The translations under genes were made by a program, and so were the position numbers. A DNA stretch of 64,000 bases. Source: a virus (lineage: Duplodnaviria; Heunggongvirae; Uroviricota; Caudoviricetes). Shown here piece by piece: positions 1 through 64,000 of the stretch (positions within the stretch are counted from its first letter, which is position 1; every line of letters begins with the position of its first letter). The notes under the pieces are model-generated. The model worked only from the letters and a program-made list of their open reading frames with translations. It made no database searches and was not told the DNA's origin. The DNA lies in IMG/VR virus record IMGVR_UViG_3300032312_000788, positions 74,986-138,985 of that record. One strand, 5' to 3'.

Positions 1-55
1 TGATAAGCCTGTAAACATATCATTATCCTATATTATTTCAGAATTACCTGAGAAT

Positions 56-547
56 TTGGGTAAAGAAATCGAAATAGTGAAGGATGATTTGAAAATAATT
101 CTTGACATTCCAAAAACCTTTGATACAATTGTACAAGAAGAAACAATACCAATATACTCATTAATACAACAGATTAATATATCTGGTATTTCTATTAATT
201 TAATAGATTTAAGTGTACAGGAGAAAAGATCTATTATAGACTCTTTACCAGCTAGAGTGTACAATACGATATTAAACGAAATATTGAATAATAAAGATAA
301 AATTGTGGGATTCAATAATCCAGTATTATCTTTATTAAAATTTAATTTTTTAACAAATGAACCATGTTTCTTTTTAAAGGGGTTATTTAATAACTTTAGT
401 GAAGACTATTTTAGAGATGTTATATTTCATTTATCAAAAAGAATTGATGGTAATATACTAATGGATAGTACACCCTTGGATATAGAATATTATATTCAAA
501 AATATTCAGAAGAGGTTAGAACTCAAAGTGATGGCTTGACAATCTGA
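56..547 (+). CDS. hypothetical protein (left structural/virion block)
   Basis: 163-aa ORF in the co-directional + strand array; no recognisable motif. Confidence 0.4.
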   Translation: MGKEIEIVKDDLKIILDIPKTFDTIVQEETIPIYSLIQQINISGISINLIDLSVQEKRSIIDSLPARVYNTILNEILNNKDKIVGFNNPVLSLLKFNFLTNEPCFFLKGLFNNFSEDYFRDVIFHLSKRIDGNILMDSTPLDIEYYIQKYSEEVRTQSDGLTI

Positions 548-570
548 GTTTGTGTGCTTAAATACAAGGT

Positions 571-1305
571 ATGGATGACAATGTTAAAAACTTTCTTGAC
601 AAAATTCAAGAGATCAAAGAGAAGAAAATCAAAGTCGAGGTTCTTTCTACAGGTAAGGAAATTGATAGCACACCTTTGAGTTTTAAACAACAAAAGGATC
701 TTATTTCCACAATCGCTGATGGAACTATTGGAACTTTAAGATTTCAAAAAATTATCAATCAAATTATTATTGATAATACTGGCGATAGTTTATTGAGAGT
801 TACTGATAAACTACCGATTATTCTAAAACTAAGATCAGAATCTATCGGAAAAGATGTTAAGATTGGGGATGAAAAAGTTGATTTAGATAAAATCATTGCA
901 AAAATTCTTAAGAGTAAAAAAATCAAACAATCTGAGACAATATCAGGTGATATTAAAGTTAATCTAGAAGTTCCTCTTCTCACACAAGAAAACGCAATCA
1001 TTCAAGCAACTATTGATGCTATCAAGAAAGATGGTGATGATATGGGTAAAAATATCGGATCTGCTTATACATATGAAATTGTAAAATATATTAGAGAAAT
1101 TGAATTTGATGGAGGATCAATAATTTTCATAGATATTCCTATTAAGGATAGAGTAAAGATTGTGGATAATTTACCAATTTCTATCAATCAAAAAGTTATT
1201 GATTTTATCCAAAATATCAATAAGATTGAGAAAGAATGGCTTACTGTAGATATCAATGGTGACAAAAAAACATTAGATATAGATGTAAGTTTATTTGATG
1301 GTTAA
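571..1305 (+). CDS. hypothetical protein
   Basis: 244-aa ORF; K/D/I-rich; tightly packed with neighbours. Confidence 0.45.
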   Translation: MDDNVKNFLDKIQEIKEKKIKVEVLSTGKEIDSTPLSFKQQKDLISTIADGTIGTLRFQKIINQIIIDNTGDSLLRVTDKLPIILKLRSESIGKDVKIGDEKVDLDKIIAKILKSKKIKQSETISGDIKVNLEVPLLTQENAIIQATIDAIKKDGDDMGKNIGSAYTYEIVKYIREIEFDGGSIIFIDIPIKDRVKIVDNLPISINQKVIDFIQNINKIEKEWLTVDINGDKKTLDIDVSLFDG

Positions 1306-1313
1306 ATATTATA

Positions 1314-3551
1314 ATGGACCCAGTTATCTTAAATTTGTTAGGTGTGCTTAAAGAAATGCACGAGCAGAAAGGTGTGCCTAAACAAGATAAGATTATTGAG
1401 AAGAATATTGTCAAATCAAAAAATTCTACATTTGATTCTGATAAAAGAGAGAAGCGTGGAGGATTATCATCTGAACAAAAACAAAATTTGGTTGAGACAT
1501 TTACACTCTTCAATCAAATGTTTTTTGAGTATCAAAAAAAGGTAAGGGTTGATGAGAAGGAAAAGACCAAGGTATCGCAAATAGCTAAAGCTAAGGTGAC
1601 TCCACCACCATTACCACCACCCCCAATGCAACAAAAATCTGAAGGTGGATTTGGTAGATTCTTATTAGGTGGGTTAGCTGTATTAGCTAGTATAATTACA
1701 TTTATTGTTGGATTAGCTACAGATGGACCCTTAAAGGGTATATTGAAAATATTGACCAAACTAAACATAGCTGCTGATATTAAATTACTGAAAGGTGTTC
1801 TGGGAAAAATAGCTGGTGTTATTAAATCGGTGAAAGGTATACTGGGTAAAGTTAGTAAAGTATTTGGTGGTTTGTTTGATAATGTAATAAAATACGCAAA
1901 ATCATTTGTAGATGATTTGGGTAAAGGTATTGCATCAATAGTCACAAAGGTCTTACCGAAAGGTGATAAAGGGTTATTTGGAAAATTAGGTGCTTCTATT
2001 ATCAAAGTTTTAAAACCAGCAGCTAAACTACTAAAAAGAATACCAATCATTGGATCTCTTATATCGGTTGGATTTGCCATATCCAGATTTAGATCTGGTG
2101 ATACTGTTGGTGGTGTTATTGATGTCATGAGTGGACTTGTTGGGTTACTAGATTTAGTAGTTCCCGGTCTAGGATTCGGTCTTTCGTTAGGTTTAGATGT
2201 TCTTAATGCATTTTTAGATATTAAAACTGGAGGATCTAATCCTCAAGCATCTAAGAAAAAGAGTGATATTCTATGGGATATGGGTAAAGGGTTAGGTTCT
2301 TGGATTTGGAGCAAAGCTGAGTATATTCCAGTTTTAGGAACAATTAAATGGTTCGGTAAAGCATATGATTCCTTCAAGGGTGGGAATTATATGGACATGT
2401 TGAAGAATTTTGGGTTGGGTATGTTTGCATTAACTCCCGGTGCTGGATTTATTATCAAGGGTGTTGAAATGCTCATGGGATTCTTTTCTGATAAGAAACC
2501 AGCAGATCCTAAACTAACTGAAAATACATCATGGTTTTATAAACTAAAAGATTGGGTAAAATCAAAATTACAAGATTTGCCGTGGTGGATCAAAAAACCT
2601 TTATCTTGGTTTGGTATCATGGAAGATGATAGTGGAATTAATTCTAATGCCTTCGGTGATATAGGGGCTGGGGTAAAAGCTGGATTTGAAAGTAGTAAAA
2701 AATTCTTCTCCGGTATATGGGATAGTATCAAAGGACCAATTGGTGATGCTGTTGGTTATATCGGAGAATTCGCTTCAGATACTTGGAAAAAAACTAAAGA
2801 TATAGTCGGAAAGGCTTGGAGTGGTATTAAAGATCTCACAGCCAATACATGGTCATCTATAAAAGAAAATGCACCAAAAGCTTGGGAAGCTGTAAAAGAT
2901 ATAAGTGGTAAAGCTTGGGAGAGAACTAAAGAATTCACTTCTGATGCTTGGAAGGTAGCTTCTGAAGAAGGAGGTAAATTATGGGAGAGTATCAAGGAGA
3001 CATCATCTAAAGCGTTTGAGAAGGCTAAGGAGGCTGGAACATGGGCATATGATGCTATTGAGAGTATGGCATCTGAAGCTAAAACATTAATCGATGCTTG
3101 GGTTCCCAAAATAGTTGATACTATAACTGGTATTACGGATTCAGCACTTGGTATCCTAAAAGGTATAGCTAGTAAAATAGGGTCATGGGTCATGGGGTTA
3201 GTATCTCCAGAAAATCCTGAAATCGCTAAAGTAGCACCTGTAAAAAAATCAGAAAATGTTGTTAATTCTACAGATACGACATATATGGAGAATGTTGCAA
3301 AAAATAACATAGTAAGTAACAAATGGTTACATATGCTGCACAACACATCTCTGGAACAGGTTAAGCTTTTGGGTATGATGGTGAATATCGGAAATTCATC
3401 CCTGAGCGAACTTAAAAGAATTTCTGGAAACCCTAATAAAGATGGAACAACAACTGTTATATCACCACCTCAACAACAATCCAAAACACCATCAATACCT
3501 ATATCGAACAATAGAACCGGATTTGCTTCTAGTCCCTATGCACTAGGTTAA
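1314..3551 (+). CDS. tape-measure-like / internal virion protein
   Basis: 745 aa; PPPLPPPP linker, Gly-rich hydrophobic segments, then about 15 tandem 11-residue amphipathic repeats with periodic Trp (..KAWxxxKD..), typical of tail tape-measure proteins. Confidence 0.4.
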   Translation: MDPVILNLLGVLKEMHEQKGVPKQDKIIEKNIVKSKNSTFDSDKREKRGGLSSEQKQNLVETFTLFNQMFFEYQKKVRVDEKEKTKVSQIAKAKVTPPPLPPPPMQQKSEGGFGRFLLGGLAVLASIITFIVGLATDGPLKGILKILTKLNIAADIKLLKGVLGKIAGVIKSVKGILGKVSKVFGGLFDNVIKYAKSFVDDLGKGIASIVTKVLPKGDKGLFGKLGASIIKVLKPAAKLLKRIPIIGSLISVGFAISRFRSGDTVGGVIDVMSGLVGLLDLVVPGLGFGLSLGLDVLNAFLDIKTGGSNPQASKKKSDILWDMGKGLGSWIWSKAEYIPVLGTIKWFGKAYDSFKGGNYMDMLKNFGLGMFALTPGAGFIIKGVEMLMGFFSDKKPADPKLTENTSWFYKLKDWVKSKLQDLPWWIKKPLSWFGIMEDDSGINSNAFGDIGAGVKAGFESSKKFFSGIWDSIKGPIGDAVGYIGEFASDTWKKTKDIVGKAWSGIKDLTANTWSSIKENAPKAWEAVKDISGKAWERTKEFTSDAWKVASEEGGKLWESIKETSSKAFEKAKEAGTWAYDAIESMASEAKTLIDAWVPKIVDTITGITDSALGILKGIASKIGSWVMGLVSPENPEIAKVAPVKKSENVVNSTDTTYMENVAKNNIVSNKWLHMLHNTSLEQVKLLGMMVNIGNSSLSELKRISGNPNKDGTTTVISPPQQQSKTPSIPISNNRTGFASSPYALG

Positions 3552-3559
3552 ATACTAAT

Positions 3560-4414
3560 ATGGCAAAATATGATGTTGTGAAAGACTATGATTGGACAAG
3601 TGCTCCAAGAGGGTCTTCTATCCGTAAACAGGCTCCTAGAGTCTGGGTGAAGTCATATAAATTGAAGTCAAATAATATAATGACATCAATTAAGAATTAT
3701 ATATCCATAGCTAAGGGTGCTGGTGAACAGAATGCAAAAGAGTTTTACGATAAAATGTATTCAGATTCTTCTACAGCGGAAGATGATTTTAATTTCCCAT
3801 TCTTTGGAGACAATGTTAGATCATTTTCCAATAACTTCGCTGATACGTTTCAAAACGGAGTCGGTGGGGGTGGTGGTATAGGAACAGCTATGGATGCGAT
3901 GGCAAAATCTTTTGTCGGTAATGTTGCTCAAGCTACTGGATTGATTGGTGTTGAAAATGTTGTGAAAGCTGCTGGTCAACTAGGGACAGGAGATATAACT
4001 GGAATGACGGATACTATATTAAATGGTTTGAAGGGTGGAGGTGATCCGGGATCTTATGTAGAAACTCCTATGTTCTATCAATTCGAAAAAAATGATGGTC
4101 CTTTAGAAGTATCATTTGTTCTATCCAACACCATCAATAGTGATTATGATAAAAATCATAAATTAGTTCAAAGATTGACATATATCAATAGACCTCTCAG
4201 AAAGAACAGTATTGCTGTTGACCCACCAAGAATTTATCAGGTTCGTGTTCCCGGTCATCGTCTTATCAGATGGGCATATTGTGATTCTTTCTCTGTTTCA
4301 TTCTTAGGAACTAGAAGAGTGATAAATGATGTCATTGTTCCAGAAGGATACCAAATTACCCTTAGCTTTAAGTCACTAACTCTAGAACACGCGGGCTTCG
4401 GTTCCGAGACATAA
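3560..4414 (+). CDS. hypothetical Gly-rich (structural?) protein
   Basis: 284 aa; GVGGGGGIG tract. Confidence 0.4.
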   Translation: MAKYDVVKDYDWTSAPRGSSIRKQAPRVWVKSYKLKSNNIMTSIKNYISIAKGAGEQNAKEFYDKMYSDSSTAEDDFNFPFFGDNVRSFSNNFADTFQNGVGGGGGIGTAMDAMAKSFVGNVAQATGLIGVENVVKAAGQLGTGDITGMTDTILNGLKGGGDPGSYVETPMFYQFEKNDGPLEVSFVLSNTINSDYDKNHKLVQRLTYINRPLRKNSIAVDPPRIYQVRVPGHRLIRWAYCDSFSVSFLGTRRVINDVIVPEGYQITLSFKSLTLEHAGFGSET

Positions 4415-4415
4415 T

Positions 4416-5186
4416 TTGTTAAATATAATAATGGAAACACTCTTCACATACCCCAGAGAAGCAGGAATTTATAAGTTGACATGTGTTCATAATGGTAAAA
4501 TTTATATAGGAAAAGCGATTAATATCAGAAAAAGGCTTAGTCATCATAAACGTTCGCCCAATTATTCAGAATGTAAAACTTATTTGAAGAATGCTATATT
4601 AAAGTATGGGTGGGAGTCATTCAACATCGAGATTTTGGAAATTTATCCCAATTTTGACAAATTAGTGAACAATTCACAACTTCTTAAAAAGGAATCTGAG
4701 TATATAAAACTATTTGAATCGAATAATCCCAATATTGGTTATAATATATGCACATATTCCAGTGATTGTACGGGACTAAAGTTGAGGCCAAGGGGTCCGA
4801 GATCTGAAGAAACAAAAGAAAAACTTAGACAAGCTAATTTAGGAAAATCTCCATCAAAAGAAACTAGAGAAAAATTAAGTAAAGCTGGAAAAGGAAGAAT
4901 CTTATCGGCAGAGCATAAAGAGAAGTTAAGAATTTCCGCCATAAAACGAGGGATATCCAAAGAAACCAGAGAAAAGATGAGAGCTACAAATACAGGAAAA
5001 CCATTATCAGAAGAACATAAAGCAGCTCTATCAAAAGCTCGTATGGGTAGAATATTTTCTGAAGAAACCAAGGAGAAAATACGGCAAAGCAATCTTGGCC
5101 AAATTCGATCTGAAGAAGCTAGAGAGAACATAAGATTGGGTAAAATCAAGAGCAACGCTCTGAAGAAGTTGAAACAGGATGCATAA
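4416..5186 (+). CDS. GIY-YIG homing endonuclease with NUMOD-like repeats
   Basis: GIYKLTCVHNGKIYIGKAINIRKR..H = GIY-YIG core; C-terminal repeated ETKEKLRQANLGK / ETREKLSKAGKGR NUMOD3-like DNA-binding motifs. Confidence 0.75.
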   Translation: MLNIIMETLFTYPREAGIYKLTCVHNGKIYIGKAINIRKRLSHHKRSPNYSECKTYLKNAILKYGWESFNIEILEIYPNFDKLVNNSQLLKKESEYIKLFESNNPNIGYNICTYSSDCTGLKLRPRGPRSEETKEKLRQANLGKSPSKETREKLSKAGKGRILSAEHKEKLRISAIKRGISKETREKMRATNTGKPLSEEHKAALSKARMGRIFSEETKEKIRQSNLGQIRSEEARENIRLGKIKSNALKKLKQDA

Positions 5187-5188
5187 TT

Positions 5189-5587
5189 ATGATCGATCTA
5201 GGTAAATATCAAAACGAAGTTCCATCCTTATCCGCTTTAAGTATTAGGGATTATGAGAGAATTTTTAAAATTTTCAAACAATCAGAGGAAGATAAAAATT
5301 TTTATATATATAATATTTTAAATAGAATCGATTTCCCTACAATCGACAGTCAATTTTTAGAGTTTTATGATGTTGAAAGTAGAATGCCTCTAACGATAGC
5401 ATCTTATAAAATATATGGAGACATCAAATCTTGGTGGATATTGTATTTACTTAATAAGGATAAATTTGAGGGAGCACCATTTTATGTTAATGGTGGGACA
5501 CAACTCAAATACATAACTGACTCATTAAGAACAGCTATTTATCAAGATATTACTATACAGACTATATACAGTGGAAGACATTATTGA
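5189..5587 (+). CDS. hypothetical protein
   Basis: 132-aa ORF. Confidence 0.4.
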   Translation: MIDLGKYQNEVPSLSALSIRDYERIFKIFKQSEEDKNFYIYNILNRIDFPTIDSQFLEFYDVESRMPLTIASYKIYGDIKSWWILYLLNKDKFEGAPFYVNGGTQLKYITDSLRTAIYQDITIQTIYSGRHY

Positions 5588-6906
5588 TGGATATTTTCAA
5601 AATTAATGATATTGAATATGAGTGTGAATTTAAGTTGTCTAATCCAGATGATCAAGAAATAAAATTCACAAAGTCTGCTATTCGTGGTATGACATTAGTG
5701 GATAATGTTTTTGATCCATTCGCATATGGAACTATATCTATAGCTAATCCTTATGACTTCATTGAAAATGAATATTTTCTTAGAGGTGATGGAAGAGATG
5801 AACTATATATTAAATTCAAACCCAAGGATTCCGAGAAGGATGAAGATACATACGAATACACATTTGCTGTAATCGATGAATCCAATACAGCCAACCCAGT
5901 TGTTAGATCCGAAAATATAAAAACTTTTGTTTTAGTTGCTAAAAATGCCATCCCATTCTCAGATACTATCCCGTATGGTAAAAAATATTCTGGTAAAGTT
6001 GGAGAAATTTTAAAAAATGTATTTAAAGAAGTTTTAGGCGATAATGCAGTGGATGAAGAAAATTGGGAAGATGGGGATTTTGTATTGGATTATTACCCAC
6101 CCGCAACCTATAGATACGTGGATCTGATTCATACTCTGATGCGGTTATATTATGCTAAGGATGGAGAAATTCATGTAAAGGGGTTTATATCTTGGGATAT
6201 GAAATCGTCTAAATTCAGATTGGATCTTTTGTCTAAAATTTTTACAGATAATGAAAAGCATACAATTGAAGCTTTTGGATTGGGCGACTTAACTTCAAAA
6301 ATTGAAACATCTAATCCTAATAATCCTATATCAAAAGCACCCGTTGGGGAATATATCGGTCAAATAAAAAATTTGGGATATTCTACACCTTTTTATGGGT
6401 GGAACACCGACTATTTCATTAATAGTTTAGTTTTTGGTTACGATAGAATTTTAGGTATCCACAAAATAATAAAATTATCAATTGATGATATAAAGGAGAA
6501 ATGGGTTAGGAAATTCGTTGATGTTTTTAAGTCAAACTCAGGTAAACCGAAACCATTCATAGTTTTCAATAAAACAACAGCGAAAAAATTTAAAAGATAT
6601 TCGTTTCCTTACCCTATTGAAGATAATGTGAAAATAGTAGAAGCTGATATTCATAATTCTTTAACCTTTTATAATTTACAGGCATCTTTCTCGAATATAG
6701 GAAAAACATCTAGACGATCTGGTAAATTTATTGATATATTTACGACCAGAAATGAAGATGAACTCAAGAGTGATCAGAAAATTCTTGGAAGATGGTATGT
6801 GACTGAAGTTCATCACATATTCTTTGCTGATTTATATACAAATCAATTATTCTGCACTAAAACTTATATTGGACCAAACTCTGAAATAAAAGAAGATACC
6901 GAATGA
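5584..6906 (+). CDS. hypothetical protein (possible structural)
   Basis: 440-aa ORF; start overlaps upstream stop (ATGA). Confidence 0.45.
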   Translation: MMDIFKINDIEYECEFKLSNPDDQEIKFTKSAIRGMTLVDNVFDPFAYGTISIANPYDFIENEYFLRGDGRDELYIKFKPKDSEKDEDTYEYTFAVIDESNTANPVVRSENIKTFVLVAKNAIPFSDTIPYGKKYSGKVGEILKNVFKEVLGDNAVDEENWEDGDFVLDYYPPATYRYVDLIHTLMRLYYAKDGEIHVKGFISWDMKSSKFRLDLLSKIFTDNEKHTIEAFGLGDLTSKIETSNPNNPISKAPVGEYIGQIKNLGYSTPFYGWNTDYFINSLVFGYDRILGIHKIIKLSIDDIKEKWVRKFVDVFKSNSGKPKPFIVFNKTTAKKFKRYSFPYPIEDNVKIVEADIHNSLTFYNLQASFSNIGKTSRRSGKFIDIFTTRNEDELKSDQKILGRWYVTEVHHIFFADLYTNQLFCTKTYIGPNSEIKEDTE

Positions 6907-7340
6907 TGAAATTTAAAACATTTTATGAGAGTGTTGGTGGGATAACCACTGAACAATATTATAATGAGTTGGATAACCATTTGAAACAATATGGTTATCA
7001 TCTTGGACCAAATTTATTCAACCCAGATATTGGGTATGCACACCCTTCATATCGTGGAATTTATGACGGAGATGATCAAATAGGACACATAGATCTTTGG
7101 ATTGATAATGGTATATTGATATTAGAAAAAATTAAAAGTTACTCTGCATACTATGGTAAAGATTTCGGGTTACTTAAAAAGATATATCCCTTTCATAAAA
7201 TGCAAGCCTTAAAATATAGTTTGATCGTTAAAAGCGAACTCGTTAGTCCGAAGACGGTTGGATATTTCGATAAAATCTTTTCAGATGAATTTGATATAAA
7301 GAAAGTTGGAAATATAACAACAGCGATACCAAAAATATGA
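6903..7340 (+). CDS. hypothetical protein
   Basis: 145 aa; ATGA overlap. Confidence 0.4.
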   Translation: MMKFKTFYESVGGITTEQYYNELDNHLKQYGYHLGPNLFNPDIGYAHPSYRGIYDGDDQIGHIDLWIDNGILILEKIKSYSAYYGKDFGLLKKIYPFHKMQALKYSLIVKSELVSPKTVGYFDKIFSDEFDIKKVGNITTAIPKI

Positions 7341-8242
7341 ACAATAAAGTTGAAATACTTCGAAGTCTGTGTTTTACAAAAGAGGACATGGAAGATATAA
7401 CAAATCTTGGAGATGCTTTCTCTGAGATTGATATAGATTTTATGGTTGAGTTTAAGAAAATTTATGAATTGGGGTTGCCTCAATTGTATAAATTTATAGA
7501 TAAATTAGACTCGGATGGATCTGAACTGGATGAGTATAGTATAATGTATTACACTAGTATTTTGAGAAATGGCCCCCTTGGTGTATACGTCTCAGAATAC
7601 TCAAAAGATAAAAAATATTTTTCATCATACCCAGACATATTAGGAAATAATGGAAATCTTAATATATCTATTAGTAATACTTCAATGTATATGGAGAAAC
7701 CAGTTTCATTGGGTTGTTCAGTTGATACCTTCAATAAACTCCCAAGTTTCATGCAGAAGACTTTAGCCTTTGTGAATACATCTGAGGAAATGTTCAAATC
7801 TAGTTTAATTAGTGGAATTGTTCATGACAATACTTTACCATTGGCTGATAAAAAACCTCAACTCAGATACGATAAAGAATCATCTTGGGATATTTACTCA
7901 CATGGTTCCTATATGACTAAAGATTTGAGATTTATTGATATTATTCAAAAAATATCCGGTGATTTATACGATAAAATTAAGGAAACAATAGGTTCAGAAA
8001 ATTTCAGAATATTTGAACAGAACAAGACTTATTCTCCATTCAATGTGGAAAAGAATCAATCAGTATCCACTAATACTAAGATTAAGAAGAAACTGAAATC
8101 TGGAGACATATCACAAGACGTTGAATTGGATATATTGGGTGATGTGCTTGACACTCCAGAAAAACGTGGTAATCTATTGAAGATTTCCAATGATGAAAAA
8201 TCTACAGACTACGAAAGAAATACACCAACTGGAGAAGTTTAA
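7337..8242 (+). CDS. hypothetical protein
   Basis: 301 aa; ATGA overlap. Confidence 0.45.
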   Translation: MNNKVEILRSLCFTKEDMEDITNLGDAFSEIDIDFMVEFKKIYELGLPQLYKFIDKLDSDGSELDEYSIMYYTSILRNGPLGVYVSEYSKDKKYFSSYPDILGNNGNLNISISNTSMYMEKPVSLGCSVDTFNKLPSFMQKTLAFVNTSEEMFKSSLISGIVHDNTLPLADKKPQLRYDKESSWDIYSHGSYMTKDLRFIDIIQKISGDLYDKIKETIGSENFRIFEQNKTYSPFNVEKNQSVSTNTKIKKKLKSGDISQDVELDILGDVLDTPEKRGNLLKISNDEKSTDYERNTPTGEV

Positions 8243-8721
8243 ACATCGATAGGATCTTCGGTTACTTCCTTAACATCTTCTTTTTTATATTCTAAAATAC
8301 CCTTGATCAATTCTTCTCTAGAAATGAAAACACCCTTAGAACTTTGTTCCTCATCATTAGAAAGAAGTTTCGCTGAAGCATTTAATTTAGCGATGTCTTT
8401 TTGTGCTCCAATCTTCTGTCTGTTTATTTCTAATTTCCCGAGAGCATCTAACGCTGATGTAAATGCGTTTATGAATGTGGCACCCGATTCGATTAATTTA
8501 GGATCAGGAGCACATTTGATTTCATCGTGAATAATTCCAATGACCTCGACACATCCATTCACAATCTCAGATGCTTTATCAATGATAAATTGCTCCATTT
8601 CCTCCTTTTGTAATTGGGGAGGTGGATTTCTTTTAACTTCTTTTAGGGATCGACTTTGGTTTTTCAATTGGTTTAAAATTGAATCAACATTTTTATCGAT
8701 ATCGTCATCGTATTCAGACAT
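8239..8721 (-). CDS. acidic coiled-coil hypothetical protein (only minus-strand gene in the left 60 kb)
   Basis: minus ORF; start trimmed to internal Met (MSEYDDDIDK..) to avoid overlap with + ORF 8752..8982; convergent with 7337..8242. Confidence 0.4.
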   Translation of the reverse strand: MSEYDDDIDKNVDSILNQLKNQSRSLKEVKRNPPPQLQKEEMEQFIIDKASEIVNGCVEVIGIIHDEIKCAPDPKLIESGATFINAFTSALDALGKLEINRQKIGAQKDIAKLNASAKLLSNDEEQSSKGVFISREELIKGILEYKKEDVKEVTEDPIDV

Positions 8722-8751
8722 GAATATATTTAACAAAGAATAAATACAATA

Positions 8752-8982
8752 GTGAGTAAAAACTTTAAAGTCTATGTCAGATACGACATAAAACGCCAAA
8801 GTGATGGATCGTATGCGATTCTTAAAAAGGATTTGGTGAAAAAGAAGGTTGACATCCATTCGACCTATGATACATATGAAGAGGCTAGAGCGACTTTAGA
8901 GGATCTGGAGAGCAAACCTTCCCAAGCCGATGCTCTGAAGATGATGAGTGATTTAAGATTGTCGATAGATTCAATAAAATAA
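8752..8982 (+). CDS. hypothetical small protein
   Basis: 76 aa; divergent from 8239..8721. Confidence 0.3.
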   Translation: MSKNFKVYVRYDIKRQSDGSYAILKKDLVKKKVDIHSTYDTYEEARATLEDLESKPSQADALKMMSDLRLSIDSIK

Positions 8983-8991
8983 AATAAAATT

Positions 8992-10065
8992 ATGCAAGTA
9001 AGAGATCAAGTAATACAAGCCCGACATAGTGGAAAAACTTATTCAGAAATATACAGAGAATTTGGAGTTGCTAAAAGCACTGCGATTGGGTGGTATAAAA
9101 GATGGATTGAAGATAATGAAGGTTATCAAACATTTGAAGAAACTAAGGTAGTTGGATATACGAATGATAATTTCCAAAGGGATCGTCCACAGAGATTTAA
9201 AAAAACTGAAGATGAGGTTTTAGAATTCTTATCGCAACTAGCCCCGATTAATATTGCTCCTAGATATGAGGAACCATCAAAGTTTGAATTAACAGATTAT
9301 GCTGTTGTGGGATCAGACTTCCACTTTGGTTGTCATGATCCGAAGGCTATTGATATTTTCTTAGAGGTTATTTTCCAATTGAAACCCAAGACCATTATTC
9401 TTAATGGTGATACGATGGACTTTTTGGCTATTTCGAAGTATCCAAAAGACATTAAGAAAAATTGGTCACTTCAAAAAGAACGTGAAGAATACCATGCGTT
9501 CTTACATGAACTTATTGGTATCTCTGGAGGTGCTAAGATCTATGAAACAACATCGAATCATAGTGGTCAAAGTATTGATGGAAGATGGAGACGATATTTA
9601 TCAGATAGACTTGGGGAACTTTCCTCATTAGATAACATTTCTGATATTCTTTCTTATGAAAAGGTTTTCATGGGGGATTATGCATCTAAGGTTGAGCATG
9701 TAGATTATGTTGATCTTAATGGATTGATTGTTACACATGGAACCACAGTTCGATCAAATGGTGGAGCATCTTGTTTAGGTGAAATCAATAAGTGGGGTTC
9801 AAGTATTCTACATGGTCATACTCATAGGATTGGAAGTTCAATGAAAAGAATTCCTGCCATTGGGCATAGACCAGAGCAACAATTGTTAGGTATCGAAGGT
9901 GGTTGCTTATGTAGTTTGGACGCAGTGTATGCATCCGCTCCAAATTGGAACCAAGGTTTCAATATTGTTTCTTTATCTAATAAAGATTCGTTTGGTGTGG
10001 AACAAATCTACATCAATAATGGAGTCGCAAATGTTTCTACATTGGGTAAGACCATTAGAGCTTGA
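8992..10065 (+). CDS. HTH domain fused to calcineurin-like metallophosphoesterase
   Basis: N-terminal HTH (GKTYSEIYREFGVAKSTAIGWYKRW); GSDFHFG, LNGDTMDF, HGHTHR metallophosphatase motifs. Confidence 0.6.
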   Translation: MQVRDQVIQARHSGKTYSEIYREFGVAKSTAIGWYKRWIEDNEGYQTFEETKVVGYTNDNFQRDRPQRFKKTEDEVLEFLSQLAPINIAPRYEEPSKFELTDYAVVGSDFHFGCHDPKAIDIFLEVIFQLKPKTIILNGDTMDFLAISKYPKDIKKNWSLQKEREEYHAFLHELIGISGGAKIYETTSNHSGQSIDGRWRRYLSDRLGELSSLDNISDILSYEKVFMGDYASKVEHVDYVDLNGLIVTHGTTVRSNGGASCLGEINKWGSSILHGHTHRIGSSMKRIPAIGHRPEQQLLGIEGGCLCSLDAVYASAPNWNQGFNIVSLSNKDSFGVEQIYINNGVANVSTLGKTIRA

Positions 10066-10090
10066 TTAAACACTAGCCTATGATGGCGAC

Positions 10091-10450
10091 ATGCACAAGA
10101 TCACAAAGCTGAAAGCTTCCGACGAAGCAAGGTTTCCAACAGCGGAAACACACGATGAATATCGTAAGTCTGTAGAAAATTCTGTATTCTCATACAGTGA
10201 TGATCATTTGTCCCCTAATGTGGATTACTGGACTATTGGGGATATTTTACGTGGACCGACTATTGGAGAATCTCTGATTATGGATCGGTGGATGCGAAAT
10301 GGTCAACTCATTCGAGGAACCTTTAAAACATCACGAGTCACAAAAATCACCGAAGACGGATTCGAAACACAGAATTCAGTGTATAAAATTGAAGAAGTGG
10401 ATGATGAAGAGATTTTGTCCTTGACTTCCCACAAAACTCTGGTATCATAA
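10091..10450 (+). CDS. hypothetical protein
   Basis: 119 aa; preceded by start motif near 10063-10080. Confidence 0.35.
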   Translation: MHKITKLKASDEARFPTAETHDEYRKSVENSVFSYSDDHLSPNVDYWTIGDILRGPTIGESLIMDRWMRNGQLIRGTFKTSRVTKITEDGFETQNSVYKIEEVDDEEILSLTSHKTLVS

Positions 10451-10454
10451 GCCC

Positions 10455-10955
10455 ATGAAAGAATTTGACCGAGCATCAATAAAACCAGAATGGTTGGATG
10501 TTGTAGAGGAATATCCAGAAATTTTTCTGGAACCATCTCCAGATGTATTAGATTGGTATCATGCTTATAATGGACAGGTTCAGGTTCCACAATTTGAGGA
10601 ATTGTGTAATTTGAGATATGGATTTGAGATGGATGTTGGGTGGAAAGAGATTATTCGAGAATTTTGTTCGAATATGAGAAAACTTATTCAAAAAGCTAAG
10701 GATAATGGACACGAAATTTATTTCAAAACCTTTATCCTGAAGGAGAAGTTTGGGGAGATTGCTAATCAGGGTAAATTCTATGGACAATATCGTGAGCTTT
10801 ATTGGGAAGATTATAAAGATTTACAACATAAATTAGTTCTCGATTCTCTAAAAACCTGTGAAATCACAGGAAAAGAAGGCAAAGCCAGACATAGAAATTA
10901 TTGGACTAAAACTTTGTGCGATGAAGAAGCTGAAAAATGGGAGAATTACAGATGA
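10455..10955 (+). CDS. hypothetical protein
   Basis: 166 aa. Confidence 0.4.
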   Translation: MKEFDRASIKPEWLDVVEEYPEIFLEPSPDVLDWYHAYNGQVQVPQFEELCNLRYGFEMDVGWKEIIREFCSNMRKLIQKAKDNGHEIYFKTFILKEKFGEIANQGKFYGQYRELYWEDYKDLQHKLVLDSLKTCEITGKEGKARHRNYWTKTLCDEEAEKWENYR

Positions 10956-11287
10956 ATAGATATGGAATAACACAACATGGTCGTCTCTTTTCATCTTTAG
11001 ATGGACCATTGGTATTCTTCTCTGATATTGGAGAATTACAAAAAGAGGTTGAACATCTCCGAGAATATACAGATCATTTAGTTAGCTTCAGTAAGCTACC
11101 ATGTTTACCCAAAGATTTGGAAAATTTAAGAGAAGCAAATACCAAATTTGCTCTAGAGAATGAGCAACTTAAAAACGAAATCGAAGGTTGGAAGAATAAA
11201 TGGGAATGTGCAATCGAATTGGCTGCACAAGCAGAACATAAACTTCAAGTTGTTAAAGATTACATAAATAATGTAGATGAATTTTGA
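10937..11287 (+). CDS. hypothetical coiled-coil protein
   Basis: 116 aa. Confidence 0.35.
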   Translation: MGELQMNRYGITQHGRLFSSLDGPLVFFSDIGELQKEVEHLREYTDHLVSFSKLPCLPKDLENLREANTKFALENEQLKNEIEGWKNKWECAIELAAQAEHKLQVVKDYINNVDEF

Positions 11288-12161
11288 TCAACTCACTGAG
11301 GGTATTAAAAATCCCCTAAGAAAAGCGCAACTACCACCCGCTCAAAAAATACCTCCGATCCAAGAATGGAAAAAGGATTGGAAAAAATATATTCTTAATG
11401 GTGAGATTGAGAATGAAGTCGATCAAAAAATTAAAGACGATTACCTAAAGTTAAAGGGGATATTTCCTAATAGAGCGGATAGTTGGTTAGATCAACAAGC
11501 TGATAAATTTGCTGTGTTGAGCAGGAGAGAAAAAACATCACAATATAAGAAAATATTTGAACATCAAGGGGTCCAAGTTTTTTTGGATGGGTTGGTTGAC
11601 CAGAGTTTCGAAAACAATGCGTATAATATGAAGATGTTGAGAAATTCTATAATCAATATGCTGAACGAAATCAAAGACATCTTACCTAACAGAAAACCAA
11701 GATTTGTTATTACCGATGAATCCAAAAATTTTAGATTTAAAAATACATATGCTGGAGATGCAGTAGGTATCTATCGAGATAGATTGATTTTTATTGATCA
11801 ATACGCTATCGATGAACCAAGCATATTTGTTCATGAGTATGCTCATTATGTCGCAGATTTGATACCAACACAAACCGAACCATTGTTGAAAAAATCCTAT
11901 GAAGAATTATTAGATTCTTATTGGAGAAAATCTAAAAGGAAGAAACGTATTCTGCAAGGTGATCCCACCAAAGCTGATGATATGAAAGAAACTTTAAAAT
12001 GGAGAAAAAGAATTTCAGAGAAATTAGGATTTCCCCAATATGGTTTGACAAATTTTGACGAATTCTTTGCTGTATTAATAGAAAATTGGAAAAAGATGCC
12101 TAATAATACAGCAACATACAGATTCAAAAGTCTTGTAAAAAACGTAATACAGAGGCTTTGA
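11277..12161 (+). CDS. putative HExxH zinc metallopeptidase-like protein
   Basis: FVHEYAHYV (HExxH) motif only. Confidence 0.35.
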   Translation: MNFDQLTEGIKNPLRKAQLPPAQKIPPIQEWKKDWKKYILNGEIENEVDQKIKDDYLKLKGIFPNRADSWLDQQADKFAVLSRREKTSQYKKIFEHQGVQVFLDGLVDQSFENNAYNMKMLRNSIINMLNEIKDILPNRKPRFVITDESKNFRFKNTYAGDAVGIYRDRLIFIDQYAIDEPSIFVHEYAHYVADLIPTQTEPLLKKSYEELLDSYWRKSKRKKRILQGDPTKADDMKETLKWRKRISEKLGFPQYGLTNFDEFFAVLIENWKKMPNNTATYRFKSLVKNVIQRL

Positions 12162-12609
12162 TAAATAAAACACTAAACTATAATGAATAGGTAAAGATGA
12201 GTGAGAAATATGAGGGTAATGTGGGAAACTATAGTTTCATCATGCAAGAAGATGATGTAATTGAGGTTTGGTCAGATTCTAATTTAGAACAAGCAGAGAC
12301 GTATATTTTTATTAAACCGGGATCGGTTAAAAATAAAAAAGATTTTGAGAAGGAAATTTCCTTTTGGTGGATGCAAAATATAGGATAAAAATATGAATAA
12401 AATGTTAAATGAAGTAGAAAAAGTAAAAGATTTTGTCAAGGCTCTTACAGAGACTCAAGACTTGAGATATTCTAGTCTTTTAGATGAATTGTGTATCTCT
12501 GAAGAAAATGAAAATTGGTTGTTCGATTACATTTTCAATTCTGGAGAAGATGACGAAACTTTTCAAAAATACTTATCTAGATACGATAAGAAAGTAGAGG
12601 ATATTATTC

Positions 12610-13116
12610 ATGAATGAAGTGACACTTCCAATAGAATTAGCTGAAACCAAACTCACATTAGATGAGATTGGTGCTATTTTTGTTTTATATTCCATGAATA
12701 AGATATCAGATGAATCTAAATCGAACTGGAGTAAAGACAAAGAACTTTCATTAATTGTGAAAAACTTGGTTAGTATGAGTATTGTATCTATCACAGAATC
12801 CGAGAATGGTCCAGTTTTAGATATTGATATTAGATCACTGAAACCCGAATTTTGGTCAGTTGAGGATTATGATTCATTTGGGAACACAATATATTCGAAG
12901 GAAAGTTATTGGGGTGATGAGGGTAGTAAATTTCGATATATTTTGACTCCTAGATTAGAATCAAATGAAATAGTTTATTCTTTGAGTCATTCGGAATTTG
13001 GTGTGATTACTAATTTTGTTCTTAATAAAGAAGAGGGTGAAAGAATGGTAAAGAATGAATTAGAGCAAGAGTTATTAGATATAAAACAACAAGATTTACT
13101 GAAAACAGATGAGTAA
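12610..13116 (+). CDS. hypothetical protein
   Basis: 168 aa. Confidence 0.35.
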   Translation: MNEVTLPIELAETKLTLDEIGAIFVLYSMNKISDESKSNWSKDKELSLIVKNLVSMSIVSITESENGPVLDIDIRSLKPEFWSVEDYDSFGNTIYSKESYWGDEGSKFRYILTPRLESNEIVYSLSHSEFGVITNFVLNKEEGERMVKNELEQELLDIKQQDLLKTDE

Positions 13117-13636
13117 AGGTGATAAAAATAGAGTAAGTGATCTAAATGCATACTGGTCCAGTCCTTTATGGGATAATTTGAAGAAAAAAACTATGGAAGA
13201 TCAATATAAGCCAAAGAGGTTTCTCCTATTGGACGACATTCGAGAACCTGAACATTGTTATATATTTGAAGAGGATAAGACTTTGCAGCAATACTCTGGT
13301 ATATCCAATTCAAAGTGGGATGTTGTTAGATCTTATGAAGAATTTGTGGAGTATGTTGAAAAGTTCGGAATTCCCCATGTCGTCTCATTTGATAATGATT
13401 TGGTTAATTGTTGTGATACAGATATACCTCAAGGAGATCTAGTAGAATTGTATTCTATGATGAATTGGAGAGGTTCTAAGTATAAGACTGGAGCGCATTG
13501 CGCTGATTGGTTGTGTGATCGCTGTAAGAGGCTACAGCACCCTCTACCAACTTATTATGTTCATAGTGCGAATAGTGCTGCCCGCCCTATAATCAAGTCT
13601 ATTTTTGATGCAGCAAGACCATATATAAAACACTAA
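13109..13636 (+). CDS. hypothetical Cys-rich protein
   Basis: 175 aa; ends ..YIKH* inside the start motif. Confidence 0.35.
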   Translation: MSKGDKNRVSDLNAYWSSPLWDNLKKKTMEDQYKPKRFLLLDDIREPEHCYIFEEDKTLQQYSGISNSKWDVVRSYEEFVEYVEKFGIPHVVSFDNDLVNCCDTDIPQGDLVELYSMMNWRGSKYKTGAHCADWLCDRCKRLQHPLPTYYVHSANSAARPIIKSIFDAARPYIKH

Positions 13637-13650
13637 GTTATCATAAGGTC

Positions 13651-14376
13651 ATGAAAAGAAAATTTAGATCAGATAAAATTATTCTGATTGGTGATACGCA
13701 TTCTAATACTGCATCGCATCATATCCTGAATGTGAGGATTCCAGATGGTTCCGATGTCATTCATATCGGAGATCATGGACTTGGTTTTGGTAATATCTCG
13801 TATGCTATCGAGAACGCTTTATCTTGGCTGGATAGAATCAATAAACTATGTCAAGCTATAGATGTGATGTATTACATTATAAGAGGAAATCATGATGCAA
13901 CTTATCCCAAAATTTGGGACAGTAAATGGTCAAATATTGTTCTCATCAAAGATCAAGAATATGTAGAATTCCCAAATGGGAAGAAAGCTATTCTAGTAGG
14001 TGGTGGAATAAGCGTTGATAGATGTAATCGAAAACAAGGTGTTGATTATTGGTATGATGAACCCACAATACCTATTGATAACGTGGAGAAATGTGATATC
14101 ATGTTCTCGCATGATGCACCAGATTACTTCAATCATCCAACGAATACTCTACATGTGAGATTTCAATGGTCTATTGATAAAGATCCAACACTATTATCAG
14201 ATTGTTATACTCAAAGAGAGTTAATGTCCTCTATTCTGGAAAAATCAGAGGCTAAAACACTCGTAAGTGGTCACTTCCACAATTCTAAGAAAGAGGAACG
14301 AAATGGTGTATACTATCAGTGTTTGGATATTAATGAGATTTTTGAATTTGATGCTAACAAAGAATATAAATTATGA
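13651..14376 (+). CDS. PPP-type metallophosphoesterase (Ser/Thr phosphatase-like)
   Basis: GDTHS, GDHGLG, RGNHD motifs in order. Confidence 0.65.
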   Translation: MKRKFRSDKIILIGDTHSNTASHHILNVRIPDGSDVIHIGDHGLGFGNISYAIENALSWLDRINKLCQAIDVMYYIIRGNHDATYPKIWDSKWSNIVLIKDQEYVEFPNGKKAILVGGGISVDRCNRKQGVDYWYDEPTIPIDNVEKCDIMFSHDAPDYFNHPTNTLHVRFQWSIDKDPTLLSDCYTQRELMSSILEKSEAKTLVSGHFHNSKKEERNGVYYQCLDINEIFEFDANKEYKL

Positions 14377-14927
14377 CTAAAGTATTAGTATTGGATTTTG
14401 ATGAGACATTGGCCTCATCTATGTATGCCAGTAATGAAAAACACGCTGATGAATTGTTGGAAACGTATGGCCAATATTGGCACGGTGTTAAATTTCAATT
14501 ACCGAACGATGGGTGGTATGTATCATTCATACGATCTTGGTCTAAGGAATTGATATCATACTTCCAGATGACTTTAGGATTGGATAATATTTGTATTCTT
14601 TCTTGGGGGACTAATGATTATGTTTTGAGGGCTGCTCATCTCTTGGATTTAGGCATCTCACCCCAAAATACATTTACACGAGAAGATATTGGATACACAG
14701 TTCCAAGATTTGAGAATAAGAATAATGTATTGGTGGACAATGAAAATTATTCATACCATCGAGGAGGTTATCATAACAAGGTAAATTTTTTGTATGGGTT
14801 AGAACCAGAGAAATTAGTCCAAGTTACTAATTTTGATGTAAGATATTTCCAAGAAGGTTTAGATATTACATTGGAAGAACTAATTAAAAAAATAGAAACA
14901 GCTTTTGATTATGAGGCCGAAGTTTAG
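14373..14927 (+). CDS. HAD-superfamily phosphatase (PNK 3'-phosphatase-like)
   Basis: N-terminal VLVLDFDETLAS (DxDxT) motif as in the T4 Pnk phosphatase domain. Confidence 0.55.
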   Translation: MTKVLVLDFDETLASSMYASNEKHADELLETYGQYWHGVKFQLPNDGWYVSFIRSWSKELISYFQMTLGLDNICILSWGTNDYVLRAAHLLDLGISPQNTFTREDIGYTVPRFENKNNVLVDNENYSYHRGGYHNKVNFLYGLEPEKLVQVTNFDVRYFQEGLDITLEELIKKIETAFDYEAEV

Positions 14928-15336
14928 AGTTTGGAATAAGAGAAATAAAAGATGGTTGTCTAAAGATGACCATAGTCTACATTGTTGGAGTCACTGGATG
15001 TTGGATATTTTCAGTGGAAAAATATATGATTTCGCTTTAGTTGGAGAGCATTACACACCAGATGTAGAGCCAGATTTTTATATGGATAAAACGACTCTTG
15101 TTTCGGAGAGTCCATATATCATCCAACAATGGACAGGAATGACTGATAAAGAGAGTGTAGATATATACGAAGGAGATATTGTAGAATACACATTAGCTAA
15201 TTCTAGATTCAAAGATAGGATTGAATGGCAAAACTATGGATGGGTTCTACAAGGTATAGATATAGACTCTGGATTTCCTCTTTGCGAAGCATATGACATG
15301 AAGATTGTTGGAAATATTTTCCAGAATGATCAATAA
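14905..15336 (+). CDS. YopX-family protein
   Basis: MRPKFRVWNK..DIYEGDIVEY pattern of YopX. Confidence 0.5.
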   Translation: MIMRPKFRVWNKRNKRWLSKDDHSLHCWSHWMLDIFSGKIYDFALVGEHYTPDVEPDFYMDKTTLVSESPYIIQQWTGMTDKESVDIYEGDIVEYTLANSRFKDRIEWQNYGWVLQGIDIDSGFPLCEAYDMKIVGNIFQNDQ

Positions 15337-15708
15337 AACACTAATGAATAATACGGACATGACAATTACAGATCTAGCATTACAAGAGCTACATGAAACT
15401 TGGGGGTATACTACCGAAGAGTTGAATGATATTCGAGATAAGATGGAAGAATTAGCCAATACTTGGTTTTGGGAAGGATACCAAGAAGCTTCAAATAAGG
15501 AAAAATCATTTACATCATATGGAAAATCAGAAGATTATGAATGAAGAGCAAACAGAAGCGGTATATGCCAATGATGAAACTTTATCAGCATTAAAAGAGA
15601 GATGGTTTAAATTAGCTAAGAACGAGGTTTTTGGAAAAACTAAAGAGATAACCAAAAAACTTGATGATCTAGAAAAAAGTATCAATAACCGAAAGAAAGA
15701 ATTAACAG

Positions 15709-16116
15709 ATGTTTGAAATTGAATTACCAAAGTATAAAGGAAGAATATTCAAACCTTATGATTGGTTTGGATGGTTAGCATCCTTAGTGGGAATTGGTCT
15801 AATGGCTATTATCGTTAGAGATGATAGCATTGAATGGTATCAAAAGTGTTGGGTTATGGGTGCTGTTGGATTCTGCACTCTCGAATATTTTTGGAGAGTT
15901 GCTCAAGGAAGGGTCTATAAATACATTTACTATGATACAATTATACACAATATGTATCAAATTAAAATAGGAGAAAATACTTATTACATTTGTGCGGAGA
16001 GTATTGAAGAGTTAGAGCTATATTTGGATGTTCATTATCCAAATGTATCAGAAAATTATGAAGTTATCTCAGAAAATGCTGTAGAGTCTTGGATTAAAAA
16101 GGAAAATTTTGTATGA
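15709..16116 (+). CDS. hypothetical membrane protein
   Basis: two hydrophobic segments. Confidence 0.35.
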   Translation: MFEIELPKYKGRIFKPYDWFGWLASLVGIGLMAIIVRDDSIEWYQKCWVMGAVGFCTLEYFWRVAQGRVYKYIYYDTIIHNMYQIKIGENTYYICAESIEELELYLDVHYPNVSENYEVISENAVESWIKKENFV

Positions 16117-16631
16117 AAGTTATATATGGTGATATGTTAGAGGGTGATTGGGATTTTGCTTGTCACATCGCAAATTGTTATACAACATTTGGTAGTGGAA
16201 TCGCTTATTTCATTAGACGAAAATTCCCAAAAGTTTATCAGGCTGATTTAGACTGTGACCTGAATGAAGTTGATAAGCTTGGAAATTATTCTTATGGTGA
16301 TATTGGAGATGGTCGTGGTATCTATAACATTTATGCTATGCGAGGATTGGGAAATGATGGATCTCACCTAGGTAGAAATTGTAGTTACGATGCCCTAGCT
16401 GATGCTCTCGATAAAATTTGTGAAGAGATTGAATACAACTGTTCTTTGTGGGAAGGTCGTATTAGGGTCGGAGTTCCGAGGCTTATGGGTTGTTGTAGAG
16501 CGGGAGGATCGTGGACCATTGTAGAATCCATTTTACAAACTATGGAAGAATTACATCCAAATATTGAGTTTGTGGTTTATGATTTTGAAGGTGAAGAAAA
16601 GGCTCAGAGCACTTTACCAATAAAACACTAA
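16113..16631 (+). CDS. macro-domain protein (ADP-ribose / Appr-1-p binding or hydrolysis)
   Basis: VIYGDMLEG..FACHIANC..FGSGIAYFI resembles macro GDIT..NAAN..GGGVAGAI signature. Confidence 0.55.
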   Translation: MKVIYGDMLEGDWDFACHIANCYTTFGSGIAYFIRRKFPKVYQADLDCDLNEVDKLGNYSYGDIGDGRGIYNIYAMRGLGNDGSHLGRNCSYDALADALDKICEEIEYNCSLWEGRIRVGVPRLMGCCRAGGSWTIVESILQTMEELHPNIEFVVYDFEGEEKAQSTLPIKH

Positions 16632-16645
16632 AGCATAATAACAGA
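16621..16645 (+). promoter_or_regulatory. conserved gene-start motif (promoter or initiation signal), example
   Basis: TAAAACACTAAAGCATAATAACAGA then ATG at 16646. Confidence 0.5.
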
Positions 16646-18037
16646 ATGAACATAAAAGTATCAGAAAACGCAGATCCAAATTACTTGGCTACTGTAATAA
16701 GATGTCCAGAAATTCGAGATCATCCGGGGGCTGACCGTTTATCGATTACAGAAATTTTTGGTAATACTGTGGTGTTGGGAAAAGGATCTTATGTGAAGGA
16801 TGACCTATGTGTTTACTTCCCTGTAGAATCTTGTCTATCGCCTAAGTTCTTGTCATGGGCTAATTTATACGATAAGGAAATTCTTAATGCTGATGGTAAG
16901 ACTAAGGGATTCTTCTCGCAGAAAGGTAATCGTGTAAAGGCTGTTAAATTACGTGGAATTCCATCTCAAGGATTTTTGTATAAGATCGAGGAATTGGCCA
17001 AATATTACAACATTTCTCCTAGAATTTTTGCCTTGGGTGAATCTTTTGATACTGTTGGTGAGGATTTACTTGTAACCAAATACATCAGACCAGAGGTTAA
17101 GTCAAACAATGAGAATAATACACCCAAGAATAAAATTCCTAAGTGGATTAATACAACTTTGGGTATTTTCCCTCGTCCTATCAGAAATACTATTTTCCCT
17201 GTAGTTAAGTGGTACTATGGTCTATCTAAGGACGATGGTATCAAGTCTCTTATTGTGGATGGACAATTCAAATTCCATGGCAAAACTGAACACTTGGGTA
17301 AGAACATTTGGTTGATCAATCCAGAGGATGAGATTACGATCACATCCAAGGCTCATGGAACCAGTGCAATCTTCGGTAATATTTTGAGTAAGCGTAAGCT
17401 TAGTTTAATTGAAAATATTAAACTGAAATTGGGTGTTGATGTAAAGACAACTGAATACACACTAGTTTATAGTAGTAGAAGTATTCTGAAGAATCGAAGA
17501 GATGGGAAATACACTGATGATGTGTGGGGTATTGAAGCATCTAAACTAGAGGGTATTATTCCAGAAGGTTATACTTTATTCGGAGAAATTGTTGGTCATA
17601 CACCCGGAGGTAAAACCATTCAAAAGAATTATGATTATGGAGTTCCTCTCACAGAATCGGATTTTTGGGTATATCGTATCACAGAAACTACTACTGATGG
17701 TGTAGTTAGGGAACTATCATTCCCAGAGATTTCGAAGTTGTGTGAAGAATTGTGCATCAAAACAGTCCCTCATTATTATACTGGAAAAGCCGAAGATCTA
17801 TTTCCCGATATCAAAGTGAATAAAGATTGGTCTACCAATTGGTTACACGCTTTGAAGGAGAAGTATCTCGATAAGAAATGTGAATTTTGTAAATCGGGTG
17901 TTGTAAATGAAGGAGTTGTTGTTAAGATCAATTCCAAGGATACAAAACCAGTCTTTAAATTCAAGTCTCCTTTATTTAACATAGCCGAGGGGAAACTTAG
18001 AGATAGTGAGTATGAAGATATAGAAGAATTAAATTGA
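16646..18037 (+). CDS. ATP-dependent RNA ligase, Rnl2/Rnl5 clade, with about 230-aa N-terminal extension
   Basis: motif I TSKAHGTSAIFGNI matches T4 Rnl2 KIHGTNFSLI (KxHGT); nucleotidyltransferase domain begins about residue 235. Confidence 0.6.
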   Translation: MNIKVSENADPNYLATVIRCPEIRDHPGADRLSITEIFGNTVVLGKGSYVKDDLCVYFPVESCLSPKFLSWANLYDKEILNADGKTKGFFSQKGNRVKAVKLRGIPSQGFLYKIEELAKYYNISPRIFALGESFDTVGEDLLVTKYIRPEVKSNNENNTPKNKIPKWINTTLGIFPRPIRNTIFPVVKWYYGLSKDDGIKSLIVDGQFKFHGKTEHLGKNIWLINPEDEITITSKAHGTSAIFGNILSKRKLSLIENIKLKLGVDVKTTEYTLVYSSRSILKNRRDGKYTDDVWGIEASKLEGIIPEGYTLFGEIVGHTPGGKTIQKNYDYGVPLTESDFWVYRITETTTDGVVRELSFPEISKLCEELCIKTVPHYYTGKAEDLFPDIKVNKDWSTNWLHALKEKYLDKKCEFCKSGVVNEGVVVKINSKDTKPVFKFKSPLFNIAEGKLRDSEYEDIEELN

Positions 18038-19098
18038 ATCAATCATCATATGAAAAAATGAGTCCAATTGGACTAAATATTCATATGGATAAAATACAAT
18101 ATATTAAAGATAATTATGGAATATTATCAAATTCTGAAATATCAGACTCACTAGGATTGAGTGTAAATCAAATTAGGTCGTTGGTATACAAACATATTCC
18201 TTTTGATGATAGATATAGGAGGGGTAAGTCTCCACATTCTAAACCAAAAAGAAAATTTAACGTAAACGATGAAAGTTTTTCTGAATATAACTTAAATTCT
18301 TGCTATTGGGCTGGATTAATGGCTGCTGATGGTCATATTACAAAAAAATGGGATTCGTTTTCGATTGGGTTGAAGGAGTCTGATAGATCACATATAGAGA
18401 AATTTAAGGTGTGGTTGAATTTCGATGGTCCAATATGCTATAACAAAAATAAATACTTATATAAAGGTGTAGAGCAAATGAAATATTCTTATTCTATAAA
18501 AGTCACTTCTAAAAAGATAGTGGAAGATTTAAATAATAATTTTGGTGTTATTAGAAAAAAGAGTTTGATAATCAAGCCTCCAACAAAGATAAAAGATGAT
18601 CAGCATATAGATTCTTTTATAAAAGGATATATTGATGGAGATGGTTCTTTATCTTTGGGTAAAGATAAAACATCGAGATTATCTATTTTGGGAACTTATG
18701 ACATGATTATTTGGATAAATGAAAGGTTTGAAAATATACTCGGTCGTCATTTACCGAAACCCATAAAAAATGGAAATGTGTGGAAGATTGATCTAGGTAA
18801 TAAAACATCTAGAAAACTTTTACAAACCTTTTTTAATATAAAAACACCAGAATTGGAAAGAAAATGGACTCCAGAACTGAGAGATATAGTCTTTAATTAT
18901 AAAAAGAGTAGAAATTTAGATAATTATAAAAATATTATAAGAATGCAAAGCGAAGGAATGAATCAAACAGAAATAAGCAAACATATTGGTGTTACCTCAG
19001 CAGCAATATGTTGGATTATGAAACAGGATTGTTTTAAAATCTTGAAGGAGAGTGCCGCTAGAGATAATGGAGAAGCTGATATGGAGGAAGAAAGTTAA
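18034..19098 (+). CDS. LAGLIDADG homing endonuclease with C-terminal HTH
   Basis: two LAGLIDADG motifs (YWAGLMAADGHI and KGYIDGDGSL); C-terminal HTH (TEISKHIGVTSAAICWIMK). Confidence 0.7.
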   Translation: MNQSSYEKMSPIGLNIHMDKIQYIKDNYGILSNSEISDSLGLSVNQIRSLVYKHIPFDDRYRRGKSPHSKPKRKFNVNDESFSEYNLNSCYWAGLMAADGHITKKWDSFSIGLKESDRSHIEKFKVWLNFDGPICYNKNKYLYKGVEQMKYSYSIKVTSKKIVEDLNNNFGVIRKKSLIIKPPTKIKDDQHIDSFIKGYIDGDGSLSLGKDKTSRLSILGTYDMIIWINERFENILGRHLPKPIKNGNVWKIDLGNKTSRKLLQTFFNIKTPELERKWTPELRDIVFNYKKSRNLDNYKNIIRMQSEGMNQTEISKHIGVTSAAICWIMKQDCFKILKESAARDNGEADMEEES

Positions 19099-19099
19099 T

Positions 19100-19261
19100 A
19101 TGAACGATAAATGGTATAATTCTGATTTTGCTGCATTGTTGGGTTTTGGTATTTTAGTGTTCTTATTATGTTTAGGTTTAGGGACGTGTACAAAAGTATC
19201 AGGTGGTCTACCACCGATCCAAGATAATAAAACACTAAATCATAATGTTGAACATGAATGA
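19100..19261 (+). CDS. small membrane protein
   Basis: start trimmed to internal Met; single TM segment. Confidence 0.3.
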   Translation: MNDKWYNSDFAALLGFGILVFLLCLGLGTCTKVSGGLPPIQDNKTLNHNVEHE

Positions 19262-20021
19262 ATCAATCAAAGAACATCCAGCCTTTGTGAATTGTGGGGG
19301 ACAATTGTTGGTTGAGCTTATCGGTGGATCGACTTTGTATGGACTGAATAATGAATCATCAGATATCGATTATCGTGGTTTGTTTATAGCTAGAGATAAA
19401 AAGTATATCAGTGGATTTGATACAATTGAGTCTATCGTTCAGGACAATGAAATCGATTCTACTTATTACGAACTCACTCGATATCTAAAGCTTTTGAGAA
19501 AATCTAATACTCAAGTATTAGAGATTCTATTCGCACCAGACGATGCCTTTACATATAAGTCTAATCTGTTTGACTATATTAGAGAAAACCGTTATGATCT
19601 AATCGAAACTAATATTTTGAAGTCTTCTCTGAAGGGTTATGTGTTCAGTGAGATTAGATTGGCTACGGGAGAAAGATCTGGTCAATTGGGTGGTAAACGA
19701 AAGGCTTCTGTCGTAAAGTATGGATACAGCCCGAAGAATTTTGTTCAAATTTTACGCTTATGTAAAGTGGGTCAAGTATTCTTCACCTCTGGAGATTACA
19801 TGGTTAAAGTGAAAGATTTCGATCCTAATTATCACGATTTTTTGATGGAAATCAAAACTAAACCAGAAAACTTCACAAAGGATGAATTATCCGGTTTGGT
19901 CGATGAAGAGTTTAAAAAACTAGAAAAAATCATGAATGAATCTACCATTAATTTCAAATTTGATGTTGATTTGGCTTCCGACATTGTTCTAGATGCGAGA
20001 TATGGCTACGAAGATTACTAA
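19245..20021 (+). CDS. Pol-beta-superfamily nucleotidyltransferase
   Basis: GGSTLYGLNNESSDIDYRG = hG[GS]x(9-13)DhD minimal NTase motif. Confidence 0.55.
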   Translation: MLNMNESIKEHPAFVNCGGQLLVELIGGSTLYGLNNESSDIDYRGLFIARDKKYISGFDTIESIVQDNEIDSTYYELTRYLKLLRKSNTQVLEILFAPDDAFTYKSNLFDYIRENRYDLIETNILKSSLKGYVFSEIRLATGERSGQLGGKRKASVVKYGYSPKNFVQILRLCKVGQVFFTSGDYMVKVKDFDPNYHDFLMEIKTKPENFTKDELSGLVDEEFKKLEKIMNESTINFKFDVDLASDIVLDARYGYEDY

Positions 20022-20211
20022 ATTTATAGATAATAAGGATAAGTCAGAAAATCTAACATATTATACAGACTACCCGACAGAACCTATAGGTGGAGGAAAT
20101 CCATACTATAGATGTAAATCGTGTGGTGTGAGTGATCCAGAAATAAATGGTAGATTAGATGGACATCGAAGCGATTGCGAATGGATCTTGAATAAGAAAA
20201 AGGAAGTATGA
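19993..20211 (+). CDS. small hypothetical (CxxC) protein
   Basis: 72 aa. Confidence 0.25.
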   Translation: MRDMATKITKFIDNKDKSENLTYYTDYPTEPIGGGNPYYRCKSCGVSDPEINGRLDGHRSDCEWILNKKKEV

Positions 20212-20624
20212 GCGAAAATACAAAACAAGTTATTATAATCAGGGCTGATCTCAATATGAGAAAGGGGAAAATTGCAGCACAAGCGAGTCATGGAAGTATG
20301 TCATTCTTAACTAAGAGTGGATCAACTGTCTTCTATGATCATCATTGGGCTTATTATCGAACTTCTAATTTCAATAAGGATTGGGTTTATGAACTTGCGC
20401 ACTGGCTTAATAATTCCTTCCGTAAAATTTGTGTATATGTAAACAGTCAAGAAGAACTTGAATCAGTTCATCGAAAAGCACTCGATACTGGGTTAATTTC
20501 TCATTTGATCATTGATAATGGAGCGACCGAATTTAACGGAGTTCCCACAATGACATGCTGTGCAATAGGACCACACTGGGACTATAAGTTTGAGGGTATA
20601 ACAAATCATCTACCATTATTATGA
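20208..20624 (+). CDS. peptidyl-tRNA hydrolase, PTH2 family
   Basis: VIIIRADLNMRKGKIAAQASHGS matches PTH2 LVVRxDLKMGKGKIAAQCSHAA. Confidence 0.75.
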   Translation: MSENTKQVIIIRADLNMRKGKIAAQASHGSMSFLTKSGSTVFYDHHWAYYRTSNFNKDWVYELAHWLNNSFRKICVYVNSQEELESVHRKALDTGLISHLIIDNGATEFNGVPTMTCCAIGPHWDYKFEGITNHLPLL

Positions 20625-20832
20625 GAAATAAATTCAACATGCAAGATTGGGTCAACGAAATAAATCGCTTAAATGAAGCGGATAGGATTCTTCGATTAAT
20701 TCTATCTTATTACGATATATACTCTGGACAATTTAAAAAGGTTCCAGACTACGATACAGATTTATGTAATCCGTATTCACTTAATAGTGCTATAAGAGGA
20801 TATATTAACTTTGACGATTCAGAATAAAAATT

Positions 20833-21099
20833 ATGAGGGATAGTATAAAGAAAATTATAGAATCCACAGGTTTAATGGTTTGTCCTGCTTGTGAAGGTGA
20901 AGGTGAATTGAATTATTTTTGTGGTCACGAATCTACCTCTGATTGTTATCATTGTTCTGGGAGAGGTGTTATCAGATCTTTAAATAAGGAGAAGCATAGT
21001 AAAGTTTGTATTATTTGTAATGGTCGAAGTGGTGGATGCGGTGGATGCAACTTCGACTCAGAGGGTTTTATTAGATGGGAAAGTTTTGAATTATTATGA
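20833..21099 (+). CDS. DnaJ-type cysteine-rich zinc-finger protein
   Basis: repeated CxxCxGxG units. Confidence 0.45.
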   Translation: MRDSIKKIIESTGLMVCPACEGEGELNYFCGHESTSDCYHCSGRGVIRSLNKEKHSKVCIICNGRSGGCGGCNFDSEGFIRWESFELL

Positions 21100-21180
21100 A
21101 ATATTCAAATCTTTTTTTATTTCTATTATTAATTCTTGAAAATTGTTCTTCTTTGGATTTTGGTTTGATTTTATCTGGAT

Positions 21181-21246
21181 TCTTTATTCTATATTCTTTA
21201 TTCTATATTCTATATTCTTTATTCTATATTCTTTATTCTATATTCT
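21181..21246. repeat. 14-bp tandem repeat (tctttattctatat) about 4.5 copies
   Basis: seen directly; generates spurious ORF 21096..21302. Confidence 0.8.
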
Positions 21247-21371
21247 TTTATCAAAACAGAATTACAATCTTTACAATAACTTCTAAGTCCATTTTTTCCT
21301 AATTTTTGTTTCGAAAAACATAAAAGAGGTTTAAATATTTTACAAACACTACAAACTTTACCTTCACTCAT
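21219..21371 (-). CDS. possible 50-aa zinc-ribbon mini-protein
   Basis: hand-translated minus-strand ORF MSEGKVCSVCKIFKPLLCFSKQKLGKNGLRSYCKDCNSV.. with two CxxC pairs; C-terminus derived from the tandem repeat; below the 60-aa ORF cut-off. Confidence 0.25.
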   Translation of the reverse strand: MSEGKVCSVCKIFKPLLCFSKQKLGKNGLRSYCKDCNSVLIKEYRIKNIE

Positions 21372-21400
21372 ACTATTATTTAATATATTCGGTTGAAGAT

Positions 21401-22090
21401 TTGAAGAAAAACTTTACATTTATGAAATTATATTTAGTGCGCCACGGTCAGTCATTAGGAAACGCGAATCCTTCGGTTTATTTTCAAAAACTTGATTGTG
21501 ACATAGAACTTACCGGACATGGACAAGCTCAAGCTGTAAAATCAGGTGACAGAATTATGGATTTAAACGATCATATCGTTCATAAAAACGATACAGATTA
21601 TCCTTATCCTAGTAAGAATCCACCTTATAGGTTCAATATGTGCTATAGTCCATATAAAAGGGCTAGACAAACAGCAGATATTATTCATGGACAAATCACC
21701 AATTTTGAAGGATATCATATCGAGAATTATCAAGAGATGCCTTTATTGATTGAAAGAAATTGGGGATCTTTGAGAGATATTGTAGAAGCCGGTAAAAAAA
21801 CCGAAGATCATTTTAATTTCTATTATAGACCAGATGGTGGTGAGAGTTTCTTGGATACATATCAGAGAGTAGTTCTATTCGATATGTGGCTCAAGAGTAA
21901 TACCAAGTATGAGAATAACATTGTAGTCGCTCATGGAGAATTCAATAAATTATATCTCATGTATCTTTTAGGTTGGTCTGTTAAAGAATTTCAAAAATAT
22001 AAGACTCCGAAAAACGGTGAAGTGTATTTGATCGAAGATGGTAAATTATCATCATTAACCCCTCTAACAGAAAAATATATTAAACACTAA
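21401..22090 (+). CDS. histidine phosphatase superfamily (PGAM-like)
   Basis: LYLVRHGQSLGN (RHG catalytic motif). Confidence 0.65.
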   Translation: MKKNFTFMKLYLVRHGQSLGNANPSVYFQKLDCDIELTGHGQAQAVKSGDRIMDLNDHIVHKNDTDYPYPSKNPPYRFNMCYSPYKRARQTADIIHGQITNFEGYHIENYQEMPLLIERNWGSLRDIVEAGKKTEDHFNFYYRPDGGESFLDTYQRVVLFDMWLKSNTKYENNIVVAHGEFNKLYLMYLLGWSVKEFQKYKTPKNGEVYLIEDGKLSSLTPLTEKYIKH

Positions 22091-22104
22091 GATATCATAA
22101 AACT
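22079..22104 (+). promoter_or_regulatory. conserved gene-start motif
   Basis: ATTAAACACTAAGATATCATAAAACT then ATG 22105. Confidence 0.5.
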
Positions 22105-22482
22105 ATGATATACGCAATTAATTTTAAAGAATCGGGTGAAGTCTTGACACCCGAATCATTCAAGAAATATTGGCCTAATTATGGGAGTAATTCACTACAA
22201 GGTTGGAGAGCACCCAAGAAGATTTATTATAAACTTGGACAAGCCAAAACTGGATTTTCACATATTCCAGAGCAACTAAAACCGTATCTAGAAATTTCAG
22301 AATTCGCCAAGGTTAAGTCTGTGATTGATGGGGCTGATCTAATGATTTCTCAAAAAGAAAACAGAGAAATTAAAGAAAAGAAGGTAAAAGAGCGTAGAGC
22401 CAAGTGGCAGTTAGAAAGGGCTAAGTCTGATTACGAAAAGGCTAAGAGTGCCTTAGAATCTATTGAGAAAAATATACCATGA
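22105..22482 (+). CDS. hypothetical protein
   Basis: 125 aa. Confidence 0.35.
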   Translation: MIYAINFKESGEVLTPESFKKYWPNYGSNSLQGWRAPKKIYYKLGQAKTGFSHIPEQLKPYLEISEFAKVKSVIDGADLMISQKENREIKEKKVKERRAKWQLERAKSDYEKAKSALESIEKNIP

Positions 22483-23027
22483 AACGAGCGACACTAACTA
22501 ATTCTTACTGGTGGAGAGAACAATTTTGGAAAATCCGAGATTGGTTCTATCCAAGACAAAAATGGTTGACTAAAAAAATACCAAATCACTGGACAGATAA
22601 GATTGAACTTATTCCGCTTGTTCTATTCGAAATTTTAATTAATTTCGTAGAGAAGGAGGATGGACTCGAATCGATTTGGGGTGAGAGATATACAGGAGAA
22701 TCTGAAGATTGGAGACTTATCAGAGAACCAATCAGAAAGGAACTAGAGGAGATTTATGACTACATTAAAAACATTAGACCGCAACTCCAAAAAGAATTGG
22801 ATGAGTCATATCCTAAACCTCTTGATGGTGGTAATTTCTTTGATCATATTGATGAAATTGATAAAGATGGGAAGAAAGTATATCAAATGAGAACATGTGA
22901 ACAAATTTATGGTAAATCGTATAAGGATGCGTATGCTGAAGTTCATCGTTTAGAGGGTTTGATTGAAGAGAAAGATACTTGGGCTATGATGGGTATCGTT
23001 AGGCTTAGACAATCACTTTGGACTTGA
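22479..23027 (+). CDS. hypothetical protein
   Basis: 182 aa. Confidence 0.4.
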   Translation: MKRATLTNSYWWREQFWKIRDWFYPRQKWLTKKIPNHWTDKIELIPLVLFEILINFVEKEDGLESIWGERYTGESEDWRLIREPIRKELEEIYDYIKNIRPQLQKELDESYPKPLDGGNFFDHIDEIDKDGKKVYQMRTCEQIYGKSYKDAYAEVHRLEGLIEEKDTWAMMGIVRLRQSLWT

Positions 23028-23052
23028 TTAAACACTAAACTACAATTCAGAC

Positions 23053-23505
23053 ATGTTAAAGGCGTCTGGAGTTATAAATGTTCAACCACACAAAGGTCGT
23101 ATGGTTCTTGATGTTTCTCAAGATCTTGTTGAGCTTTATTATTGGTTTATATCCAAAAATTATTGGATCAGAATGAACAGACCAATGCATGGTGCTCACA
23201 TAACCCTTTATAGCTCGAAACATAACAAGAAAATCAATTGGGAGAAAGCTATGTATTATCACGGTAAAACCATTGAGTTTGATTATGATGAGAATATAGT
23301 TGAAGGTGGTTATACTAAGGGATTCTTGATGTATTACCTTAGAGTGTATTCAGAAGAACTAGATAAGATTAAGAAGAAGATCGGAGTTGTCGATGGTGAA
23401 AGATTTAAAGGAATTCATTTGACCATATGTAACGGAAAATTTAATTCAGCTTACCCTAGTTGGCCAAAAACCATCGAAATTAGAGAAAAAATGCTACCGC
23501 AATGA
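23053..23505 (+). CDS. 2H phosphoesterase (LigT/CPDase-like)
   Basis: two HxTx motifs (GAHITL and GIHLTI) about 85 residues apart. Confidence 0.6.
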   Translation: MLKASGVINVQPHKGRMVLDVSQDLVELYYWFISKNYWIRMNRPMHGAHITLYSSKHNKKINWEKAMYYHGKTIEFDYDENIVEGGYTKGFLMYYLRVYSEELDKIKKKIGVVDGERFKGIHLTICNGKFNSAYPSWPKTIEIREKMLPQ

Positions 23506-23517
23506 CTAAATAGTATT

Positions 23518-24495
23518 GTGGTATACACATTACAAGATAGGAAAAGTTGGCCAGTTACTACAGGCGTATATAAATTAACATTTATTAATTCAACATCTAA
23601 TAAAGTTTATATAGGAAGTTCTGCGAGTATTCGGAAAGGTAGTTATTACGGAATTAGAACTAGATGGGGTAAACACGCTGATTTACTTAAATTGGGAATA
23701 CATTATTCGAAAAAATTACAGTATGCATATAATAAGTATGGCGGAGAAAATCTTACATTCGAAATCATAGATTCTTGCGATGGTGGGAATATAATAGAGA
23801 TGGAGACGTTTTATATTACCAAATACGATAGTTGTAATAATGGTTACAATTCTAGACCAACCGCAGAAAGTAATGTCGGTTATAAAGTCCCCAAGTCTAT
23901 CATAGAAAAGACAAATATAACAAAAAGAAAGAAAAGGGAACCTTACGAAATCGATGTCCTTAAGCTTTATAAAGAAACCAAAAATGCTTTAGGTGTTTCG
24001 AGGGAATTGGGATTGAGTCATAGTGTAGTTTTAAAAATTTTAAAAGACTACAATATAATTCCAAAAAATGGAGATTATAAGCGGAAAAATGTCTACGCAT
24101 ACATGTTGGATGGGTGTTTTGTGGGAATATGGAAAGATGCTAGGAGTTGTGCTGATGCACTAAATCTTAAAAGTATTTGTAGTATATCTCATGTTGCTAT
24201 GGGTAAGAATATTTCATATAAAGGATATTTCTTTTCATATGAAAAGAAAACCAAAAGAGAGATAGTTGATTATATAAAAACTAGAATATGTGAAAGCAGA
24301 CAAAAAATGAGCAATCCAGATAAGTTGATACTTCGCAACATTGGTCAATATGATATGTCAGGGAACTTGATAAAGGTTTGGGAAACCTCAACAGAAATTA
24401 AAAAATATTTTGATATGTTCAATTTTTCCCCAATATCAGCGGTTTTTGCTGGAACAAAAAAACATTACAAAGGTTTCTTTTGGAAAAAAGAATAA
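23518..24495 (+). CDS. GIY-YIG homing endonuclease
   Basis: GVYKLTFINSTSNKVYIGSSASIRKG..RWGKH; long C-terminal DNA-binding region. Confidence 0.7.
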   Translation: MVYTLQDRKSWPVTTGVYKLTFINSTSNKVYIGSSASIRKGSYYGIRTRWGKHADLLKLGIHYSKKLQYAYNKYGGENLTFEIIDSCDGGNIIEMETFYITKYDSCNNGYNSRPTAESNVGYKVPKSIIEKTNITKRKKREPYEIDVLKLYKETKNALGVSRELGLSHSVVLKILKDYNIIPKNGDYKRKNVYAYMLDGCFVGIWKDARSCADALNLKSICSISHVAMGKNISYKGYFFSYEKKTKREIVDYIKTRICESRQKMSNPDKLILRNIGQYDMSGNLIKVWETSTEIKKYFDMFNFSPISAVFAGTKKHYKGFFWKKE

Positions 24496-24712
24496 TGGAT
24501 CAGTCTTTGCTGATTGGCCTAAACTTATAGAATTACGATAATATGACAGATAAAAAGACTTTACCAGATTTTTCTGAAATAGCGAAAGATATCAGATATT
24601 TAGAAGCCGAATCCTTTTGGATAGCGTATTATCAACCTTTAGGTATATCTGTTATAGGTAAAACCAAAGAAGACTCAACGAACGGTTTAGAAAAGGCATA
24701 TAATTCACATAA

Positions 24713-24967
24713 ATGAAAATAATCAAGACTAAGGTAACTACAATTGAATTCGACCCCGAAGAGGAGAGAAATAGAATTCGTAGAATTTTTAAGAAAAAGA
24801 AATATCGGGATGCGTTGATTAAAGTCATCAATGTCTTTGAAAAGGATGGATTAGATGCCGCATACGAAGCTTATGATGAGCTTCCATACAATGAAGAAGA
24901 CGAATACCCTCTTCAAGAATCTATGGGTATCTGGTGGTTCAATATACACGGTGATTTTGTTGTATAA
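24713..24967 (+). CDS. hypothetical protein
   Basis: 84 aa. Confidence 0.3.
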   Translation: MKIIKTKVTTIEFDPEEERNRIRRIFKKKKYRDALIKVINVFEKDGLDAAYEAYDELPYNEEDEYPLQESMGIWWFNIHGDFVV

Positions 24968-25007
24968 TAAAAAGGTTAAAGTGACCGAGGAAACTAAAAT
25001 AGAAATC

Positions 25008-25033
25008 ATTAAACACTAAGATATAATAATAGT
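25008..25033 (+). promoter_or_regulatory. conserved gene-start motif
   Basis: ATTAAACACTAAGATATAATAATAGT then ATG 25034. Confidence 0.5.
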
Positions 25034-25438
25034 ATGAAACAAAGAAATTTATTGGTGCTTAGGTCAGTTTCGGGTGCTGGTAAGACTACATTTTGTAATC
25101 TTTTTCCCGATGCTGTAGTATGCTGTGCAGATGATTACTTCACTGACAAGGATGGGAATTATAACTGGTATCTTGAAGGTCTTGGGAAAGCTCATGGATA
25201 TTGTTGGAACAAATTTGTCGATGCTGTTACTTCAACAACTAAGGATATCATCATTGCCAATGTTAACGCAAAACCTTCCGATTGGAACAAGTATGTGAAA
25301 GAAGCTGAAGATCTTGGGTTCATCGTAACTTTCATTGTGCTTGAAAATAGGCACGGTGGTAAGGATGTTCATAATGTTCCAGAAGAGACTCTACAACGCC
25401 AAGAGAAAACCATTAGAGAAAATCTTAAACTACGTTAA
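25034..25438 (+). CDS. P-loop kinase, polynucleotide 5'-kinase-like
   Basis: Walker A SVSGAGKTTF followed by CADDYFT, similar to T4 Pnk kinase GSGKST..NRDDYR. Confidence 0.5.
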   Translation: MKQRNLLVLRSVSGAGKTTFCNLFPDAVVCCADDYFTDKDGNYNWYLEGLGKAHGYCWNKFVDAVTSTTKDIIIANVNAKPSDWNKYVKEAEDLGFIVTFIVLENRHGGKDVHNVPEETLQRQEKTIRENLKLR

Positions 25439-25440
25439 TC

Positions 25441-25884
25441 ATGGCTAAATCTAAATATCCAAAGGGGTTTCGTGCTACTTGGCCACCTAAATTATACACA
25501 CAAAAACCGAATAAAACTATCCCAGCATATAGTGAATTATCTAAGGTTAGAGTGAGTGATGGAGACGAATTAATCTTTGAAGAAGGTAGACGATATAAAC
25601 TGTCTTTAGATCACGATTATGGGTGTTGTTATTATCCATCAGATATTCCATCAGATATTCCATCTATTGAAGCATATTTGATCGAATTTTCAGACGAGGG
25701 TATCGAGAATCCAAACTATAAATCTGAATTAAGAAAATATAATAGAGATAAGAAAAAACATTCCGAAGAGTTGAAAGAGTGGAAGAAGTGGAAAGCTATC
25801 TGGGATAAAGAAGAAGCGGCTGCGCAAGAAGCAGCAGAACGTAAAAAGTTGGAGGAATTGAAGGCTAAGTATGAAAAGCAATAA
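25441..25884 (+). CDS. hypothetical protein with charged C-terminal helix
   Basis: SDIPSDIPS duplication. Confidence 0.35.
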   Translation: MAKSKYPKGFRATWPPKLYTQKPNKTIPAYSELSKVRVSDGDELIFEEGRRYKLSLDHDYGCCYYPSDIPSDIPSIEAYLIEFSDEGIENPNYKSELRKYNRDKKKHSEELKEWKKWKAIWDKEEAAAQEAAERKKLEELKAKYEKQ

Positions 25885-26590
25885 ATCTGGAAATTACATT
25901 CAATTGACGAATTACCCTTTAGAATATTTCCAACCACTCTTCTCTGAAGAAAGGTGGAACGAAATCTTAGGAGTTGTTAATAACTGGATTAATCCTAAAT
26001 TGGATAGTGGTAGGACATTCAAATCTCTTATTATGAATCCCGAAACAGAATTATGTTTCAATGTGGGCGATAAGGATAATGTAGCCCAACATATGATGGA
26101 ATATATCCAAAAACAAGTTCTTGAGAAATATCTATCTCAAGAAGAAGTTCAGATGTGTAATTTCAAGGCCATGAATGCCCATTCTGAGGCTAGAGAAAAG
26201 AGAATCTATGATAGTGCTATAAAGGTAGATGAAGCCGATTATTGTCAACCTGTCTTTGAGGGTGACACTTTCTATTATGGTGGTGTAGATGATCTTAGAG
26301 ATATGTGGGATTATGATTATCCTCTTCCAGAGTATGTTTACGGTACAACCAAACTTTATACATTGAATAGTTGTGATTTGGATCAAGCTATCAATATTAT
26401 TCTAGAGCGTGTTGATGTAGAAGAAGATGATTTCATCAATATTTCAAAAATCCCAGAATATCTACAAGAAGCGTGGGATAAGTTTGTTGATGAAAATACT
26501 CAAGTATATTATGAAATCGATAATAAGACAGTAGTTTTACTCGATAAAACACTAAACCATAATGCTGAGTATGAAGCTACCAACGACTGA
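25871..26590 (+). CDS. hypothetical protein
   Basis: 239 aa. Confidence 0.4.
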   Translation: MKSNKSGNYIQLTNYPLEYFQPLFSEERWNEILGVVNNWINPKLDSGRTFKSLIMNPETELCFNVGDKDNVAQHMMEYIQKQVLEKYLSQEEVQMCNFKAMNAHSEAREKRIYDSAIKVDEADYCQPVFEGDTFYYGGVDDLRDMWDYDYPLPEYVYGTTKLYTLNSCDLDQAINIILERVDVEEDDFINISKIPEYLQEAWDKFVDENTQVYYEIDNKTVVLLDKTLNHNAEYEATND

Positions 26591-27134
26591 AGAATTCACT
26601 TACAAAGACTGTGTTATCGCAGGAGATGATTGCTGGCTTATCACTCCAAATCATATCGGTTGTAAGTGGAATGATGAAAATGCTCGTTTTCGTTCATGTA
26701 TTGTTCGTAAGTCGGATAATTTTGTAGTATCACAAGGGTTTGGGAAATTTACCAACTTTTCTGAACAACCAGATTTTCAACCATGGGATAAATCATGGAA
26801 GTTTGAAGCTCGTCATAAGTTGGATGGATGCTGTGACGAAAATACTATACTCTTTACAGAGGATGGTAATAAAACTATAAAGGAAATTTGTGATACTTTG
26901 TACATTGGAAAGGTGTTGGGATACAATCATAAAACTTCTCAAGAAGAGATGATTGATATATTGGCGCATTCTGTGAAATCCAATAACAACGATTGGTATG
27001 AATTGGAATTAGAAGACGGTAAGATTATTACCCTTACAGGAAACCATAAGGTGTATCTTCCTGAGTTGGATTGTTATCGAAGGGTTGAAGATTTGATAGG
27101 TGATGAAGTATTTTTATTGTCAAAAGGTGGATAA
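26562..27134 (+). CDS. Rnl1-type RNA ligase N-extein (about 89 aa) fused to split-intein N-terminal half
   Basis: GFGKFTNFSE..RHKLDG resembles T4 Rnl1 RPMEKFFNLNE..TKEDG (motif I KxDG); immediately followed by CCDENTILFTEDGNKTIKEI (intein block A) and LTGNHKVY (block B), then stop. Confidence 0.7.
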   Translation: MLSMKLPTTEEFTYKDCVIAGDDCWLITPNHIGCKWNDENARFRSCIVRKSDNFVVSQGFGKFTNFSEQPDFQPWDKSWKFEARHKLDGCCDENTILFTEDGNKTIKEICDTLYIGKVLGYNHKTSQEEMIDILAHSVKSNNNDWYELELEDGKIITLTGNHKVYLPELDCYRRVEDLIGDEVFLLSKGG

Positions 27135-28178
27135 TATCAACTTTATGACTAAATAAGTATATGACATGTCCATTTGAAAATATCCAGATAGAGTATAATG
27201 CAGCGTATACTAAAAGAATTTCTAAAAAATATCAACTTTCAGTAGACGAAGTTAAACATAAATTACTAACCGCCAATTTTCCTGAGATAGCGACAGAATC
27301 TAAATTCAGATTTTTTTATATAGACAGAGAATACTCTATACCCAAATTGGCTAGGGAATTCGGATTAAAATACTCCCAAATTGAATTTTTAATAAAATTT
27401 TATAATATTGCGAATAGGAATCATTCACAAGCAGCATCCACAAAATCTACAAGAAATCAGTATAAAAATACCTGCAATAAAAAGTATGGTGTTGATAATG
27501 TGAGTCAAATAGAAGAAGTCAAGAATAAAAAAGCGAACACATTCATATTAAACTATGGTGTAGATAATATTTGGAAATCTAAATCGTATTACGAATGGTT
27601 GGATACTTTCATGGTTGATAAGTATGGTAAAAGACGAATAACTGGAGACAATCAATCTGAAATTAGAAAAGAATATTGGAAAAATCTCCCATCTGATAAA
27701 AGAGAAGAAAGAATCAAAAAAATATTAGAAAATCTTCACACTGGATGTTATTCAAAACTCGAATCAAAAATATCAGTTATATTAGATGAATTTGAAATAC
27801 CTTATGAACGTTCATTTTGGCTGAACAAAAAACAATTCGACTTTAAAATTAAGGACAGTAATATCTTAATTGAAGTTCATGGAGATTTTTGGCACGCTAA
27901 TCCTTTAAAATACAAAGCTAATGACATATTAAACCATCCAAACAATCCAGTATCGGCTAAAGACTTATGGGAGAAAGATAGTAAAAAATTAAAGATGGCT
28001 AATTCTTACGGATATGATATAGTATATATTTGGGAGTCAGATATCAAAAACGATAAACACATAGAAATTTTATTCAATGAGATTAAAAAGTATAAAAAAG
28101 ATTGAGAATGGTTCAAAGAGATATGATATACAAACATCGTCTCAAAATTTTTATGCCAATAACATCTTGGTTCACAAC
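26829..28178 (+). mobile_element. split intein (IntN 26829..27134, IntC 28077..28178) with intervening free-standing homing endonuclease gene
   Basis: IntN and IntC lie in the same frame but are separated by stop codons; the endonuclease ORF sits between them in another frame. Confidence 0.65.
27161..28105 (+). CDS. free-standing homing endonuclease, Vsr-like / EDxHD-type catalytic domain
   Basis: C-terminal ILIEVHGDFWHANP..DIVYIWESD resembles Vsr FVDGCFWHGH core; sits between intein halves in a different frame. Confidence 0.55.
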   Translation: MTCPFENIQIEYNAAYTKRISKKYQLSVDEVKHKLLTANFPEIATESKFRFFYIDREYSIPKLAREFGLKYSQIEFLIKFYNIANRNHSQAASTKSTRNQYKNTCNKKYGVDNVSQIEEVKNKKANTFILNYGVDNIWKSKSYYEWLDTFMVDKYGKRRITGDNQSEIRKEYWKNLPSDKREERIKKILENLHTGCYSKLESKISVILDEFEIPYERSFWLNKKQFDFKIKDSNILIEVHGDFWHANPLKYKANDILNHPNNPVSAKDLWEKDSKKLKMANSYGYDIVYIWESDIKNDKHIEILFNEIKKYKKD

Positions 28179-29006
28179 TCTCTTCTCATCGTATCCAAGT
28201 ATAAGGGTGAACTCATTTGTAGAACCCGTGGAACCGTTGATGCTCGTCAGATGGCTAATGGGCATGAGATTGATGAACTCATTAAGAAGCATTACTTTTT
28301 CGAAACTCTAAAAAGAGGACCGGAAACTTATGGTGTGTCTTATCTCTTCGAATGGACGACCCCAAACAATATAATTGTATTAAGGGAACATAATGAACCA
28401 ACTTTAACTTTAGTTGGATCAGTTGCTAATGATTATGATGGGTGTGAGTATGCAACGCAATCTTATTTAGATTGCCTAGCTGAAATATATGGCTTTGATC
28501 GTCCACAAAAATACGAATACGACTCTATCGAAGAATGTCTCAAGGATGTTGCTGCTTGGAAAGGTAAAGAAGGTGTTGTATTGTATTCACCAGATGGGCA
28601 AACCTTAAAGAAGATCAAGGCTGATGAGTATTGTGAGCTTCATAAGATTTGCACTGGTATCAAGAATATCAATCAGGTATTAGATTTATTCATGACTACT
28701 GATAGATTTACTAAGTATGAGGATTTCTATAAGTATATCGAAATGACTATCGACTACGAAGTAGCTGAACGTCTCAAGGATGATTTATTAAAAATCGTTA
28801 CTGCTTATAACAAAGTCTTGGAAAAGATGAAGAAGGTTGATCATGTCATTGATGGTATCAGAGGTGATTCTTTCACTCGAAAGGATCAAGCTATGTGTAT
28901 CACACAACATTGGTCTGATTGGAGAAAATCCTACGGGTTCGTTACCCTAGACAATAAGGTAGTTGAAGACAAGCTTATCAAAGCTGCAATAGAATCAGAA
29001 TTATGA
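28077..29006 (+). CDS. split-intein C-terminal half (34 aa) fused to Rnl1-type RNA ligase C-extein
   Basis: NFYANNILVHN|S = intein block G with +1 Ser; extein SLLIVSKYKGEL..GTVDARQMANG..LFEWTTPNNIIVL parallels T4 Rnl1 SLVSTYLDGDEIL..GSIKSEQALMANG..FEFVAPTNRIVL. Confidence 0.7.
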   Translation: MRLKSIKKIENGSKRYDIQTSSQNFYANNILVHNSLLIVSKYKGELICRTRGTVDARQMANGHEIDELIKKHYFFETLKRGPETYGVSYLFEWTTPNNIIVLREHNEPTLTLVGSVANDYDGCEYATQSYLDCLAEIYGFDRPQKYEYDSIEECLKDVAAWKGKEGVVLYSPDGQTLKKIKADEYCELHKICTGIKNINQVLDLFMTTDRFTKYEDFYKYIEMTIDYEVAERLKDDLLKIVTAYNKVLEKMKKVDHVIDGIRGDSFTRKDQAMCITQHWSDWRKSYGFVTLDNKVVEDKLIKAAIESEL

Positions 29007-29587
29007 TAGATTATTTACAAGATTTAAAGAATAAATGTAAGGAGTTTTATCCTTATGTTGAGACTGTTCTAGAAGACCCTAGATTTTCTACATGTTCAGG
29101 TTCAGGTTCAGATATTCACCACCATTACGGTGATGGTGGACTGCTTCTACATACATATGAAGTGTATTCATATGGTGAGTTGATCGTTAATAAACATAAT
29201 TCAACATGTAGAGGTTGGGGAAATAGAGTGAATCCATTAGAAGTATTTATAAGTATTATCTGGCATGATTATGGTAAGATTTGGGATTACCAAAAAATTG
29301 ATGGAGTATGGGGAAAACACAATAACCACGCTCGTAAAATACATCATATTTCCAGATCAGCTATAGAGTGGGAAAGACATTATCCAGATATTGTAAGATC
29401 TGGTGTAATAACACCATGCCCAGTGAACGGAAATAGAATCACACACAATATTTTATCTCATCATGGACGAAGAGAATGGGGTAGTCCTGTTGCACCAGCT
29501 ACGAAAGAAGCATGGATTTTGCATCTTGCAGATAATTTGTCTGCTAGGTTGAATGATTGTGATAAACATGATATTATAAAACACTAA
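29003..29587 (+). CDS. HD-domain phosphohydrolase
   Basis: H..H, IIWHDYGK (HD), SHHG, LHLAD motifs. Confidence 0.55.
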   Translation: MIDYLQDLKNKCKEFYPYVETVLEDPRFSTCSGSGSDIHHHYGDGGLLLHTYEVYSYGELIVNKHNSTCRGWGNRVNPLEVFISIIWHDYGKIWDYQKIDGVWGKHNNHARKIHHISRSAIEWERHYPDIVRSGVITPCPVNGNRITHNILSHHGRREWGSPVAPATKEAWILHLADNLSARLNDCDKHDIIKH

Positions 29588-29601
29588 GATACAATACGAG
29601 T
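29575..29601 (+). promoter_or_regulatory. conserved gene-start motif
   Basis: TTATAAAACACTAAGATACAATACGAGT then ATG 29602. Confidence 0.5.
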
Positions 29602-29830
29602 ATGTTCATACAAGATTTAGAAGATTTGAGAGATGTTGTTGATAGTATATCCAATAATTACAATTATATTGAAACATCTGGTATGTGGGATTTAACACAT
29701 ACTTGTATATTTTGTCGAAATCGTAGTATGAATTCTATTAGTGATATTAAACATGATGAGAATTGTGTAAGCAAAAGACTTATTCATTTATATGATAGTT
29801 TGTCGAAATTAAAAAATAAATCAAAACAGT

Positions 29831-30070
29831 ATGAGTAAAAAAAATACCTTATGTATATCTCCCTCATGTGGACCGTGCTCGATGCTTAAATCTAAGCTAT
29901 CCAAACTGGGTCTAGAGGTAGAGGTAAAGGATTATAGCTTGGCTGGGGACAGAGAGTTTTTCATTAAACATGAAATTAGATCTGTCCCTCGCTTAGTTGT
30001 TGAGGATGGAGAAAACGTTACAATCATTCAAGGGATTGACGAAATCATTAAAGAAATAGAGAATGTATAA
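29831..30070 (+). CDS. thioredoxin/glutaredoxin-like protein
   Basis: SCGPCS active-site motif; 79 aa. Confidence 0.5.
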   Translation: MSKKNTLCISPSCGPCSMLKSKLSKLGLEVEVKDYSLAGDREFFIKHEIRSVPRLVVEDGENVTIIQGIDEIIKEIENV

Positions 30071-30722
30071 GATACTAAAATACAAATACGAAAATCGTAA
30101 CGATCATTTTTGGTCTACGGATTTTCATAATTATCATGATCCAAGTTGGCCAGTTCCTATTTGGAAAATGAGGGGTTACAACTCACCCGAAGAATCTTAT
30201 AATGATGTTAGAGAGAAGATCAATGCTAAGGTTGGAGAGAATCAAATCTTATGGATTCTTGGAGATAGCTTTCTGTCGGCTACCGATGGAGAAGTGATTG
30301 GTTGGTTGAATAGCATCAAGTGTCAAAATATCATGATGCTTTTCGGTAATCACGAATCACAGATGTATCGTCTCTATAAACAGGAAATGTTCAAACAATT
30401 CGGAACGGATGATATTGAAATCTATCCTCTTCGAATGGGTAATGTGGTATTTCTCGGTAATCATCAAGAAATCTGGATTGGTAAACAGCAGATTATCATG
30501 AATCATTTTCCTTTAAGGATCTGGCATGGGGATGCTAGAAGCTCATGGATGTTGTCTGGTCACTCTCATTTGCAAGATAAAGGACGTAGACCAGAATCAG
30601 CAGATCAAAAAGGATTAGATCTTGGTTGGGATTATAAAAATGATGTGTGGACTTACTCAGAGATTGAGGATGTGATGTCTACAAAATCGATACGCATTTT
30701 GGATCATAATAGGACACACTAA
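30063..30722 (+). CDS. calcineurin-like metallophosphoesterase
   Basis: ILGDSF, LFGNHE, SGHSH motifs. Confidence 0.55.
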   Translation: MYKILKYKYENRNDHFWSTDFHNYHDPSWPVPIWKMRGYNSPEESYNDVREKINAKVGENQILWILGDSFLSATDGEVIGWLNSIKCQNIMMLFGNHESQMYRLYKQEMFKQFGTDDIEIYPLRMGNVVFLGNHQEIWIGKQQIIMNHFPLRIWHGDARSSWMLSGHSHLQDKGRRPESADQKGLDLGWDYKNDVWTYSEIEDVMSTKSIRILDHNRTH

Positions 30723-31467
30723 TGCTTCAAGAAGATTACGATCAGAGATATAAAGAACTACTGAAGAAGAAGATTAATATCGAAAAAGATATTGACTCCT
30801 TTGAGTTAGTTTACCCCCCGAGAGATTATACAAAAGAAATAAAAGATCTAATTGAAGAAATTGAAGATCTACAGGATGAGATAGCTATTGATGAATTTTT
30901 AGAATCCCCACTAAAATCATTTTGGGTTATTGACTCCACCGGAAGGCGTGTTAAAATCAGGTCTTCTGAGAATTTATGAAAGAAGTAGCGGAAAAAGCGG
31001 AAATGTTGTTCAATAAAATTGATAAACATGTGGATGAAGTGAATAAAGCAAAAGACCAAAACCCGGATCAGTTGGTCTTAGATAAGCTATTGAAAGAAAA
31101 TCATAAACTGAAACGAAAATTATCTGATTTAGATGATATAGTTGCTGTTGAAGATTTTCTTGAAAATGGTCCGGGAAGAACAAGAGACGTAGAATTATGA
31201 AAAGACAAACAATAAAGACAAACAATACAATGAAAAGAAGCAACCGTAAGGATAAGGTTTGGATGCGAAATCCAGATCAACTCAAGACACGTAAACTGTA
31301 TAATATTACAGTGGAACGAAACCCAGACTCAAGTTTTCGATTGGTTGGTGGTATGAATAGAGTTCTAATCCGCAAAAATCAACATTTGGCTGAGTGGGTT
31401 AATGTAGATACTCGTGATCTATGCACTGAACTTAGGAATTCTAAGTTTCATAGTTTCTAAATTTGGT

Positions 31468-31507
31468 AGGGATGGGTTTATAATGAATAAACCCATCCCT
31501 CTTTTCC
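31468..31507 (+). terminator. rho-independent terminator
   Basis: perfect 13-bp stem (agggatgggttta / taaacccatccct), 7-nt loop, then CTTTTCC. Confidence 0.7.
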
Positions 31508-31511
31508 ATCC

Positions 31512-31841
31512 ATGAAAAACTTTGATATTTTAAATGTTAAGAAATCTCATTTTGTTGATGGGTGGGCTAACTTTGATGCTGTTGATTATTATCATTTAAG
31601 TGAATCGTGTGGAGAAGGATGTAACCTTCAACTAGAACCAAATACCAGTAAAATAACAGTGATGTTGTATGAACATCCTGAATTAATGTGCTTCGGTAAA
31701 GTATCAGAAAACGGTGAGATTGTTCTTCAAGGTATAACAGGATTTCCTAATGATAATGTGTGTGTGAAGTATTTAAGAGATATATCCGAAACAGCGAAGA
31801 AGAGAAAAATAACAAGTAATTACGCTTACATAGAATTTTAA
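31512..31841 (+). CDS. hypothetical protein
   Basis: 109 aa. Confidence 0.35.
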   Translation: MKNFDILNVKKSHFVDGWANFDAVDYYHLSESCGEGCNLQLEPNTSKITVMLYEHPELMCFGKVSENGEIVLQGITGFPNDNVCVKYLRDISETAKKRKITSNYAYIEF

Positions 31842-31866
31842 TAAAACACTAGCATACACTACAAAT

Positions 31867-32781
31867 ATGAAACAACACATCAACTGGCAACCCGTTACAA
31901 ATACACCATACATTCTTAACTTGGATCAAGGATTTAAGCCACACAATTCGGTTGCTGAATTGGTGTATAAAACATTTGAATTTAAAGGTGGAGAACCACA
32001 CTTTCAAATCACTACCGATATCGAATACTTTGGTGATCTGATTATCACTCAACGATATAACAAGATCGATGATCTATTTAAAATCATTCTAGCTAATGAT
32101 GCCGCTCGACGTATGGGCTTTAAGAATATTAGCTTGGTTCTACCATATTTTCCTGCTGCTCGTCAAGATCGAGTTTGTAATGTGGGTGAACCCTTGACGA
32201 TTAAGGTATTCGCTGATATGATTAATGGGTGTGGTTTCGATAATGTTACCATTCTATGTCCTCATAGTGAAGTGACACCAGCACTCATCAATAATGTTGT
32301 GGTTCTTGACGAACTAAAATATGTTGATCGGGTCGTTAAGTCTACCCTAGATGGTCATCAATACAATATTGTATGTCCTGACGCTGGCGCGGGTAAGAGA
32401 GTTCAGAAGATTGTTCAGTATCTTTCAAATAACAATGGATACGTTCATTTTAATCTCATTCGTTGTGAGAAGGTTCGTGATGTTAAAAATGGAAGTATTA
32501 AAGAATTTTTTGTCGATGCTGATGATTTAAAGGGATACTCTACTCTAATTGTGGATGACATTAATTCGATGGGTGGGACGTTTTTGGGTCTTGGTGAAAA
32601 GCTTAGAGAGAAGAATTGTGGTAAGCTTATGTTGTTCACCACACACTCGGATTGTGTGGAGGGTATTCAGAGAATTGTTGAATATTTTGATCACTTTTAC
32701 ACAACAAATTCTAAGAGAAATTATGACGATTACACCTATACAATCAGTAATCGTTTCACCTGCTTAAAGATTGAATTATGA
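31867..32781 (+). CDS. ribose-phosphate pyrophosphokinase (PRPP synthetase)-like
   Basis: LVLPYFPAARQDRV (Prs PYFGYARQDR) and LIVDDINSMGGT (PRPP-binding loop). Confidence 0.7.
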   Translation: MKQHINWQPVTNTPYILNLDQGFKPHNSVAELVYKTFEFKGGEPHFQITTDIEYFGDLIITQRYNKIDDLFKIILANDAARRMGFKNISLVLPYFPAARQDRVCNVGEPLTIKVFADMINGCGFDNVTILCPHSEVTPALINNVVVLDELKYVDRVVKSTLDGHQYNIVCPDAGAGKRVQKIVQYLSNNNGYVHFNLIRCEKVRDVKNGSIKEFFVDADDLKGYSTLIVDDINSMGGTFLGLGEKLREKNCGKLMLFTTHSDCVEGIQRIVEYFDHFYTTNSKRNYDDYTYTISNRFTCLKIEL

Positions 32782-33092
32782 AATGGGAAATGGGTAGACA
32801 AGATGCGACTTCTTCTTTATTGAAGAAGAAGATTTGGAGTAAGTGGAATACTGATTGTTATTTGTTGAAATTTCGAGCGGGATCAGAAATAGGAGAACAC
32901 CTAGACCCAGTAGAAGGTAAACGTCATTACAGATTCAATTTAACCTTATGGGGAAAATGGAACCTTTTTAAAGGTATCTATGGTAATATACAAGAGGCTG
33001 GAGATTTTCATTTTTTCAGACCAGATAAAGAAAGACATAGTGCTAATATCATTGAAGACACGATGGTATTGAGTATCGGAATAGCTATTTAG
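32778..33092 (+). CDS. small cupin / 2OG-Fe(II)-oxygenase-like protein
   Basis: HLDPVEGKRH (HxD..H) triad only; 104 aa. Confidence 0.3.
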   Translation: MKWEMGRQDATSSLLKKKIWSKWNTDCYLLKFRAGSEIGEHLDPVEGKRHYRFNLTLWGKWNLFKGIYGNIQEAGDFHFFRPDKERHSANIIEDTMVLSIGIAI

Positions 33093-33095
33093 ATT

Positions 33096-33629
33096 ATGAA
33101 ATTATATAAATCACACATTTTAGGTGCAACAATGGATCTAACCCAAAAACGTATTTATTTTTGGGGTGGAATTTTTAGTCAATGGGCCAAAGCTGATTTT
33201 GTTTGGATTTCTCCAGAGAATTACAACTATGTTTTCAATTGCGCAGAGCAAGCAATGATGTATAGAAAGGCTTTACTCTTTAAAGATTACGAAGCTGCTG
33301 AACGTGTCCTCTTATGTAAAAATCCAAGAGCTCAGAAAGCAATTGGTAGAACTATCAAGGGTTATAATGATGAGGAGTGGAATAAGGTTAAATTTGATAT
33401 TGTTGTCGAAAATAATATTCTAAAATTCTCACAAAATCCAGCTTGGAAAGAACTCCTAATCTATACTGATGGATATGAACTCGTAGAAGCTTCACCTTAC
33501 GATAAAATTTGGGGAATCGGTCTTGGAGAAGATAATCCAGATACCTTAGATAAGAGTAAATGGCAAGGTGAGAATCTATTGGGTAAAGCTATTGTCGAAG
33601 CTAGAGAAGAAATTATTAAGAATCTGTAA
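33096..33629 (+). CDS. NADAR (YbiA-like) domain protein
   Basis: size and DKIWGIGLG motif typical of NADAR/YbiA family. Confidence 0.5.
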   Translation: MKLYKSHILGATMDLTQKRIYFWGGIFSQWAKADFVWISPENYNYVFNCAEQAMMYRKALLFKDYEAAERVLLCKNPRAQKAIGRTIKGYNDEEWNKVKFDIVVENNILKFSQNPAWKELLIYTDGYELVEASPYDKIWGIGLGEDNPDTLDKSKWQGENLLGKAIVEAREEIIKNL

Positions 33630-33655
33630 TAAAACACTAAGATACAATCAAATAT

Positions 33656-34900
33656 ATGAAAAAAACAATAATGAAACTAATCGGAGTAATGACACTATTC
33701 GGTGCTGGTTATTTTATGATCGATGCTTGGCAGGGATCAGGGCTATCAACTGTTGTAGCTAATCAAATGGCTATCGATAATGTGAATGGTGGAAATACTG
33801 AATTCGTGACAATACATACCAATCTATTCCTTCTGCAATATGCGTCATTCATTTGGACACTAATTATGCTGGCTGTGGGAAGCGTTGTTCTACGTAAAGA
33901 TGTGAAGTCAATCTTTACACCCAAGGTTATGCCTTTGCTTATGGTTTGTTTGATTCCTTTTATGGGATCATGTAAACCGTATCAAAAACCTGTTTATAAG
34001 GAAATCAAAAACAATGAAACAGCGTTCGTGATTCCTCTAGAGGGTGATACAGGAAACCAAGCTAAGTTTGATTCTAAAGAAGCTCTAGAAAAGCATAAGG
34101 TGGCAATTAAACGTATTGAAATTCCTACTCGATGGGATCAACAAGGACGAGGAACTGGTAATGGTGTATATATTCCTACTGTAACAGTTATTGTGGTGGA
34201 TCGTTCTCCTGTCACTCGAAACTGGGAAGCGGGTGATAAAGGAAAGGATCAAGCGATCTGGGTAGAATCATCTGATAGTGTAGGATTTTCTATGGGATTC
34301 AACTGCACAGCATTCATTAAAGAAGAAGATACGGCAAATTTCCTATATTGGTATAGTTCTGGAAGTCTAGCAAGTCTTATGGATACAGAAGTCCGTGGTC
34401 GAGTTCAACAAATCGCTGCCGAGGAGAGTGCGAAATATCCACTAGATGAATTACGCGACAAGAAGAATGAGATTGCTGCATCAGTTCGTGCTGATATTAT
34501 TCCGTTCTTTGCTCAGAGAGGTATTACAATCACAACTGTAGGTATGTTTGGAGGTATGACATACGAAAACCCTAGCATTCAAGCTGCTATTGATAATGTG
34601 TTTGTGGCACAACAAGAGAAAAATGTTGCTCTAGCAAAGTATGATGCTCAAAAGAAGGAAAATGAACGTATTATTCTTGCATCACAAGGAACTGCTGAAC
34701 AACGTAAGATTGAATCAGAAGCAGAAGCTAAGGCTATCACTGCATTGACCCAAGCTGTTGCTCAAGGTGGTGAGAATTATCTACAACTTAAGTCTCTAGA
34801 AGTTCAACTGAAACAAACAGAAAAATGGAATGGTCAACTTCCTACTGTATCAAGTGGTGTAACACCATTGATCGATGCTGGAAGATTCCTAAGTAAATAA
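33656..34900 (+). CDS. SPFH (band-7/stomatin/HflKC-like) membrane protein
   Basis: N-terminal TM segments; C-terminal Ala/Glu-rich coiled coil (QQEKNVALAKYDAQKKENERI..ESEAEAKAITALT). Confidence 0.5.
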   Translation: MKKTIMKLIGVMTLFGAGYFMIDAWQGSGLSTVVANQMAIDNVNGGNTEFVTIHTNLFLLQYASFIWTLIMLAVGSVVLRKDVKSIFTPKVMPLLMVCLIPFMGSCKPYQKPVYKEIKNNETAFVIPLEGDTGNQAKFDSKEALEKHKVAIKRIEIPTRWDQQGRGTGNGVYIPTVTVIVVDRSPVTRNWEAGDKGKDQAIWVESSDSVGFSMGFNCTAFIKEEDTANFLYWYSSGSLASLMDTEVRGRVQQIAAEESAKYPLDELRDKKNEIAASVRADIIPFFAQRGITITTVGMFGGMTYENPSIQAAIDNVFVAQQEKNVALAKYDAQKKENERIILASQGTAEQRKIESEAEAKAITALTQAVAQGGENYLQLKSLEVQLKQTEKWNGQLPTVSSGVTPLIDAGRFLSK

Positions 34901-35184
34901 CCCGGATTGGGTGATATGAAATATTGTCACCCAATTCTCATTGATTAAACACTAAAATATTATATTGTCATGGAAACGATGAGAACTCCCGATGGGGAAT
35001 ATAAACCTATATTCCAAGCATTAAATGAGTGGTATGCTTTATTTGAGCCTATGGAATCTTTGGGGTTTGTTGTCCACGCTTATGATCCCGGTGTATCATT
35101 TCATTCGAAAGAATGCAAAGGTAATCTCTCAACATTTTGTATTTCAGTATCAGATTTGAAAATTATCAACGAAGCCATAAAACG

Positions 35185-35583
35185 ATGAGAGAAATTAAGT
35201 TCAGAGTTTGGGATCTGGAAATGAAGAGTTTCTATTCGCCAAATGTTCACTATCTATCTAAACATGATAGTATAGTGGAAATTATTTTGGATAGTAGTGT
35301 TAAGAAAATATCCGGTGAAAATAGATTTATAATTCGACAATACACTGGACTAAAAGATAAAAAAGGTAAAGATATCTATGAAGGCGACATATGTGATGCA
35401 GGAATGGTAATCGGGCCTGTTGAATTCATTATTGGGGGTTTTTCTCTAGCATCGAATCCTCTTATAGAATTTTTGCCTAAAAATATTTGTGTCTTTAGCC
35501 CTGATTTCGATCCATCATGGATTGATGTTACGGTTATAGGTAATATTTACGAAAACCCTGAACTATTAAACACTACCGAATAA
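35185..35583 (+). CDS. YopX-family protein
   Basis: MREIKFRVWD..GKDIYEGDI; start trimmed to internal Met of ORF 35137..35583. Confidence 0.5.
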   Translation: MREIKFRVWDLEMKSFYSPNVHYLSKHDSIVEIILDSSVKKISGENRFIIRQYTGLKDKKGKDIYEGDICDAGMVIGPVEFIIGGFSLASNPLIEFLPKNICVFSPDFDPSWIDVTVIGNIYENPELLNTTE

Positions 35584-35590
35584 TACTGAC

Positions 35591-36058
35591 ATGAATTTAT
35601 TCTATCTCGACAACGATCCCGACACCAATGCACGATACCACGTTGACAAACATTGTTCAAAGATGATCCTCGAAGGTATGCAGCTAATTTGCACAACCTT
35701 CAATCTTCAAAATATTGCATCACCTTACAAGACTACTCATATCAATCATCCGACTTGTATCTTCACCAGAACATCCAAGAATAATTTTGATTTAGTTGTT
35801 GACTATGTATATGCTTTGTCTAAAGAATTTACATATCGATATGACAATGTTCATAAGAGTTCATTGCTTCTTAAGTGGGTTTGGGAGAATGAGAGTAGAC
35901 TCAGTTTCCCTAAACAAGAATCTACAAGTATCGCTCTAGCTATGCCTGACGAATACAAAACATCTGACCCCGTTCAATCGTATCGTAATTATTACAATGG
36001 TGCAAAAACTCACATTTTTAAATGGACAAACCGAGAAAAACCAGACTGGATTTTATAA
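35591..36058 (+). CDS. hypothetical protein
   Basis: 155 aa. Confidence 0.4.
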   Translation: MNLFYLDNDPDTNARYHVDKHCSKMILEGMQLICTTFNLQNIASPYKTTHINHPTCIFTRTSKNNFDLVVDYVYALSKEFTYRYDNVHKSSLLLKWVWENESRLSFPKQESTSIALAMPDEYKTSDPVQSYRNYYNGAKTHIFKWTNREKPDWIL

Positions 36059-36066
36059 ATAACAAT

Positions 36067-36315
36067 ATGAAGATACTATTAGCACTAATGATGATTAGCT
36101 TGGCTCAAGCTCAATCTTATATCACCTCAACAGTCGGATTTGACGGTTCAAAATACCATTACGAATATATCGTAGATGCATCGATTGATAAGAGGGACAT
36201 TGACACAAATACAAATGGAGACTTTAATCCCTTAGATAAGGCTATAGAGATGCCTATTTGGATACCGTTTTACCCAATAGTTAGTCCACCTTTAGTAACA
36301 GATGCCAATCCGTGA
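36067..36315 (+). CDS. small secreted protein
   Basis: signal peptide MKILLALMMISLAQAQ. Confidence 0.35.
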   Translation: MKILLALMMISLAQAQSYITSTVGFDGSKYHYEYIVDASIDKRDIDTNTNGDFNPLDKAIEMPIWIPFYPIVSPPLVTDANP

Positions 36316-36341
36316 TACTTAGTTATTAAACACTAGCGTAT

Positions 36342-36363
36342 ACTACTTTCATATGAAAGTAGT
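36342..36363. repeat. 22-bp perfect palindrome ACTACTTTCATATGAAAGTAGT
   Basis: seen directly; abuts the start motif and contains an ATG. Confidence 0.8.
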
Positions 36364-36435
36364 AAGAAAAATTAAATATGCCGTTTATGGTGTATGGTAT
36401 GTCTTTAAGGAATCAATTTTATTCTTCTTTAGAAA

Positions 36436-36738
36436 ATGAGTGATTACTGGACTGAAAATGGTCTAATTAAACCTGATCCTTGGATTGTTTGTGCTGCAAA
36501 CAAAAACAAAAAAACTGGTAGAATTATATGTGGACCTAGACATTGGGATGATGTAATGCGTTCTCAGAGATTGGAATCAGAAAGATTTCGAGATTTTGAT
36601 CAGGGTTTTATAACTCAACTAAGAGAATGGGTTTCTCGTGAAGAAGCTTATATCATCGCAGAGAAAAATGGACAGATAAGATTTCCTGATCATGGGTCTT
36701 ATGATAAGAAAACTTTATTCAGTGAGATGTTGTATTGA
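36436..36738 (+). CDS. hypothetical protein
   Basis: 100 aa. Confidence 0.35.
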   Translation: MSDYWTENGLIKPDPWIVCAANKNKKTGRIICGPRHWDDVMRSQRLESERFRDFDQGFITQLREWVSREEAYIIAEKNGQIRFPDHGSYDKKTLFSEMLY

Positions 36739-36935
36739 GTCATGAATATCAAAAATATCAGAAAAGAGGTAATCTATCACCTTACGATAGATGATATGGA
36801 AGTCCATAGATATGATGAAGATCATTGGACATATACAATATTTTACGATATACATTCTGAGGAAATGAGTATCGATGATCCCCTAAGAAGCGAATTAGAG
36901 AAATTATTTCAAGAACATAAAGACTTAATCGACTA

Positions 36936-36966
36936 ATAAAACACTAAGATATAATTACATCACAAT
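36936..36966 (+). promoter_or_regulatory. conserved gene-start motif
   Basis: ATAAAACACTAAGATATAATTACATCACAAT then ATG 36967. Confidence 0.5.
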
Positions 36967-38832
36967 ATGAAACTTCAATTCAAAAATTCACCAACTATTG
37001 CATCTGGAGATATGTCAGTATCTAAGATGGGAGTAGCTGAAGGTAATGCCGATATGCTCGCATATTTCTTGCGTGACAGAACATATACTAACAAGGTTCT
37101 TGCTTGTATTCGTGAAACTATCACCAATGCTCAAGATGAACACAATGAACATCACATTGATAAAGCTGTCGAAATTAAGTTGGGGATGATCAATAATCAA
37201 TATGTGTGGAGTGTGAGAGACTTTGCTAAAGGTTTGAGTGAAGAATCCATCAGAACAGTTTATGGTATGTATGGTGGAAGTGATAAGCGTGAGAACAATA
37301 AACAAGTCGGTGGATTTGGTATCGGTGCTCTTAGTCCTTTCGCTGTATCTGATACCTTTTACGTAACCTCTTATCATGAAGGATTAAAAACTCAATACGC
37401 TTGTATTCTCGGTGCTGGTGACAATGGTGTATCTGTGGGAGAAATCTATCGTGTATCAGATCCAGAACCGACAACAGAATCGGGTTTGGAGGTATCACTA
37501 GATGTAAACAAAAACTACTACAATTTCTCTACAGAATCAGCATTTTTTGTGGAACGCTTTCTACCGAATGCAAATATTAAATTTACAGATCAATATGATA
37601 ATGAACATACTCCTATTCAACCTCTCCTAACTAAGGATATCGGGGACTATACCATCAACTTATACCAAAGCACATTTTGGACACATCCTGATTATGTAGC
37701 CATTCGTATGGGTGGGATTGTTTACAATATGCGATCCGATATCAAGGTCGTGAACCCTCTGGGTAAGATCGTGGTGGATGTTCCAATTGGTAAGTTGACT
37801 GTCCCAATTTCTCGTGAAAGTATTGAAGATACTCCAAACAATAAAAAAGTTCTGGAGGAAATTACTGCTGCTATAATCCAACTTAGTGATGAAGATCGAT
37901 CCAAGATTGTTACCCCAAAATTTGGGGAAGCGATTTTAGAAAATAAGCATAATTCATACTATGAAGGTGAGTGGTTCAGATACTCATTCTCTAATACTTT
38001 CCCAGATACTTATAAAATTCAAAAATGTCTAAACTATATCCACACTGGATATGGTCATAATAAAACGACAGGTAAGTATGTGGTATATCAGATTCCAGAT
38101 ATCAAGTCATACAAAGGTTGGGTGAAGCGTCTTGATCAATATATTGCTGGGTTGTTTCCAAATACACAAATTGTTTGGATGCTTAATAAAGGTGATATTG
38201 TATCAACTGATACCTTGGATGTTTCTGATGTAACATTTGTAGACGTTAAGAAACTTGGTTTACCTAAACTAGCCAAAGATCCTAATGAGGTTAGGTATGT
38301 TGTGTATTTCAATGGTTACAAGAGAAATTTCACTGCTGAAGAATTGGATGAACATGTAACTGATAAGTCTTTCAACGGTGTTGAAATCGTAGATGGATGG
38401 GAAAAATCTATTGATAGTATCTCATACCTTAGACAACGCGTTATTGGATTGACTTCTGAGTGTGGTGTTAATAATCCTTATTGGGTTTGTAACTCTAAGA
38501 AGATGAAAGAACAACTTCTTGAATTGGGTTGGTTTGAACTAAATTCTCCAGAATATACAAAACGCTGCGCTGAGATCAATGTCATTGAGCAAGCCAAAAG
38601 AGATATGGAGAATGCCGAATATCGTGTTAAAAGTGCGATGTTTAGAATCCATCCATCTCAAAGACTGATCAAGGTCATTGGTAAAAATCCATCGAAGTTG
38701 ACTAGATTGGATGTAGTCAAGAGTAAGATTTTGAAGGAAAATTCTTTCCGAGGTAGGGTTTTGTCTAGTATTGAAACATACAACACAAAAATTACACGAG
38801 AAGATCTGCGTAAAATCCTTACAACAAAATAA
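36967..38832 (+). CDS. GHKL-family ATPase (Hsp90/MutL/MORC-like)
   Basis: ETITNAQDE (N box), VRDFAKG (G1), GGFGIGALS (G2). Confidence 0.5.
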   Translation: MKLQFKNSPTIASGDMSVSKMGVAEGNADMLAYFLRDRTYTNKVLACIRETITNAQDEHNEHHIDKAVEIKLGMINNQYVWSVRDFAKGLSEESIRTVYGMYGGSDKRENNKQVGGFGIGALSPFAVSDTFYVTSYHEGLKTQYACILGAGDNGVSVGEIYRVSDPEPTTESGLEVSLDVNKNYYNFSTESAFFVERFLPNANIKFTDQYDNEHTPIQPLLTKDIGDYTINLYQSTFWTHPDYVAIRMGGIVYNMRSDIKVVNPLGKIVVDVPIGKLTVPISRESIEDTPNNKKVLEEITAAIIQLSDEDRSKIVTPKFGEAILENKHNSYYEGEWFRYSFSNTFPDTYKIQKCLNYIHTGYGHNKTTGKYVVYQIPDIKSYKGWVKRLDQYIAGLFPNTQIVWMLNKGDIVSTDTLDVSDVTFVDVKKLGLPKLAKDPNEVRYVVYFNGYKRNFTAEELDEHVTDKSFNGVEIVDGWEKSIDSISYLRQRVIGLTSECGVNNPYWVCNSKKMKEQLLELGWFELNSPEYTKRCAEINVIEQAKRDMENAEYRVKSAMFRIHPSQRLIKVIGKNPSKLTRLDVVKSKILKENSFRGRVLSSIETYNTKITREDLRKILTTK

Positions 38833-38934
38833 TTTTGGGAATGATGAGAAGCATGGTGACTTCCAAGCCTGATCGGGTTAGCAATTGGTTTGAATCCAAT
38901 ATCATTATGGGAGGACGCTCCCACCCAATTCAAT

Positions 38935-38962
38935 TTATAAAACACTAGAATATAATAACAAT
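38935..38962 (+). promoter_or_regulatory. conserved gene-start motif
   Basis: TTATAAAACACTAGAATATAATAACAAT then ATG 38963. Confidence 0.5.
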
Positions 38963-39205
38963 ATGAAGCAAGTCAAATCATACGAAACTAAGGACGGTAA
39001 ACTATTTATGGATCGTCTACAAGCTGAACAACATGAACTGATGCTTAATATCAGAGGATTTCTACAATCATCTGGTAAAGGTCAAGGTTCTCTATCCGCT
39101 ACTGATGTAGCGACATTCCTTATGATGAACCAAGATCCACTTTATGATATTCTTGGTAAGTATCGTAGGACTGTTGGTGGAATTAAATCAAATATGAACC
39201 GTTGA
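38963..39205 (+). CDS. hypothetical protein
   Basis: 80 aa. Confidence 0.3.
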   Translation: MKQVKSYETKDGKLFMDRLQAEQHELMLNIRGFLQSSGKGQGSLSATDVATFLMMNQDPLYDILGKYRRTVGGIKSNMNR

Positions 39206-39240
39206 CATTATAAAACACTAAGATATTCTAAACATAGATT

Positions 39241-40239
39241 ATGAAATACGCAATTAACACAGAAGCAATTATTCTTTTTATTAACGGAAAGAATATCCGC
39301 GTTGAGAAGACTGATCAACGATATCCAAAAATTATCAAAGTCTTTCAACTACCAAAAGATGAGCAAGAAGCAGAAGTTGAAGCTATCCTTAATAAGGTCG
39401 TCAAGGCTGATAAGGTTATCGAAGAAACTGAAGGATTTGATATCCAAGGTGAAGAAATCTTCTATAAGGGCGAGAAGCTTCCTAAAGCTTTCTCAGATAA
39501 GGTTTTGTCTATCATCGCTGATGGACTCCCATTGGAACACTTTGAGAAGTTCTGGGCTAACCTAGAGCAAAATCCAAGTGCTCAGAGTGTGAAGGAATTG
39601 ACAGAATTCCTAGACTATAAGGAACTACCTCTCACAGAAGATGGTTGCTTCCTTGCCTATAAGGGTGTCAATTATAACTATTTTTCGTCACATGGAAATT
39701 TGAATACTAAGGTCATTCAGGGTGAAGTTAATTCTGATGGACAAATTTATAATGGAGTAGGATCTGTTATTGAAGTTCGTCGTCGTGATGTTGATGATAA
39801 TCGTGAAAAACATTGTTCATTCGGTCTTCATGCTGGATCATTGGACTACGCAAGGGGATTTGCGTCTCGTATGGTAGTTGTTAAGATCAACCCCGCTGAT
39901 GTTGTATCAGTTCCATCTGATTGTAATTGTCAAAAGGTCCGTGTGTGTAAATATGAAGTTATGTCAGACTTTGTAGAAGAAATTACAGCACCCGTTGTTG
40001 ATGAGGATGGAGAAAATACAATTGTTCCCGATCTTGTTAAGGAATTGGATGCCTTTGTAGCGAAGGTTGATAATTATCTCACTAAGAAGAGGGATGAAGG
40101 TTACACAGAAGTAACTATTCGACAAATCCAAAATATTTTCTCTCCTAATTGGGCGACCAAGGAACAAGTATTGAATGCTCTTCAACAACTTGGAGAATAT
40201 TGGACGACTACTGATGGACTTACAACTGTTCATCTGTGA
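39241..40239 (+). CDS. hypothetical protein
   Basis: 332 aa. Confidence 0.4.
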   Translation: MKYAINTEAIILFINGKNIRVEKTDQRYPKIIKVFQLPKDEQEAEVEAILNKVVKADKVIEETEGFDIQGEEIFYKGEKLPKAFSDKVLSIIADGLPLEHFEKFWANLEQNPSAQSVKELTEFLDYKELPLTEDGCFLAYKGVNYNYFSSHGNLNTKVIQGEVNSDGQIYNGVGSVIEVRRRDVDDNREKHCSFGLHAGSLDYARGFASRMVVVKINPADVVSVPSDCNCQKVRVCKYEVMSDFVEEITAPVVDEDGENTIVPDLVKELDAFVAKVDNYLTKKRDEGYTEVTIRQIQNIFSPNWATKEQVLNALQQLGEYWTTTDGLTTVHL

Positions 40240-40260
40240 ACACCAAGTTAAAATAACGAT

Positions 40261-40593
40261 ATGCAAGACATTATCAAAACATACATTCGCAACACTGAAA
40301 CCAACCAACCGAAAGGAATTGCTGTTGCTATCAAACATGAAGGAAAAATCAATTATGGTTTTTCTCTATGTAATACTCGACTCGATAAGTGGGATAAGAA
40401 GCATGGTGAAAAAATTGCGATTGCTCGCGCTCTAGCTCCAGCTTATAAGCTTCCTGCTGTAAAAGATCGTGAAGCATCTGTTCTTGAAGCTTTTGAGAAC
40501 CTTGAAAAGCGTTGTATCAAATACTTCAAAGATCTTCCATATGAAGATGTTGCCCTCAAGGGTCATCTTGGTTGGGAAGATGTTAATGTATAA
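40261..40593 (+). CDS. hypothetical protein
   Basis: 110 aa. Confidence 0.35.
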   Translation: MQDIIKTYIRNTETNQPKGIAVAIKHEGKINYGFSLCNTRLDKWDKKHGEKIAIARALAPAYKLPAVKDREASVLEAFENLEKRCIKYFKDLPYEDVALKGHLGWEDVNV

Positions 40594-40600
40594 AACAATT

Positions 40601-40747
40601 TGAGTGTAATCCTCTGTGGCTACGAGGTTGGAGTAATTCGAAAACTCTGAGAGGGAATAATATATAAGGTATTCGGGAACGTTGAGAATGCCTTATATAC
40701 CCAAAATGGTCTATAGCTGTTAATCGTGGATTCGATTTCCACACACT
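40601..40747 (+). ncRNA. tRNA-like structured element (147 nt)
   Basis: 5' TGAGTGT pairs with 3' ACACTCA; D-arm-like cctc-tgtggctac-gagg; canonical T-arm gtgga-TTCGATT-tccac; no canonical anticodon arm. Confidence 0.25.
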
Positions 40748-41327
40748 CAATCATTTAAGTATGCTCTTTGGAGTGTTTATCATCGACATCAATACCGAAG
40801 TATCTATGGCCATAGCTTACTAGGAGAGTCTCCTATTTATATGAGGGAGGAATTTGATATACTTAAAAATTTTTAATGGGCGGCCCATTAGATTACATGT
40901 AAAAGGTGTTATATGTTGGCAAATATATAATCCATGTTTGACTTGGGAGTTAACCCGCTCACCTCTTTATGAATAAAAAAGATTGGTCAAATTATCAGGT
41001 AGATAATCCCAAATATGGTGTTAAGTTAGTTTCAGAACTAACAGAAGCACAAGCAAAGACAGAATTGTGTATAGCTATTGAACTAATAGAAAAACTATTG
41101 GGTTGTAGTTATCAGGCAATTGAGATAGCACAAAAGAAGAATTACATTGTATGAAAAAACCGACATTACCATCTAAGCAACACCCAGATCAAAAAATTCA
41201 AGAAGAATGGATGAAGTGGTTGAAAAGAGAGAAGTATACATACGTAAAATATCTTGAGTTTATGTTGTGGCGAGATGCTTATCTAAAACTGAATCCTCTC
41301 GATTAAACACTAGACTACACTACTTAT

Positions 41328-42104
41328 ATGAAAGACAATTTGGGCGACCGCTGTAAGAATTACGAAAGTATTTATGAACATTACTTTCTACCAAAGACAC
41401 CTATTATCGTAAGAGTTGATCAAAAGGCTGGACACACATGGACTAAGGGGTTGGAAAAACCATTCGATCCAGATTATGTAACTTGCATGTTTGAATCCGC
41501 TAAAGAAGTAGCCAAACAAATACAAGGATGTAAAGCTTTATATACTCAAAGCGATGAAGTAACATTTGTATTAACTGATGATGCTACTATTGATACTCAA
41601 CAATGGTTTGGTGGTAGGCAGAATAAGATTGAGAGTATTACTGCTGCAATGATGACAGCATATTTTAATCGTAATTGGGATATAAAAACATATAAATATG
41701 ATCTCTTTAGACCCCCAGCGGTTTTTGATGCCCGTGCATTTCAATGTCCTAAAGATGATGTCGCTAATGTCTTCCTATGGAGAGTAAAGGATTGGGAACG
41801 TAATAGTCTTAATATGTTCTGTGAGCAGTTCTTCTCTCATAAGGACCTAAAAGGTAAATGTCGTGTGGAAAGACATGAAATGCTTTATAGAATTGATCAC
41901 AATTGGGCTACAGAATGCACTGAGCAACAAAAGAATGGTTCGTGGTGGGCTTGGGATAAGATTGATAACTTCAATCTAACTAACTATAATGATATTGATA
42001 ACTACATCTTCCAAGATGGAATTGCTTATGTGATTTCAAAGAAACTACAAGCAGGAGAAGATCTGTTTCCCGGACATAATAACGATCCTTGCCAAGATTA
42101 TTGA
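41328..42104 (+). CDS. Thg1-like 3'-5' polymerase (tRNA-His guanylyltransferase family)
   Basis: IIVRVDQKAGHTWTKGLEKPFDPDYV..YTQSDEVTFVL parallels Thg1 [35 protein letters not shown]. Confidence 0.75.
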   Translation: MKDNLGDRCKNYESIYEHYFLPKTPIIVRVDQKAGHTWTKGLEKPFDPDYVTCMFESAKEVAKQIQGCKALYTQSDEVTFVLTDDATIDTQQWFGGRQNKIESITAAMMTAYFNRNWDIKTYKYDLFRPPAVFDARAFQCPKDDVANVFLWRVKDWERNSLNMFCEQFFSHKDLKGKCRVERHEMLYRIDHNWATECTEQQKNGSWWAWDKIDNFNLTNYNDIDNYIFQDGIAYVISKKLQAGEDLFPGHNNDPCQDY

Positions 42105-42129
42105 TAAAACACTAAGATATAATACCGAT
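42103..42129 (+). promoter_or_regulatory. conserved gene-start motif
   Basis: TGATAAAACACTAAGATATAATACCGAT then ATG 42130. Confidence 0.5.
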
Positions 42130-42431
42130 ATGAAACAATACACCGTGATTTGGGAAGATCGTTGGATTTCTGGGAGTCATCATCATTGCTTAACTAAGAA
42201 AACTTGGATCGAATGCTCAAATATTGAAGAAATTGTGGAATCCTTTTACGGAGACGTTGCTGTATATATCTTCGAAGGATTCCAATGCACTATCGGAGAA
42301 GAGTTTGATCCATCTAGGGTTGTTAATCAACTGACGAAAACTTTTTCAATTATAAATTAACTTGACTTCATAAAACACTAAGCTAAACTAACAACATGTT
42401 CGAATCATCCTACCTCCACATATATAAAAAC

Positions 42432-42458
42432 GGAGGTATAGCTCAGGTGGAAGAGCAG
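42432..42458 (+). other. tRNA 5'-half-like fragment (acceptor strand plus D-arm)
   Basis: GGAGGTA-TA-GCTC-AGGTGGAA-GAGC with no downstream anticodon or T arm; inside a 26-codon mini-ORF. Confidence 0.25.
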
Positions 42459-42493
42459 AGTATAAAAGTTTTCTGATAATAATTTTTGATAAT

Positions 42494-43177
42494 ATGGATA
42501 ATAAGAATAAGGTAGAGCTACTCGGATTTTACGGTAGTGATAAAATCATCGCATGTTCAGCGTGGACCAGCACAAGCAGAAATTTATCACCTGATAAAGA
42601 AGAACGTATTCCCAAGTTGATTAAAGATCTATGGGATAATGGACACGAAACACCATTTGAAAAAGGTATGGTTCATTTCTTAGTCGATACAGATATCGCT
42701 TCACATATCCATTTACTCAAGCATCGTATTTCCAGTATGAATGCTGAATCCGCAAGATATAAAGAACTTAAAGAAGACAAGTATTATCTTCCTGAAGATT
42801 GGATTGGTATTGAATGCTCTAGTTCAATCTGGGAAGAAGGTGATTGTGAGTATTGGATTGATGTATTGGAGCAATACACCAAACAAGGTAATAATTTATA
42901 TCACCGATGTCTTAAAGATCTTGAACCAGTCCTTGGTCGCAAAAGAGCAAAGGAATCTGCTAGATTCTTTAAAACATATAATTCACAAATCCAAGGCGAT
43001 GTTTCTTTCAATATGAGAAGCTTTGCAAATTTGTTGAAACTAAGATACTCGGATCATGCACAAAAGGAAATCAATGATATTGCCAAGGAAATGCTTGATC
43101 TTGTTATGGGTATTAAAGGTAAACCATTTAAACATACGCTAGAAGCGTGGGATATTAATTATAAAACACTAGAATAA
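42494..43177 (+). CDS. thyX: flavin-dependent thymidylate synthase
   Basis: HETPFEKGMVHFLV..LKHRISSMNAESARY = ThyX RHRxxSxNxxSxRY signature. Confidence 0.7.
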   Translation: MDNKNKVELLGFYGSDKIIACSAWTSTSRNLSPDKEERIPKLIKDLWDNGHETPFEKGMVHFLVDTDIASHIHLLKHRISSMNAESARYKELKEDKYYLPEDWIGIECSSSIWEEGDCEYWIDVLEQYTKQGNNLYHRCLKDLEPVLGRKRAKESARFFKTYNSQIQGDVSFNMRSFANLLKLRYSDHAQKEINDIAKEMLDLVMGIKGKPFKHTLEAWDINYKTLE

Positions 43178-43186
43178 AATAACACT
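43161..43186 (+). promoter_or_regulatory. conserved gene-start motif (identical 29-nt copy also at 43927..43952)
   Basis: ATAAAACACTAGAATAAAATAACACT then ATG 43187. Confidence 0.5.
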
Positions 43187-43648
43187 ATGAGCATGACGAT
43201 CAACAAGGCACTTAAAGAAAAAAATCGAATCGCAGGACGTATTTCCAAACTACAAACACAAGTAGTCAAATACAACCGCTACAAGAAGGATTCTACTGTA
43301 GAGTTTTCTACGAAAGAACTATTCAAAAGTCTCCAAGAGGAGTGGGCATATCTTATTGATATCAAGTCTAAGATTGCCAAGGCTAATGTTGGTATTTCCG
43401 ATAAGTTGGTTCAATTAACTGAAGCAAAAGCAGAACTATCATTCTGGAATAGTTTCGGTAATGTTGGACCAGCGAAAGAAACTATTCAAGAAAGCAAATT
43501 TATCGATGGTAAGTATGTATTTATTGATACTGTGAATGTTTCGGAGATTACCACAAAGGATGTTCAAACAAACATCAATCGTGTTCAAAAACTAATCGAG
43601 AATCTGCAAGATGAGATCGATGAGTATAACGCGACTACAAAGATTTAA
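43187..43648 (+). CDS. hypothetical coiled-coil protein
   Basis: 153 aa. Confidence 0.35.
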   Translation: MSMTINKALKEKNRIAGRISKLQTQVVKYNRYKKDSTVEFSTKELFKSLQEEWAYLIDIKSKIAKANVGISDKLVQLTEAKAELSFWNSFGNVGPAKETIQESKFIDGKYVFIDTVNVSEITTKDVQTNINRVQKLIENLQDEIDEYNATTKI

Positions 43649-43926
43649 ACAACTATAGCAACTTGTCCAGAAGGTTAGCTACGATTGACGAATCGTATGA
43701 ATCCTTGCTCCAATGTTGCACTTTTTCCGGGAGTAGATAACAATATTACAACAACACATCGTAGCCTTAAGAAGCTGCAACCAATATACTGTTAATGTTA
43801 ATGATAACGCTGGATTTTCGGATCGGGTTAAAACTCAAATCTTAAAACTTAGTTGATCAATCATTAAAATTTAATCGTTAAACCTTAGCTTTGTTGTTAT
43901 GGAGTTATCGAAACCGGAATCATTTT

Positions 43927-43952
43927 ATAAAACACTAGAATAAAATAACACT
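43927..43952 (+). promoter_or_regulatory. conserved gene-start motif (identical to 43161..43186)
   Basis: ATAAAACACTAGAATAAAATAACACT then ATG 43953. Confidence 0.5.
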
Positions 43953-44498
43953 ATGAAAACAGATTTCAATTGGGGTGACGATATCATCGATTCCCGCGAC
44001 ATCATTACTCGCCATGAAGAATTACAAGACGAGTATAATTCTTTAGTGGAAGCACTGGAAGAAGCTAAGGGAGATCTTGATGATTTTCTTCGAGAAAATG
44101 ATACTGATCCAGACAGTAAGGATGAGGATGATGATTCGGTTGCGTTTATTAGACGTAGACTTAATGAACTTCATGAAGTTGTCGAAGAAGCACAAGAAGC
44201 TCTAGATCAATTCAATCAGTCCTTTGATAAGGATGAACTTGATCTACTCACTGAAGTAATCTCTCAAGGTGAGGATTCACCTGATTGGTCTTATGGAGAA
44301 GGGTTGATCCACGAATCATACTTTACAGAATATGCAGAACAATTAGCCAATGATGTATGTGAATTTCCTAAAGAATTCCAATCAGGTCAATGGCCATTCA
44401 ATCATATGAAAATTGATTGGGAGTCTGCTGCTCAAGAACTTCAGTCAGATTACTTTGATATTTCTGCGGGTGGAGAAACCTATTATATCAGAGCATGA
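43953..44498 (+). CDS. highly acidic protein (possible DNA mimic)
   Basis: 181 aa, very D/E-rich. Confidence 0.4.
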   Translation: MKTDFNWGDDIIDSRDIITRHEELQDEYNSLVEALEEAKGDLDDFLRENDTDPDSKDEDDDSVAFIRRRLNELHEVVEEAQEALDQFNQSFDKDELDLLTEVISQGEDSPDWSYGEGLIHESYFTEYAEQLANDVCEFPKEFQSGQWPFNHMKIDWESAAQELQSDYFDISAGGETYYIRA

Positions 44499-44813
44499 CA
44501 TACAAAGAACTATCAATCGAAGACCTTAAGAGTCTGTATTCTGATCGTCCCGGATTTATATTCGCTATTCAACAACCATCTTCTAAAGATGGATGTGAGA
44601 AGCTATATAAACAAATAAAAGACGCTAAGATCTGTGAATATGAACCAGATTTTATTAACATATCTCATGAGGGTCGTTTATATGCTTTTGTATACCCTGC
44701 GGATGTAGCATTCAAGTCTGCTGATTTTTACGCTTTTTCTAAGCAAGCGGAAGGTATGTTCTTTGGTATGTTTCAAGTTGATATTTTAAGCGCATTTTTG
44801 AAAGAAAACTAAT

Positions 44814-45194
44814 ATGGATGAAGATAGAATGAGTTATGTTGTAGGGTCTATATATGACATGGTGGAAGCATGCAATCTTTCTGATGATATGGAAGAATAC
44901 GTAGACAAGTATAAGGTGGCTGAAATCTTTTACAAAAGCGGATTATTGAGGGATGATGAATACGATTCAATTTGTGATTACTTCAAAGAAAACGATAGAG
45001 TCTTTGAAAGCATCGTAAACAAAACAGCAGACTTGGATAAAATGTATCAGGATAGACTTGATGCAATCGAATCTTTTTTATTTGGTGGAACTAGTAATGA
45101 AGCCATAAGCGGTATCATACAATGGATTGAATCACCAGACTGTGATAAAGGAGATCTAATTCGTTTAAAAGAAGCTATCGGAAAATATGTGTAA
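44814..45194 (+). CDS. hypothetical protein
   Basis: 126 aa. Confidence 0.35.
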   Translation: MDEDRMSYVVGSIYDMVEACNLSDDMEEYVDKYKVAEIFYKSGLLRDDEYDSICDYFKENDRVFESIVNKTADLDKMYQDRLDAIESFLFGGTSNEAISGIIQWIESPDCDKGDLIRLKEAIGKYV

Positions 45195-45262
45195 CATAAA
45201 TGATTAAACACTAAGATATAATAACTTCATCGATTTAATAAATTAACAAATCTGATAAACTT

Positions 45263-45703
45263 ATGGAATCACCAAAATTCATTTACAATCTCATCGCCTT
45301 CTCAGACTCTCATATTAAGGCATGGGAAGCTCGTAGAGAGAAAGAAAAGGAGTATACAAATCTGATCAATGGTATGACTCAAGATGAAAGAAGGGAATTT
45401 GGTAAACGTTGGTGGATTGAAAATAAATCTGATCCAAGTGATACATACTTCGGTAAGGCTTACCGTGGTTCTTTCAGCGATCTCAATCAACTGATTAAAA
45501 TTATCGAAGATCAAAATGATTGTTATGGTATCTGTGAATGTTACTATACATATCTTCTGATTGAGAAACACTATCTTAATTGTATTGATAGTGTATGTTG
45601 GTGGGGTGATAGTGATGAGATTTGGTATAAGATGGATGAAAACTATCAATACAAAAGAATTCCTAAGCCTGATTGTTTCAAACAAGTGGTTAGTTTTACA
45701 TGA
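45263..45703 (+). CDS. hypothetical Cys-rich protein
   Basis: 146 aa. Confidence 0.35.
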   Translation: MESPKFIYNLIAFSDSHIKAWEARREKEKEYTNLINGMTQDERREFGKRWWIENKSDPSDTYFGKAYRGSFSDLNQLIKIIEDQNDCYGICECYYTYLLIEKHYLNCIDSVCWWGDSDEIWYKMDENYQYKRIPKPDCFKQVVSFT

Positions 45704-46105
45704 TAAAAATTCCTAAACCACCATTTAAAGGTAAGTATAAATCATTTGGTGATGTGATTAAGTTATGTGATGTTGTGTATTACTTGGGTAGAAATAAGAT
45801 TTCTTATAGGTGCAACAATTTAGACACCATTAATCTATCAGACATTATCATTTACGATTTAGATATCGATTTCAGATCAAATAAACAATTTTTAGCCTTT
45901 AAGAAAAGGTTTGGTTAAATGGAACACGATGAATTTATAAGAGAATTGGACATTGCTCTATGGAATAAAGGAACATTCTTTAAAAGTGGATCAGCTTTAA
46001 AGGAATCACTCTTTACCGTAATTAAGAATTATCTTCTCAAGAAAAATCTTATCATAGTTTCCAAAGTGGAATGGGATAGATTAAACACTAAGACATACTT
46101 GGGAC

Positions 46106-46798
46106 ATGCCGTTGCTCACCACAAATACAAAATTAAAAAAGTCTCTGGATCTTGGATATCTCACATTTGGTATCCATCTTGCTCCTGAAAAATTATCGGG
46201 TTTTAATGTCTGTAAGAACTCTAGTGCTGGTTGTCGTGCCGCTTGCTTGAATACGGCTGGAATGGGTGCTTATTCATCTGTTCAATTGGCTCGTATCAAT
46301 AAAACGAAATTCTTCTTTACTAATAAGAATGGGTTCATGGAACAACTCATTAAGGAAATTTCTTCAGCTATCAAGAAGTCTGTGAAGAAAGGTCTTACTC
46401 CTTGTTTTAGATTGAATCTCACGAGTGATCTACCTTGGCATAAGATTAAGCATAATGGTATGACTCTTATGGAGATGTTTGATGATGTTCAATTCTATGA
46501 TTACACTCCTGATTTTGATCGTATGGTAGAATTCTTGGAGAAGAAGCTTCCTAAAAATTATCATCTAACCTTTTCTAGAAAGGAAGATAATGACCTCAAG
46601 TGTCAAGCTATTCTTGGAAGTAAGGGAAATGTCGCTATCGTTTTTAATGGTGAACAACCTAAGAAATTTAATGGTAAGCGCATTGTAAGTGGTGATGATC
46701 ATGATCTTAGGTTTCTTGATCCGAAAGGTTGCATCGTTGCCTTGAAAGGTAAGCGTCACGCTAAGATTGATAAGACTGGGTTTGCTTTGACTGTGTAA
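46106..46798 (+). CDS. phage Gp37/Gp68 (DUF5131)-like protein
   Basis: CKNSSAGCRAAC resembles the CxxxSxGCxxCY motif of that family. Confidence 0.3.
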   Translation: MPLLTTNTKLKKSLDLGYLTFGIHLAPEKLSGFNVCKNSSAGCRAACLNTAGMGAYSSVQLARINKTKFFFTNKNGFMEQLIKEISSAIKKSVKKGLTPCFRLNLTSDLPWHKIKHNGMTLMEMFDDVQFYDYTPDFDRMVEFLEKKLPKNYHLTFSRKEDNDLKCQAILGSKGNVAIVFNGEQPKKFNGKRIVSGDDHDLRFLDPKGCIVALKGKRHAKIDKTGFALTV

Positions 46799-46818
46799 CA
46801 CTAAATCAAGATAAACCC

Positions 46819-47223
46819 ATGGCAATCAACTTCTCCCGTTTAGAAGATATTACAAGGGCAATGAAGCCTTTGTATCAGACAGGGAAATCTTTTCATACTT
46901 GTTTTGTATATCATGGAAACAAGCTTCTATGTATCACAAACAATGATTACACCAGACTTCATCCTTATCATAAGTGGACTGTATACAAACCAACTAAAGA
47001 AGGATCTAACTATACATCTGGACTCCATGCTGAATCAAGAGCATTGATTAAACTTGGGTTGGAAGACTGTTCTCATCTAACTTTTGTCAATATCCGTGTG
47101 GATAATAACAATAAAGCTGCTATCAGTAAGCCTTGTAAAAACTGTGAGAGATTACTTCGACAAATTAGTATCAAGGCTGTTTGGTATTATGATGGAGAAA
47201 AATACATAAAGGAAAAATACTAA
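46819..47223 (+). CDS. CMP/dCMP-type zinc deaminase
   Basis: SGLHAESRAL (HAE) and KPCKNCERLL (PCxxC) zinc motifs. Confidence 0.6.
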   Translation: MAINFSRLEDITRAMKPLYQTGKSFHTCFVYHGNKLLCITNNDYTRLHPYHKWTVYKPTKEGSNYTSGLHAESRALIKLGLEDCSHLTFVNIRVDNNNKAAISKPCKNCERLLRQISIKAVWYYDGEKYIKEKY

Positions 47224-48037
47224 CATGAAAATTCATAGATACTTTGAGATGTATGATACTGTAGGTTTTCTACATGATGTTTTCTATGAGGTAGAATCAG
47301 GTAAGATCATACCCAAAGATTTGGCTACATATAGTGTGATCGATGGTAAAGTTATAGATCCTATCATCAAGCCTAGTGATCCTCTTAATGAAATAACCTT
47401 TACCGCTATCGTTAGTATTATGATAGCAGATGATGTGATGGATCTGGAATCTAATTATCTATTGAACACTAACGAATAATGAGAGTATGAAACCACCCGA
47501 TTGGTATATCAAATTAGTTGATAAAACAAGACCAGCTTTACAAGCATTTAGATTAGATGGAGATCATGTTTATGATATGCCATCATGTTTTTTATATATG
47601 AGCGATGGGGATGATTGGTACGATTGGGATGATGGTGTGTGTAATATCCCAGTCTATAATGTATCATGGACCTGTCATGTCTTGGTTGCACAAGACGAAG
47701 ATTGTAAACTATTTCCAATCTGGAAAGGTGAAATGACACCCAAAAGAGAAAGCATGTTGAGAGAATTCCAACTACGGTTTTCTGAAAGTGGAGATTTTTA
47801 ATATGAAAAAACTAATCAATCTATTCTATAAACTAACCACAAAGGATTTCGATCAGAAGATTCAATCTGCTCGTAAGACTACTAATATGATCATCTCTTC
47901 AACTAATGGATCTATCTCTCATTTCTATAATGAGCAAGGTCAAAAGATTCGTGGTTGGGAAGGTAAGACATATAAGTTCACTAATCAGCATCCACTAATT
48001 ACAAAGTATCAATAAAACACTAAACTAAACTAACGAC

Positions 48038-48571
48038 ATGACAACGACAACTAACCCGCTAAGTGCTGAAGCTATTCGCAACAAAATCCTTTCTTGTAAG
48101 GGTCAATTTGTAAAAGCATCATGGAAAAGCAATCCTACTCCTGCTGCTTCTTTTAAAAAGGATGGAGTTATTCTTGAAAAACATACCGTAGCTGTTGTGC
48201 AAGCTGGTGTAAATTATGCTAATCTTTCTGCTGTAAAGGAAGGTATTGCATCTGGTGAACGTGGTGAAGTTGGTGAACTTCCATGGGGTTCGTGGTATGT
48301 GGACAAATTGACAAAGAAATCATGGTTTCCTCATGTCATTGAACATAAGGATAATCTTTATCTTCGTCTTTATCCATCACAAGCTAATAATCACATTCCT
48401 AAGTCAATCTACTATGTAAATGGTGAAGTTGTTGACAAGGCTAAGTTCGCTGAGTATCTTACTCCATCAGAAGCTAAGAAACTTCTTAGTCCTACTGATG
48501 AAGATCGTCCTCTATGCTTCACGATCAAGGCTGATAACATTCTTGATATTCCTGAAGACGTTGAAGGTTGA
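48038..48571 (+). CDS. hypothetical protein
   Basis: 177 aa. Confidence 0.4.
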   Translation: MTTTTNPLSAEAIRNKILSCKGQFVKASWKSNPTPAASFKKDGVILEKHTVAVVQAGVNYANLSAVKEGIASGERGEVGELPWGSWYVDKLTKKSWFPHVIEHKDNLYLRLYPSQANNHIPKSIYYVNGEVVDKAKFAEYLTPSEAKKLLSPTDEDRPLCFTIKADNILDIPEDVEG

Positions 48572-48593
48572 AACACTAGCCTAAACTCATACC

Positions 48594-49130
48594 ATGATCG
48601 AGTTCAAAGTTGAAACTATCCTAGAAGATGATTGTAGTTGGGAAACCCTTCTAGTAAAAACACCTGATAAAGATTGGCATGATGCTGAACTTACTTATGG
48701 TGTGGGGACTGAATCAGAAGTTCGAAACATTCTTCGTAATATCTCATATTGTGAAAGTATTCGTAAATCATTCAATGAATTTCTCAAATCTATCAATGAG
48801 AACTTTGGTCAATTTGATAGAGTTGAGGATTCTTTCGGATCTTATGATACTCCGTATGCTCTATCCTTAGATGGTGTGATTGTAATCACATCTGAAGACT
48901 TCTCGAAGTTTGAAGTTGGTTATGAAGCTTATGATTCGGGTTCTTATTGGGAACCACCATCTTCTGATTTTATAGAACATTCCAAACATAATGGATTTAT
49001 CCCTGCTCTTAGGAATGCTCTGGGTCTTTATATGATGGATTGGTTTACTAAGAAACAAGAGTCTGAGATGCCCCAAGATTATCATTACAAGCTTGTAAAG
49101 CTGGTCTTGTTTTATCCTGAAGAATATTGA
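48594..49130 (+). CDS. hypothetical protein
   Basis: 178 aa. Confidence 0.4.
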   Translation: MIEFKVETILEDDCSWETLLVKTPDKDWHDAELTYGVGTESEVRNILRNISYCESIRKSFNEFLKSINENFGQFDRVEDSFGSYDTPYALSLDGVIVITSEDFSKFEVGYEAYDSGSYWEPPSSDFIEHSKHNGFIPALRNALGLYMMDWFTKKQESEMPQDYHYKLVKLVLFYPEEY

Positions 49131-49155
49131 TTAAACACTAGAATATAATAACAAC
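49128..49155 (+). promoter_or_regulatory. conserved gene-start motif
   Basis: TTGATTAAACACTAGAATATAATAACAAC then ATG 49156 (dcm). Confidence 0.5.
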
Positions 49156-49980
49156 ATGAAGGAAACATTCAATGTTTTGAGTTTATTTGATGGTGTGTCT
49201 ATTGGACAGTTAGCATTGAAAAAAGCTGGTATTTCTGTAAGTAATTACTTCGCTAGTGAAATCGATAGACACGCAATTAAGGTGACACAGCATCATTTTC
49301 CGAATACGAAACAATTGGGATGTGTTACCACTGTTCATCAATCAAATTTACCCAAAATTGATCTATTACTCGGAGGTTCACCGTGTCAAGGATTTTCCTC
49401 TGCTGGTAAAAAATTAGCGTTTGATGATGATAGATCAAAACTCTTTTTTGAATATGTTAGAATTTTGAATGAATGTCGATCTAATAATCCAAAGTTGCTT
49501 TTTCTATTAGAAAATGTAAAAATGGATAAACATTCAGAGGATGAAATCACTAAACTATTAGGTGTATCTCCAATAATGATCGACTCAGCATTAGTCAGTG
49601 GTCAAAGCCGCAAAAGATTGTATTGGACTAATATACCTAACGTTTCTCAACCAAAGGATTTGGGTATAAAAATGATTGATATTTTAGATCTATCATTAAT
49701 CGGTGACAAAGAATGGTATGATCGAAGAATTTCCTTAAAAAGGTGGAACAAGATTCAATCAATTCATGAAAAAAAATCGAGGTGTATCTTGACTCAAGAT
49801 GTATTTGATACAATTTTAGTGGAATTATACAGATATTTGACACCCGAAGAATGCGAAAAATTACAGACCTTTCCGGTAGGATATACTGATATATTGACAA
49901 AAACTCAGAGATATAAAGAGATTGGTAATAGTTGGACAGTGGATGTAATAACACATATATTTAAAAATATAAAACAATAA
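49156..49980 (+). CDS. dcm: DNA (cytosine-5)-methyltransferase
   Basis: motif I LFDGVSIG, motif IV GSPCQGFSSAGK, motif VI FLLENVK. Confidence 0.85.
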   Translation: MKETFNVLSLFDGVSIGQLALKKAGISVSNYFASEIDRHAIKVTQHHFPNTKQLGCVTTVHQSNLPKIDLLLGGSPCQGFSSAGKKLAFDDDRSKLFFEYVRILNECRSNNPKLLFLLENVKMDKHSEDEITKLLGVSPIMIDSALVSGQSRKRLYWTNIPNVSQPKDLGIKMIDILDLSLIGDKEWYDRRISLKRWNKIQSIHEKKSRCILTQDVFDTILVELYRYLTPEECEKLQTFPVGYTDILTKTQRYKEIGNSWTVDVITHIFKNIKQ

Positions 49981-50213
49981 CAACATGAGTAATAATACTA
50001 CAACATCATCTGGAGGTATTGGATTTGCTGGTCTTTTGACTGTGCTTTTCATTGGCCTAAAACTTACGGGATATATTGCATGGTCATGGTGGTGGGTTCT
50101 ATCCCCCATTTGGATTAGCTTTGCTTTGGTCTTATTGATCATTCTCATTGCTGTGATCTTCGCCTTTTCTAATTTCAAATAAACGATTAAACACTAAACT
50201 AAAATAAACGAGT

Positions 50214-50633
50214 ATGGAAACTGAAACAAAAACAGAAAAGGTCACTACTAAACAAATCGTAGTGAATGTTAGCGAAGAACAAAAGGCAACACTTCAAAAG
50301 TTGAAGGAAGATTATAACCTTACTGATAAAGGTGTGATCACTCTTCTCCTAGAAGTAGCATTTAATAACCAAGTAGGGCTTATGCCTGATGATAATGGTG
50401 ATCCTCAAGAAGTGGATACCTTTGCCATTGTGGTAAATGGTCTTAATCTTGCTAAGAAGGTTAAGGTAGAAAAGGTGGTTCTTACTGATGAAGAAAAAGC
50501 TGCTGCTAAGGAAGCTAAGAAGCAAGAGCGTCTTCGTAAGAAGTTGGCTGAACTTACTGCACAACTTAAGGCAGAAGTATCAGGAAATTCTGATGATTCT
50601 GATGTCGAGACTGTGGTGGAAATCGGCGTCTAA
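50214..50633 (+). CDS. hypothetical protein
   Basis: 139 aa. Confidence 0.4.
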   Translation: METETKTEKVTTKQIVVNVSEEQKATLQKLKEDYNLTDKGVITLLLEVAFNNQVGLMPDDNGDPQEVDTFAIVVNGLNLAKKVKVEKVVLTDEEKAAAKEAKKQERLRKKLAELTAQLKAEVSGNSDDSDVETVVEIGV

Positions 50634-50694
50634 ATGTGGGATGGAAGGGTTTAGTAGGTTCTATCCCTACTAAACCTTTCGGGGTTGTATAATT

Positions 50695-51036
50695 ATGAAT
50701 TCAATAGTAAATATTTTAGGTGGATTTCGAATCATTATTGGATTACTATTTTTGGCTTTTGGGTGTTTCTTGGATTTTAGTCTGGGAGGCTTTGGTACAT
50801 GCCTAAGATTCATTAGTGGTCTTGGTGGTGCTTACTTAATACTTGGATATACTAGAAATGGTCTAGGATATGTCTTAGGTATGATTGTGGGGCTTATTGG
50901 ATACTCATGGGCTATCAGGTCTGGTAGTTTATCTGTATTTGATATGTTTTACGTGGAAGGATTTGCTAAATTCGCCACTCGAATTGTGTGCGCTTTTATG
51001 TTTATTCTTGGATTGAAGGATGTGAAAGAAAACTGA
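50695..51036 (+). CDS. hypothetical membrane protein
   Basis: Gly-rich TM segments. Confidence 0.35.
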   Translation: MNSIVNILGGFRIIIGLLFLAFGCFLDFSLGGFGTCLRFISGLGGAYLILGYTRNGLGYVLGMIVGLIGYSWAIRSGSLSVFDMFYVEGFAKFATRIVCAFMFILGLKDVKEN

Positions 51037-52155
51037 TGAAACACTAACATATAATCCTAATATGGCCGCTCAATATTGCACTATCACAGAATTGGAAATG
51101 GATGCTCTTCTAAAGCATGATAAAGGCTGGAGCAAAACCATTAAGGGTAATGAATATGTATATGCTTATCAAACTAAAAAGAATCCAAATATCAGTCTAT
51201 TTGTTTACTCTTCAATTTCTCTTAATGGTGTATCGAAGAAGTGCGGCACTGATGCTGTCAGGATATGTGCGGTTAATACAATAACAAACAAGGGTATCCT
51301 TAAAACAAAAAGAATCAATAGAGTTCCCGGTTGGGATGTTAGGCTCAAGGAAAGAGTTATGGATATGTTGAACCAAATCTTTTGATATGAACTTCAGAAC
51401 AATATCTGATTTCCCTCAATGGGTTCATGATTACAATCATTGGGGTTCACGTAAAGGTTGGCCCAAAGAATATCAACCCATTGCTGATGAGATCTATAAG
51501 AAAGCCGATGAAATAGCTGAGAAGATTAAGCAACCCAAATCTTGGATAAATATTTCACCATATACCCAAGGAGAAATCGATAATACAATGGGAGCTAGAT
51601 CAGATTTTTATGAGTCTTATCCAGTATTTGCCTGCTGTAAAGGTTATAGACCATCCGATTGGGATTGTGTATATGATTCCGAAATTGAATACGAATTTTC
51701 TAGGGGTGGATTGAGAGAAGCTAAGATCGGAAATTGGTATTTTTTTCTTGGATTTGATTTTGATTAATAATATGAAACGAGAAATAACTACAACAATTGA
51801 ATTGGATGGTGAGATTTATATCTTTCGAATTCAAAGAGAACCTAATGGAGAATTAACTATTACAACAACACCGGGAACTAATAAAAAGATTCAAGAAATC
51901 ATTGATACCCTTTTAGATAAAGCGTCTTATATTTTATGAAACCATCTACAGTAAAAGAAATCATTGAGAAGCTTCAACAACTTCCAGAAGATTTACCTTG
52001 CTTTGTTCGTCCTAAGTATTGGGGAACACTTAAATCTTATTGCGAGGCACCCATCCATATAAATGGTATAAGTGAAATGGAACCTATTAAAGATAGCGAA
52101 ATTCAAGAACATGTGACATTTTTGGTTTAATAAAACACTGCAACACAATACTGAC

Positions 52156-52518
52156 ATGAACCTGATCGATATGAAAATCATGACAATTAAGTTGCCAAAG
52201 ATTGAAGATATTGAATTTTCAATTGAATGTTTGGAAGAATATGAACATCCAAACAACTCATTTGCTTTGGATGATGAAACACAAGAAGAAGTTGTCAATT
52301 CCATCTTAAAAGATCTTAATAATGGAAACGAATGGGCTTGGTGTAGTATCCGTGTGAATGGATCATATAAAAATATCCTCAAGGCTAGTGATTATCTTGG
52401 ATGTTGCTCCTATGAATCGGAAGAAGATTTCATCAAAAATTCTGAATACTATGAAGATATGAAAGAAGTTATCTATCAGGATATTATCAAGCAACTCGAA
52501 TCACTTTCTATTGATTGA
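52156..52518 (+). CDS. hypothetical acidic protein
   Basis: 120 aa. Confidence 0.35.
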   Translation: MNLIDMKIMTIKLPKIEDIEFSIECLEEYEHPNNSFALDDETQEEVVNSILKDLNNGNEWAWCSIRVNGSYKNILKASDYLGCCSYESEEDFIKNSEYYEDMKEVIYQDIIKQLESLSID

Positions 52519-52717
52519 ACACTAAAGTAAACTACTTACATGAAGCAATACATAGTAACAATGAAATTTAATGTCTTTATCAATGCTGAAGATGAAGATG
52601 ATCTCAATGATAAGATCTTGGATATGGAATCCACATTCAAAGAAGAAGATGGTTCATTGTATGATACTGAATTGATTGGTATTGACACTGAAGAATATGT
52701 AGGATAAATAGATCAAT

Positions 52718-52836
52718 GGCCGTATGATGAAAAGGTAAACATCGCAGACTTTCTAATAGGGTATAAGTGAAATATATTATACCTTGTCGAAAATCTGCCG
52801 CCGAAAGGCTTCCCGGTTCGAGTCCGGGTGCGGCTA
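52718..52836 (+). ncRNA. tRNA-like element (119 nt)
   Basis: acceptor GGCCGTA/TGCGGCT (2 G-U); D-arm gatg-aaaaggtaaa-catc; T-arm cccgg-TTCGAGT-ccggg; a 10-bp hairpin (52757..52786) replaces the expected anticodon arm. Confidence 0.35.
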
Positions 52837-52848
52837 TCTCATACAATA

Positions 52849-53460
52849 ATGATTCATATCAATAGAAAAATCATTCCTGAGCAATTTTCGGTTGCTATCT
52901 CTGGTGGAGTTGATAGTTTAGCATGCTCTCATCTTCTTTTAACATTAGGTTATAATTTCAAAGCTATCCACTTCAATCATAATCAAAGAGAACAGAATCT
53001 AAAGATGGTTGATGTTTGTCGAAAGTTTTGTGATGACTACAAAATTCATTTGACAATTGGTGAATGTCGCGTAAAATACACTAAGAACATTGAAGATAAT
53101 TTGAGACAAGAGAGATTAAGTTTCTTCGATGAGATTGGTGAATCAATTATAGTCTGTCATCATCTAGGTGATTGTGTTGAACAGTATATTATGAATTGTC
53201 TAAAAGGTTGTCCAGAATATAAACCGATTCAACAAATTAGTGAGTTTGATAATTTTACTTTGCTGCGACCTTTTATTAAAAACAGTAAATCTAATTTAGA
53301 GGATTGGGTTGATAAAAGAGGATTATCTGGATATGTAGTAGTTGATGAAACCAATTCAGATAGTAAATATGAAAGAAACTGGATTAGAAATGAAATCCTT
53401 CCTAAAATCGAAGAACGAAGAGGGTTGGAGAAAGTCGTATTAAAGAAATTTTATTTGTAA
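52849..53460 (+). CDS. PP-loop ATPase, tRNA(Ile)-lysidine synthetase (TilS)-like
   Basis: FSVAISGGVDSLACSHLL (SGGxDS PP-loop); start trimmed to Met after the tRNA-like element; immediately upstream of tRNA(CAU). Confidence 0.6.
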   Translation: MIHINRKIIPEQFSVAISGGVDSLACSHLLLTLGYNFKAIHFNHNQREQNLKMVDVCRKFCDDYKIHLTIGECRVKYTKNIEDNLRQERLSFFDEIGESIIVCHHLGDCVEQYIMNCLKGCPEYKPIQQISEFDNFTLLRPFIKNSKSNLEDWVDKRGLSGYVVVDETNSDSKYERNWIRNEILPKIEERRGLEKVVLKKFYL

Positions 53461-53465
53461 TATAT

Positions 53466-53541
53466 CCTCCTATAACTCAACGGTCAGAGTAGCGGTTTCA
53501 TAAACCGTTAGTTACCAGTTCGAATCTGGTTAGGAGGACCA
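53466..53541 (+). tRNA. tRNA anticodon CAU (Met, or Ile2 if lysidinylated), CCA encoded
   Basis: hand-folded: acceptor CCTCCTA/TAGGAGG; D-arm ACTC-AACGGTCA-GAGT; anticodon arm GCGGT-TTCATAA-ACCGT; T-arm ACCAG-TTCGAAT-CTGGT; discriminator A; CCA. Confidence 0.85.
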
Positions 53542-53727
53542 TTTTATTGTGAGTGTTGTCATCAAAGGTTTAGTATTCCATGAATCCTTTGTCAATTCAT
53601 ACAAAGGTTTGGATACAATTCAAACTAGACGAAAACTGAAAAGATATTACACAAAGTCAGACCAAGATGCTATCATTAGATATCTGAAAGAGAATGGTCA
53701 CATAAAACACTAAAGTATAATAAGACT

Positions 53728-53958
53728 ATGTTGAAACAACAAAACATGACCCAACAAGAGATTGTTGAATGGATCTTATCCGGGAGAGATAATGATATTG
53801 ATAAGAGTGTATCTGAGGGATGTCGATATTCCCGAGAACAACTAGAAGCAGTTAATCGGTATATTGATTATATCGTTGGAGAACTGACAGATCCAGATTT
53901 AGCATATAATACTGAAACTGGATTTTTTGATTATGTTGGTCCTGAGTTGCCAGCATAA
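53728..53958 (+). CDS. hypothetical protein
   Basis: 76 aa. Confidence 0.3.
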   Translation: MLKQQNMTQQEIVEWILSGRDNDIDKSVSEGCRYSREQLEAVNRYIDYIVGELTDPDLAYNTETGFFDYVGPELPA

Positions 53959-53975
53959 ATAGTAATAGATTTAAT

Positions 53976-54050
53976 GGGAGTGTATCGGAACGGAATTCTA
54001 CTCCGTAGTACCGTAATGGATCGATGCAGGTTCGAATCCTGTCTCTCTCA
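53976..54050 (+). ncRNA. tRNA-like element (75 nt), possibly degenerate tRNA
   Basis: T-arm gcagg-TTCGAAT-cctgt; acceptor gggagtg/ctctctc (6 of 7); stem-loop acgga-attctac-tccgt gives anticodon TCT (Arg) but leaves no room for a D-arm. Confidence 0.3.
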
Positions 54051-54222
54051 CATTTTAAACATCCATGTTATCTAATCAATAACTAGTAGGGGTTGATATT
54101 AATCCTATGATGAAGTCGGGTGATTCCGATAAAGCAATGTGGGTAAATCCTCGTGATAATGATAGCGTTATCTGATGAGTCATGGAGCTAATAAGCATTG
54201 AAGTGATTCAACGAATTTCGAT

Positions 54223-54531
54223 TTGGTCAGACCATTCCTTTCCTATCCTATCCTATATACTATGAATCAAAAACTATACGCATTCTGGTCTTATGATCAA
54301 TTCCCATATTGCTTATGGGGTGAAGTTGAGAAGTTTAACGGTGATCTTGTTTATATCAAATCTTATATGGGTTGGTTTAAACCCTTTAAGATTGTGGAGG
54401 GAGAAGTTGGAGAGAAGATGATTAAATCCTTGATGAATATCGAATATGATAAAACTGTAGAACTTAAGGTATTGAATTCAAAATACGATAATCAATTGAA
54501 AGCTATTCTGCCTGAAATCTTTAAACACTAA
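54223..54531 (+). CDS. hypothetical protein
   Basis: 102 aa. Confidence 0.35.
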   Translation: MVRPFLSYPILYTMNQKLYAFWSYDQFPYCLWGEVEKFNGDLVYIKSYMGWFKPFKIVEGEVGEKMIKSLMNIEYDKTVELKVLNSKYDNQLKAILPEIFKH

Positions 54532-54545
54532 GTCATAATACTGAT

Positions 54546-54791
54546 ATGAGCAAGATGATCAAACTTCCCGATGGTGATTATGTGAGAGCATCTGATATTC
54601 TTAAAGTATCTAAACCTTATTATGATACAACAAAGGAACAGTGGATGTCTTCCATTGCTTATATCAATAAGATATATCCTGATACTGTATCATTCCACGT
54701 TTACGAAATGTCTAAAACCTTTGTGAGGACATCTGAAAAGGCAAATGTTTTCTTGGATAGATTTATCTCTAAAATCAACGAACTAGTATAA
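54546..54791 (+). CDS. hypothetical protein
   Basis: 81 aa. Confidence 0.3.
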   Translation: MSKMIKLPDGDYVRASDILKVSKPYYDTTKEQWMSSIAYINKIYPDTVSFHVYEMSKTFVRTSEKANVFLDRFISKINELV

Positions 54792-54920
54792 TTATGGAAT
54801 ACATTAAATTAGTAGATGATATTCTACGAAAAGCTTATGAAGTCATTGATTTTAATCATCTACCAGATGATCAGATCGATAAGTTTAAGGATTATCTGAA
54901 GAAGAGAATAGATAATCTAA

Positions 54921-55208
54921 TTGCTGAAATGGAAGAAAATGACGAGTAAAGATTTATCTCCGGGAGACTGGATCTCAGTTGATTGGATACCATATAAACT
55001 TTATGTTGTGGAAAACAACGAGACAACATTGAAGGTTAAATCTCCTGCTTGGTCTAATGGAGACTATATGATATTTCAACACTGGAGATTTAATTATAGA
55101 AATGGTAAATGTTGGAGTCTATTAGGAAAGTCGAAAGAGAATCCTTTCTATAATAATATAACTAAACTTACAGGATTTGTTCATCCTGTTGTAATGATCA
55201 AACACTAG
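54921..55208 (+). CDS. hypothetical protein
   Basis: 95 aa. Confidence 0.3.
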   Translation: MLKWKKMTSKDLSPGDWISVDWIPYKLYVVENNETTLKVKSPAWSNGDYMIFQHWRFNYRNGKCWSLLGKSKENPFYNNITKLTGFVHPVVMIKH

Positions 55209-55222
55209 AATAAACTAAGGAC

Positions 55223-55516
55223 ATGAGAAAGATCACTGAACAAGCAATCGAAGCATTCACGAGTAATTCAAACTTCAAGGGTAAAAACACTGAAGTTTCC
55301 AGTGATAGCTTTTTGAATCGTATGTGGCTTCATGGTAATCTTATTGCTGTGAAAGATCATATTAATGGAGTTACTAAAGTTAGTTTATGTGGATGGAATA
55401 CTCCAACAACTCGTGAAAGACTTAATGGAATTCCCGGTGTAAGTATTTCTACAAGTAAGGGACAGGCTTATCTTAATGGTAATCCTATTGATGATAATAA
55501 ATTTTACATCATTTGA
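55223..55516 (+). CDS. hypothetical protein
   Basis: 97 aa. Confidence 0.3.
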   Translation: MRKITEQAIEAFTSNSNFKGKNTEVSSDSFLNRMWLHGNLIAVKDHINGVTKVSLCGWNTPTTRERLNGIPGVSISTSKGQAYLNGNPIDDNKFYII

Positions 55517-55629
55517 TATATTAGAAACTTCGAATAATCCCAATCAATCGGGAAAAGTATTGAAATCGAAGGAATCGGGATAATACTACACCGAACCATT
55601 CTTATAGAACACTAAAATAAACTAAGGAC

Positions 55630-55947
55630 ATGCAAAACAACTGGACACCTGTTATTGAAGATATCATTAAGTGCCTACTTAATAAAGGTCTAACTCTACA
55701 TTCTGTAGATAATGGTGATGGTGAAGTATTGGTAGATAATGCTGATCAAGCTGTGGGTGAAATTGAAGCTACAGATGAATCCGATCTTTATGTTAAGAAT
55801 CCCGATGGTAAAAAACGCTGGGTCTATATTGTTCTCGGAAATCAACCAGAAGAAACTATCTGTGATTATACAGTAGATCCTCTTATTGATGAAGCTTTTG
55901 GAGACTTTACTAAGATCTGGGAAGATCGTGATGTTCCTAAAAAATAA
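55630..55947 (+). CDS. hypothetical protein
   Basis: 105 aa. Confidence 0.35.
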   Translation: MQNNWTPVIEDIIKCLLNKGLTLHSVDNGDGEVLVDNADQAVGEIEATDESDLYVKNPDGKKRWVYIVLGNQPEETICDYTVDPLIDEAFGDFTKIWEDRDVPKK

Positions 55948-56616
55948 GTTATATGACACCTCGATATCTAAATCAACTAAAGATTCATATGCTTTATGTA
56001 AATGAATCTCCAGAATTGGCTGATCAAAAAACTCAAGAGTATATTGATAAGTTCGATAAATTGGACAAGTATGATCGTATGACTGTTGATTATGCTTGGG
56101 AAATTGATGGATTTGAAAAATCGCTGGAACTGATAGATAAGTATGCAAACATTAGCTGATAGATTCAATAAGAGTTATCAAGATTTCGATCTTAGTGATG
56201 ACACCTTTAAGTATTCTCGTTTGATGGATTGGAGATATTATGTTCCTGATGAAATCATTGACAATTGGAAAATCCTACAAATAGATGAGAGATATTTGAT
56301 TGCGTTGACAGCTAATCATGCTGCTAGTTTAGATGATTGAACACTATAATAGTATAAGGACATGCAAACGGTCAATCAATACACTCCAATGAAGTCTGGT
56401 GATCAATTTCTTTATGAGAAAGATACACCACAATGCATTCCACTGAGAATGGTATTATGACTCTTGATAATCCTAAAGATTATCCTGATTACAAATACTT
56501 TGTAAGAGTTGGTGGAGGATGGAGAGGATTTAATAAGAAAGTTAATGCTAGGAGGTATTATAAACAAGATTGATTTAAATTCTATCAATGAAACACTACC
56601 CTAAAATGAAGACGTT

Positions 56617-56886
56617 ATGAAGAACATCACACTAAACGAAGCACTTAAACTTATTCAAGATTGTTCCGCCTGCATTATCGATGATAATGTTCTGGTCTAT
56701 CCATCATGGGATGCTCCTGATGATGAAGATTGGTGGTTGGAATTTCTATGGGAAGATGATCATAACTCTTTCGGTCTAGTCTTTATGAAGGATTGTGGAG
56801 ACATCCAATTCGATGGAACCAATCTCTTCATTAAAGATGAAGATGGAGATGAACAAATGATCACTCTGCTTGTTCCTATGAAGTAA
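56617..56886 (+). CDS. hypothetical acidic protein
   Basis: 89 aa. Confidence 0.3.
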   Translation: MKNITLNEALKLIQDCSACIIDDNVLVYPSWDAPDDEDWWLEFLWEDDHNSFGLVFMKDCGDIQFDGTNLFIKDEDGDEQMITLLVPMK

Positions 56887-56922
56887 ATGATCTAAGAATC
56901 TGGGTGTATCCACCCCGCAAAA

Positions 56923-56955
56923 TGATAGTGATAGCGTTACTATCAAATTTTCTGA
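56923..56955 (+). terminator. terminator-like hairpin
   Basis: 7-bp stem tgatagt/actatca, 9-nt loop, then AAATTTTCTGATAATTTT. Confidence 0.4.
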
Positions 56956-56960
56956 TAATT

Positions 56961-57083
56961 TTGAGTGTGGCGAAATTGGTAAACGCACTGGAGAAGAAGT
57001 AATAGGATAAGCGTAAAATAGCACTGTCCCGCATAAAAGCGTCTAACCCGGCATTATTATAGGTTCGAGCCCTATCACTCGAT
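56961..57083 (+). ncRNA. tRNA-like element (123 nt) with type-II-like D-arm
   Basis: acceptor TTGAGTG/CACTCGA (7 bp); D-arm GCG-AAATTGGTAAA-CGC (Leu/Ser-like); T-arm ATAGG-TTCGAGC-CCTAT; about 70 nt between D and T arms with no canonical anticodon arm. Confidence 0.35.
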
Positions 57084-57111
57084 TCATCAAACACTAGATT
57101 AAGATAAGGAC

Positions 57112-57306
57112 ATGACACCGCAAATTGTATTCAATATCTTCAAGAATCTTGGTAAGTATATTCCTGCGACTGGATACTATAAACTTTCTATCAATGGAAT
57201 GTTCTGGGAAGCTAGAGATCTTCAGATGGATGGAGGTATCATGTTCTATGATTACAATGGCAACTTCAATCATTATGATGAAGTATGGGCCAAGATTGTT
57301 GGATGA
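57112..57306 (+). CDS. hypothetical protein
   Basis: 64 aa. Confidence 0.3.
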   Translation: MTPQIVFNIFKNLGKYIPATGYYKLSINGMFWEARDLQMDGGIMFYDYNGNFNHYDEVWAKIVG

Positions 57307-57352
57307 AACACTAGCCTAGAATAGGAACGTAACGAGAAACCACAACTTACTT

Positions 57353-58897
57353 ATGGAATTTAGTAAATATCAACAAGACGTTTTCGATTGGGTTATCAAT
57401 CCACAAAAGTTTCACGAATCCGCAAGGAATCTTATTGTGAAAGCTGTGGCTGGATCTGGTAAGAGTACAACTGCTCTCCAATCCGCAGTTTATATGAAAG
57501 GAGATATCATCTTTTTTTCTTTCAATAAGAAAATTCAAGCTCATCTTGAAAAGAAACTTGCATCCATGGGTTTGCCTAATGCTCGTGCTGCTACTTTTCA
57601 TAGTGAAGGCATGAAGAATCTTATCAAGTCGAAGGGTAAGGTTAAACTAGAAAACTCTAAGATTTATTATATTGTTGAGAAGTATTGTCAAACTCAAGAG
57701 TTGAATGCTGCTCGTCCTTTCATTCAAAAGCTTGTAGGGTTTGCTAAAGAGTATGCCTTTGGAGTTAAAGGTCAACGTTCTATCGATGATACTCAAGCAT
57801 GGATGGAAATCATTCAAACTCAAGATATTAGTTTGGATGCTGATTGTGACTTCGATGAAGTTATCGAAATTGCCAAGCAAGTTCTGAAGGAATCTAATCG
57901 TGACTTCCGTAATATCGATTTTGCGGATATGATTTATCTCCCTCTCATCTATGATATCGAGTGCATCAAATATGATTGGATCATTGTCGATGAGGCTCAA
58001 GATACTAATGTATCTCGCAAGCTTTTCATTGCTAAGGTTCTCAAGCCTAATGGTCGTTTGATCGCTATCGGTGATGAAAATCAGGCAATCTATGGATTCA
58101 CCGGAGCGGAAAACGATTCAATGAATCTTATCAAGGATATGTTTCAATGCTACGAACTTCCCCTTTCTGTCTGCTATCGTTGCGGAAAGAAGATTGTTGC
58201 AGAAGCTCAAAAGTATCAACCTCATATCGAAGCTTATGAGGGAAATGAGGATGGTGAAATCCTCTCCATCAAATATGATGATTTCCTTGATCAAGTTGAA
58301 ACGATGAAACTTTCCTCTAAGGATGGTATTATCTGCCGAAACAATGCACCTAATGTTGCACTTGCCTTTGCTCTTATTCGTAAAGGTATCGGATGCCGCA
58401 TCGAAGGTCGTGATATTGGACAAAATCTTATCACTCTTTGTAATAAGTGGAAGCGTGTCTCTGATCTTAATGAGTTCATCGAAAAGCTTAATGCTTTCTT
58501 TGAGAAAGAATTTGAGAAAGCTTCTAAAGCTAAGATGCAAATGCTTGAAGATAAACTTCAAACCATGATCATTCTTATTGAGCGTTGTCAATCTCTTGGT
58601 AAGAATGATGTTCAATCTCTCAAGAATCTCATCGAGGCGATGTTCACTGATGATGGTGATCCTAAGAACGCTGATCTCGTGACTCTCTCTTCTATTCATA
58701 AGTCTAAGGGTCTGGAGTTTGACAATACTTATCTTATCGGGAATGCACAACTCGTTCCAAGTAAGTATGCTGTGACTGAGGCGCAACAAATTCAGGAGCA
58801 AAATCTCCTATATGTATCAGTAACCCGCGCTCTTAAAAAGATGGTGAATGTTACCGATATTCCTACCCGTGGTGGTCGTAAGATCGAAGAAGAATAA
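57353..58897 (+). CDS. UvrD/PcrA-like SF1 helicase
   Basis: Walker A AVAGSGKSTTAL; motif II IIVDEAQDTN; motif VI-like SIHKSKGLEFDNTYLIG. Confidence 0.7.
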   Translation: MEFSKYQQDVFDWVINPQKFHESARNLIVKAVAGSGKSTTALQSAVYMKGDIIFFSFNKKIQAHLEKKLASMGLPNARAATFHSEGMKNLIKSKGKVKLENSKIYYIVEKYCQTQELNAARPFIQKLVGFAKEYAFGVKGQRSIDDTQAWMEIIQTQDISLDADCDFDEVIEIAKQVLKESNRDFRNIDFADMIYLPLIYDIECIKYDWIIVDEAQDTNVSRKLFIAKVLKPNGRLIAIGDENQAIYGFTGAENDSMNLIKDMFQCYELPLSVCYRCGKKIVAEAQKYQPHIEAYEGNEDGEILSIKYDDFLDQVETMKLSSKDGIICRNNAPNVALAFALIRKGIGCRIEGRDIGQNLITLCNKWKRVSDLNEFIEKLNAFFEKEFEKASKAKMQMLEDKLQTMIILIERCQSLGKNDVQSLKNLIEAMFTDDGDPKNADLVTLSSIHKSKGLEFDNTYLIGNAQLVPSKYAVTEAQQIQEQNLLYVSVTRALKKMVNVTDIPTRGGRKIEEE

Positions 58898-58973
58898 TCA
58901 AAAAAATGAGCTAGGGCATCTCATTAAACTGCCCTGAGTCGGGATAGATGAAACACTAAAGCAGAATACTGAC

Positions 58974-59300
58974 ATGAAGTTCATCAATCTTACACCTCAC
59001 ACGATCAATATCATCTCAAAAGATTTCAAGATGTCGATTGATCCTGATAAGTCTTATCCGGTTCCAAGAGTTAATATGCAAAGACACGAACTTTGCAGTA
59101 TCATGAATATTCCTATCTATAAGAATACAGTGGGAGATGTCATGGATCTACCGGATCAAGTCGATGATACTTATTATATCGTATCAACCTTGGTAAAGAT
59201 GGCAGCACCAGCAAGAAAAGATCTATTGTCTCCCGGTAATCTTATCAGAGATGATAAGGGTAATGTTATCGGATGCGATGGATTCGATGCAAATCTTTAA
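58974..59300 (+). CDS. hypothetical protein
   Basis: 108 aa. Confidence 0.35.
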   Translation: MKFINLTPHTINIISKDFKMSIDPDKSYPVPRVNMQRHELCSIMNIPIYKNTVGDVMDLPDQVDDTYYIVSTLVKMAAPARKDLLSPGNLIRDDKGNVIGCDGFDANL

Positions 59301-59527
59301 TAATCAAACACTAACCTAGAATCAGAGCATGTCCAGCAACAATAACAAATCAGACTTCCGCGCCCCACAAAAGATGCTTCGTACATCATGGGTTCAAATG
59401 GTATATTCTAAGCCTAAGAAAGGTGCCATTTCTATCAAGCGTTCCCTTAGCTCAAGATCAACTCCTATCTTTAAGACTAATGGAGTGACTACTTCCCTCT
59501 CACAAAACTTCTCATACTAATCAACAT

Positions 59528-60055
59528 ATGAAAAATATAAAGAAAGGTGATAAGATTCGTTGTATCAACCCCAACTTCGCATTGGTTGCTGATAAAATTT
59601 ATACATTTGATCGTTATGATGATGAAGACGATGAACTTCTTTTTGTAGAAGGAACCGATGAATCATTCTTCACTGATAGATTTGAAGTTGTTGATAAGCC
59701 CGAAACTATGAAAGAATTAGTAAAGAAGGCTTATGACATTCTTCAATCTGATAAGATTGTTACTATGTTTATTGATACATACACTCCAGAAAGTATCGAA
59801 ATCTTTACCAAACCTACTAATAGATCATCCGATTTAGTCACTGATGATATTAAAAGGAATGGCTTTTCTGTAGCCCTCAGAATGATCAATGATTTAGTCA
59901 TCCCAGTAAACCAACTAACTATTGTATCAAACATTGTTAAGGATGTGGGAGATTATGAAGCTATTGTGGAGAAAGATTTCATTAAAGTAGGATGCCAATT
60001 CATCCCTTGGTCCAAGGTAGAAGAAATTGTAGAATTACATAAGAAATTGTCATAA
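59528..60055 (+). CDS. hypothetical protein
   Basis: 175 aa. Confidence 0.4.
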   Translation: MKNIKKGDKIRCINPNFALVADKIYTFDRYDDEDDELLFVEGTDESFFTDRFEVVDKPETMKELVKKAYDILQSDKIVTMFIDTYTPESIEIFTKPTNRSSDLVTDDIKRNGFSVALRMINDLVIPVNQLTIVSNIVKDVGDYEAIVEKDFIKVGCQFIPWSKVEEIVELHKKLS

Positions 60056-60122
60056 AACTATGAATATCATCACAATGTATCAAGTAATATAACTACATAG
60101 CTATATAAGAATACAAGAATAT

Positions 60123-60416
60123 ATGAAGAAAGTAATCAATACAGATCGGGATACAGTAAATGTATCGGAAGTTGATTCGGATAAATTTTATGGGTTTGTT
60201 CAGAATCATACAAATTTAAAAGGATTTATTTCAAGAATAAGTTATTGTTCTGGAGATTATCAAGCCAAAGCTATTACAGACTTGACTGAAGGAAATTCGT
60301 GGCCTATTCATACAAGAAGTAATCTCAAAGATGCAATCGATAATCTTTTGAATAAAAACTTCACAGTATATCAATTCGATACTTCTAAAGAATTGTTTAC
60401 TTGGTTGGCTGAATAA
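60123..60416 (+). CDS. hypothetical protein
   Basis: 97 aa. Confidence 0.3.
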   Translation: MKKVINTDRDTVNVSEVDSDKFYGFVQNHTNLKGFISRISYCSGDYQAKAITDLTEGNSWPIHTRSNLKDAIDNLLNKNFTVYQFDTSKELFTWLAE

Positions 60417-60493
60417 ATTTTACATCATGGTGGTGTAAAAACCCTCTCTGAGTTGATGAAAAACAAAGATACTCAGAGAGGGTTTCTTTTTCT

Positions 60494-60520
60494 TATAAAA
60501 CACTACAATAGAATAACACT
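60494..60520 (+). promoter_or_regulatory. conserved gene-start motif
   Basis: TTATAAAACACTACAATAGAATAACACT then ATG 60521. Confidence 0.5.
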
Positions 60521-60748
60521 ATGAAGATTACTAATATCACTCCTCCAACTGAGCGTATTTTTACCCTTGAACTTACTGAGAATGAGCTAAAGTATCTCGG
60601 TTTGATTGTAGGTAATACTAGTTCTGTTACTATAGAAAATCTTATCGAGGAAAAATCATGGAAGATATGTAATCTTCCGGGTATCAAATCTGATGAGGAA
60701 TTCGCCTGTAAGTTCTACAATATGATCGTAGATACCTTTGAATCATAA
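60521..60748 (+). CDS. hypothetical protein
   Basis: 75 aa. Confidence 0.3.
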   Translation: MKITNITPPTERIFTLELTENELKYLGLIVGNTSSVTIENLIEEKSWKICNLPGIKSDEEFACKFYNMIVDTFES

Positions 60749-61748
60749 CTATTATTACTTTGATATGACAATTAAATCAATCTAATAAAAAAGTTGATTT
60801 GACAGATTGATCAAAGTGTGGTAAAAAACTTGCACTGGAATATATCAATAGAACACTAGCGTAGACTAAGGACATGCACACAGGAAGAGTTATGTATAAC
60901 TTAATTGTAGGATCAATCATCTTGGTTGGTGCTGCAATCGTCAATTTTATCTATAACATATTCTGGTGAATATAACTTTATCGATCTACTAACTTTATTG
61001 ATCTGACAAACTTGCCATGATCTAATAAAACATTTACTGTGGTGGTAAACAGTCCCCCTCCCGATGAATATGTGGTGATGGGACCGGGAGGGGGACACAC
61101 TTTCTTATATATATGCATGTATATTATTGGACTGAAAGTTTGTAATATCCCTAGGACAAACGATAAAAGCATGGATATTTTTGGATTAAACACTAGGATA
61201 GACTAGGGATACGATGAAACCCATTCATTATACTGATAAGATCACCGGTAGGTATTATGATACTTTAACTCCAAGGGTAAATACCCCTGTGAAAGTATTA
61301 AGCAAAAGCCGTATCACCAAGATTAAGAAGTGGATTCACTTTTGGGCTTTAATGATAGGATTCCGGGAATTTAAACGATAAGATTACAGGGGGTTTAAAC
61401 CATAAAACACTATAGACAAATTGAAGTATGATTCGCATCTCATTATTGTTTGTTCTTATCGTTCTTGTAGTATATATAGACAATAATCCATCCCTCATCC
61501 TATTAAATGGAATGGATTTGATTAGTAAAACACTATTGGATACTGTGGAAATGTTCATTGAAATTTCCACCGATTCTACCCCAGAAAATGACGCTTTACT
61601 GGATGCTTATTTAGAGAGCGTCAAACAATCATAAAACACTATAGTCTAATGGGGACATCACCACGACGGTTCTTCCGACCAGAACGGAAGCGGGAAGCTC
61701 TCGAAAGAAGCCAGTTCGAATCACAAAACACTATAAGAAACTACGTTC

Positions 61749-62207
61749 ATGACTGACACCACCACCGCCACCGCCGCCACCACCACCACCACCGCCGCTG
61801 CCGCCAAGCAATTTACTTGTGGAATCACGGAAGACCTGAAAAACACTCTTAAAGAGACACGCTTGGAGTTCACCCGTCCTGCGAAAGTTAAAGGGGCTCC
61901 CCCGGTCCCTATGTCCGAAAAAGAATGTCTCGAGGTCTTGCATAAGGTTGCCAGCGACCGCCGCTTTAAAGTGGTCGAGGAAACCAGCGAAACGGGGGAA
62001 ACGTCCCTTGTAACATTCGATCTCTTCGAGGTCGAATGGAAGGGAATTGTTGAAAGGGATTATCCAGAAAACACCAAGACACCCACAATCGACGGGCTTG
62101 TGGCTCAGATTCGCAAGTATGGCGCAGCCCTTAAAATGGGCGAGGATGCAATCCAAGCCATGATCACCGCCGCTACGGGCTCCACAGGCTCCACAGCGTC
62201 AGAATAA
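61749..62207 (+). CDS. GC-rich hypothetical protein with poly-Thr/Ala N-terminus
   Basis: 152 aa; local GC far above the window average (runs of ccaccgcc); still preceded by the start motif. Confidence 0.45.
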   Translation: MTDTTTATAATTTTTAAAAKQFTCGITEDLKNTLKETRLEFTRPAKVKGAPPVPMSEKECLEVLHKVASDRRFKVVEETSETGETSLVTFDLFEVEWKGIVERDYPENTKTPTIDGLVAQIRKYGAALKMGEDAIQAMITAATGSTGSTASE

Positions 62208-62219
62208 CCCTAAACGCTC

Positions 62220-62258
62220 GCCTCCCCTTGTCCTTAGTCTGGACAAGGGGAGGCTTTC
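62220..62258 (+). terminator. strong rho-independent terminator
   Basis: perfect 14-bp GC-rich stem (gcctccccttgtcc/ggacaaggggaggc), 7-nt loop, then TTTCAAAAG. Confidence 0.75.
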
Positions 62259-62265
62259 AAAAGAA

Positions 62266-62330
62266 TCATAAAACACTATGGTTAGCCTCCCGTTAGGAAT
62301 TGGGTAGAGTGGTAGTGTTTTATGATCCGG
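62266..62330. repeat. inverted repeat formed by the start motif and its reverse complement
   Basis: atcataaaacacta ..37 nt.. tagtgttttatgat, followed by a G8 run. Confidence 0.7.
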
Positions 62331-62340
62331 TGGGGGGGCC

Positions 62341-62440
62341 ATAGAAAAAAATATTTTTTAATAAATTTTCTCAATTTTCCTGTATAGAAAAAAATATTTT
62401 TTAATAAATTTTCTCAATTTTCCTGTATAGCTTAAAAAAT
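62341..62440. repeat. 43-bp direct tandem repeat, about 2.3 copies
   Basis: atagaaaaaaatattttttaataaattttctcaattttcctgt repeated exactly twice, then a partial third. Confidence 0.85.
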
Positions 62441-62514
62441 TTTTTTGTATTTTTTTTCCATTTTATATAGGATTTTTTTATTCTCCACGATATCGCCACA
62501 GCAACGCATTACAT

Positions 62515-63165
62515 TTATTCCAATTCAGTGTTTTTTGAAGGTGGGGTGTTTTTAAATTCGGTCATATAGCTATCATCTGTGAATTGATGTCGTTTGTTTT
62601 CTACGCTATATACGGTTAGATCAATTTTGTAATTGGGATTTTTATCGAGTGGAGTATCGACCCATGCATCATCATGCCATATAATTCTATTATTTGGGTA
62701 GATATAAAAATTACCATTATCCATTTTAAATAAGTGTCCACACTTATGTTCTGGAGTTTCGCTAAAATTCGTATCAATCATTGCTTTGTTTTCCCACCCC
62801 CAATCAAGAGTCATCATATATTCTCCCCATTTTTTCTCATTACTTGGAGTGATAAGTTTTGCTCTCAAGTTTTTCATTCTTGCTCTCACGTTTACATCTA
62901 TATATGGGCTGAAACAATCCCAATACATTGCTTCCTCTAAGGCGACAGGTTCACATTCTTTCCAACAAAAAGCAGTAATTGGTCTTCTAGTCCAGTTCAC
63001 ACCATTTGTTAAAAATGCTTCGAATAAAGGAACTCTTTTTTCCATAGAGGCAACACTATGCACATCACACAGCGAGTATTCGCCATGGCCGCTTTCATGA
63101 TTAAAAAGATATTGATTGCGAATTAGACAAGTGATTGTTGGAACATTATGATTTAAATAAGGCAT
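62515..63165 (-). CDS. hypothetical protein (minus strand)
   Basis: 216-aa ORF with its own codon pattern; strand switch after the repeat region. Confidence 0.45.
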   Translation of the reverse strand: MPYLNHNVPTITCLIRNQYLFNHESGHGEYSLCDVHSVASMEKRVPLFEAFLTNGVNWTRRPITAFCWKECEPVALEEAMYWDCFSPYIDVNVRARMKNLRAKLITPSNEKKWGEYMMTLDWGWENKAMIDTNFSETPEHKCGHLFKMDNGNFYIYPNNRIIWHDDAWVDTPLDKNPNYKIDLTVYSVENKRHQFTDDSYMTEFKNTPPSKNTELE

Positions 63166-63195
63166 GAGTCTATTATAGCATCAATTTTACTTGAG

Positions 63196-63221
63196 TCAAG
63201 CATAATAGTTTTTATGCTTGA
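63196..63221. repeat. 8-bp-stem palindrome between divergent genes
   Basis: tcaagcat-aatagttttt-atgcttga. Confidence 0.6.
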
Positions 63222-63293
63222 TTTTGAAAGGTGTCAATCACCTGTAGAAGTGTTGAGAAAATATAAGGATGATCTTAAAGTTTAAATATTAAT

Positions 63294-63491
63294 ATGAATA
63301 ATTTTGTAGATTTCTTTTATAAGACAATCGAATTATTACCTAATTCTAAATTTCAGGACATGCAAAACACCAAAACTATAAAAGTTTATAGGTCATCTGC
63401 TAGGCCAAATAAGAATGATTACGTCTCCGGGTCACATGCTGGAACAAAGCAGCAGGCTTTGATTAGAGCGGATTATATGATTAACGATTAA
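63294..63491 (+). CDS. hypothetical protein
   Basis: 65 aa. Confidence 0.25.
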   Translation: MNNFVDFFYKTIELLPNSKFQDMQNTKTIKVYRSSARPNKNDYVSGSHAGTKQQALIRADYMIND

Positions 63492-63528
63492 CGATGAACA
63501 AAAATACGATATTTATTATCTGTATGAA

Positions 63529-63777
63529 TTGATTATTGATCTTGGAAAAATTTATCCTAAACTTTTACAGGATGATGGTTCAGATCACGGACATGATTAT
63601 GTTAATGATTTTGGAGGTTATGACATTGCCTTTTATAAAAATACTGATGAAAGTGATGTGAGAAACGAAAACCTTTCCATCATTATAATAAATCCCGATA
63701 GTGTGTTTAAATCCGAAATGATAAAAGAGATTGATAGCGAATATTTGACCTCTATTCAAATTGATTTGTATAACTAA
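63529..63777 (+). CDS. hypothetical protein
   Basis: 82 aa. Confidence 0.3.
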   Translation: MIIDLGKIYPKLLQDDGSDHGHDYVNDFGGYDIAFYKNTDESDVRNENLSIIIINPDSVFKSEMIKEIDSEYLTSIQIDLYN

Positions 63778-64000
63778 TTAATTAAATACATATATGAGTG
63801 ATTTTGATAAGTTATTTAGACAATTAATGGAGAGTGTTATTGTATCCGAGGCGTTTGATAGCGAAATGGGTAGTAGTCGAAAAATAGATTCTCAAGAATT
63901 AATCGATTATATTAATCGTGTAATTAGTAGAAAAAATAATTCCAAATCAAAAGTAAAAGATAATAAGATGAAGATAAAAGATTATCTTCATATGCCGCAT

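Follow-up and report, generated by a model that had tools for sequence, protein, structure and literature searches.

A predicted RNA-repair gene module with a split-intein Rnl1 ligase in an uncultured jumbo phage

RNA repair as a counter-defence of phages has already been published (Iyer et al., 2021). For jumbo phages, a repair kit was predicted that includes Rnl1/Rnl2 ligases, a standalone kinase, a HAD, calcineurin-like and HD phosphatases, and also 2H, cREC, Macro, RlaP, Thg1, PTH2 and NAD+ genes (PMC7824862). In the same work, anti-signal roles were also given to Macro, NADAR, cREC, calcineurin-like and 2H enzymes. RlaP adds 1-2 NMP to the 3' ends of damaged RNA, which is its preferred substrate, and aminoacylation of the repaired tRNA is restored; phage T4 has its own RlaP, NrdC.11 (PMC12776372). 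A phage RNA-repair toolkit of the kind presented here is already described, and the idea is not new.

In this study, we analysed a 64-kb stretch of DNA (the window) from an uncultured jumbo phage. A compact gene cluster lies at 13.1-30.7 kb and, on the basis of sequence comparisons, is probably an RNA-repair module. An earlier note on this DNA had read catalytic motifs there as a PPP-type metallophosphatase, a HAD phosphatase, a macro domain, two RNA ligases (one of them fractured), a Pol-beta nucleotidyltransferase, PTH2, a histidine phosphatase, a 2H phosphoesterase, a kinase, an HD phosphohydrolase and a further metallophosphatase. All 12 domain calls hold at their positions, and each of the genes is an intact + strand ORF from the start it had been given. 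The features are as follows.

13109..13636, +: cREC (cyclic-phosphate-processing receiver) domain protein (Pfam cREC_REC 2.5e-17; PHROG 1479 5e-18)
13651..14376, +: calcineurin-like metallophosphoesterase 1, Metallophos-1 (Pfam Metallophos 1e-7; PHROG 1649 5e-18)
14373..14927, +: HAD phosphatase, FCP/SCP (NIF) type
16113..16631, +: macro domain protein, DarG/TARG1-like class, phage Tk.4-like family
16646..18037, +: Rnl5-like ATP-dependent RNA ligase, N-terminal OB domain plus nucleotidyltransferase
18034..19098, +: LAGLIDADG homing endonuclease gene, free-standing (Pfam LAGLIDADG_3 6e-7)
19245..20021, +: RlaP Pol-beta nucleotidyltransferase (Pfam RlaP 4e-16; PHROG 388 3e-30)
20208..20624, +: PTH2 peptidyl-tRNA hydrolase, accessory (Pfam PTH2 6.8e-28)
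21401..22090, +: histidine phosphatase (HisPhos), branch 1, RHG motif (Pfam His_Phos_1 2.1e-23)
22479..23027, +: ORF22479, conserved protein within the module (homologues in relatives)
23053..23505, +: 2H phosphoesterase, two HxT motifs (motifs, fold comparison)
23518..24495, +: GIY-YIG/NUMOD homing endonuclease-like gene, free-standing selfish insert (weak Pfam GIY-YIG and I-HmuI NUMOD matches)
25034..25438, +: standalone Pnk-like P-loop polynucleotide 5'-kinase (T4 Pnk profile; PHROG 2071 4e-27)
25871..26590, +: ORF25871, conserved protein overlapping the Rnl1 start (homologues in relatives)
26562..26828, +: Rnl1 N-extein, 89 aa, its last residues being motif I K-L-D-G (translation; L002/L012 homology)
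26829..27134, +: N-terminal half of a split intein (Cys1, TxxH block B), then stop codon (Pfam Intein_splicing 1.5e-4)
27161..28105, +: Vsr-like homing endonuclease gene, free-standing, other reading frame (DUF7487 6e-8; PHROG 3339 'homing endonuclease' 8.6e-11)
28077..28178, +: C-terminal half of the split intein, 34 aa, ending ...VHN (Pfam Intein_splicing C-terminal block)
28179..29006, +: Rnl1 C-extein from Ser+1, with motifs III, IV and V (T4 Rnl1 alignment; L012 identity)
29003..29587, +: HD-domain phosphohydrolase, accessory (Pfam HD 1.5e-7)
30063..30722, +: calcineurin-like metallophosphoesterase 2, Metallophos-2 (Pfam Metallophos 3.4e-6; PHROG 547 1.8e-23)
31468..31500, +: strong intrinsic-terminator-like hairpin (14-bp stem with 6 G-C pairs, then a T-rich tail), the sole long-stem + strand terminator candidate past the cluster

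Profiles, fold searches and linkage support an RNA-repair reading for a core of Pnk-like kinase, 2H, Rnl1, Rnl5-like ligase and RlaP, whereas this reading, which had been proposed for the whole set, is weaker for the HAD, HisPhos, HD and the metallophosphatases. The ligase at 16646, previously called Rnl2/5-type, is an RNA ligase and is Rnl5-like; it matches PHA02142 OB (3.7e-10) and RNA_ligase (4.3e-11) in Pfam, TIGR02306 DraRnl (1.3e-12) and PHROG 968 (1.8e-54), and shares 37% identity with a Synechococcus phage B3/B23 gene. The kinase matches Pfam AAA_33 weakly, but its family profile matches T4 Pnk (1ly1/1ltq) over the full-length kinase domain at 4.7e-6, and also Pnkp1 (4xrp) and CthPnkp (4gp7). 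Its K17 and D33 align with K15 and D35 of T4, and in Vibrio phages a kinase homologue abuts Rnl1.

The "fractured" Rnl1, as read from its sequence, is indeed a gene divided by a split intein, with a Vsr-like endonuclease encoded free-standing between the intein halves, and it is the oddest detail of the cluster. The split intein is complete in Cys1, TxxH, the terminal HN and Ser+1. Homology of the N-extein to the intein-free L002 ends precisely at 26829, and intact Rnl1 genes with precise empty sites are found in two relatives (L002 and L012). The N-extein is 92% and the C-extein 79% identical to the contiguous L012 Rnl1, in which the junction reads KLDGSLLIV, and the conceptually spliced product aligns with T4 Rnl1 (2c5u, 6e-7) straight across the junction. 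The endonuclease carries the E-x4-D-F-W-H motif given for the Vsr-like family (PMC2677866), and the layout, including the overlap of the endonuclease gene with the downstream ORF (here 29 nt into the C-terminal intein half), is that described in the same paper. A divergent phage, L013, shares the fractured layout with an endonuclease homologue at the same site; its intein halves are 65% (N) and 71% (C) identical, the exteins only 36-38%. Rnl1 would thus be made as two polypeptides, with the catalytic lysine on the 89-residue N fragment and the remaining active site on the C fragment, which must be joined via split-intein trans-splicing, the intein presumably having been broken by the endonuclease gene.

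The 2H protein is a probable RNA 2',3'-cyclic phosphodiesterase, although its fold is equally near to anti-CBASS Acb1 and to RNA cyclic phosphodiesterases. The cREC protein is a predicted opener of 2',3'-cyclic phosphate or cADPR. For the five generic phosphoesterases (HAD, HisPhos, HD and the two metallophosphatases), substrates are putative. Metallophos-1 shows GDxH, GDxG and GNHD motifs. The HAD call is real, but the protein is nearest to SCP1 and Fcp1, that is, of protein-phosphatase type, and we rejected it as a T4 Pnk-type 3'-phosphatase. The HD gene, the start of which overlaps the Rnl1 stop codon, locally matches the HD portion of YhaM, a 3'-5' exoribonuclease, in NCBIfam (5.9e-12); it is missing from L002 and L012 and present in L021 at 79% identity. 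PTH2 is likewise missing from L002, whereas L012 and L021 have it at the corresponding place. Since both are missing from the closest relative, L002, PTH2 and HD are regarded as dispensable accessories.

The macro protein had no match in Pfam, but it matches PDB macrodomains (5m3i at 2e-4, 5m31, 2afc, 2fg1, 5e3b), PHROG 335 (1.7e-31) and, locally, NCBIfam DarG (1.9e-5), so that this call, like that of the kinase, survived profile searches. Its nearest solved relatives are DarG-type DNA ADP-ribosyl hydrolases. The earlier note proposed Appr-1-p processing as in eukaryotic tRNA splicing; this route requires a Tpt1/KptA 2'-phosphotransferase, and it is unsupported because the window ORFs that were scanned against Pfam include no such enzyme. 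The macro family is present in 2,418 phage records; one of its members is Tk.4 of a T4-like phage. With NrdC.11 and Tk.4, the contrast that had been drawn with T4 was overstated. Members of the macro family need not be neighbours of RNA repair genes; ~78 kb separate the macro homologue from the kinase homologue in phage PaulScherrer. ORF22479 had no match in Pfam and PHROG searches, and ORF25871, with only 46 clusters out of 1.84 billion representatives, no relative in Pfam or PDB. The LAGLIDADG gene, missing from L002, is a selfish insert outside the pathway. Thg1, NADAR, Band-7 and a Prs-like gene follow downstream of the cluster. Of these, Thg1, NADAR and Band-7 had been overlooked in the first reading, as had the cREC gene, which directly precedes Metallophos-1.

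Related contigs span 120-202 kb. A backbone of PTH2, HisPhos, ORF22479, 2H, kinase, ORF25871, Rnl1, (HD) and Metallophos-2 is kept in L012, L016 and L021 at 40-80% protein identity, with HisPhos, ORF22479 and 2H in this order. In L012, L019, L020 and L021, an ORF25871 homologue separates Rnl1 from 2H or the kinase. Metallophos-2 is linked with RlaP and Rnl1 in L004, L005, L012, L016 and L020, and these three genes remain linked despite reordering (Metallophos-2, RlaP, Rnl1 in L004 versus Rnl1, RlaP, Metallophos-2 in L005). The order in L019 is kinase, Metallophos-1, 2H, ORF25871, Rnl1, and Metallophos-1 homologues adjoin kinase and 2H in L019/L020. In L003, ORF22479, directly upstream of RlaP, is grouped with RlaP, cREC, HAD and Metallophos-1; in L011, 2H is immediately upstream of Rnl5. 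Much of this synteny could have been inherited instead of selected.

That functionally unconnected accessory genes piled up by chance in a hyperplastic region rich in homing endonucleases is highly improbable. The region contains three homing-endonuclease genes, with a fourth upstream (4416-5186), and many insertions and deletions separate it from its nearest relative. Nearly the entire window is carried on the + strand, and therefore co-directionality of the cluster genes alone is uninformative. However, the gene families co-recur in relatives down to 30-45% identity in differing orders, and this linkage, conserved and rearranged, means that the clustering is more than chance. Housekeeping tRNA maturation or quality control for the phage's own translation, rather than counter-defence, is very unlikely. 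It would suit Thg1, PTH2 and a TilS-like PP-loop enzyme directly upstream of tRNA(CAT) in the window, but only one or two tRNA genes are present there, none with an intron; a kinase, cyclic phosphodiesterase and ligase suit cleaved RNA, not ordinary bacterial tRNA processing, and RlaP favours damaged RNA.

It is also possible, but rather unlikely, that the cluster is a mixed counter-defence island, in which RNA repair is confined to the ligases, kinase and RlaP, and the remaining hydrolases eliminate immune signals or modifications of the host. The 2H protein would then be an Acb1-like cyclic-oligonucleotide nuclease, and DNA, RNA or small molecules would be cleared of ADP-ribose by the macro protein (with the downstream NADAR). 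Cyclic nucleotides or alarmones would be broken down by the metallophosphatases and HD, and the HAD, of FCP/SCP type, would dephosphorylate a protein. The anti-signal roles assigned in PMC7824862, the HAD type, the DarG-like macro family, common outside RNA-repair contexts, and the NADAR, Prs-like and Band-7 genes just downstream fit such an island. On the other hand, 2H holds its place between HisPhos and kinase/Rnl1 in several diverged relatives and abuts Rnl5 once rearranged, Metallophos-2 accompanies RlaP and Rnl1 in two gene orders, and tblastn with the 2H protein gave two uncultured huge phages only, without a close match to Acb1 of any cultured T4-like phage. The HAD type, the macro affinity to DarG, the loss of PTH2 and HD in the nearest relative, and a 2H-family member in L009, for which no RNA repair gene could be recognised up to 10 kb away, were counted against RNA repair.

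The module is best read as RNA repair that serves counter-defence, with which further tRNA-end enzymes of the window, Thg1 and a PP-loop enzyme beside a tRNA, are in keeping. Its substrates and order of steps we infer as follows. 2H, possibly also cREC, would open the cyclic phosphate, and one or more phosphomonoesterases would remove the resulting 2'- or 3'-phosphate. HisPhos is the best candidate for this 2'/3'-phosphomonoesterase because, of these enzymes, it shows the steadiest linkage to 2H, with the two metallophosphatases, HAD and HD as alternatives. The standalone kinase would phosphorylate the 5'-OH and RlaP would restore one or two lost 3' nucleotides. Rnl1 would then seal breaks in single-stranded loops and the Rnl5-like ligase nicks in duplex regions, and PTH2 potentially frees peptides from broken peptidyl-tRNAs. 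By these steps the phage may counter host defence.

The RNA-repair cluster at 13.1-30.7 kb is a dense, well-conserved new example of an already described phage RNA-repair kit. The region consists of intact + strand ORFs in tight succession. An earlier note, made from the sequence alone, had proposed a co-directional cluster of RNA end-healing and sealing genes here; the close packing and the + strand placement were borne out, but co-directionality itself is not evidence, because nearly the whole window lies on the + strand. All twelve domain calls of the note were upheld on testing. Pfam by itself supports the metallophosphatases (13651 and 30063, both calcineurin-like), the RNA ligase (16646), RlaP (19245; PF10127, 59.9 bits against a gathering cut-off of 23, E 4e-16), PTH2 (20208), the histidine phosphatase HisPhos (21401) and the HD protein (29003). 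Single-sequence PDB searches gave no match for the 2H protein, the kinase, the HAD protein and the two metallophosphatases, and where these searches failed, family profiles or structure models were required. NCBIfam added nothing for 2H, kinase and HAD. In the HAD protein the DxDxT motif I, the D-N motif IV and the capless FCP/SCP fold are all present, which places it in the FCP/SCP (NIF) family; its family profile (A3) yielded only sub-significant SCP and HAD matches in the PDB.

The macro, 2H and kinase calls were those the earlier note itself had named as weak points; Pfam missed them or barely saw them, and all three passed deeper tests. The macro protein (16113), without a Pfam match at the threshold used, matched five solved macrodomains at 2e-4 to 9e-3 in phmmer searches, the best being the DarG macrodomains 5m3i and 5m31, and PHROG 335 at 1.7e-31. 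M-R occupies the position aligned to the 'KK' of DarG. Members of the macro family turned up in 2,418 phage records, one of them being Tk.4 from a T4-like phage, and the search for related loci returned only the close relative L002. The 2H gene product has the 2H fold and two H-x-T/S-x motifs, H49-I-T51 and H122-L-T124; an alignment of 23 homologues shows H49, H122 and T124 to be invariant and T51 to be present in at least 90%. For the kinase (25034), the family profile (A2) matched T4 Pnk (1ly1/1ltq) in the PDB at 4.7e-6 over residues 1-147, the whole kinase domain, and also Pnkp1 (4xrp) and the C. thermocellum Pnkp kinase (4gp7). Its invariant K17 and D33 align with K15 and D35 of T4, the Walker A lysine and the catalytic aspartate.

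The ligase at 16646 is Rnl5-like, with a PHA02142 OB domain (residues 14-112) preceding the nucleotidyltransferase domain (RNA_ligase, residues 229-440; both Pfam). It matches TIGR02306 below the equivalog cut-off of that model and, at 463 aa, is longer than DraRnl. RlaP lies about 1.2 kb downstream of this ligase in the window and adjoins Rnl1 in two related loci, L004 and L005.

Several genes in and around the cluster had been missed by the earlier note.

Additional genes in and around the cluster
13109-13636, +, cREC (cyclic-phosphate-processing receiver), immediately upstream of the start set by the earlier note
18034, LAGLIDADG; 23518, GIY-YIG-like; 27161, Vsr-like: interspersed homing-endonuclease genes
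31867-34900, Prs-like phosphoribosyl-pyrophosphate synthetase, NADAR (2e-47) and Band-7/SPFH, downstream of the cluster
41328-42104, Thg1-family 3'-5' nucleotidyltransferase (Pfam 1.9e-28)

The Thg1 family acts in tRNA 5'-end repair or tRNA-His G-1 addition, and its member here is one more enzyme of RNA ends, encoded beyond the noted cluster. A Band-7 homologue also stands within the repair backbone of one relative (L021), between the conserved protein gene ORF22479 and 2H; a tRNA-like RNA adjoining the Band-7 gene was looked for and none was found. Just past the cluster, at 31468-31500 on the + strand, there is a strong terminator-like hairpin (14-bp stem, T-rich tail) at which the transcription unit of the cluster may end. 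A sigma-70 promoter scan was uninformative (91 sites against 96.6 expected). Elsewhere in the window, a PP-loop ATPase gene (ATP_bind_3, TilS-like, 1.1e-34) lies 5 nt ahead of an anticodon-CAT tRNA (reported positions 52828-53541 and 53976-54050), and judging from sequence the two may form a lysidine-synthetase/tRNA-Ile2 pair. A second, weak tRNA (33 bits) was reported by Rfam and is absent from the ARAGORN results. Two YopX genes (14905 and 35137) and a GIY-YIG homing endonuclease gene (4416-5186) were also seen, and further downstream, at 42494-43177, 46819-47223, 49156-49980 and 57353-58897, ThyX, a weak dCMP-deaminase-like match, a C5 cytosine DNA methylase and a UvrD-like helicase.

The 16-kb region had no megablast match among 50,697 phage records, and relatives were found in IMG/VR and assembly collections, on contigs of 120-202 kb, one of these being IMGVR_UViG_3300032281_000616 (202 kb). 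The nearest relative, L002, is 90-100% identical to the window at the nucleotide level with many insertions and deletions. Absent from it are PTH2, HD, ORF22105, the LAGLIDADG gene and the Rnl1 intein, and a 256-aa GIY-YIG ORF divides its cREC gene into an N part of 63 aa and a C part of 146 aa; this may be a further case of a fractured or intron-split gene. In L012, L016 and L021 a common backbone is kept at 40-80% protein identity: PTH2, HisPhos, ORF22479, 2H, kinase, ORF25871, Rnl1, (HD) and the downstream metallophosphatase Metallophos-2. Elsewhere the same genes are rearranged. L019 has the order kinase, Metallophos-1 (the upstream metallophosphatase), 2H, ORF25871, Rnl1; L011 has 2H immediately upstream of the Rnl5-like ligase in otherwise shuffled surroundings; Metallophos-2, RlaP and Rnl1 occur in opposite orders in L004 and L005; and L003 groups ORF22479, RlaP, cREC, HAD and Metallophos-1, with ORF22479 directly upstream of RlaP. 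In Vibrio phages Rnl1 is abutted by a kinase homologue. One 2H-family locus, L009, has no such repair-gene neighbours.

Some differences between relatives are local. In the region of window 16646-19098 and L002 7247-9869, the Rnl5-like ligase is only 71% identical between the two, with flanking genes at 97-100%, and is followed by the LAGLIDADG gene in the window and by unrelated small ORFs in L002; from sequence, this region looks like a homing-endonuclease-associated exchange hotspot. In the macro gene of L002 (5611-7145), about 0.9-1.2 kb appear to be inserted close to the 3' end, and the macro C-terminus is found again, at 92% identity, in a 50-aa ORF downstream. L021 carries a PARP-domain (ADP-ribosyltransferase) gene at 12320-12435, just downstream of Rnl1 and HD, which is another tie of the repair module to ADP-ribose chemistry.

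ORF22479 (22479-23027) and ORF25871 (25871-26590) are constant members of the backbone in the relatives. The ORF25871 family is rare and standalone, with 46 clusters among 1.84 billion representatives in an exhaustive representative search; no Pfam domain, PDB relative or informative fusion was found for it, and the gene surroundings of its distant members gave no clue. Together with the split-intein Rnl1, these conserved partners are what is distinctive here.

The earlier note had described the Rnl1 gene as fractured. The fracture is real, with split-intein anatomy and intein-free alleles in relatives.

Layout of the fractured Rnl1 locus
26562-27134, +, Rnl1 N part and intein N-half (Int-N): 89 Rnl1 residues to motif I K-L-D-G, a 101-residue intein N-half and a stop
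27161-28105, +, Vsr-like homing endonuclease ORF: 314 aa, other frame, beginning after 26 nt
28077-29006, +, intein C-half (Int-C) and Rnl1 remainder: a 34-residue intein C-half (...V-H-N), then Ser and the rest of Rnl1

The splicing residues can be read as C-C-D-E-N-T... (Cys1), T-G-N-H (block B TxxH) and ...V-H-N followed by S, and they are conserved in L013, an independent 4.5-kb viral contig with the identical three-ORF layout. The conceptually spliced Rnl1 of 364 aa aligns to T4 Rnl1 (2c5u, 5tt6) at 6e-7, through the junction, and the alignment spans KLDG/SLL (the slash marking the junction), FEW, EGVV and KIKADEY, that is, the motif I KxDG lysine and motifs III, IV and V. L012 has a contiguous Rnl1 of 360 aa that reads ...KLDGSLLIV... 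and is 79% identical to the spliced product, and L002 homology ends exactly at the first intein codon (26829). Between L013 and the window the intein halves are 65-71% identical and the exteins, the Rnl1 parts, 36-38%, as would be expected of an element that is both mobile and functional. Frameshift and assembly artefacts were rejected as the cause: the endonuclease ORF starts independently in a different frame, an independent metagenome shows the layout again (at 36-71% identity) and the empty sites are precise. Because the catalytic lysine and the remaining active site lie on separate polypeptides, we infer that Rnl1 activity must depend on protein trans-splicing.

Vsr-like endonucleases have a conserved Glu and F-W-H, corresponding to Vsr Phe62 and Phe67-Trp68-His69 (PMC2677866). 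The Glu...F-W-H signature reads L-I-E-V-H-G-D-F-W-H in the window and L-E-I-Q-G-D-F-W-H in L013, and the endonuclease matches PHROG 3339 'homing endonuclease' at 8.6e-11. The locus has the anatomy of the 'fractured genes' that Dassa et al. (2009; PMC2677866) described: in a phage setting, Int-N is at the end of one ORF and Int-C at the start of the next, and a Vsr-like endonuclease gene sits between the two in a different frame. The final 29 nt of the endonuclease ORF are shared with the downstream ORF, compared with overlaps of 6-69 bp in that study. However, the host gene here is an RNA ligase, which is absent from the eight host types of that paper, all of DNA metabolism. In actinobacteriophages, contiguous inteins have been reported in RNA-ligase, RlaP-type NTase and phosphoesterase genes (bioRxiv 10.1101/2025.01.02.630785). 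The spacer before the endonuclease gene holds no clearly conserved control element when window and L013 are compared.

The cluster resembles the RNA-repair set of T4 (Pnkp/PseT, Rnl1/gp63, Rnl2, NrdC.11) in its Rnl1-type ligase, its Pnk-type kinase aligned full-length to 1ltq, a second ligase of nick-sealing type, an RlaP nucleotidyltransferase and the presumed purpose of undoing anticodon-nuclease damage. The T4 genes are dispersed, whereas those of the window are clustered. Unlike T4 Pnk, the window kinase is separate from the phosphatase, as had been noted: it is a standalone protein of 134 aa without the fused HAD 3'-phosphatase of the bifunctional Pnkp. The window HAD is FCP/SCP-like, the second ligase is Rnl5-like (N-terminal OB) and not Rnl2, and Rnl1 is intein-split. 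The contrast with T4 drawn by the earlier note was nevertheless overstated, since T4 has its own RlaP, NrdC.11 (PMC12776372), and the macro family is widespread in phages.

Like fungal and plant Trl1, the cluster links an Rnl1-type ligase, a P-loop kinase and a 2H protein, with a macro gene near; these are separate genes in the window and a single polypeptide in Trl1. The window macro is DarG/TARG1-like and not demonstrably Poa1-like, in contrast to the Trl1/Tpt1/Poa1/Cpd1 route, and no Tpt1/KptA (PTS_2-RNA) match was found by Pfam in the 60 window ORFs scanned, the window being 64 kb out of at least 150 kb of genome. Processing of Appr-1''-p as in eukaryotic tRNA splicing is therefore unsupported within these 64 kb. 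Bacterial Pnkp-Hen1 and Pnkp1-Rnl-Hen1 systems share a Pnk-clade kinase, a linked ligase and a metallophosphoesterase as candidate end-healing phosphatase, but in the window kinase, phosphatase and ligase are unfused and the Hen1 methyltransferase was not found. Burroughs and Aravind reportedly described an RNA-repair complement of jumbo-phage type by comparative genomics in 2016. For the jumbo-phage kit, scheme and parts list have already been proposed by comparative genomics (Iyer, Anantharaman, Krishnan, Burroughs & Aravind, 2021; PMC7824862), and the parts list is essentially the same: ATP-dependent ligases of the Rnl1/Rnl2 class, kinase, HAD, calcineurin-like and HD phosphatases, 2H, cREC, Macro, RlaP, Thg1 and PTH2, with NAD+/ADPr genes nearby. 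The window differs in that its phage is uncultured, the parts lie within about 17.6 kb, ORF22479 and ORF25871 are included and Rnl1 is fractured.

In the repair pathway that we infer for the core, ends would be dephosphorylated, with HisPhos as the phosphomonoesterase most constantly linked to 2H and the metallophosphatases, HAD and HD as alternatives. The standalone kinase would phosphorylate the 5' end and RlaP would refill the 3' end; RlaP adds 1-2 NMP to damaged RNA, by which tRNA function is restored (PMC12776372). Sealing would fall to Rnl1 in loops and to the Rnl5-like ligase at duplex nicks, and PTH2 may serve to remove fragments of peptidyl-tRNA. A phage counterpart of Trl1-type chemistry is conceivable, and we regard it as improbable as a whole: 2H would leave a 2'-phosphate, kinase and then Rnl1 would follow, HisPhos would replace the NAD+-dependent Tpt1, ORF22479 and ORF25871 would be RNA-repair cofactors (specificity/scaffolding) and Rnl1 would be gated by trans-splicing.

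The recurrence of the linkage across rearranged relatives is the main evidence for a functional module; pure chance accumulation is less likely, and so is housekeeping tRNA processing. For the peripheral genes a mixed counter-defence island is a serious alternative, with an Acb1-like 2H, macro and NADAR acting against ADP-ribosylation and phosphoesterases degrading signals. This alternative overlaps with the repair reading of the core and does not displace it. Between the anti-CBASS protein Acb1, the 2H of T4-like phages, and the window 2H, sequence similarity is undetectable, and the window gene stands with a kinase and an RNA ligase and not in an Acb1 locus; its gene context and the absent similarity disfavour Acb1 orthology. 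The original interpretation is partly supported: its RNA-repair core is backed, its eukaryote-like route is unsupported, its contrast with T4 is overstated, and its peripheral genes have this serious rival.

The cluster leaves the current picture of phage RNA repair unchanged. It brings together, in a lineage without a cultured relative, compact and syntenically conserved candidate enzymes for each step of RNA end-healing, end-filling and sealing, and supplies test material for predicted components such as cREC, phage 2H, standalone kinases and HisPhos. ORF22479 and ORF25871 are partner proteins worth characterising. The split-intein Rnl1 is a further data point on gene fracture by homing endonucleases, and as a natural split intein exactly at RNA-ligase motif I it offers a possible conditional ligase.

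Follow-up and report, generated by a model that had tools for sequence, protein, structure and literature searches.

Fractured genes were described from the GOS metagenomes by Dassa et al. 2009 (PMC2677866), with gp41-1, NrdJ-1, IMPDH-1, NrdA, DnaE, terminase and one DNA ligase locus. At 15 of these published loci the 3' end of the endonuclease gene overlaps the IntC ORF by 6-69 bp, and in 15 of 16 loci a hairpin, often with TATAAATA, lies upstream of the endonuclease start (PMC2677866). The founding characterised member of the EDxHD homing endonucleases is I-Bth0305I (PDB 3r3p), whose gene lies within a recA group I intron (Taylor et al. 2011, PMC3239194). RNA ligases are known to host contiguous inteins, in RtcB (NCBIfam NF038162) and in proteins annotated as 'RtcB-like RNA ligase' and 'tRNA-splicing ligase' of actinobacteriophages (bioRxiv 10.1101/2025.01.02.630785). 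Finally, the nrdA gene of phage Aeh1 is split into two ORFs by mobE and the halves, which have no intein, reassemble non-covalently (PMC3045599).

We analysed a locus from a T4-like aquatic phage, within a stretch of 64,000 nucleotides that we call the window. Like the loci of Dassa et al. 2009, it has two host ORFs on the same strand that carry intein halves, a free-standing endonuclease gene between them (GIY-YIG or Vsr-like in the published cases) and a phage origin. It very probably represents an Rnl1-type RNA ligase gene that is fractured in the way Dassa et al. 2009 described: a cassette of IntN, endonuclease and IntC follows the glycine of motif I, and the halves would be joined by class-1 trans-splicing. 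All the in silico checks that had been suggested for this reading favoured it. Full-text literature searches returned no report of an intein in Rnl1. The locus is a real new example of a known arrangement, first described in 2009.

Layout of the locus

The locus consists of three ORFs on the + strand, which encode the N-half of the ligase, an endonuclease and the C-half. Its features are as follows.

26562-27134, + strand: N-half ORF, 190 aa, Rnl1 N-extein plus IntN
26571-26828, + strand: N-extein of the Rnl1-type RNA ligase, 86 aa from the ATG at 26571 (89 aa from the ATG at 26562)
26829-27134, + strand: IntN, N-terminal half of a class-1 split intein, 101 aa (CCDENT..., block B TGNH), with its TAA at 27132-27134
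27135-27160, + strand: spacer of 26 nt from the IntN stop to the endonuclease start
27161-28105, + strand: endonuclease ORF, 314 aa, free-standing, in a frame different from that of the ligase pieces; EDxHD/Vsr-like homing endonuclease gene with a DUF7487 N-terminal region and the core ...FDF...EVHGDFWH...KD...WE
28077-29006, + strand: C-half ORF, 309 aa, IntC plus C-extein
28077-28178, + strand: IntC, C-terminal half of the split intein, 34 aa (MRLKSIKKIENGSKRYDIQTSSQNFYANNILVHN), whose first 29 nt overlap the endonuclease ORF
28179-29006, + strand: C-extein of the Rnl1-type ligase, 275 aa plus stop, beginning at the +1 nucleophile, the Ser of KLDG/SLLIV (the slash marks the insertion point)

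These ORF coordinates are exactly those of the original prediction, as is the shared frame of the two halves, whose start coordinates are both divisible by 3. The strings that it quoted were all found (KLDG/CCDENTILFTEDGNKTIKEI, LTGNHKVY, NFYANNILVHN/S and EVHGDFWH), and so was the 29-nt overlap between the 3' end of the endonuclease ORF and the start of the C-half. Two details needed revision. IntC has the expected 34 aa, but IntN has 101 aa instead of about 90. The N-half ORF is bounded as proposed, but its likelier start is the ATG at 26571 (MKLPT...), which gene callers choose (187-aa product) and where uninterrupted homologues begin. Searches across the window for other copies of the intein or the endonuclease found none. 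At 16646-18037 the same phage encodes a second RNA ligase, which is uninterrupted.

A layout of this kind could arise artificially, if errors of sequencing or assembly had broken up an ordinary contiguous intein that has an endonuclease domain nested in it, and contiguous mini-intein relatives, although rare, do exist at the same site (P0240). The local sequence argues against this. Many stop codons fill the ligase frame between the N-half and the C-half, IntN is ended by TAA, and IntC has a separate ATG 943 nt downstream. The endonuclease has its own start codon, with an in-frame TGA upstream that closes its frame, and it overlaps IntC in another frame. Independent assemblies tell the same story: proteins identical to those of the window are found on contigs of 139-150 kb from JGI and ENA. 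The three-gene layout also recurs in four more diverged Rnl1 loci (L009, L013-15, L016-17 and L018), as well as at one RNA-ligase and two DNA-ligase loci. The endonuclease and IntC overlap by 11-41 nt in seven of the eight loci, the other (L013) having a 56-nt gap instead. Moreover, in the collected set 221 N-halves end within 25 aa past IntN. Since at least two samples yielded this layout on assembly and four diverged Rnl1 loci share it, a sequencing artefact is excluded, and we attach virtually no probability to this explanation.

The rejoined Rnl1 ligase

Joining the exteins in silico gives a protein of 361 aa and 42.1 kDa, slightly above the 41 kDa or so first estimated. This spliced product scores 51.2 bits against Pfam RNA_lig_T4_1 (cut-off 28.3 bits) over residues 44-229, which span the junction. 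Only the spliced sequence reaches the threshold of this model; each half alone falls short. Against phrog_562 (T4 Rnl1) the product has an E of 1.8e-33, with coverage up to position 360 of 377, and the C-extein alone has an E of 1.3e-24. The match to the T4 Rnl1 structure 2c5u (phmmer, E 6e-7) pairs KEDGSL with KLDG/SL, and motifs III, IV and V (FEW, EGVV and KKIK) pair with FEF, EGYV and FKIK of T4 Rnl1. In tblastn, the product aligns in one piece, over residues 35-363, with phage proteins annotated as RNA ligases. With Pfam and 2c5u alignments that span the junction, and with the phrog_562 match, the proposed identity of the exteins as Rnl1 holds.

The N-extein ends at the K-L-D-G of motif I, with the predicted adenylylated lysine, and the C-extein holds the C-terminal domain as well as nucleotidyltransferase motifs III, IV and V. 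With the lysine and motifs III-V on different pieces, neither ligase half would be active alone. Family membership and neighbouring putative end-healing genes suggest that the predicted Rnl1 would serve in ATP-dependent tRNA repair.

Empty and occupied Rnl1 alleles both exist. Of the 677 homologues of the C-extein, most are uninterrupted Rnl1 proteins with a length near 360 aa. The rejoined exteins are identical to a natural uninterrupted ligase (L022/P0236) at 351 of 361 positions with 0 gaps (97% protein identity). Such an ungapped match implies that the split arrangement is not due to chance. In another empty site (L008), N-extein residues 1-89 adjoin C-half residues 35-309 within one ORF. 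These contiguous empty sites place the insertion where it had been proposed, directly after the glycine of the KxDG motif that holds the adenylylated lysine.

One may ask whether the locus is a decaying pseudogene, inactivated by the insertion of a free-standing endonuclease gene, with the flanking ORFs as remnants. The second RNA ligase (16646-18037) might make Rnl1 dispensable, and uninterrupted Rnl1 alleles are the majority among homologues. However, both halves are full-length and colinear with intact ligases, they show no indels, and motifs I, III, IV and V are intact. Selection was assessed by comparing the window locus with L018. Non-synonymous divergence of the exteins is far below synonymous divergence, for which sites are saturated. 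The cassette has a dS of 0.26-0.92, and its dN/dS of 0.04-0.14 (IntN 0.037, endonuclease 0.10, IntC 0.10-0.14) indicates purifying selection on all three of its parts. The three-ORF layout has furthermore persisted over deep divergence, with extein identity down to 37-41%. We thus hold decay to be highly improbable.

Intein halves and the endonuclease between them

When IntN and IntC are fused they score 39.3 bits against Pfam Intein_splicing (PF14890; cut-off 35.8) and 33.3 bits against TIGR01445 (cut-off 24.5), and 14.8 against TIGR01443, slightly under its cut-off of 15.6. Taken singly they score 22 and 17 bits, under the Pfam cut-off, so that only the fusion passes. IntC corresponds to positions 122-155 of Intein_splicing and aligns to the IntC of NrdJ-1, and the fused halves match the NrdJ-1 split intein 8ubs by sequence with an E of 1.7e-10. 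An AlphaFold model of the fused halves has a horseshoe-shaped HINT fold (pLDDT 82.9; single chain, with an MSA that covered IntN only). Its top PDB match in Foldseek is NrdJ-1 8ubs (TM 0.87, rmsd 1.9 A), with DnaB, DnaE and gp41-1 inteins ranking next. The model is of one fused chain, where a complex of the two halves had been suggested.

The residues of the splicing chemistry are conserved. Cys1 (KLDG/C) and the T and H of TxxH are invariant in eight loci and 53 N-halves. The block F Asp (RYDI) and the terminal His-Asn (VHN) are invariant in the eight loci, and the +1 residue is always Ser or Cys. The window intein has Cys1, TGNH, the Asp of RYDI, VHN and Ser+1. Its halves have complementary charges, IntN being acidic (net -10, pI 4.6) and IntC basic (net +4, pI 10). 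The original prediction that the flanking segments are intein halves is thus borne out by the profile searches once the halves are fused, and all catalytic residues are kept.

The ORF between the halves is a member of the EDxHD/Vsr-like family by its sequence, with a weak similarity to I-Bth0305I and Vsr (E 1e-4 to 1e-2). It scores 33.3 bits against Pfam DUF7487 (cut-off 27) and has an E of 8.6e-11 against the homing endonuclease family phrog_3339. The match to Vsr TIGR00632 (E 0.006) is far under the family cut-off, as expected from a distant relative. A profile of five orthologues has I-Bth0305I 3r3p as its top PDB match (E 3.9e-4), then Vsr 1cw0 (E 6.7e-3). A single-sequence phmmer search of the PDB had instead returned Csm3 (E 0.2), matches that proved spurious. 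D227, E238, D242, H245 and D273 are invariant in the five orthologues and align with the cores of Vsr and I-Bth0305I, giving a Vsr-type catalytic set of an Asp, an extra Glu, the His of GDxWH and a downstream Asp. These matches agree with the early assignment of the 314-aa ORF to Vsr/EDxHD-like endonucleases. The gene has a GC content of 28%, versus 34% for the window.

These data are best explained by the following series of events. Two polypeptides would be made, N-extein-IntN (about 21.6 kDa) and IntC-C-extein (about 36 kDa). The acidic IntN and the basic IntC would associate and fold as a HINT domain. Class-1 trans-splicing would then rely on Cys1 and Ser+1 together with the block B TxxH, the Asp of block F and the terminal His-Asn. 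The ligase so released would have 361 aa (42 kDa) and an intact KLDGSL motif. The endonuclease would cut intein-less Rnl1 alleles at or near the coding sequence of KLDG/SLLIVS, so that the whole cassette is copied (homing). The sequence comparisons establish the anatomy of the locus, its homologies, the conserved catalytic residues, purifying selection, the presence of both empty and occupied alleles and the higher conservation of the cassette; from these we infer splicing, cleavage by the endonuclease and RNA repair.

An alternative is that the halves assemble non-covalently, the intein-derived segments being mere interaction domains that do not splice. The fragmented NrdA of Aeromonas phage Aeh1, split by mobE, is a phage precedent for an enzyme reassembled without splicing (PMC3045599). 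Yet the residues of the splicing chemistry are all invariant across eight loci in three host families, and IntN evolves with a dN/dS of 0.037. The position of the break is also difficult to reconcile with this explanation, as it falls inside motif I (KLDG/S), where a retained HINT domain of 135 aa would occupy the active site. Lastly, the closest solved relative of the intein, NrdJ-1, is itself a trans-splicing intein, reportedly found to be fast in trans-splicing experiments by Carvajal-Vallejos and colleagues in 2012. Non-covalent assembly is therefore very unlikely, and trans-splicing remains our preferred reading.

Spread of the cassette and comparison with known systems

The split-intein arrangement is common in metagenomes. 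An exhaustive HMMER search gave 255 representative clusters at E <= 1e-10, and about 99 of the 221 N-halves have Rnl1-type exteins. A word-indexed search, with no match covering both halves, had suggested that the intein lineage is always split. The exhaustive search overturned this, as it revealed three mini-inteins (P0240, P0322 and P0359) that are contiguous and lie at the same motif. The lineage is nevertheless overwhelmingly split, with 221 N-halves against three contiguous forms in the collected set. No match to the locus turned up when 50,697 phage records were searched by megablast, and that collection holds no cultured close relative.

Several observations bear on the mobility of the cassette. 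Between the window locus and L018, identity is 86-94% in the cassette and 54-77% in the exteins. The cassette has thus diverged less than the gene that hosts it, a pattern suggestive of homing. Its GC content is below that of the host ligase gene. The DNA just 3' of the insertion site shows no consistent nucleotide difference between occupied and empty alleles. The empty-site sequences of L022 and L008 are candidate substrates of the endonuclease.

Related cassettes occupy the same KxDG motif in other ligases. Their hosts include Rnl1, PHA02142/Rnl2-like RNA ligases and ATP-dependent DNA ligases, and there are related insertions in LigA. Some phages (L023/L024) have two cassettes, with one ligase in three pieces. 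It is conceivable, but we think rather doubtful, that one lineage of split intein and EDxHD endonuclease has repeatedly colonised the KxDG motif of non-orthologous covalent nucleotidyltransferases in aquatic phages, moving between gene families because the endonuclease recognises the DNA of the shared motif. Such motif-directed ectopic homing, and any regulatory role of the cassettes, is speculation. If true, phage RNA and DNA repair would hinge on one or two trans-splicing reactions, a possible post-translational switch.

The region upstream of the endonuclease varies between loci. We detected no significant hairpin there in the window locus (fold z-scores -0.3 to -1.4), nor at the same place in L018, L016 and L019. 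Hairpins were found in L009 (z -6.5), L013, L020 and L021. The late-promoter motif TATAAATA is absent from the locus, including the 26-nt spacer, and under-represented across the window. At the locus, sigma-70-like sites are in no excess over shuffled controls, and no + strand terminator was found. An upstream hairpin or late promoter is an accessory, non-defining feature of fractured genes.

These results add Rnl1, an RNA-repair enzyme, to the proteins that would be assembled by natural trans-splicing, and expose a large family, so far unannotated, of natural split inteins akin to NrdJ-1. NrdJ-1 is among the fastest trans-splicing inteins used in protein engineering. Hence its relatives, including Ser+1 variants, are candidate new orthogonal tools. 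Occupied and empty alleles at 97% protein identity provide a natural system for the study of EDxHD homing and co-conversion in phage populations. In the source records the halves are labelled 'hypothetical protein' or 'tRNA splicing ligase' and the endonuclease 'G:T-mismatch repair endonuclease'. As a consequence, the RNA ligase gene content of phage metagenomes is miscounted.

As in the loci of Dassa et al. 2009, the endonuclease gene and IntC overlap (by 29 nt in the window), but the host is an Rnl1-type RNA ligase, outside the eight published host types, and unlike most of the published loci this one has no detectable upstream hairpin or late promoter. Its endonuclease resembles I-Bth0305I in a C-terminal Vsr-like core with conserved acidic, His and Asp residues (E 3.9e-4), but is free-standing between intein halves, with a DUF7487 N-terminal region whose homology to that of I-Bth0305I is not demonstrable. 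The spliced ligase fits RNA_lig_T4_1 and phrog_562 along almost its whole length, and it aligns with T4 Rnl1 (gp63; PDB 2c5u, 5tt6) at the KxDGSL of motif I and at motifs III, IV and V, although the similarity to T4 Rnl1 is distant (phmmer E 6e-7) and the gene in the window is fractured. RtcB-type hosts, too, are RNA repair ligases in which an intein breaks a conserved site; those inteins are contiguous and none of the hosts in the survey is an Rnl1, whereas here an Rnl1 carries a split intein and a separate endonuclease gene. Finally, as in Aeh1, where nrdA is essential, a free-standing homing endonuclease gene divides a phage enzyme gene into two ORFs, but unlike Aeh1 nrdA, the window locus has complete intein halves.

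Reading frames, ligase identity and empty alleles

The three ORFs of the locus lie exactly where the original prediction had placed them:

26562..27134, N-half ORF (190 aa)
27161..28105, middle (endonuclease) ORF (314 aa), in a frame different from that of the ligase pieces
28077..29006, C-half ORF (309 aa)

As it had also stated, the two halves share a frame, the middle ORF runs 29 nt into the C-half, and the motifs KLDG, LTGNHKVY, NFYANNILVHN followed by S, and EVHGDFWH (middle ORF) are present. The ligase-like part of the N-half stops at KLDG and is followed by 101 aa (CCDENT...LTGNHKVY...), i.e. the N-terminal intein half (IntN) exceeds the roughly 90 aa proposed. The first 34 aa of the C-half (IntC) end in NFYANNILVHN and precede SLLIV.... 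The likelier N-half start is the ATG at 26571 (MKLPT), where uninterrupted homologues also begin; public gene calls give 187 aa. The ligase-frame translation between the halves contains many stop codons and the endonuclease frame has an in-frame TGA upstream of the endonuclease start. Hence, no single frameshift yields one ORF. An artefact of sequencing or assembly is ruled out by identical proteins on other contigs and by the same layout in diverged loci.

The exteins, i.e. the ligase parts left after splicing, had been attributed to an Rnl1-type ligase. The protein spliced in silico bears this out, since it passes RNA_lig_T4_1 across the junction (51.2 bits, cut-off 28.3, residues 44-229, junction included); neither half alone reached the threshold of this Pfam model. 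It matches PHROG 562, the T4 Rnl1 family, over nearly its full length (E 1.8e-33) and the T4 Rnl1 crystal structures (E 6e-7), with KLDGSL, split after the G, aligned to KEDGSL of T4. Motifs III, IV and V read FEF, EGYV and FKIK in T4 and FEW, EGVV and KKIK in the window. Among cultured phages, tblastn gave one-piece alignments (residues 35-363) to annotated RNA ligase genes, all below 60% identity.

Most relatives from viral contigs have an uninterrupted gene. At locus L008, a single ORF matches N-extein residues 1-89 (92% identical) and then C-half residues 35-309 (74% identical), with the junction reading ...HKLDGSLLIVS.... P0236, which shares a cluster with the C-half and comes from locus L022 (JGI 3300012347), is an uninterrupted 361-aa ligase; it agrees with the predicted spliced product at 351 of 361 positions, with 0 gaps (DNA identity 92.4%). 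The intein boundaries are thus exact. In both loci the empty site joins ...CATAAGTTGGATGGA to TCGCTGTTGATCGTGTCA..., and closely related phages hold both occupied and empty alleles. Window positions 28179-28196, with which the C-extein begins, differ from L022 by six synonymous changes in 18 nt (TCT CTT CTC ATC GTA TCC in the window, TCG CTG TTG ATC GTG TCA in L022), against an overall divergence of 7.6%. Co-conversion or variation of the target site may account for this stretch; occupied and empty alleles at other loci showed no consistent difference in the DNA of the C-extein start.

The split intein and the endonuclease

The flanking segments are the two halves of a class-1 intein, as had been proposed from their motifs. 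Fused, they pass both intein profiles (Pfam Intein_splicing, 39.3 bits, cut-off 35.8; TIGR01445, 33.3 bits, cut-off 24.5) and match the solved inteins NrdJ-1 (8ubs, E 1.7e-10) and gp41-1 (6qaz, E 1e-3), both of which come from the original fractured-gene paper (PMC2677866). The AlphaFold model of the fusion (pLDDT 82.9) has the NrdJ-1 split-intein fusion as its best PDB match (TM 0.87, rmsd 1.9 A). All eight loci compared keep Cys1, the Thr and His of block B, the Asp of block F and a terminal His-Asn, and position +1 holds Ser or Cys in every one. The halves differ in charge, with an acidic IntN (net -10, pI 4.6) and a basic IntC (+4, pI 10), a contrast seen in all eight loci and shared with other natural split inteins. 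Rnl1-hosted inteins nearly always begin with Cys-Cys (CCD/CCH; 26829-26834 in the window), whereas IntN starts in PHA02142 and DNA ligases are CL, CV or CA. It is conceivable that the vicinal cysteine has a putative redox effect on splicing.

The middle ORF scores 33.3 bits against Pfam DUF7487 (cut-off 27), and the PHROGs it matches carry a homing endonuclease annotation. Its predicted likeness to Vsr was recovered weakly with TIGR00632 (E 0.006) and again with a profile of five orthologues, whose top PDB match is I-Bth0305I (3r3p, E 3.9e-4), followed by E. coli Vsr. In these orthologues D227, E238, D242, H245 and D273 are invariant; they correspond to the catalytic residues described for the EDxHD/Vsr-like family (PMC3239194; PMC2677866). 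Judged by these matches, the gene is predicted to encode an EDxHD/Vsr-like homing endonuclease. The regulatory hairpin or late promoter that precedes the endonuclease in the published class, an accessory feature, was not detectable in the window. Between IntN stop and endonuclease start, strong hairpins occur at L009:2173-2240 (z -6.5), L013:5569-5690 (z -3.3), L020:4429-4519 (z -2.3) and L021:4306-4396 (z -2.8); the window, L018, L016 and L019 lack them. This regulatory element is therefore not universal in the cassette family.

Spread of the cassette within and beyond Rnl1

The N-half, endonuclease and C-half recur as exact copies, in the same gene order, on 139-150 kb JGI and ENA contigs. 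The three-ORF layout is also found in L009, L013-L015, L016/L017 (freshwater metagenome) and L018, with extein identity down to 28-38%. Dozens of database hits of 184-220 aa consist of an Rnl1 N-extein ending in KxDG and then about 99 aa of IntN. An exhaustive search gave 805 representative clusters at E <= 1e-3 (255 at E <= 1e-10). The pooled retrieved proteins comprise 221 split N-halves (99 of them Rnl1-type by N-extein similarity), 14 C-halves, 5 middle pieces and 3 contiguous forms. In public records the N-halves appear as 'hypothetical protein' or as 'tRNA splicing ligase' (with one, MDA3803155.1, under a Patescibacteria MAG), and the endonuclease cluster bears the label 'G:T-mismatch repair DNA endonuclease'. 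Such labels are systematic mis-annotation or under-annotation of fractured ligase genes.

Comparison of the window with L018 gave dN/dS values of 0.037 (IntN), 0.10 (endonuclease) and 0.10-0.14 (IntC), so all three parts are under purifying selection. Cassette dS is 0.26-0.92, whereas extein synonymous sites are saturated (pS 0.80-0.85). Cassette proteins are 86-94% identical and exteins 54-77%, a pattern common to all comparisons, and GC content is 27-28% in the endonuclease and IntC against 37-38% in the exteins. Therefore, all three components are functional, and the transfer of the cassette between lineages postdates the divergence of the host genes. Its younger spread carries the signature of homing.

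Homologous cassettes (IntN, DUF7487 endonuclease, IntC) interrupt the KxDG motif of non-Rnl1 ligases, and contiguous mini-inteins occupy the same site in three proteins:

L020:3501-6230, PHA02142/PF09414 RNA ligase with the cassette at motif I KxDG
L019:3501-5861, ATP-dependent DNA ligase with the cassette at motif I KxDG, +1 Cys
L021:3501-6194, ATP-dependent DNA ligase with the cassette at motif I KxDG, +1 Cys
P0240, Rnl1-type, 520 aa, contiguous mini-intein at the motif I site
P0322, DNA ligase, 523 aa, contiguous mini-intein at the motif I site
P0359, PHA02142-type, 663 aa, contiguous mini-intein at the motif I site

IntN of L020 is 59% identical to that of the window, with exteins from different families. 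That intein halves are far more alike than exteins across L019, L020 and L021 indicates switching between gene families. Further related insertions follow KxDGEN, TDE(E/P)R of PHA02142 ligases and TRGDG of an NAD-dependent ligase. Given the three mini-inteins, which came from the exhaustive search, the lineage is overwhelmingly, not exclusively, split. The P0240 join (...FLLREGG-MKLKSIRKIEN...) is the split IntN C-terminus plus the residue that is the IntC start Met of fractured alleles, which suggests either that a fractured allele lost its endonuclease or that this is the ancestral state.

In two independent samples (L023:3227-7124 and L024:3227-7124; Logan SRR27686863 and SRR15461344), a pair of related split inteins, together with two endonuclease genes, divides a PHA02142-type RNA ligase into three pieces:

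Piece 1, 252 aa, OB domain and IntN; then a DUF7487 endonuclease
Middle piece (P0214), 163 aa, IntC, a 26-aa extein ending in KLDG, and IntN; then a second endonuclease-sized ORF
Piece 3, 201 aa, IntC and RNA_ligase domain

P0219 (NAD-dependent ligase), P0225, P0304 and P0310 resemble this middle piece. Such a three-piece ligase would need two trans-splicing reactions by related inteins, 21-27 residues apart. No natural case has been described to our knowledge. The more novel leads are the distribution across ligase families and this three-piece ligase. A fractured ribonucleotide reductase large subunit (L007:2790-6032), a member of the published NrdA class, has an IntC 54% identical to the window's, two ORFs between its halves and more GIY-YIG-like ORFs downstream.

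Genome neighbourhood, proposed mechanism and known fractured genes

The window encodes several other genes of interest:

25034-25438, 29003-29587, 30063-30722 and 8992-10065, candidate RNA end-healing partners around the ligase
16646-18037, second, uninterrupted RNA ligase (463 aa; PHA02142 OB domain and PF09414)
18034-19098, LAGLIDADG_3/HTH ORF directly after the second ligase, probably a free-standing homing endonuclease
19245-20021, RlaP RNA-repair nucleotidyltransferase
23518-24495, 325-aa ORF with GIY-YIG and NUMOD homing endonuclease matches
36967-40239, rIIA-like (621 aa) and rIIB-like (332 aa) ORFs about 400 nt apart
53466-53541, tRNA-Met gene

The end-healing candidates are P-loop kinase-like (AAA_33; weak polynucleotide-kinase PHROG match), an HD phosphohydrolase and two metallophosphoesterases. 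Of these, the HD gene adjoins the ligase 3' end and is missing in the close relatives L022 and L008, and is therefore an indel polymorphism. The 325-aa ORF, which precedes the ligase locus by about 2 kb, is another free-standing endonuclease gene. The rII-like ORFs mark the phage as T4-like; the rIIB-like one matches only the C-terminal part of its profile.

In the proposed mechanism, the N-half (21.6 kDa) and C-half (36.0 kDa) would associate via their charged intein halves and trans-splice into a 42.1-kDa ligase. With the motif I lysine on one chain and motifs III-V on the other, each half is presumably inactive by itself. The endonuclease would cut intein-less alleles near the boundary between ...AAGTTGGATGGA and TCN..., and repair would then copy the endonuclease in. 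The spliced ligase probably works in RNA repair; P-loop kinase-like, HD phosphohydrolase, metallophosphoesterase, second RNA ligase and RlaP-family nucleotidyltransferase genes lie near it. We consider this fractured-gene, trans-splicing explanation very probably correct, and the exteins, intein, endonuclease and empty alleles all support the original prediction of a fractured Rnl1 gene with a split intein.

We found no relevant report of an intein or split intein in an RNA ligase or Rnl1 in open-access full text. A 2025 actinobacteriophage survey (bioRxiv 10.1101/2025.01.02.630785) lists contiguous inteins in "RtcB-like RNA ligase" and "tRNA-splicing ligase", not Rnl1. The 26 fractured loci of Dassa et al. 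2009 (PMC2677866) fall into eight host types (gp41 helicase, IMPDH, DnaE, NrdA, NrdJ, one DNA ligase, terminase and one unknown), with no RNA ligase among them, in contrast to the Rnl1 described here. Rnl1 is a new host protein for the fractured-gene arrangement, a case that is well supported, abundant in metagenomes and mechanistically expected, and that brings with it a large untapped intein family related to NrdJ-1.

What the first reader, a model, noticed from the sequence alone, without database searches (positions are those of the whole stretch)
40601..57083. Four intergenic tRNA-like elements with canonical acceptor, D and T arms but a missing or abnormal anticodon arm
By hand folding:
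- 52718..52836 and 56961..57083 each have a 7-bp acceptor stem, a good D-arm with GG, and a textbook T-arm (GTTCGAGTC / GTTCGAGCC). Each has about 70 nt of extra hairpin-forming sequence where a 17-nt anticodon arm should be.
- 40601..40747 shares the same TTTGAGTG(T) 5' acceptor strand as 56961.
- 53976..54050 has the T-arm and a TCT anticodon-like hairpin but no D-arm.

They could be tRNAs with short introns or insertions that need the phage's own ligases after cleavage. Other possibilities are degenerate tRNA genes, tRNA-like structural or attachment elements, or decoys for host anticodon nucleases.
Basis: seen in the sequence. Interest (0 to 1): 0.6.

Follow-up and report, generated by a model that had tools for sequence, protein, structure and literature searches.

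The report
Interrupted and rewired phage tRNA genes
A large uncultured T4-like phage carries four conserved tRNA-shaped genes that standard finders miss, including a leucine tRNA split by a 38-base hairpin exactly where relatives carry a self-splicing intron or nothing. This suggests a kind of tRNA intron not described in bacteria or their viruses.

Summary
In detail: all four elements are at the stated coordinates and all are conserved in related phages with compensatory base changes. They are three different things.

- **E2 (52718-52836)** is a tRNA-Leu(UAA) gene with a 38-nt hairpin insert between U34 and A35. Six such inserts (33-39 nt) occur in five related phages, in tRNA(UAA) genes and in one tRNA-Ile2(CAU) gene, always at 34|35. 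The loop halves CUU/AAAA and CUC/AUAA never vary, while the hairpin stems covary. Orthologous genes are uninterrupted (L016, L023) or hold a genuine group I intron at the same site (L025). Removing the insert in silico gives a canonical tRNA in 6 of 6 cases. Best reading: a small intron that cannot self-splice, excised by an unknown nuclease and sealed by the phage RNA-repair enzymes encoded in this window. Splicing is inferred, not shown.
- **E3 (53976-54050)** is a tRNA-Arg(UCU) lacking a normal D arm, with the same layout in four further contigs. Other relatives have an ordinary tRNA-Arg(UCU), one of them (L007) demonstrably at the same genomic position.
- **E1 and E4** are tRNA-shaped shells carrying large inserts. 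In E4, 33 nt are invariant while the putative anticodon varies. They most resemble T4 RNA C and D, whose function is unknown.

Interest 0.72; new variant of a known kind.

The parts
40600..40750 (+). E1: 151-nt tRNA-shaped RNA. It has an 8-bp closing helix, a D arm (CCUC/GAGG, loop UGUGGCUAC), a 7-bp hairpin with loop AAUUCGAAA, about 78 nt of extra sequence forming two hairpins, and a T arm (GUGGA-UUCGAUU-UCCAC). No CCA is encoded.
   Evidence: Fold z = -4.2. Homologues are in L005 (98.7% identical) and L026. Pair counts: 99.3% of cells paired, 7 pairs changed on both sides (4 of 5 T-stem pairs, 3 in the long hairpin), 0 of 500 shuffles as good.
52718..52836 (+). E2: tRNA-Leu(UAA) gene (class II, A73) interrupted in the anticodon loop.
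   Evidence: ARAGORN intron mode calls tRNA-Leu(taa) i(36,38). An intronless orthologue sits at the same place in L016 1247-1332. Fold z = -5.0. The sequence with the insert removed is called a canonical tRNA-Leu.
52752..52789 (+). The 38-nt insert of E2 (UCUAAUAGGGUAUAAGUGAAAUAUAUUAUACCUUGUCG), between U34 and A35.
   Evidence: This is the only excision that restores CUUAAAA, the loop found in L016. The hairpin covaries: 100% of cells paired, 7 pairs changed on both sides, 0 of 500 shuffles as good. A covariance model built from 3 sequences finds two further members.
52849..53460 (+). TilS-like PP-loop ATPase (tRNA-Ile lysidine synthetase family), lying between E2 and tRNA(CAU).
   Evidence: Pfam PF01171, E = 1.1e-34. 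Homologues are named tRNA(Ile)-lysidine synthase by JGI.
53466..53541 (+). Canonical tRNA(CAU), probably tRNA-Ile2, the substrate of TilS (C4-G69 and C5-G68 are present).
   Evidence: ARAGORN; Rfam 67.2 bits. The identity as tRNA-Ile2 is inferred from its neighbour and from acceptor pairs recalled from the literature.
53976..54050 (+). E3: tRNA-Arg(UCU) without a normal D arm. Order of parts: acceptor, 2-3 nt, short strand (CGG), anticodon arm (ACGGA-AUUCUAC-UCCGU), 4 nt, partner strand (CCG), D-loop-like UAAUGGAUCGAU, T arm.
   Evidence: Rfam 33.0 bits with the D arm deleted. It is syntenic with the canonical tRNA-Arg(TCT) of L007. The same layout occurs in L035, L019, L022 and L003.
56961..57083 (+). 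E4: 123-nt tRNA-shaped shell (acceptor, D arm, 4-bp CUGG/CCGG stem, T arm) around a 56-nt insert. No CCA is encoded.
   Evidence: Rfam 32.5 bits. Homologues are in L008, L019 and L022. Pair counts: 100% paired, 5 pairs changed on both sides (acceptor 2, D stem 2, hairpin 1), 4 of 500 shuffles as good.
56999..57031 (+). Invariant 33-nt core of E4 (GUAAUAGGAUAAGCGUAAAAUAGCACUGUCCCG).
   Evidence: Identical in the window, L008 and L019, although their helicase proteins are only about 60% identical (L008) and the shell differs. It resembles the E2 insert (local alignment, 3 of 2000 shuffles as good). No exact copy of 26 nt of the core (AGGAUAAGCGUAAAAUAGCACUGUCC) occurs in 185,579 prokaryotic genomes.
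41328..42104 (+). Thg1-like tRNA 5'-end 3'-5' nucleotidyltransferase, 580 nt downstream of E1 (context).
   Evidence: Pfam PF04446, E = 1.9e-28.
13109..20021 (+). RNA-repair gene cluster (context, candidate exon-sealing machinery): cREC cyclic-phosphate-processing domain 13109-13636, metallophosphoesterase 13651-14376, RNA ligase 16646-18037, RlaP nucleotidyltransferase 19245-20021.
   Evidence: Pfam PF20274 2.5e-17, PF00149 1e-07, PF10127 4e-16; PF09414 4.3e-11 and PF21189 3.7e-10.

Best explanation
The window is part of the tRNA and RNA-repair region of an uncultured T4-like phage of about 200 kb (rIIB, T4 baseplate protein, many homing endonucleases). The four elements are tRNA genes or tRNA derivatives of three kinds.

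(1) E2 is a tRNA-Leu(UAA) gene carrying a 38-nt intron between U34 and A35.
- The precursor folds as a cloverleaf whose anticodon stem is prolonged by a C32/A38 mismatch, a 4-bp helix that buries the anticodon (U33-A37, U34-A36, intron U+1 with A35, intron C+2 with the last intron G), a small asymmetric internal loop and a 10-11-bp hairpin.
- The insert is far too small to be a ribozyme of any known self-splicing class.
- I therefore infer that a protein endonuclease (not identified) cuts on both sides of the U+1/A35 pair.
- I further infer that the broken anticodon loop is healed and sealed by the phage's own RNA-repair enzymes, giving a normal tRNA for UUA, a codon this phage uses heavily.
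- The insert may persist because it interrupts the target of homing endonucleases that repeatedly sit next to this gene.

(2) E3 is a tRNA-Arg(UCU), for the commonest Arg codon (AGA), whose D stem is replaced by a helix between a strand just 5' of the anticodon arm and a strand just 5' of a D-loop-like AAUGGA segment. The D-loop sequence and the anticodon loop are kept, but the backbone is threaded differently.

(3) E1 and E4 are stable tRNA-shaped carriers, probably trimmed by RNase P and 3' processing enzymes like tRNAs, whose working part is the insert. What the insert acts on is unknown.

Shown: existence, conservation, covariation, exact insert borders, orthology with uninterrupted and group-I-interrupted genes, and presence of repair genes. 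Inferred: transcription, splicing, the enzymes, aminoacylation and decoding.
For: E2:
- An intronless orthologue lies directly upstream of the TilS-like gene in L016. An intronless allele of the class-I-bodied form is in L023.
- The orthologue in L025 holds a group I intron at the same CUU|AAAA site (Rfam RF00028, 58.4 bits against a gathering score of 50).
- Six inserts occur in five phages, all at 34|35, including tRNA-Ile2(CAU) next to TilS in L020. There no uninterrupted tRNA(CAU) was found in the 14 kb held.
- All six fold into the same architecture without constraints.
- The loop halves are invariant while the hairpin covaries (100% paired, 7 pairs changed on both sides, 0 of 500 shuffles as good).
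- Intron positions +2 and -1 covary (C-G in four inserts, U-A in two).
- The tRNA bodies diverge but keep every stem.
- A model built from 3 sequences finds L034 and L020.
- Removing the insert gives canonical tRNAs in 6 of 6 cases.
- CCA is encoded in 4 of the 6.
- UUA is 25% of Leu codons, AGA 50% of Arg and AUA 21% of Ile.
- The window encodes an RNA ligase, cREC, a metallophosphoesterase, RlaP and a Thg1-like enzyme.
- Homing endonuclease genes adjoin the gene in L022, L019 and L025, and a zinc-finger ORF with no Pfam match sits at the same spot in L001.

E3:
- It is syntenic with the canonical tRNA-Arg(UCU) of L007.
- Five contigs share the layout. The helix sequences are CGG/CCG (window and L035), ACGAU/AUCGU, CCCAC/GUGGG and CUGCC/GGCAG, and the GGA motif is conserved.

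E1 and E4: compensatory changes in the acceptor, D and T stems and in the hairpins.
Against: - No transcript data exist. Neither splicing nor expression is shown.
- No candidate endonuclease was found. No bacterial or phage protein-dependent tRNA splicing is known (my knowledge; two literature searches found none).
- The predicted cuts (1-nt 5' stagger inside a helix) fit neither RNase III nor the archaeal bulge-helix-bulge rule.
- The invariant U33-U34/A35-A37 residues also form the basal helix, so part of their conservation could be structural.
- In the window and L001 the whole E2-TilS-E3 stretch is 100% identical, so that pair says nothing about constraint.
- For E3 the long-range helix is weak on its own in each sequence (shuffle p = 0.12-0.23), and in the window it is only 3-4 bp with a competing register.
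- E3 and E4 have no thermodynamic signal.
- In L008, E4 has lost its D loop.
- Only three to six sequences support each family.
Confidence: 0.55

Rival explanations
1. Unspliced tRNA mimics. The insert-bearing RNAs are the final products: tRNA-shaped RNAs whose anticodon is deliberately buried or replaced. They would act as decoys or sponges for host tRNA-targeting nucleases, for tRNA-modifying or charging enzymes, or as stable carriers of a small functional hairpin, as proposed here for E1 and E4.
For: - E4 shows exactly this pattern: insert invariant, putative anticodon variable (CUA, CCA, CAC).
- The E2 insert resembles the E4 core.
- The apical loop AUAAGUGARAYAUAUUAU is conserved in three E2-type inserts.
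- T4 RNA C and D set a precedent for stable tRNA-region RNAs of unknown role (PMC3014915).
- LeuRS does not read the anticodon (my knowledge), so E2 could still be charged.
Against: - It does not explain why the halves CUU/AAAA and CUC/AUAA stay exactly those of a working anticodon loop while neighbouring intron pairs covary.
- It does not explain why uninterrupted, group-I-interrupted and mini-insert alleles replace one another at one locus.
- An unspliced tRNA-Ile2 could be neither modified by the adjacent TilS nor charged, since both need the anticodon loop (established knowledge of TilS and IleRS).
Confidence: 0.25
2. Scars of homing-endonuclease conflict. The inserts are remnants of degraded group I introns, or other insertions selected only because they destroy an endonuclease target in the DNA. 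On this view the tRNAs are dispensable and on their way to decay.
For: - The insert is at the same site as the group I intron in L025.
- Three different endonuclease families, plus an unclassified ORF in L001, sit beside the gene.
- L001 has a roughly 700-bp insertion with a 17-nt duplication at the 3' end of E2.
- L023 has a 5'-truncated copy.
- L008 E4 has lost its D loop.
- Phage tRNAs are accessory genes.
Against: - All stems of the tRNA body and of the insert are kept by compensatory changes across contigs whose TilS-like proteins are 73-77% identical to the window's.
- The six inserts share ends and architecture, not random deletion products.
- There is no sequence similarity to the L025 intron ends (by eye).
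- After the insertion in L001 the acceptor stem still pairs fully (UGCGGUC for UGCGGCU).
- The immunity idea is compatible with a working intron and is part of the best explanation.
Confidence: 0.17
3. Chance resemblance, or DNA-level elements (attachment sites, promoters, terminators) that merely look like tRNA.
For: - E3 and E4 have no folding-energy signal.
- The insert motif UAAUAGG resembles the -10/RBS part of the phage's own promoter-like motif.
Against: - Rfam scores above the gathering threshold and the shuffle control of the acceptor/T-arm scan.
- Compensatory changes in every element.
- Orthology with real tRNA genes.
- No integrase nearby, and the inserts are not repeated elsewhere.
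- Sigma-70 promoter and terminator scans are at chance level.
Confidence: 0.03

Closest known systems
Group I intron in the anticodon loop of bacterial and plastid tRNA-Leu(UAA)
   Same: - Same gene and exactly the same insertion point (between U34 and A35).
- The 5' exon ends in U, and the insert ends in G in four of six cases.
- A genuine member sits at this site in the related phage contig L025 (Rfam 58.4 bits).
   Different: - The E2-type insert is 33-39 nt with no P3-P9 catalytic core and no Rfam match.
- In tRNA-Ile2 the base before the insert is C, not U, and two inserts end in A.
- It cannot self-splice by the group I mechanism.
Protein-spliced tRNA introns of archaea and eukaryotes (bulge-helix-bulge; EndA/Sen endonuclease plus RtcB or Trl1 ligase)
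   Same: - Similar length (tens of nucleotides).
- The insert extends the anticodon stem and pairs with the anticodon.
- It would need an endonuclease and a ligase. The yeast ligase Trl1 is related to T4 Rnl1/Pnkp (my knowledge; PMC3400036). Whether the window's ligase (PF09414/PF21189) belongs to that group was not tested; a relative, L024, also encodes a T4-Rnl1-type ligase (PF09511).
   Different: - Position 34|35, not 37|38.
- No 3-nt bulges separated by 4 bp; both splice sites lie inside a continuous helix.
- The host is bacterial: TilS is the bacterial enzyme (my knowledge).
- No EndA-like domain appeared among the roughly 56 window ORFs scanned.
Bacteriophage T4 RNA C (species 1, 139 nt) and RNA D (species 2, 119 nt)
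   Same: - Encoded in a T4-type tRNA gene region that also holds a homing endonuclease.
- Similar sizes (E1 151 nt, E4 123 nt).
- RNA C ends in a perfect T arm plus a closing helix, with long extra hairpins.
- Function unknown (PMC3014915).
   Different: - No sequence similarity to the inserts.
- E1 and E4 keep a full 7-8-bp acceptor and a D arm.
- RNA D has no tRNA features in its fold.
D-arm-lacking mitochondrial tRNAs (for example tRNA-Ser(AGY))
   Same: E3-type genes lack a D hairpin but keep the acceptor, T arm and a normal 7-nt anticodon loop.
   Different: - E3 keeps a D-loop-like AAUGGA segment, but places it between the anticodon arm and the T arm.
- It has an extra 3-5-bp helix stacked under the anticodon stem.
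- It occurs in a phage of bacteria, where all known elongator tRNAs are cloverleafs (my knowledge).
Phage tRNAs that escape host anticodon nucleases; theta ribozymes next to phage tRNAs (PMC10879173)
   Same: Phage-encoded tRNAs with unusual features or attached RNA modules, tied to conflict with the host or to processing.
   Different: The known escape variants differ by point changes in the loop. Theta ribozymes lie downstream of the tRNA, not inside it, and no HDV-like match was found here.

Membership tests
tRNA (Rfam RF00005) | 7-bp acceptor stem closing the molecule | tested here: met
   E1 has 7-8 bp, E2 7 bp (two G-U pairs), E4 7 bp (one G-U pair), and E3 6 of 7 (a U-U mismatch, kept in L035)..
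tRNA (Rfam RF00005) | T arm: 5-bp stem and 7-nt UUCRANY loop next to the 3' acceptor strand | tested here: met
   Present in all four. The E1 T stem covaries at 4 of 5 pairs.
tRNA (Rfam RF00005) | D arm with GG in the loop at the normal place | tested here: inconclusive
   Met for E1, E2 and E4. Not met for E3, nor for the E4 copy in L008.
tRNA (Rfam RF00005) | 5-bp anticodon stem with a 7-nt loop, U33 and a purine at 37 | tested here: inconclusive
   E3 meets it (AUUCUAC). E2 meets it only after removal of 38 nt. E1 has a 9-nt loop. E4 does not meet it (4-bp stem around 56 nt).
tRNA (Rfam RF00005) | Score at or above the Rfam gathering threshold (29 bits) | tested here: inconclusive
   E3 scores 33.0 bits. 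E4 scores 32.5 bits, but only with permissive filters. E1 and E2 were not reported at E up to 10.
tRNA (functional) | Transcribed, processed, given CCA, aminoacylated, used by ribosomes | not testable with these tools
   No CCA is encoded in any of the four window copies. Orthologues of E2 (4 of 6) and E3 (4 of 5) encode CCA; E1 and E4 homologues never do.
Group I intron | Conserved catalytic core (P3-P9) able to fold | tested here: not met
   The insert is 38 nt and gives no RF00028 match in the window. The L025 orthologue does match, at 58.4 bits.
Group I intron | U before the 5' splice site and G as the last intron base | tested here: inconclusive
   U at -1 in the five tRNA(UAA) genes, but C in tRNA-Ile2. 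The last base is G in 4 of 6 and A in 2 of 6.
Archaeal/eukaryal protein-spliced tRNA intron | Bulge-helix-bulge motif with splice sites in the two bulges | tested here: not met
   All six precursors fold with both splice sites inside a 4-5-bp helix flanked by a 1x1 mismatch and an asymmetric loop.
Archaeal/eukaryal protein-spliced tRNA intron | Splicing endonuclease (EndA/Sen family) encoded by virus or host | tested here: inconclusive
   None among the roughly 56 window ORFs scanned with Pfam. Only 64 kb of about 200 kb was available, and the host is unknown.
T4 RNA C / RNA D | Sequence homology to T4 rnaC or rnaD | tested here: not met
   The T4 locus L014 was in the BLAST database. Only 9-13-nt chance-level matches to the inserts were found (E above 1).
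T4 RNA C / RNA D | Stable small RNA processed from tRNA-cluster transcripts | not testable with these tools
   Location within a tRNA and homing-endonuclease region is met. Stability and processing need RNA data.
tmRNA | tRNA-Ala-like domain with G3-U70 plus a tag reading frame | tested here: not met
   ARAGORN finds no tmRNA. Position 3 is C, G or A paired normally, and no Rfam tmRNA match was found.
Bacterial Y RNA (YrlA) | 5' and 3' ends in the Ro-binding stem, with the tRNA-like module closed at the acceptor end | tested here: not met
   Here the ends are at the acceptor stem. No Rfam match at E up to 10. No Ro or RtcB domain was found among the scanned ORFs.

The most novel reading that the evidence does not exclude
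T4-like phages of bacteria possess a protein-dependent tRNA splicing pathway. On this reading:
- A family of 33-39-nt hairpin introns at position 34|35 of tRNA-Leu(UAA) and tRNA-Ile2(CAU), and perhaps the larger E4-type insert, is cut out by a still unknown endonuclease.
- The broken anticodon loop is rejoined by the phage RNA ligase and end-healing enzymes. These enzymes would then have a housekeeping substrate besides repair of host-inflicted damage.
- Alongside it, the same phages use a tRNA-Arg whose core backbone is threaded in a different order from every known cloverleaf.
Probability: 0.35. Interest if true: 0.9.

Novelty: new variant of a known kind. Interest (0 to 1): 0.72.

Why it matters
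- **A third way to interrupt a tRNA.** In bacteria and their viruses the only known tRNA introns are self-splicing group I introns. Short protein-spliced introns are regarded as an archaeal and eukaryal trait. A conserved 33-39-nt insert that occupies the classical group I site, keeps the anticodon-loop halves intact and covaries like a structured RNA would be a new case if it is removed. It would also give phage RNA ligase and Pnkp-type repair systems a constitutive substrate. That bears on the long-noted kinship between T4 Rnl1/Pnkp and the yeast tRNA ligase.
- **An evolutionary series at one locus.** It shows three states: an uninterrupted gene, a group I intron and a mini-insert, all beside free-standing homing endonucleases.
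- **A limit test for tRNA architecture.** The E3-type tRNA-Arg would show how far a bacterial translation system tolerates a non-cloverleaf tRNA.
- **A practical point.** Standard tRNA finders miss all four genes, so the tRNA content of uncultured large phages is under-counted.
- **If the RNAs are not spliced.** They would then be a new set of tRNA mimics, comparable to the unexplained T4 RNAs C and D.

Tried and rejected
- **Rfam, all families, on the region at E up to 10:** nothing but tRNA. No ribozyme, tmRNA, Y RNA or group I match.
- **Megablast to GenBank phages:** no match. tblastn of the Thg1-like and TilS-like proteins found only relatives below 50% identity, so there is no cultured relative and no annotation to borrow.
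- **Multi-copy mobile insert (MITE-like):** the inserts are not repeated in the window or in any locus.
- **E4 core in other genomes:** an exact pattern search found only the two IMG/VR contigs already known, and a 26-nt part of the core had no match in 185,579 prokaryotic genomes.
- **Degenerate pattern for E2-type inserts in IMG/VR:** one new hit, which was a coding-sequence false positive (L033).
- **Group I remnant:** no similarity to the ends of the L025 intron, and C at -1 in tRNA-Ile2.
- **RNase III or bulge-helix-bulge geometry:** the inferred cuts give a 1-nt 5' stagger inside a helix, which fits neither.
- **A pairing between the flanks of the E4 core:** the register is not conserved among the three sequences (worked by hand).
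- **A local D hairpin in the variable region of E3:** 3 of 4, 2 of 4, 3 of 4, none and none in the five contigs, worse than the long-range helix.
- **E4 as an amber suppressor (CUA):** the putative anticodon is CCA in L019 and CAC in L008. TAG stops are rare (2 of 72), but that alone proves nothing.
- **Sigma-70 promoter and terminator scans:** at chance level.
- **Distant relatives upstream of Thg1-like genes (L038-L054):** no E1 homologue, only unrelated hairpins.
- **Literature searches for short tRNA introns in phages:** nothing found.

Full report
**1. The observation**

Default ARAGORN finds a single tRNA in the window, tRNA(CAT) at 53466-53541. The Rfam tRNA model, at its curated threshold, also reports 53976-54050 (E3) at 33.0 bits with the D arm deleted. 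With permissive filters it reports 56961-57083 (E4) at 32.5 bits, with 61 nt where the anticodon loop should be.

Unconstrained folding gives a cloverleaf with extra hairpins for 40601-40750 (E1, z = -4.2) and 52718-52836 (E2, z = -5.0). E3 and E4 have no energy signal.

I also ran my own scan: a 5-bp T stem with a TTCRANY loop, followed by a 7-bp acceptor that closes 60-260 nt. It finds E2, E4 and the true tRNA, against 0 or 1 hits in 20 shuffles. A looser version also finds E1.

So the elements are real and correctly placed.
- E2 has a perfect anticodon stem and a class II variable arm, and only 38 extra nucleotides.
- E4 has a 4-bp stem around 56 nt.
- E1 carries its extra sequence in the variable-region position.

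**2. Context**

All genes run on the + strand and GC is 34%. Pfam gives the following:

| Coordinates | Domain |
|---|---|
| 571-1305 | T4 baseplate protein |
| 4416-5186 | GIY-YIG homing endonuclease |
| 13109-13636 | cREC cyclic-phosphate-processing domain |
| 13651-14376 | metallophosphoesterase |
| 16646-18037 | RNA ligase (PF09414 + PF21189) |
| 18034-19098 | LAGLIDADG homing endonuclease |
| 19245-20021 | RlaP nucleotidyltransferase |
| 23518-24495 | HNH-type homing endonuclease |
| 41328-42104 | Thg1-like enzyme, 580 nt after E1 |
| 52849-53460 | TilS-like PP-loop ATPase, between E2 and tRNA(CAT) |

The 332-aa ORF at 39241-40239 lies in the position that, in relative L026, is occupied by a 332-aa gene carrying rIIB (PF26926). 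Pfam itself found nothing in the window ORF.

The phage has no close cultured relative. Relatives are uncultured contigs of about 200 kb.

**3. E2 is an interrupted tRNA-Leu(UAA)**

From the sequence alone, the only excision that leaves a 7-nt loop of tRNA type is GCAGA-CUU[38 nt]AAAA-UCUGC. That gives anticodon UAA in a class II body with A73.

This was then confirmed independently. In L016 (TilS-like protein 76% identical) the same position, directly upstream of the TilS-like gene, holds an ordinary tRNA-Leu(TAA) with the loop CUUAAAA.

Looking up contigs that encode TilS-like homologues gave five more inserts:

| Contig | Coordinates | Host tRNA | Insert |
|---|---|---|---|
| L022 | 1873-1996 | tRNA(UAA), class II body | 38 nt |
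| L035 | 589-713 | tRNA(UAA), class II body | 38 nt |
| L034 | 1159-1274 | tRNA(UAA), class I body | 39 nt |
| L020 | 3305-3414 | tRNA(UAA), class I body | 33 nt |
| L020 | 4047-4160 | tRNA-Ile2(CAU) | 39 nt, CUC\|...\|AUAA |

All six inserts lie between positions 34 and 35. L023 carries an uninterrupted, 5'-truncated allele of the L034-type gene (AUUGACUUAAAAUCAAU).

In L025 (TilS-like protein 60% identical) the homologous tRNA-Leu(UAA) holds an insert of about 211 nt at the same CUU|AAAA site. That insert matches Rfam Intron_gpI at 58.4 bits, above the gathering score of 50.

**4. Anatomy and constraint of the insert**

All six precursors fold, without constraints, into the same shape:
- a cloverleaf with the 5-bp anticodon stem;
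- a C32/A38 mismatch;
- a 4-5-bp basal helix (U33-A37, N34-A36, intron +1 U with A35, intron +2 with the last intron base);
- a small asymmetric internal loop;
- a hairpin of about 8-12 bp.

On the three equal-length sequences, all 57 cells pair and 7 of 19 pairs change on both sides. No shuffle of 500 and no slid register comes close. A covariance model built from those three finds L034 (34 bits) and L020 (26 bits), which it was not trained on.

The exon residues of the loop (C32 U33 U34 / A35-A38, and CUC/AUAA in Ile2) never vary. The adjacent intron pair does switch, from C-G to U-A. The tRNA bodies differ at many stem positions but always in a compensatory way. Four of the six genes encode CCA. 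Deleting the insert in silico yields a tRNA that default ARAGORN accepts in 6 of 6 cases.

In L020 the two tRNAs found flanking the TilS-like gene both carry inserts, and no uninterrupted tRNA(CAU) was found in the 14 kb held. An unspliced tRNA-Ile2 could serve neither TilS nor IleRS, since both need the anticodon loop (established knowledge). UUA, AUA and AGA are heavily used codons here, at 25%, 21% and 50% of their families.

Taken together this favours an intron that is removed. It cannot be a group I intron: it is 38 nt with no catalytic core, the base at -1 is C in Ile2, and two inserts end in A. It has no bulge-helix-bulge motif. The inferred cuts flank the +1U/A35 pair with a 1-nt 5' stagger, which is not RNase III geometry.

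I therefore infer excision by an unidentified protein nuclease, followed by sealing of what is in effect a broken anticodon loop by the RNA-repair enzymes encoded in the window. None of this is shown.

**5. Link to homing endonucleases**

Several mobile genes sit next to tRNA-Leu in relatives:
- In L001 (the E2-to-E3 stretch is 100% identical to the window) a segment of about 700 bp lies after the 3' acceptor strand of E2, with a 17-nt duplication. It carries a reverse-strand zinc-finger ORF with no Pfam match. The acceptor still pairs fully (UGCGGUC in place of UGCGGCU).
- L022 has an HNH_3 gene, L019 a LAGLIDADG gene and L025 an HNH_2 gene at the same spot.

An insert at the anticodon loop would interrupt a target in the uninterrupted gene. 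This is the logic described for ORF-less introns that cooperate with free-standing endonucleases (my knowledge). It may explain why such inserts persist. It does not remove the need for splicing if the tRNA is to work.

**6. E3 is a conserved tRNA-Arg(UCU) with an unusual core**

E3 lies between the same two ORFs as a canonical tRNA-Arg(TCT) in L007, with the same loop (UUCUAC). L034 also has a canonical tRNA-Arg(TCT); its position relative to these ORFs was not compared.

The E3 layout recurs in L035, L019, L022 and L003. The order of parts is: acceptor, 2-3 nt, a short strand, 0-1 nt, the anticodon arm, a linker of 4-22 nt, the complementary strand, then a segment of about 10-17 nt (12 nt in the window) beginning AAUGGA, AAUUGGA, AAGGA or CAGGA, then the T arm. 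The canonical D loop in L007 reads AAUGGAUA.

The helix is CGG/CCG (window and L035), ACGAU/AUCGU, CCCAC/GUGGG or CUGCC/GGCAG. The strand before the anticodon arm behaves like the 3' strand of a D stem, joined to the anticodon stem by one base as at position 26. The strand before AAUGGA behaves like the 5' strand followed by the D loop.

So the helices and the D loop could occupy their usual places while the backbone runs in a different order. The neighbours brought together (9 with 22, 45 with 10, 21 with 48/49) are close in the canonical fold (my knowledge), so this is sterically plausible.

Support is moderate only:
- Each helix alone has shuffle p = 0.12-0.23.
- The window's own version is 3-4 bp with a competing register.
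- The MFE folds disagree with one another.

Four of the five contigs encode CCA, and all keep discriminator A and GGA. A20 is an ArgRS identity element (my knowledge).

**7. E4 and E1**

E4 homologues lie upstream of the same helicase gene in L008 and L019, and a more distant copy is in L022. L007 and L020 lack it.

The shell covaries: two acceptor pairs, two D-stem pairs and one pair of a small hairpin change on both sides, all cells pair, and 4 of 500 shuffles do as well. Yet 33 nt of the insert (56999-57031) are identical in all three. The residues ARAGORN reads as the anticodon are CUA, CCA and CAC, and L008 has lost its D loop.

This is the opposite of the E2 pattern, so the insert, not the decoding function, is what is kept. 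The core resembles the E2 insert (UAAUAGG..AUAAG.G.AAAUA; 3 of 2000 shuffles score as well). This hints at a shared protein-binding or processing module.

E1 is conserved in L005 and L026. Four of its five T-stem pairs and three pairs of the long hairpin change on both sides (0 of 500 shuffles as good). Its 9-nt loop keeps UUCGAAA. Neither E1 nor E4 ever encodes CCA.

The closest precedent is T4 RNA C and D, which are encoded in the T4 tRNA cluster beside segB. RNA C ends in a perfect T arm and a closing helix. Their roles are still unknown (PMC3014915).

**8. Verdict**

The finding is real and more interesting than 'odd tRNAs'. It is three classes of non-standard tRNA gene, each conserved. 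The E2 class is best read as a new small tRNA intron of phages (confidence about 0.5 that it is spliced). E3 is a non-cloverleaf tRNA-Arg. E1 and E4 are tRNA-shaped carriers. Everything beyond sequence, structure and conservation is inference, and RNA data would decide it quickly.

Noticed in passing
window 52849-53541: A TilS-like lysidine synthetase gene is followed 6 nt later by a tRNA(CAU) that has C4-G69 and C5-G68. This looks like a phage-borne enzyme-plus-substrate pair for reading AUA (21% of Ile codons). The pair is conserved in about 15 relatives, with very different tRNA(CAU) bodies.
   Followed up: partly
window 13109-20021 (also 21401-22090, 29003-29587, 30063-30722, 33096-33629): The window holds a dense RNA-repair and nucleotide-conflict gene set: cREC, metallophosphoesterase, RNA ligase with an N-terminal OB domain, RlaP, histidine phosphatase, HD, a second metallophosphoesterase and NADAR. 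A LAGLIDADG gene is wedged after the ligase.
   Followed up: partly
window, 12 sites on the + strand (e.g. 25011, 38940, 42107, 49133, 53705, 57306): The motif AAACACTA-N3-9-TANAATA occurs 12 times, against 0.02 expected. It always lies just upstream of a gene start and is also seen in L007. It is probably a phage-specific promoter joined to the ribosome-binding region. None lies directly upstream of E1, E2 or E4.
   Followed up: partly
L001 5290-5989 (the same segment in L002): About 700 bp are inserted at the 3' end of the E2 orthologue, with a 17-nt direct repeat (TTCGAGTCCGGGTGCGG). The segment carries a reverse-strand 219-aa ORF with CxxC motifs and no Pfam match. The interrupted acceptor strand is replaced by one that still pairs.
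   Followed up: partly
L025 4742-5037: tRNA-Leu(UAA) with a group I intron of about 211 nt and no ORF (Rfam 58.4 bits) in a related phage contig. An HNH_2 gene lies about 250 nt downstream. This arrangement suggests an intron and a free-standing endonuclease working together.
   Followed up: partly
window 40751-40968; L026 about 3375-3595: The roughly 220 nt of non-coding DNA after E1 is conserved in L026. It contains several perfect small hairpins (GGAGAGUCUCC, AAUGGGCGGCCCAUU, UAUGGCCAUA). It may be another structured RNA or a set of protein-binding sites.
   Followed up: no
L015 1030-1123; L019 1466-1558: These are tRNA(CAU) genes of 93-94 nt with a 21-nt hairpin in the variable region, unusual for a tRNA-Ile2/Met type. 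Their acceptor strand (AUGAGUG in L015) resembles that of E1 and E4. Only the anticodon arm is shared with the window's tRNA(CAU), which suggests modular exchange between tRNA genes.
   Followed up: no
L004 9198-9344: A distant phage (TilS-like protein 27% identical) has a 147-nt tRNA-like gene with an encoded CCA inside a cluster of 12 tRNAs (Rfam tRNA 39.7 bits). About 70 nt are inserted after the D arm. I could not resolve its structure.
   Followed up: no
window 54156-54173 and 56921-56941: Two similar hairpins with the loop GAUAGCG (GATAA-TGATAGCG-TTATC and GATAGT-GATAGCG-TTACTATC). One lies about 100 nt after E3 and the other about 20 nt before E4.
   Followed up: no
window 19749-19761 versus 57007-57019: 13 nt of the invariant E4 core (AUAAGCGUAAAAU) are perfectly complementary to the + strand, and so to the mRNA, inside the RlaP gene. 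In a 64-kb window this is borderline chance (BLAST E = 0.13).
   Followed up: no
L042 1851-1924; L043: In more distant relatives a tRNA-His(GTG) and a tRNA-Ser(GCT) (L042), or the tRNA-Ser alone (L043), lie 450-650 nt upstream of the Thg1-like gene. In L042 this is the natural substrate next to its enzyme. In the window, E1 lies at a similar distance from the Thg1-like gene.
   Followed up: no
window, 72 ORFs of at least 100 aa: Stop codon use is TAA 42, TGA 28 and TAG only 2. This is noted because ARAGORN reads E4 as a CUA-anticodon gene. The putative anticodon is not conserved in relatives, so I draw no conclusion.
   Followed up: partly
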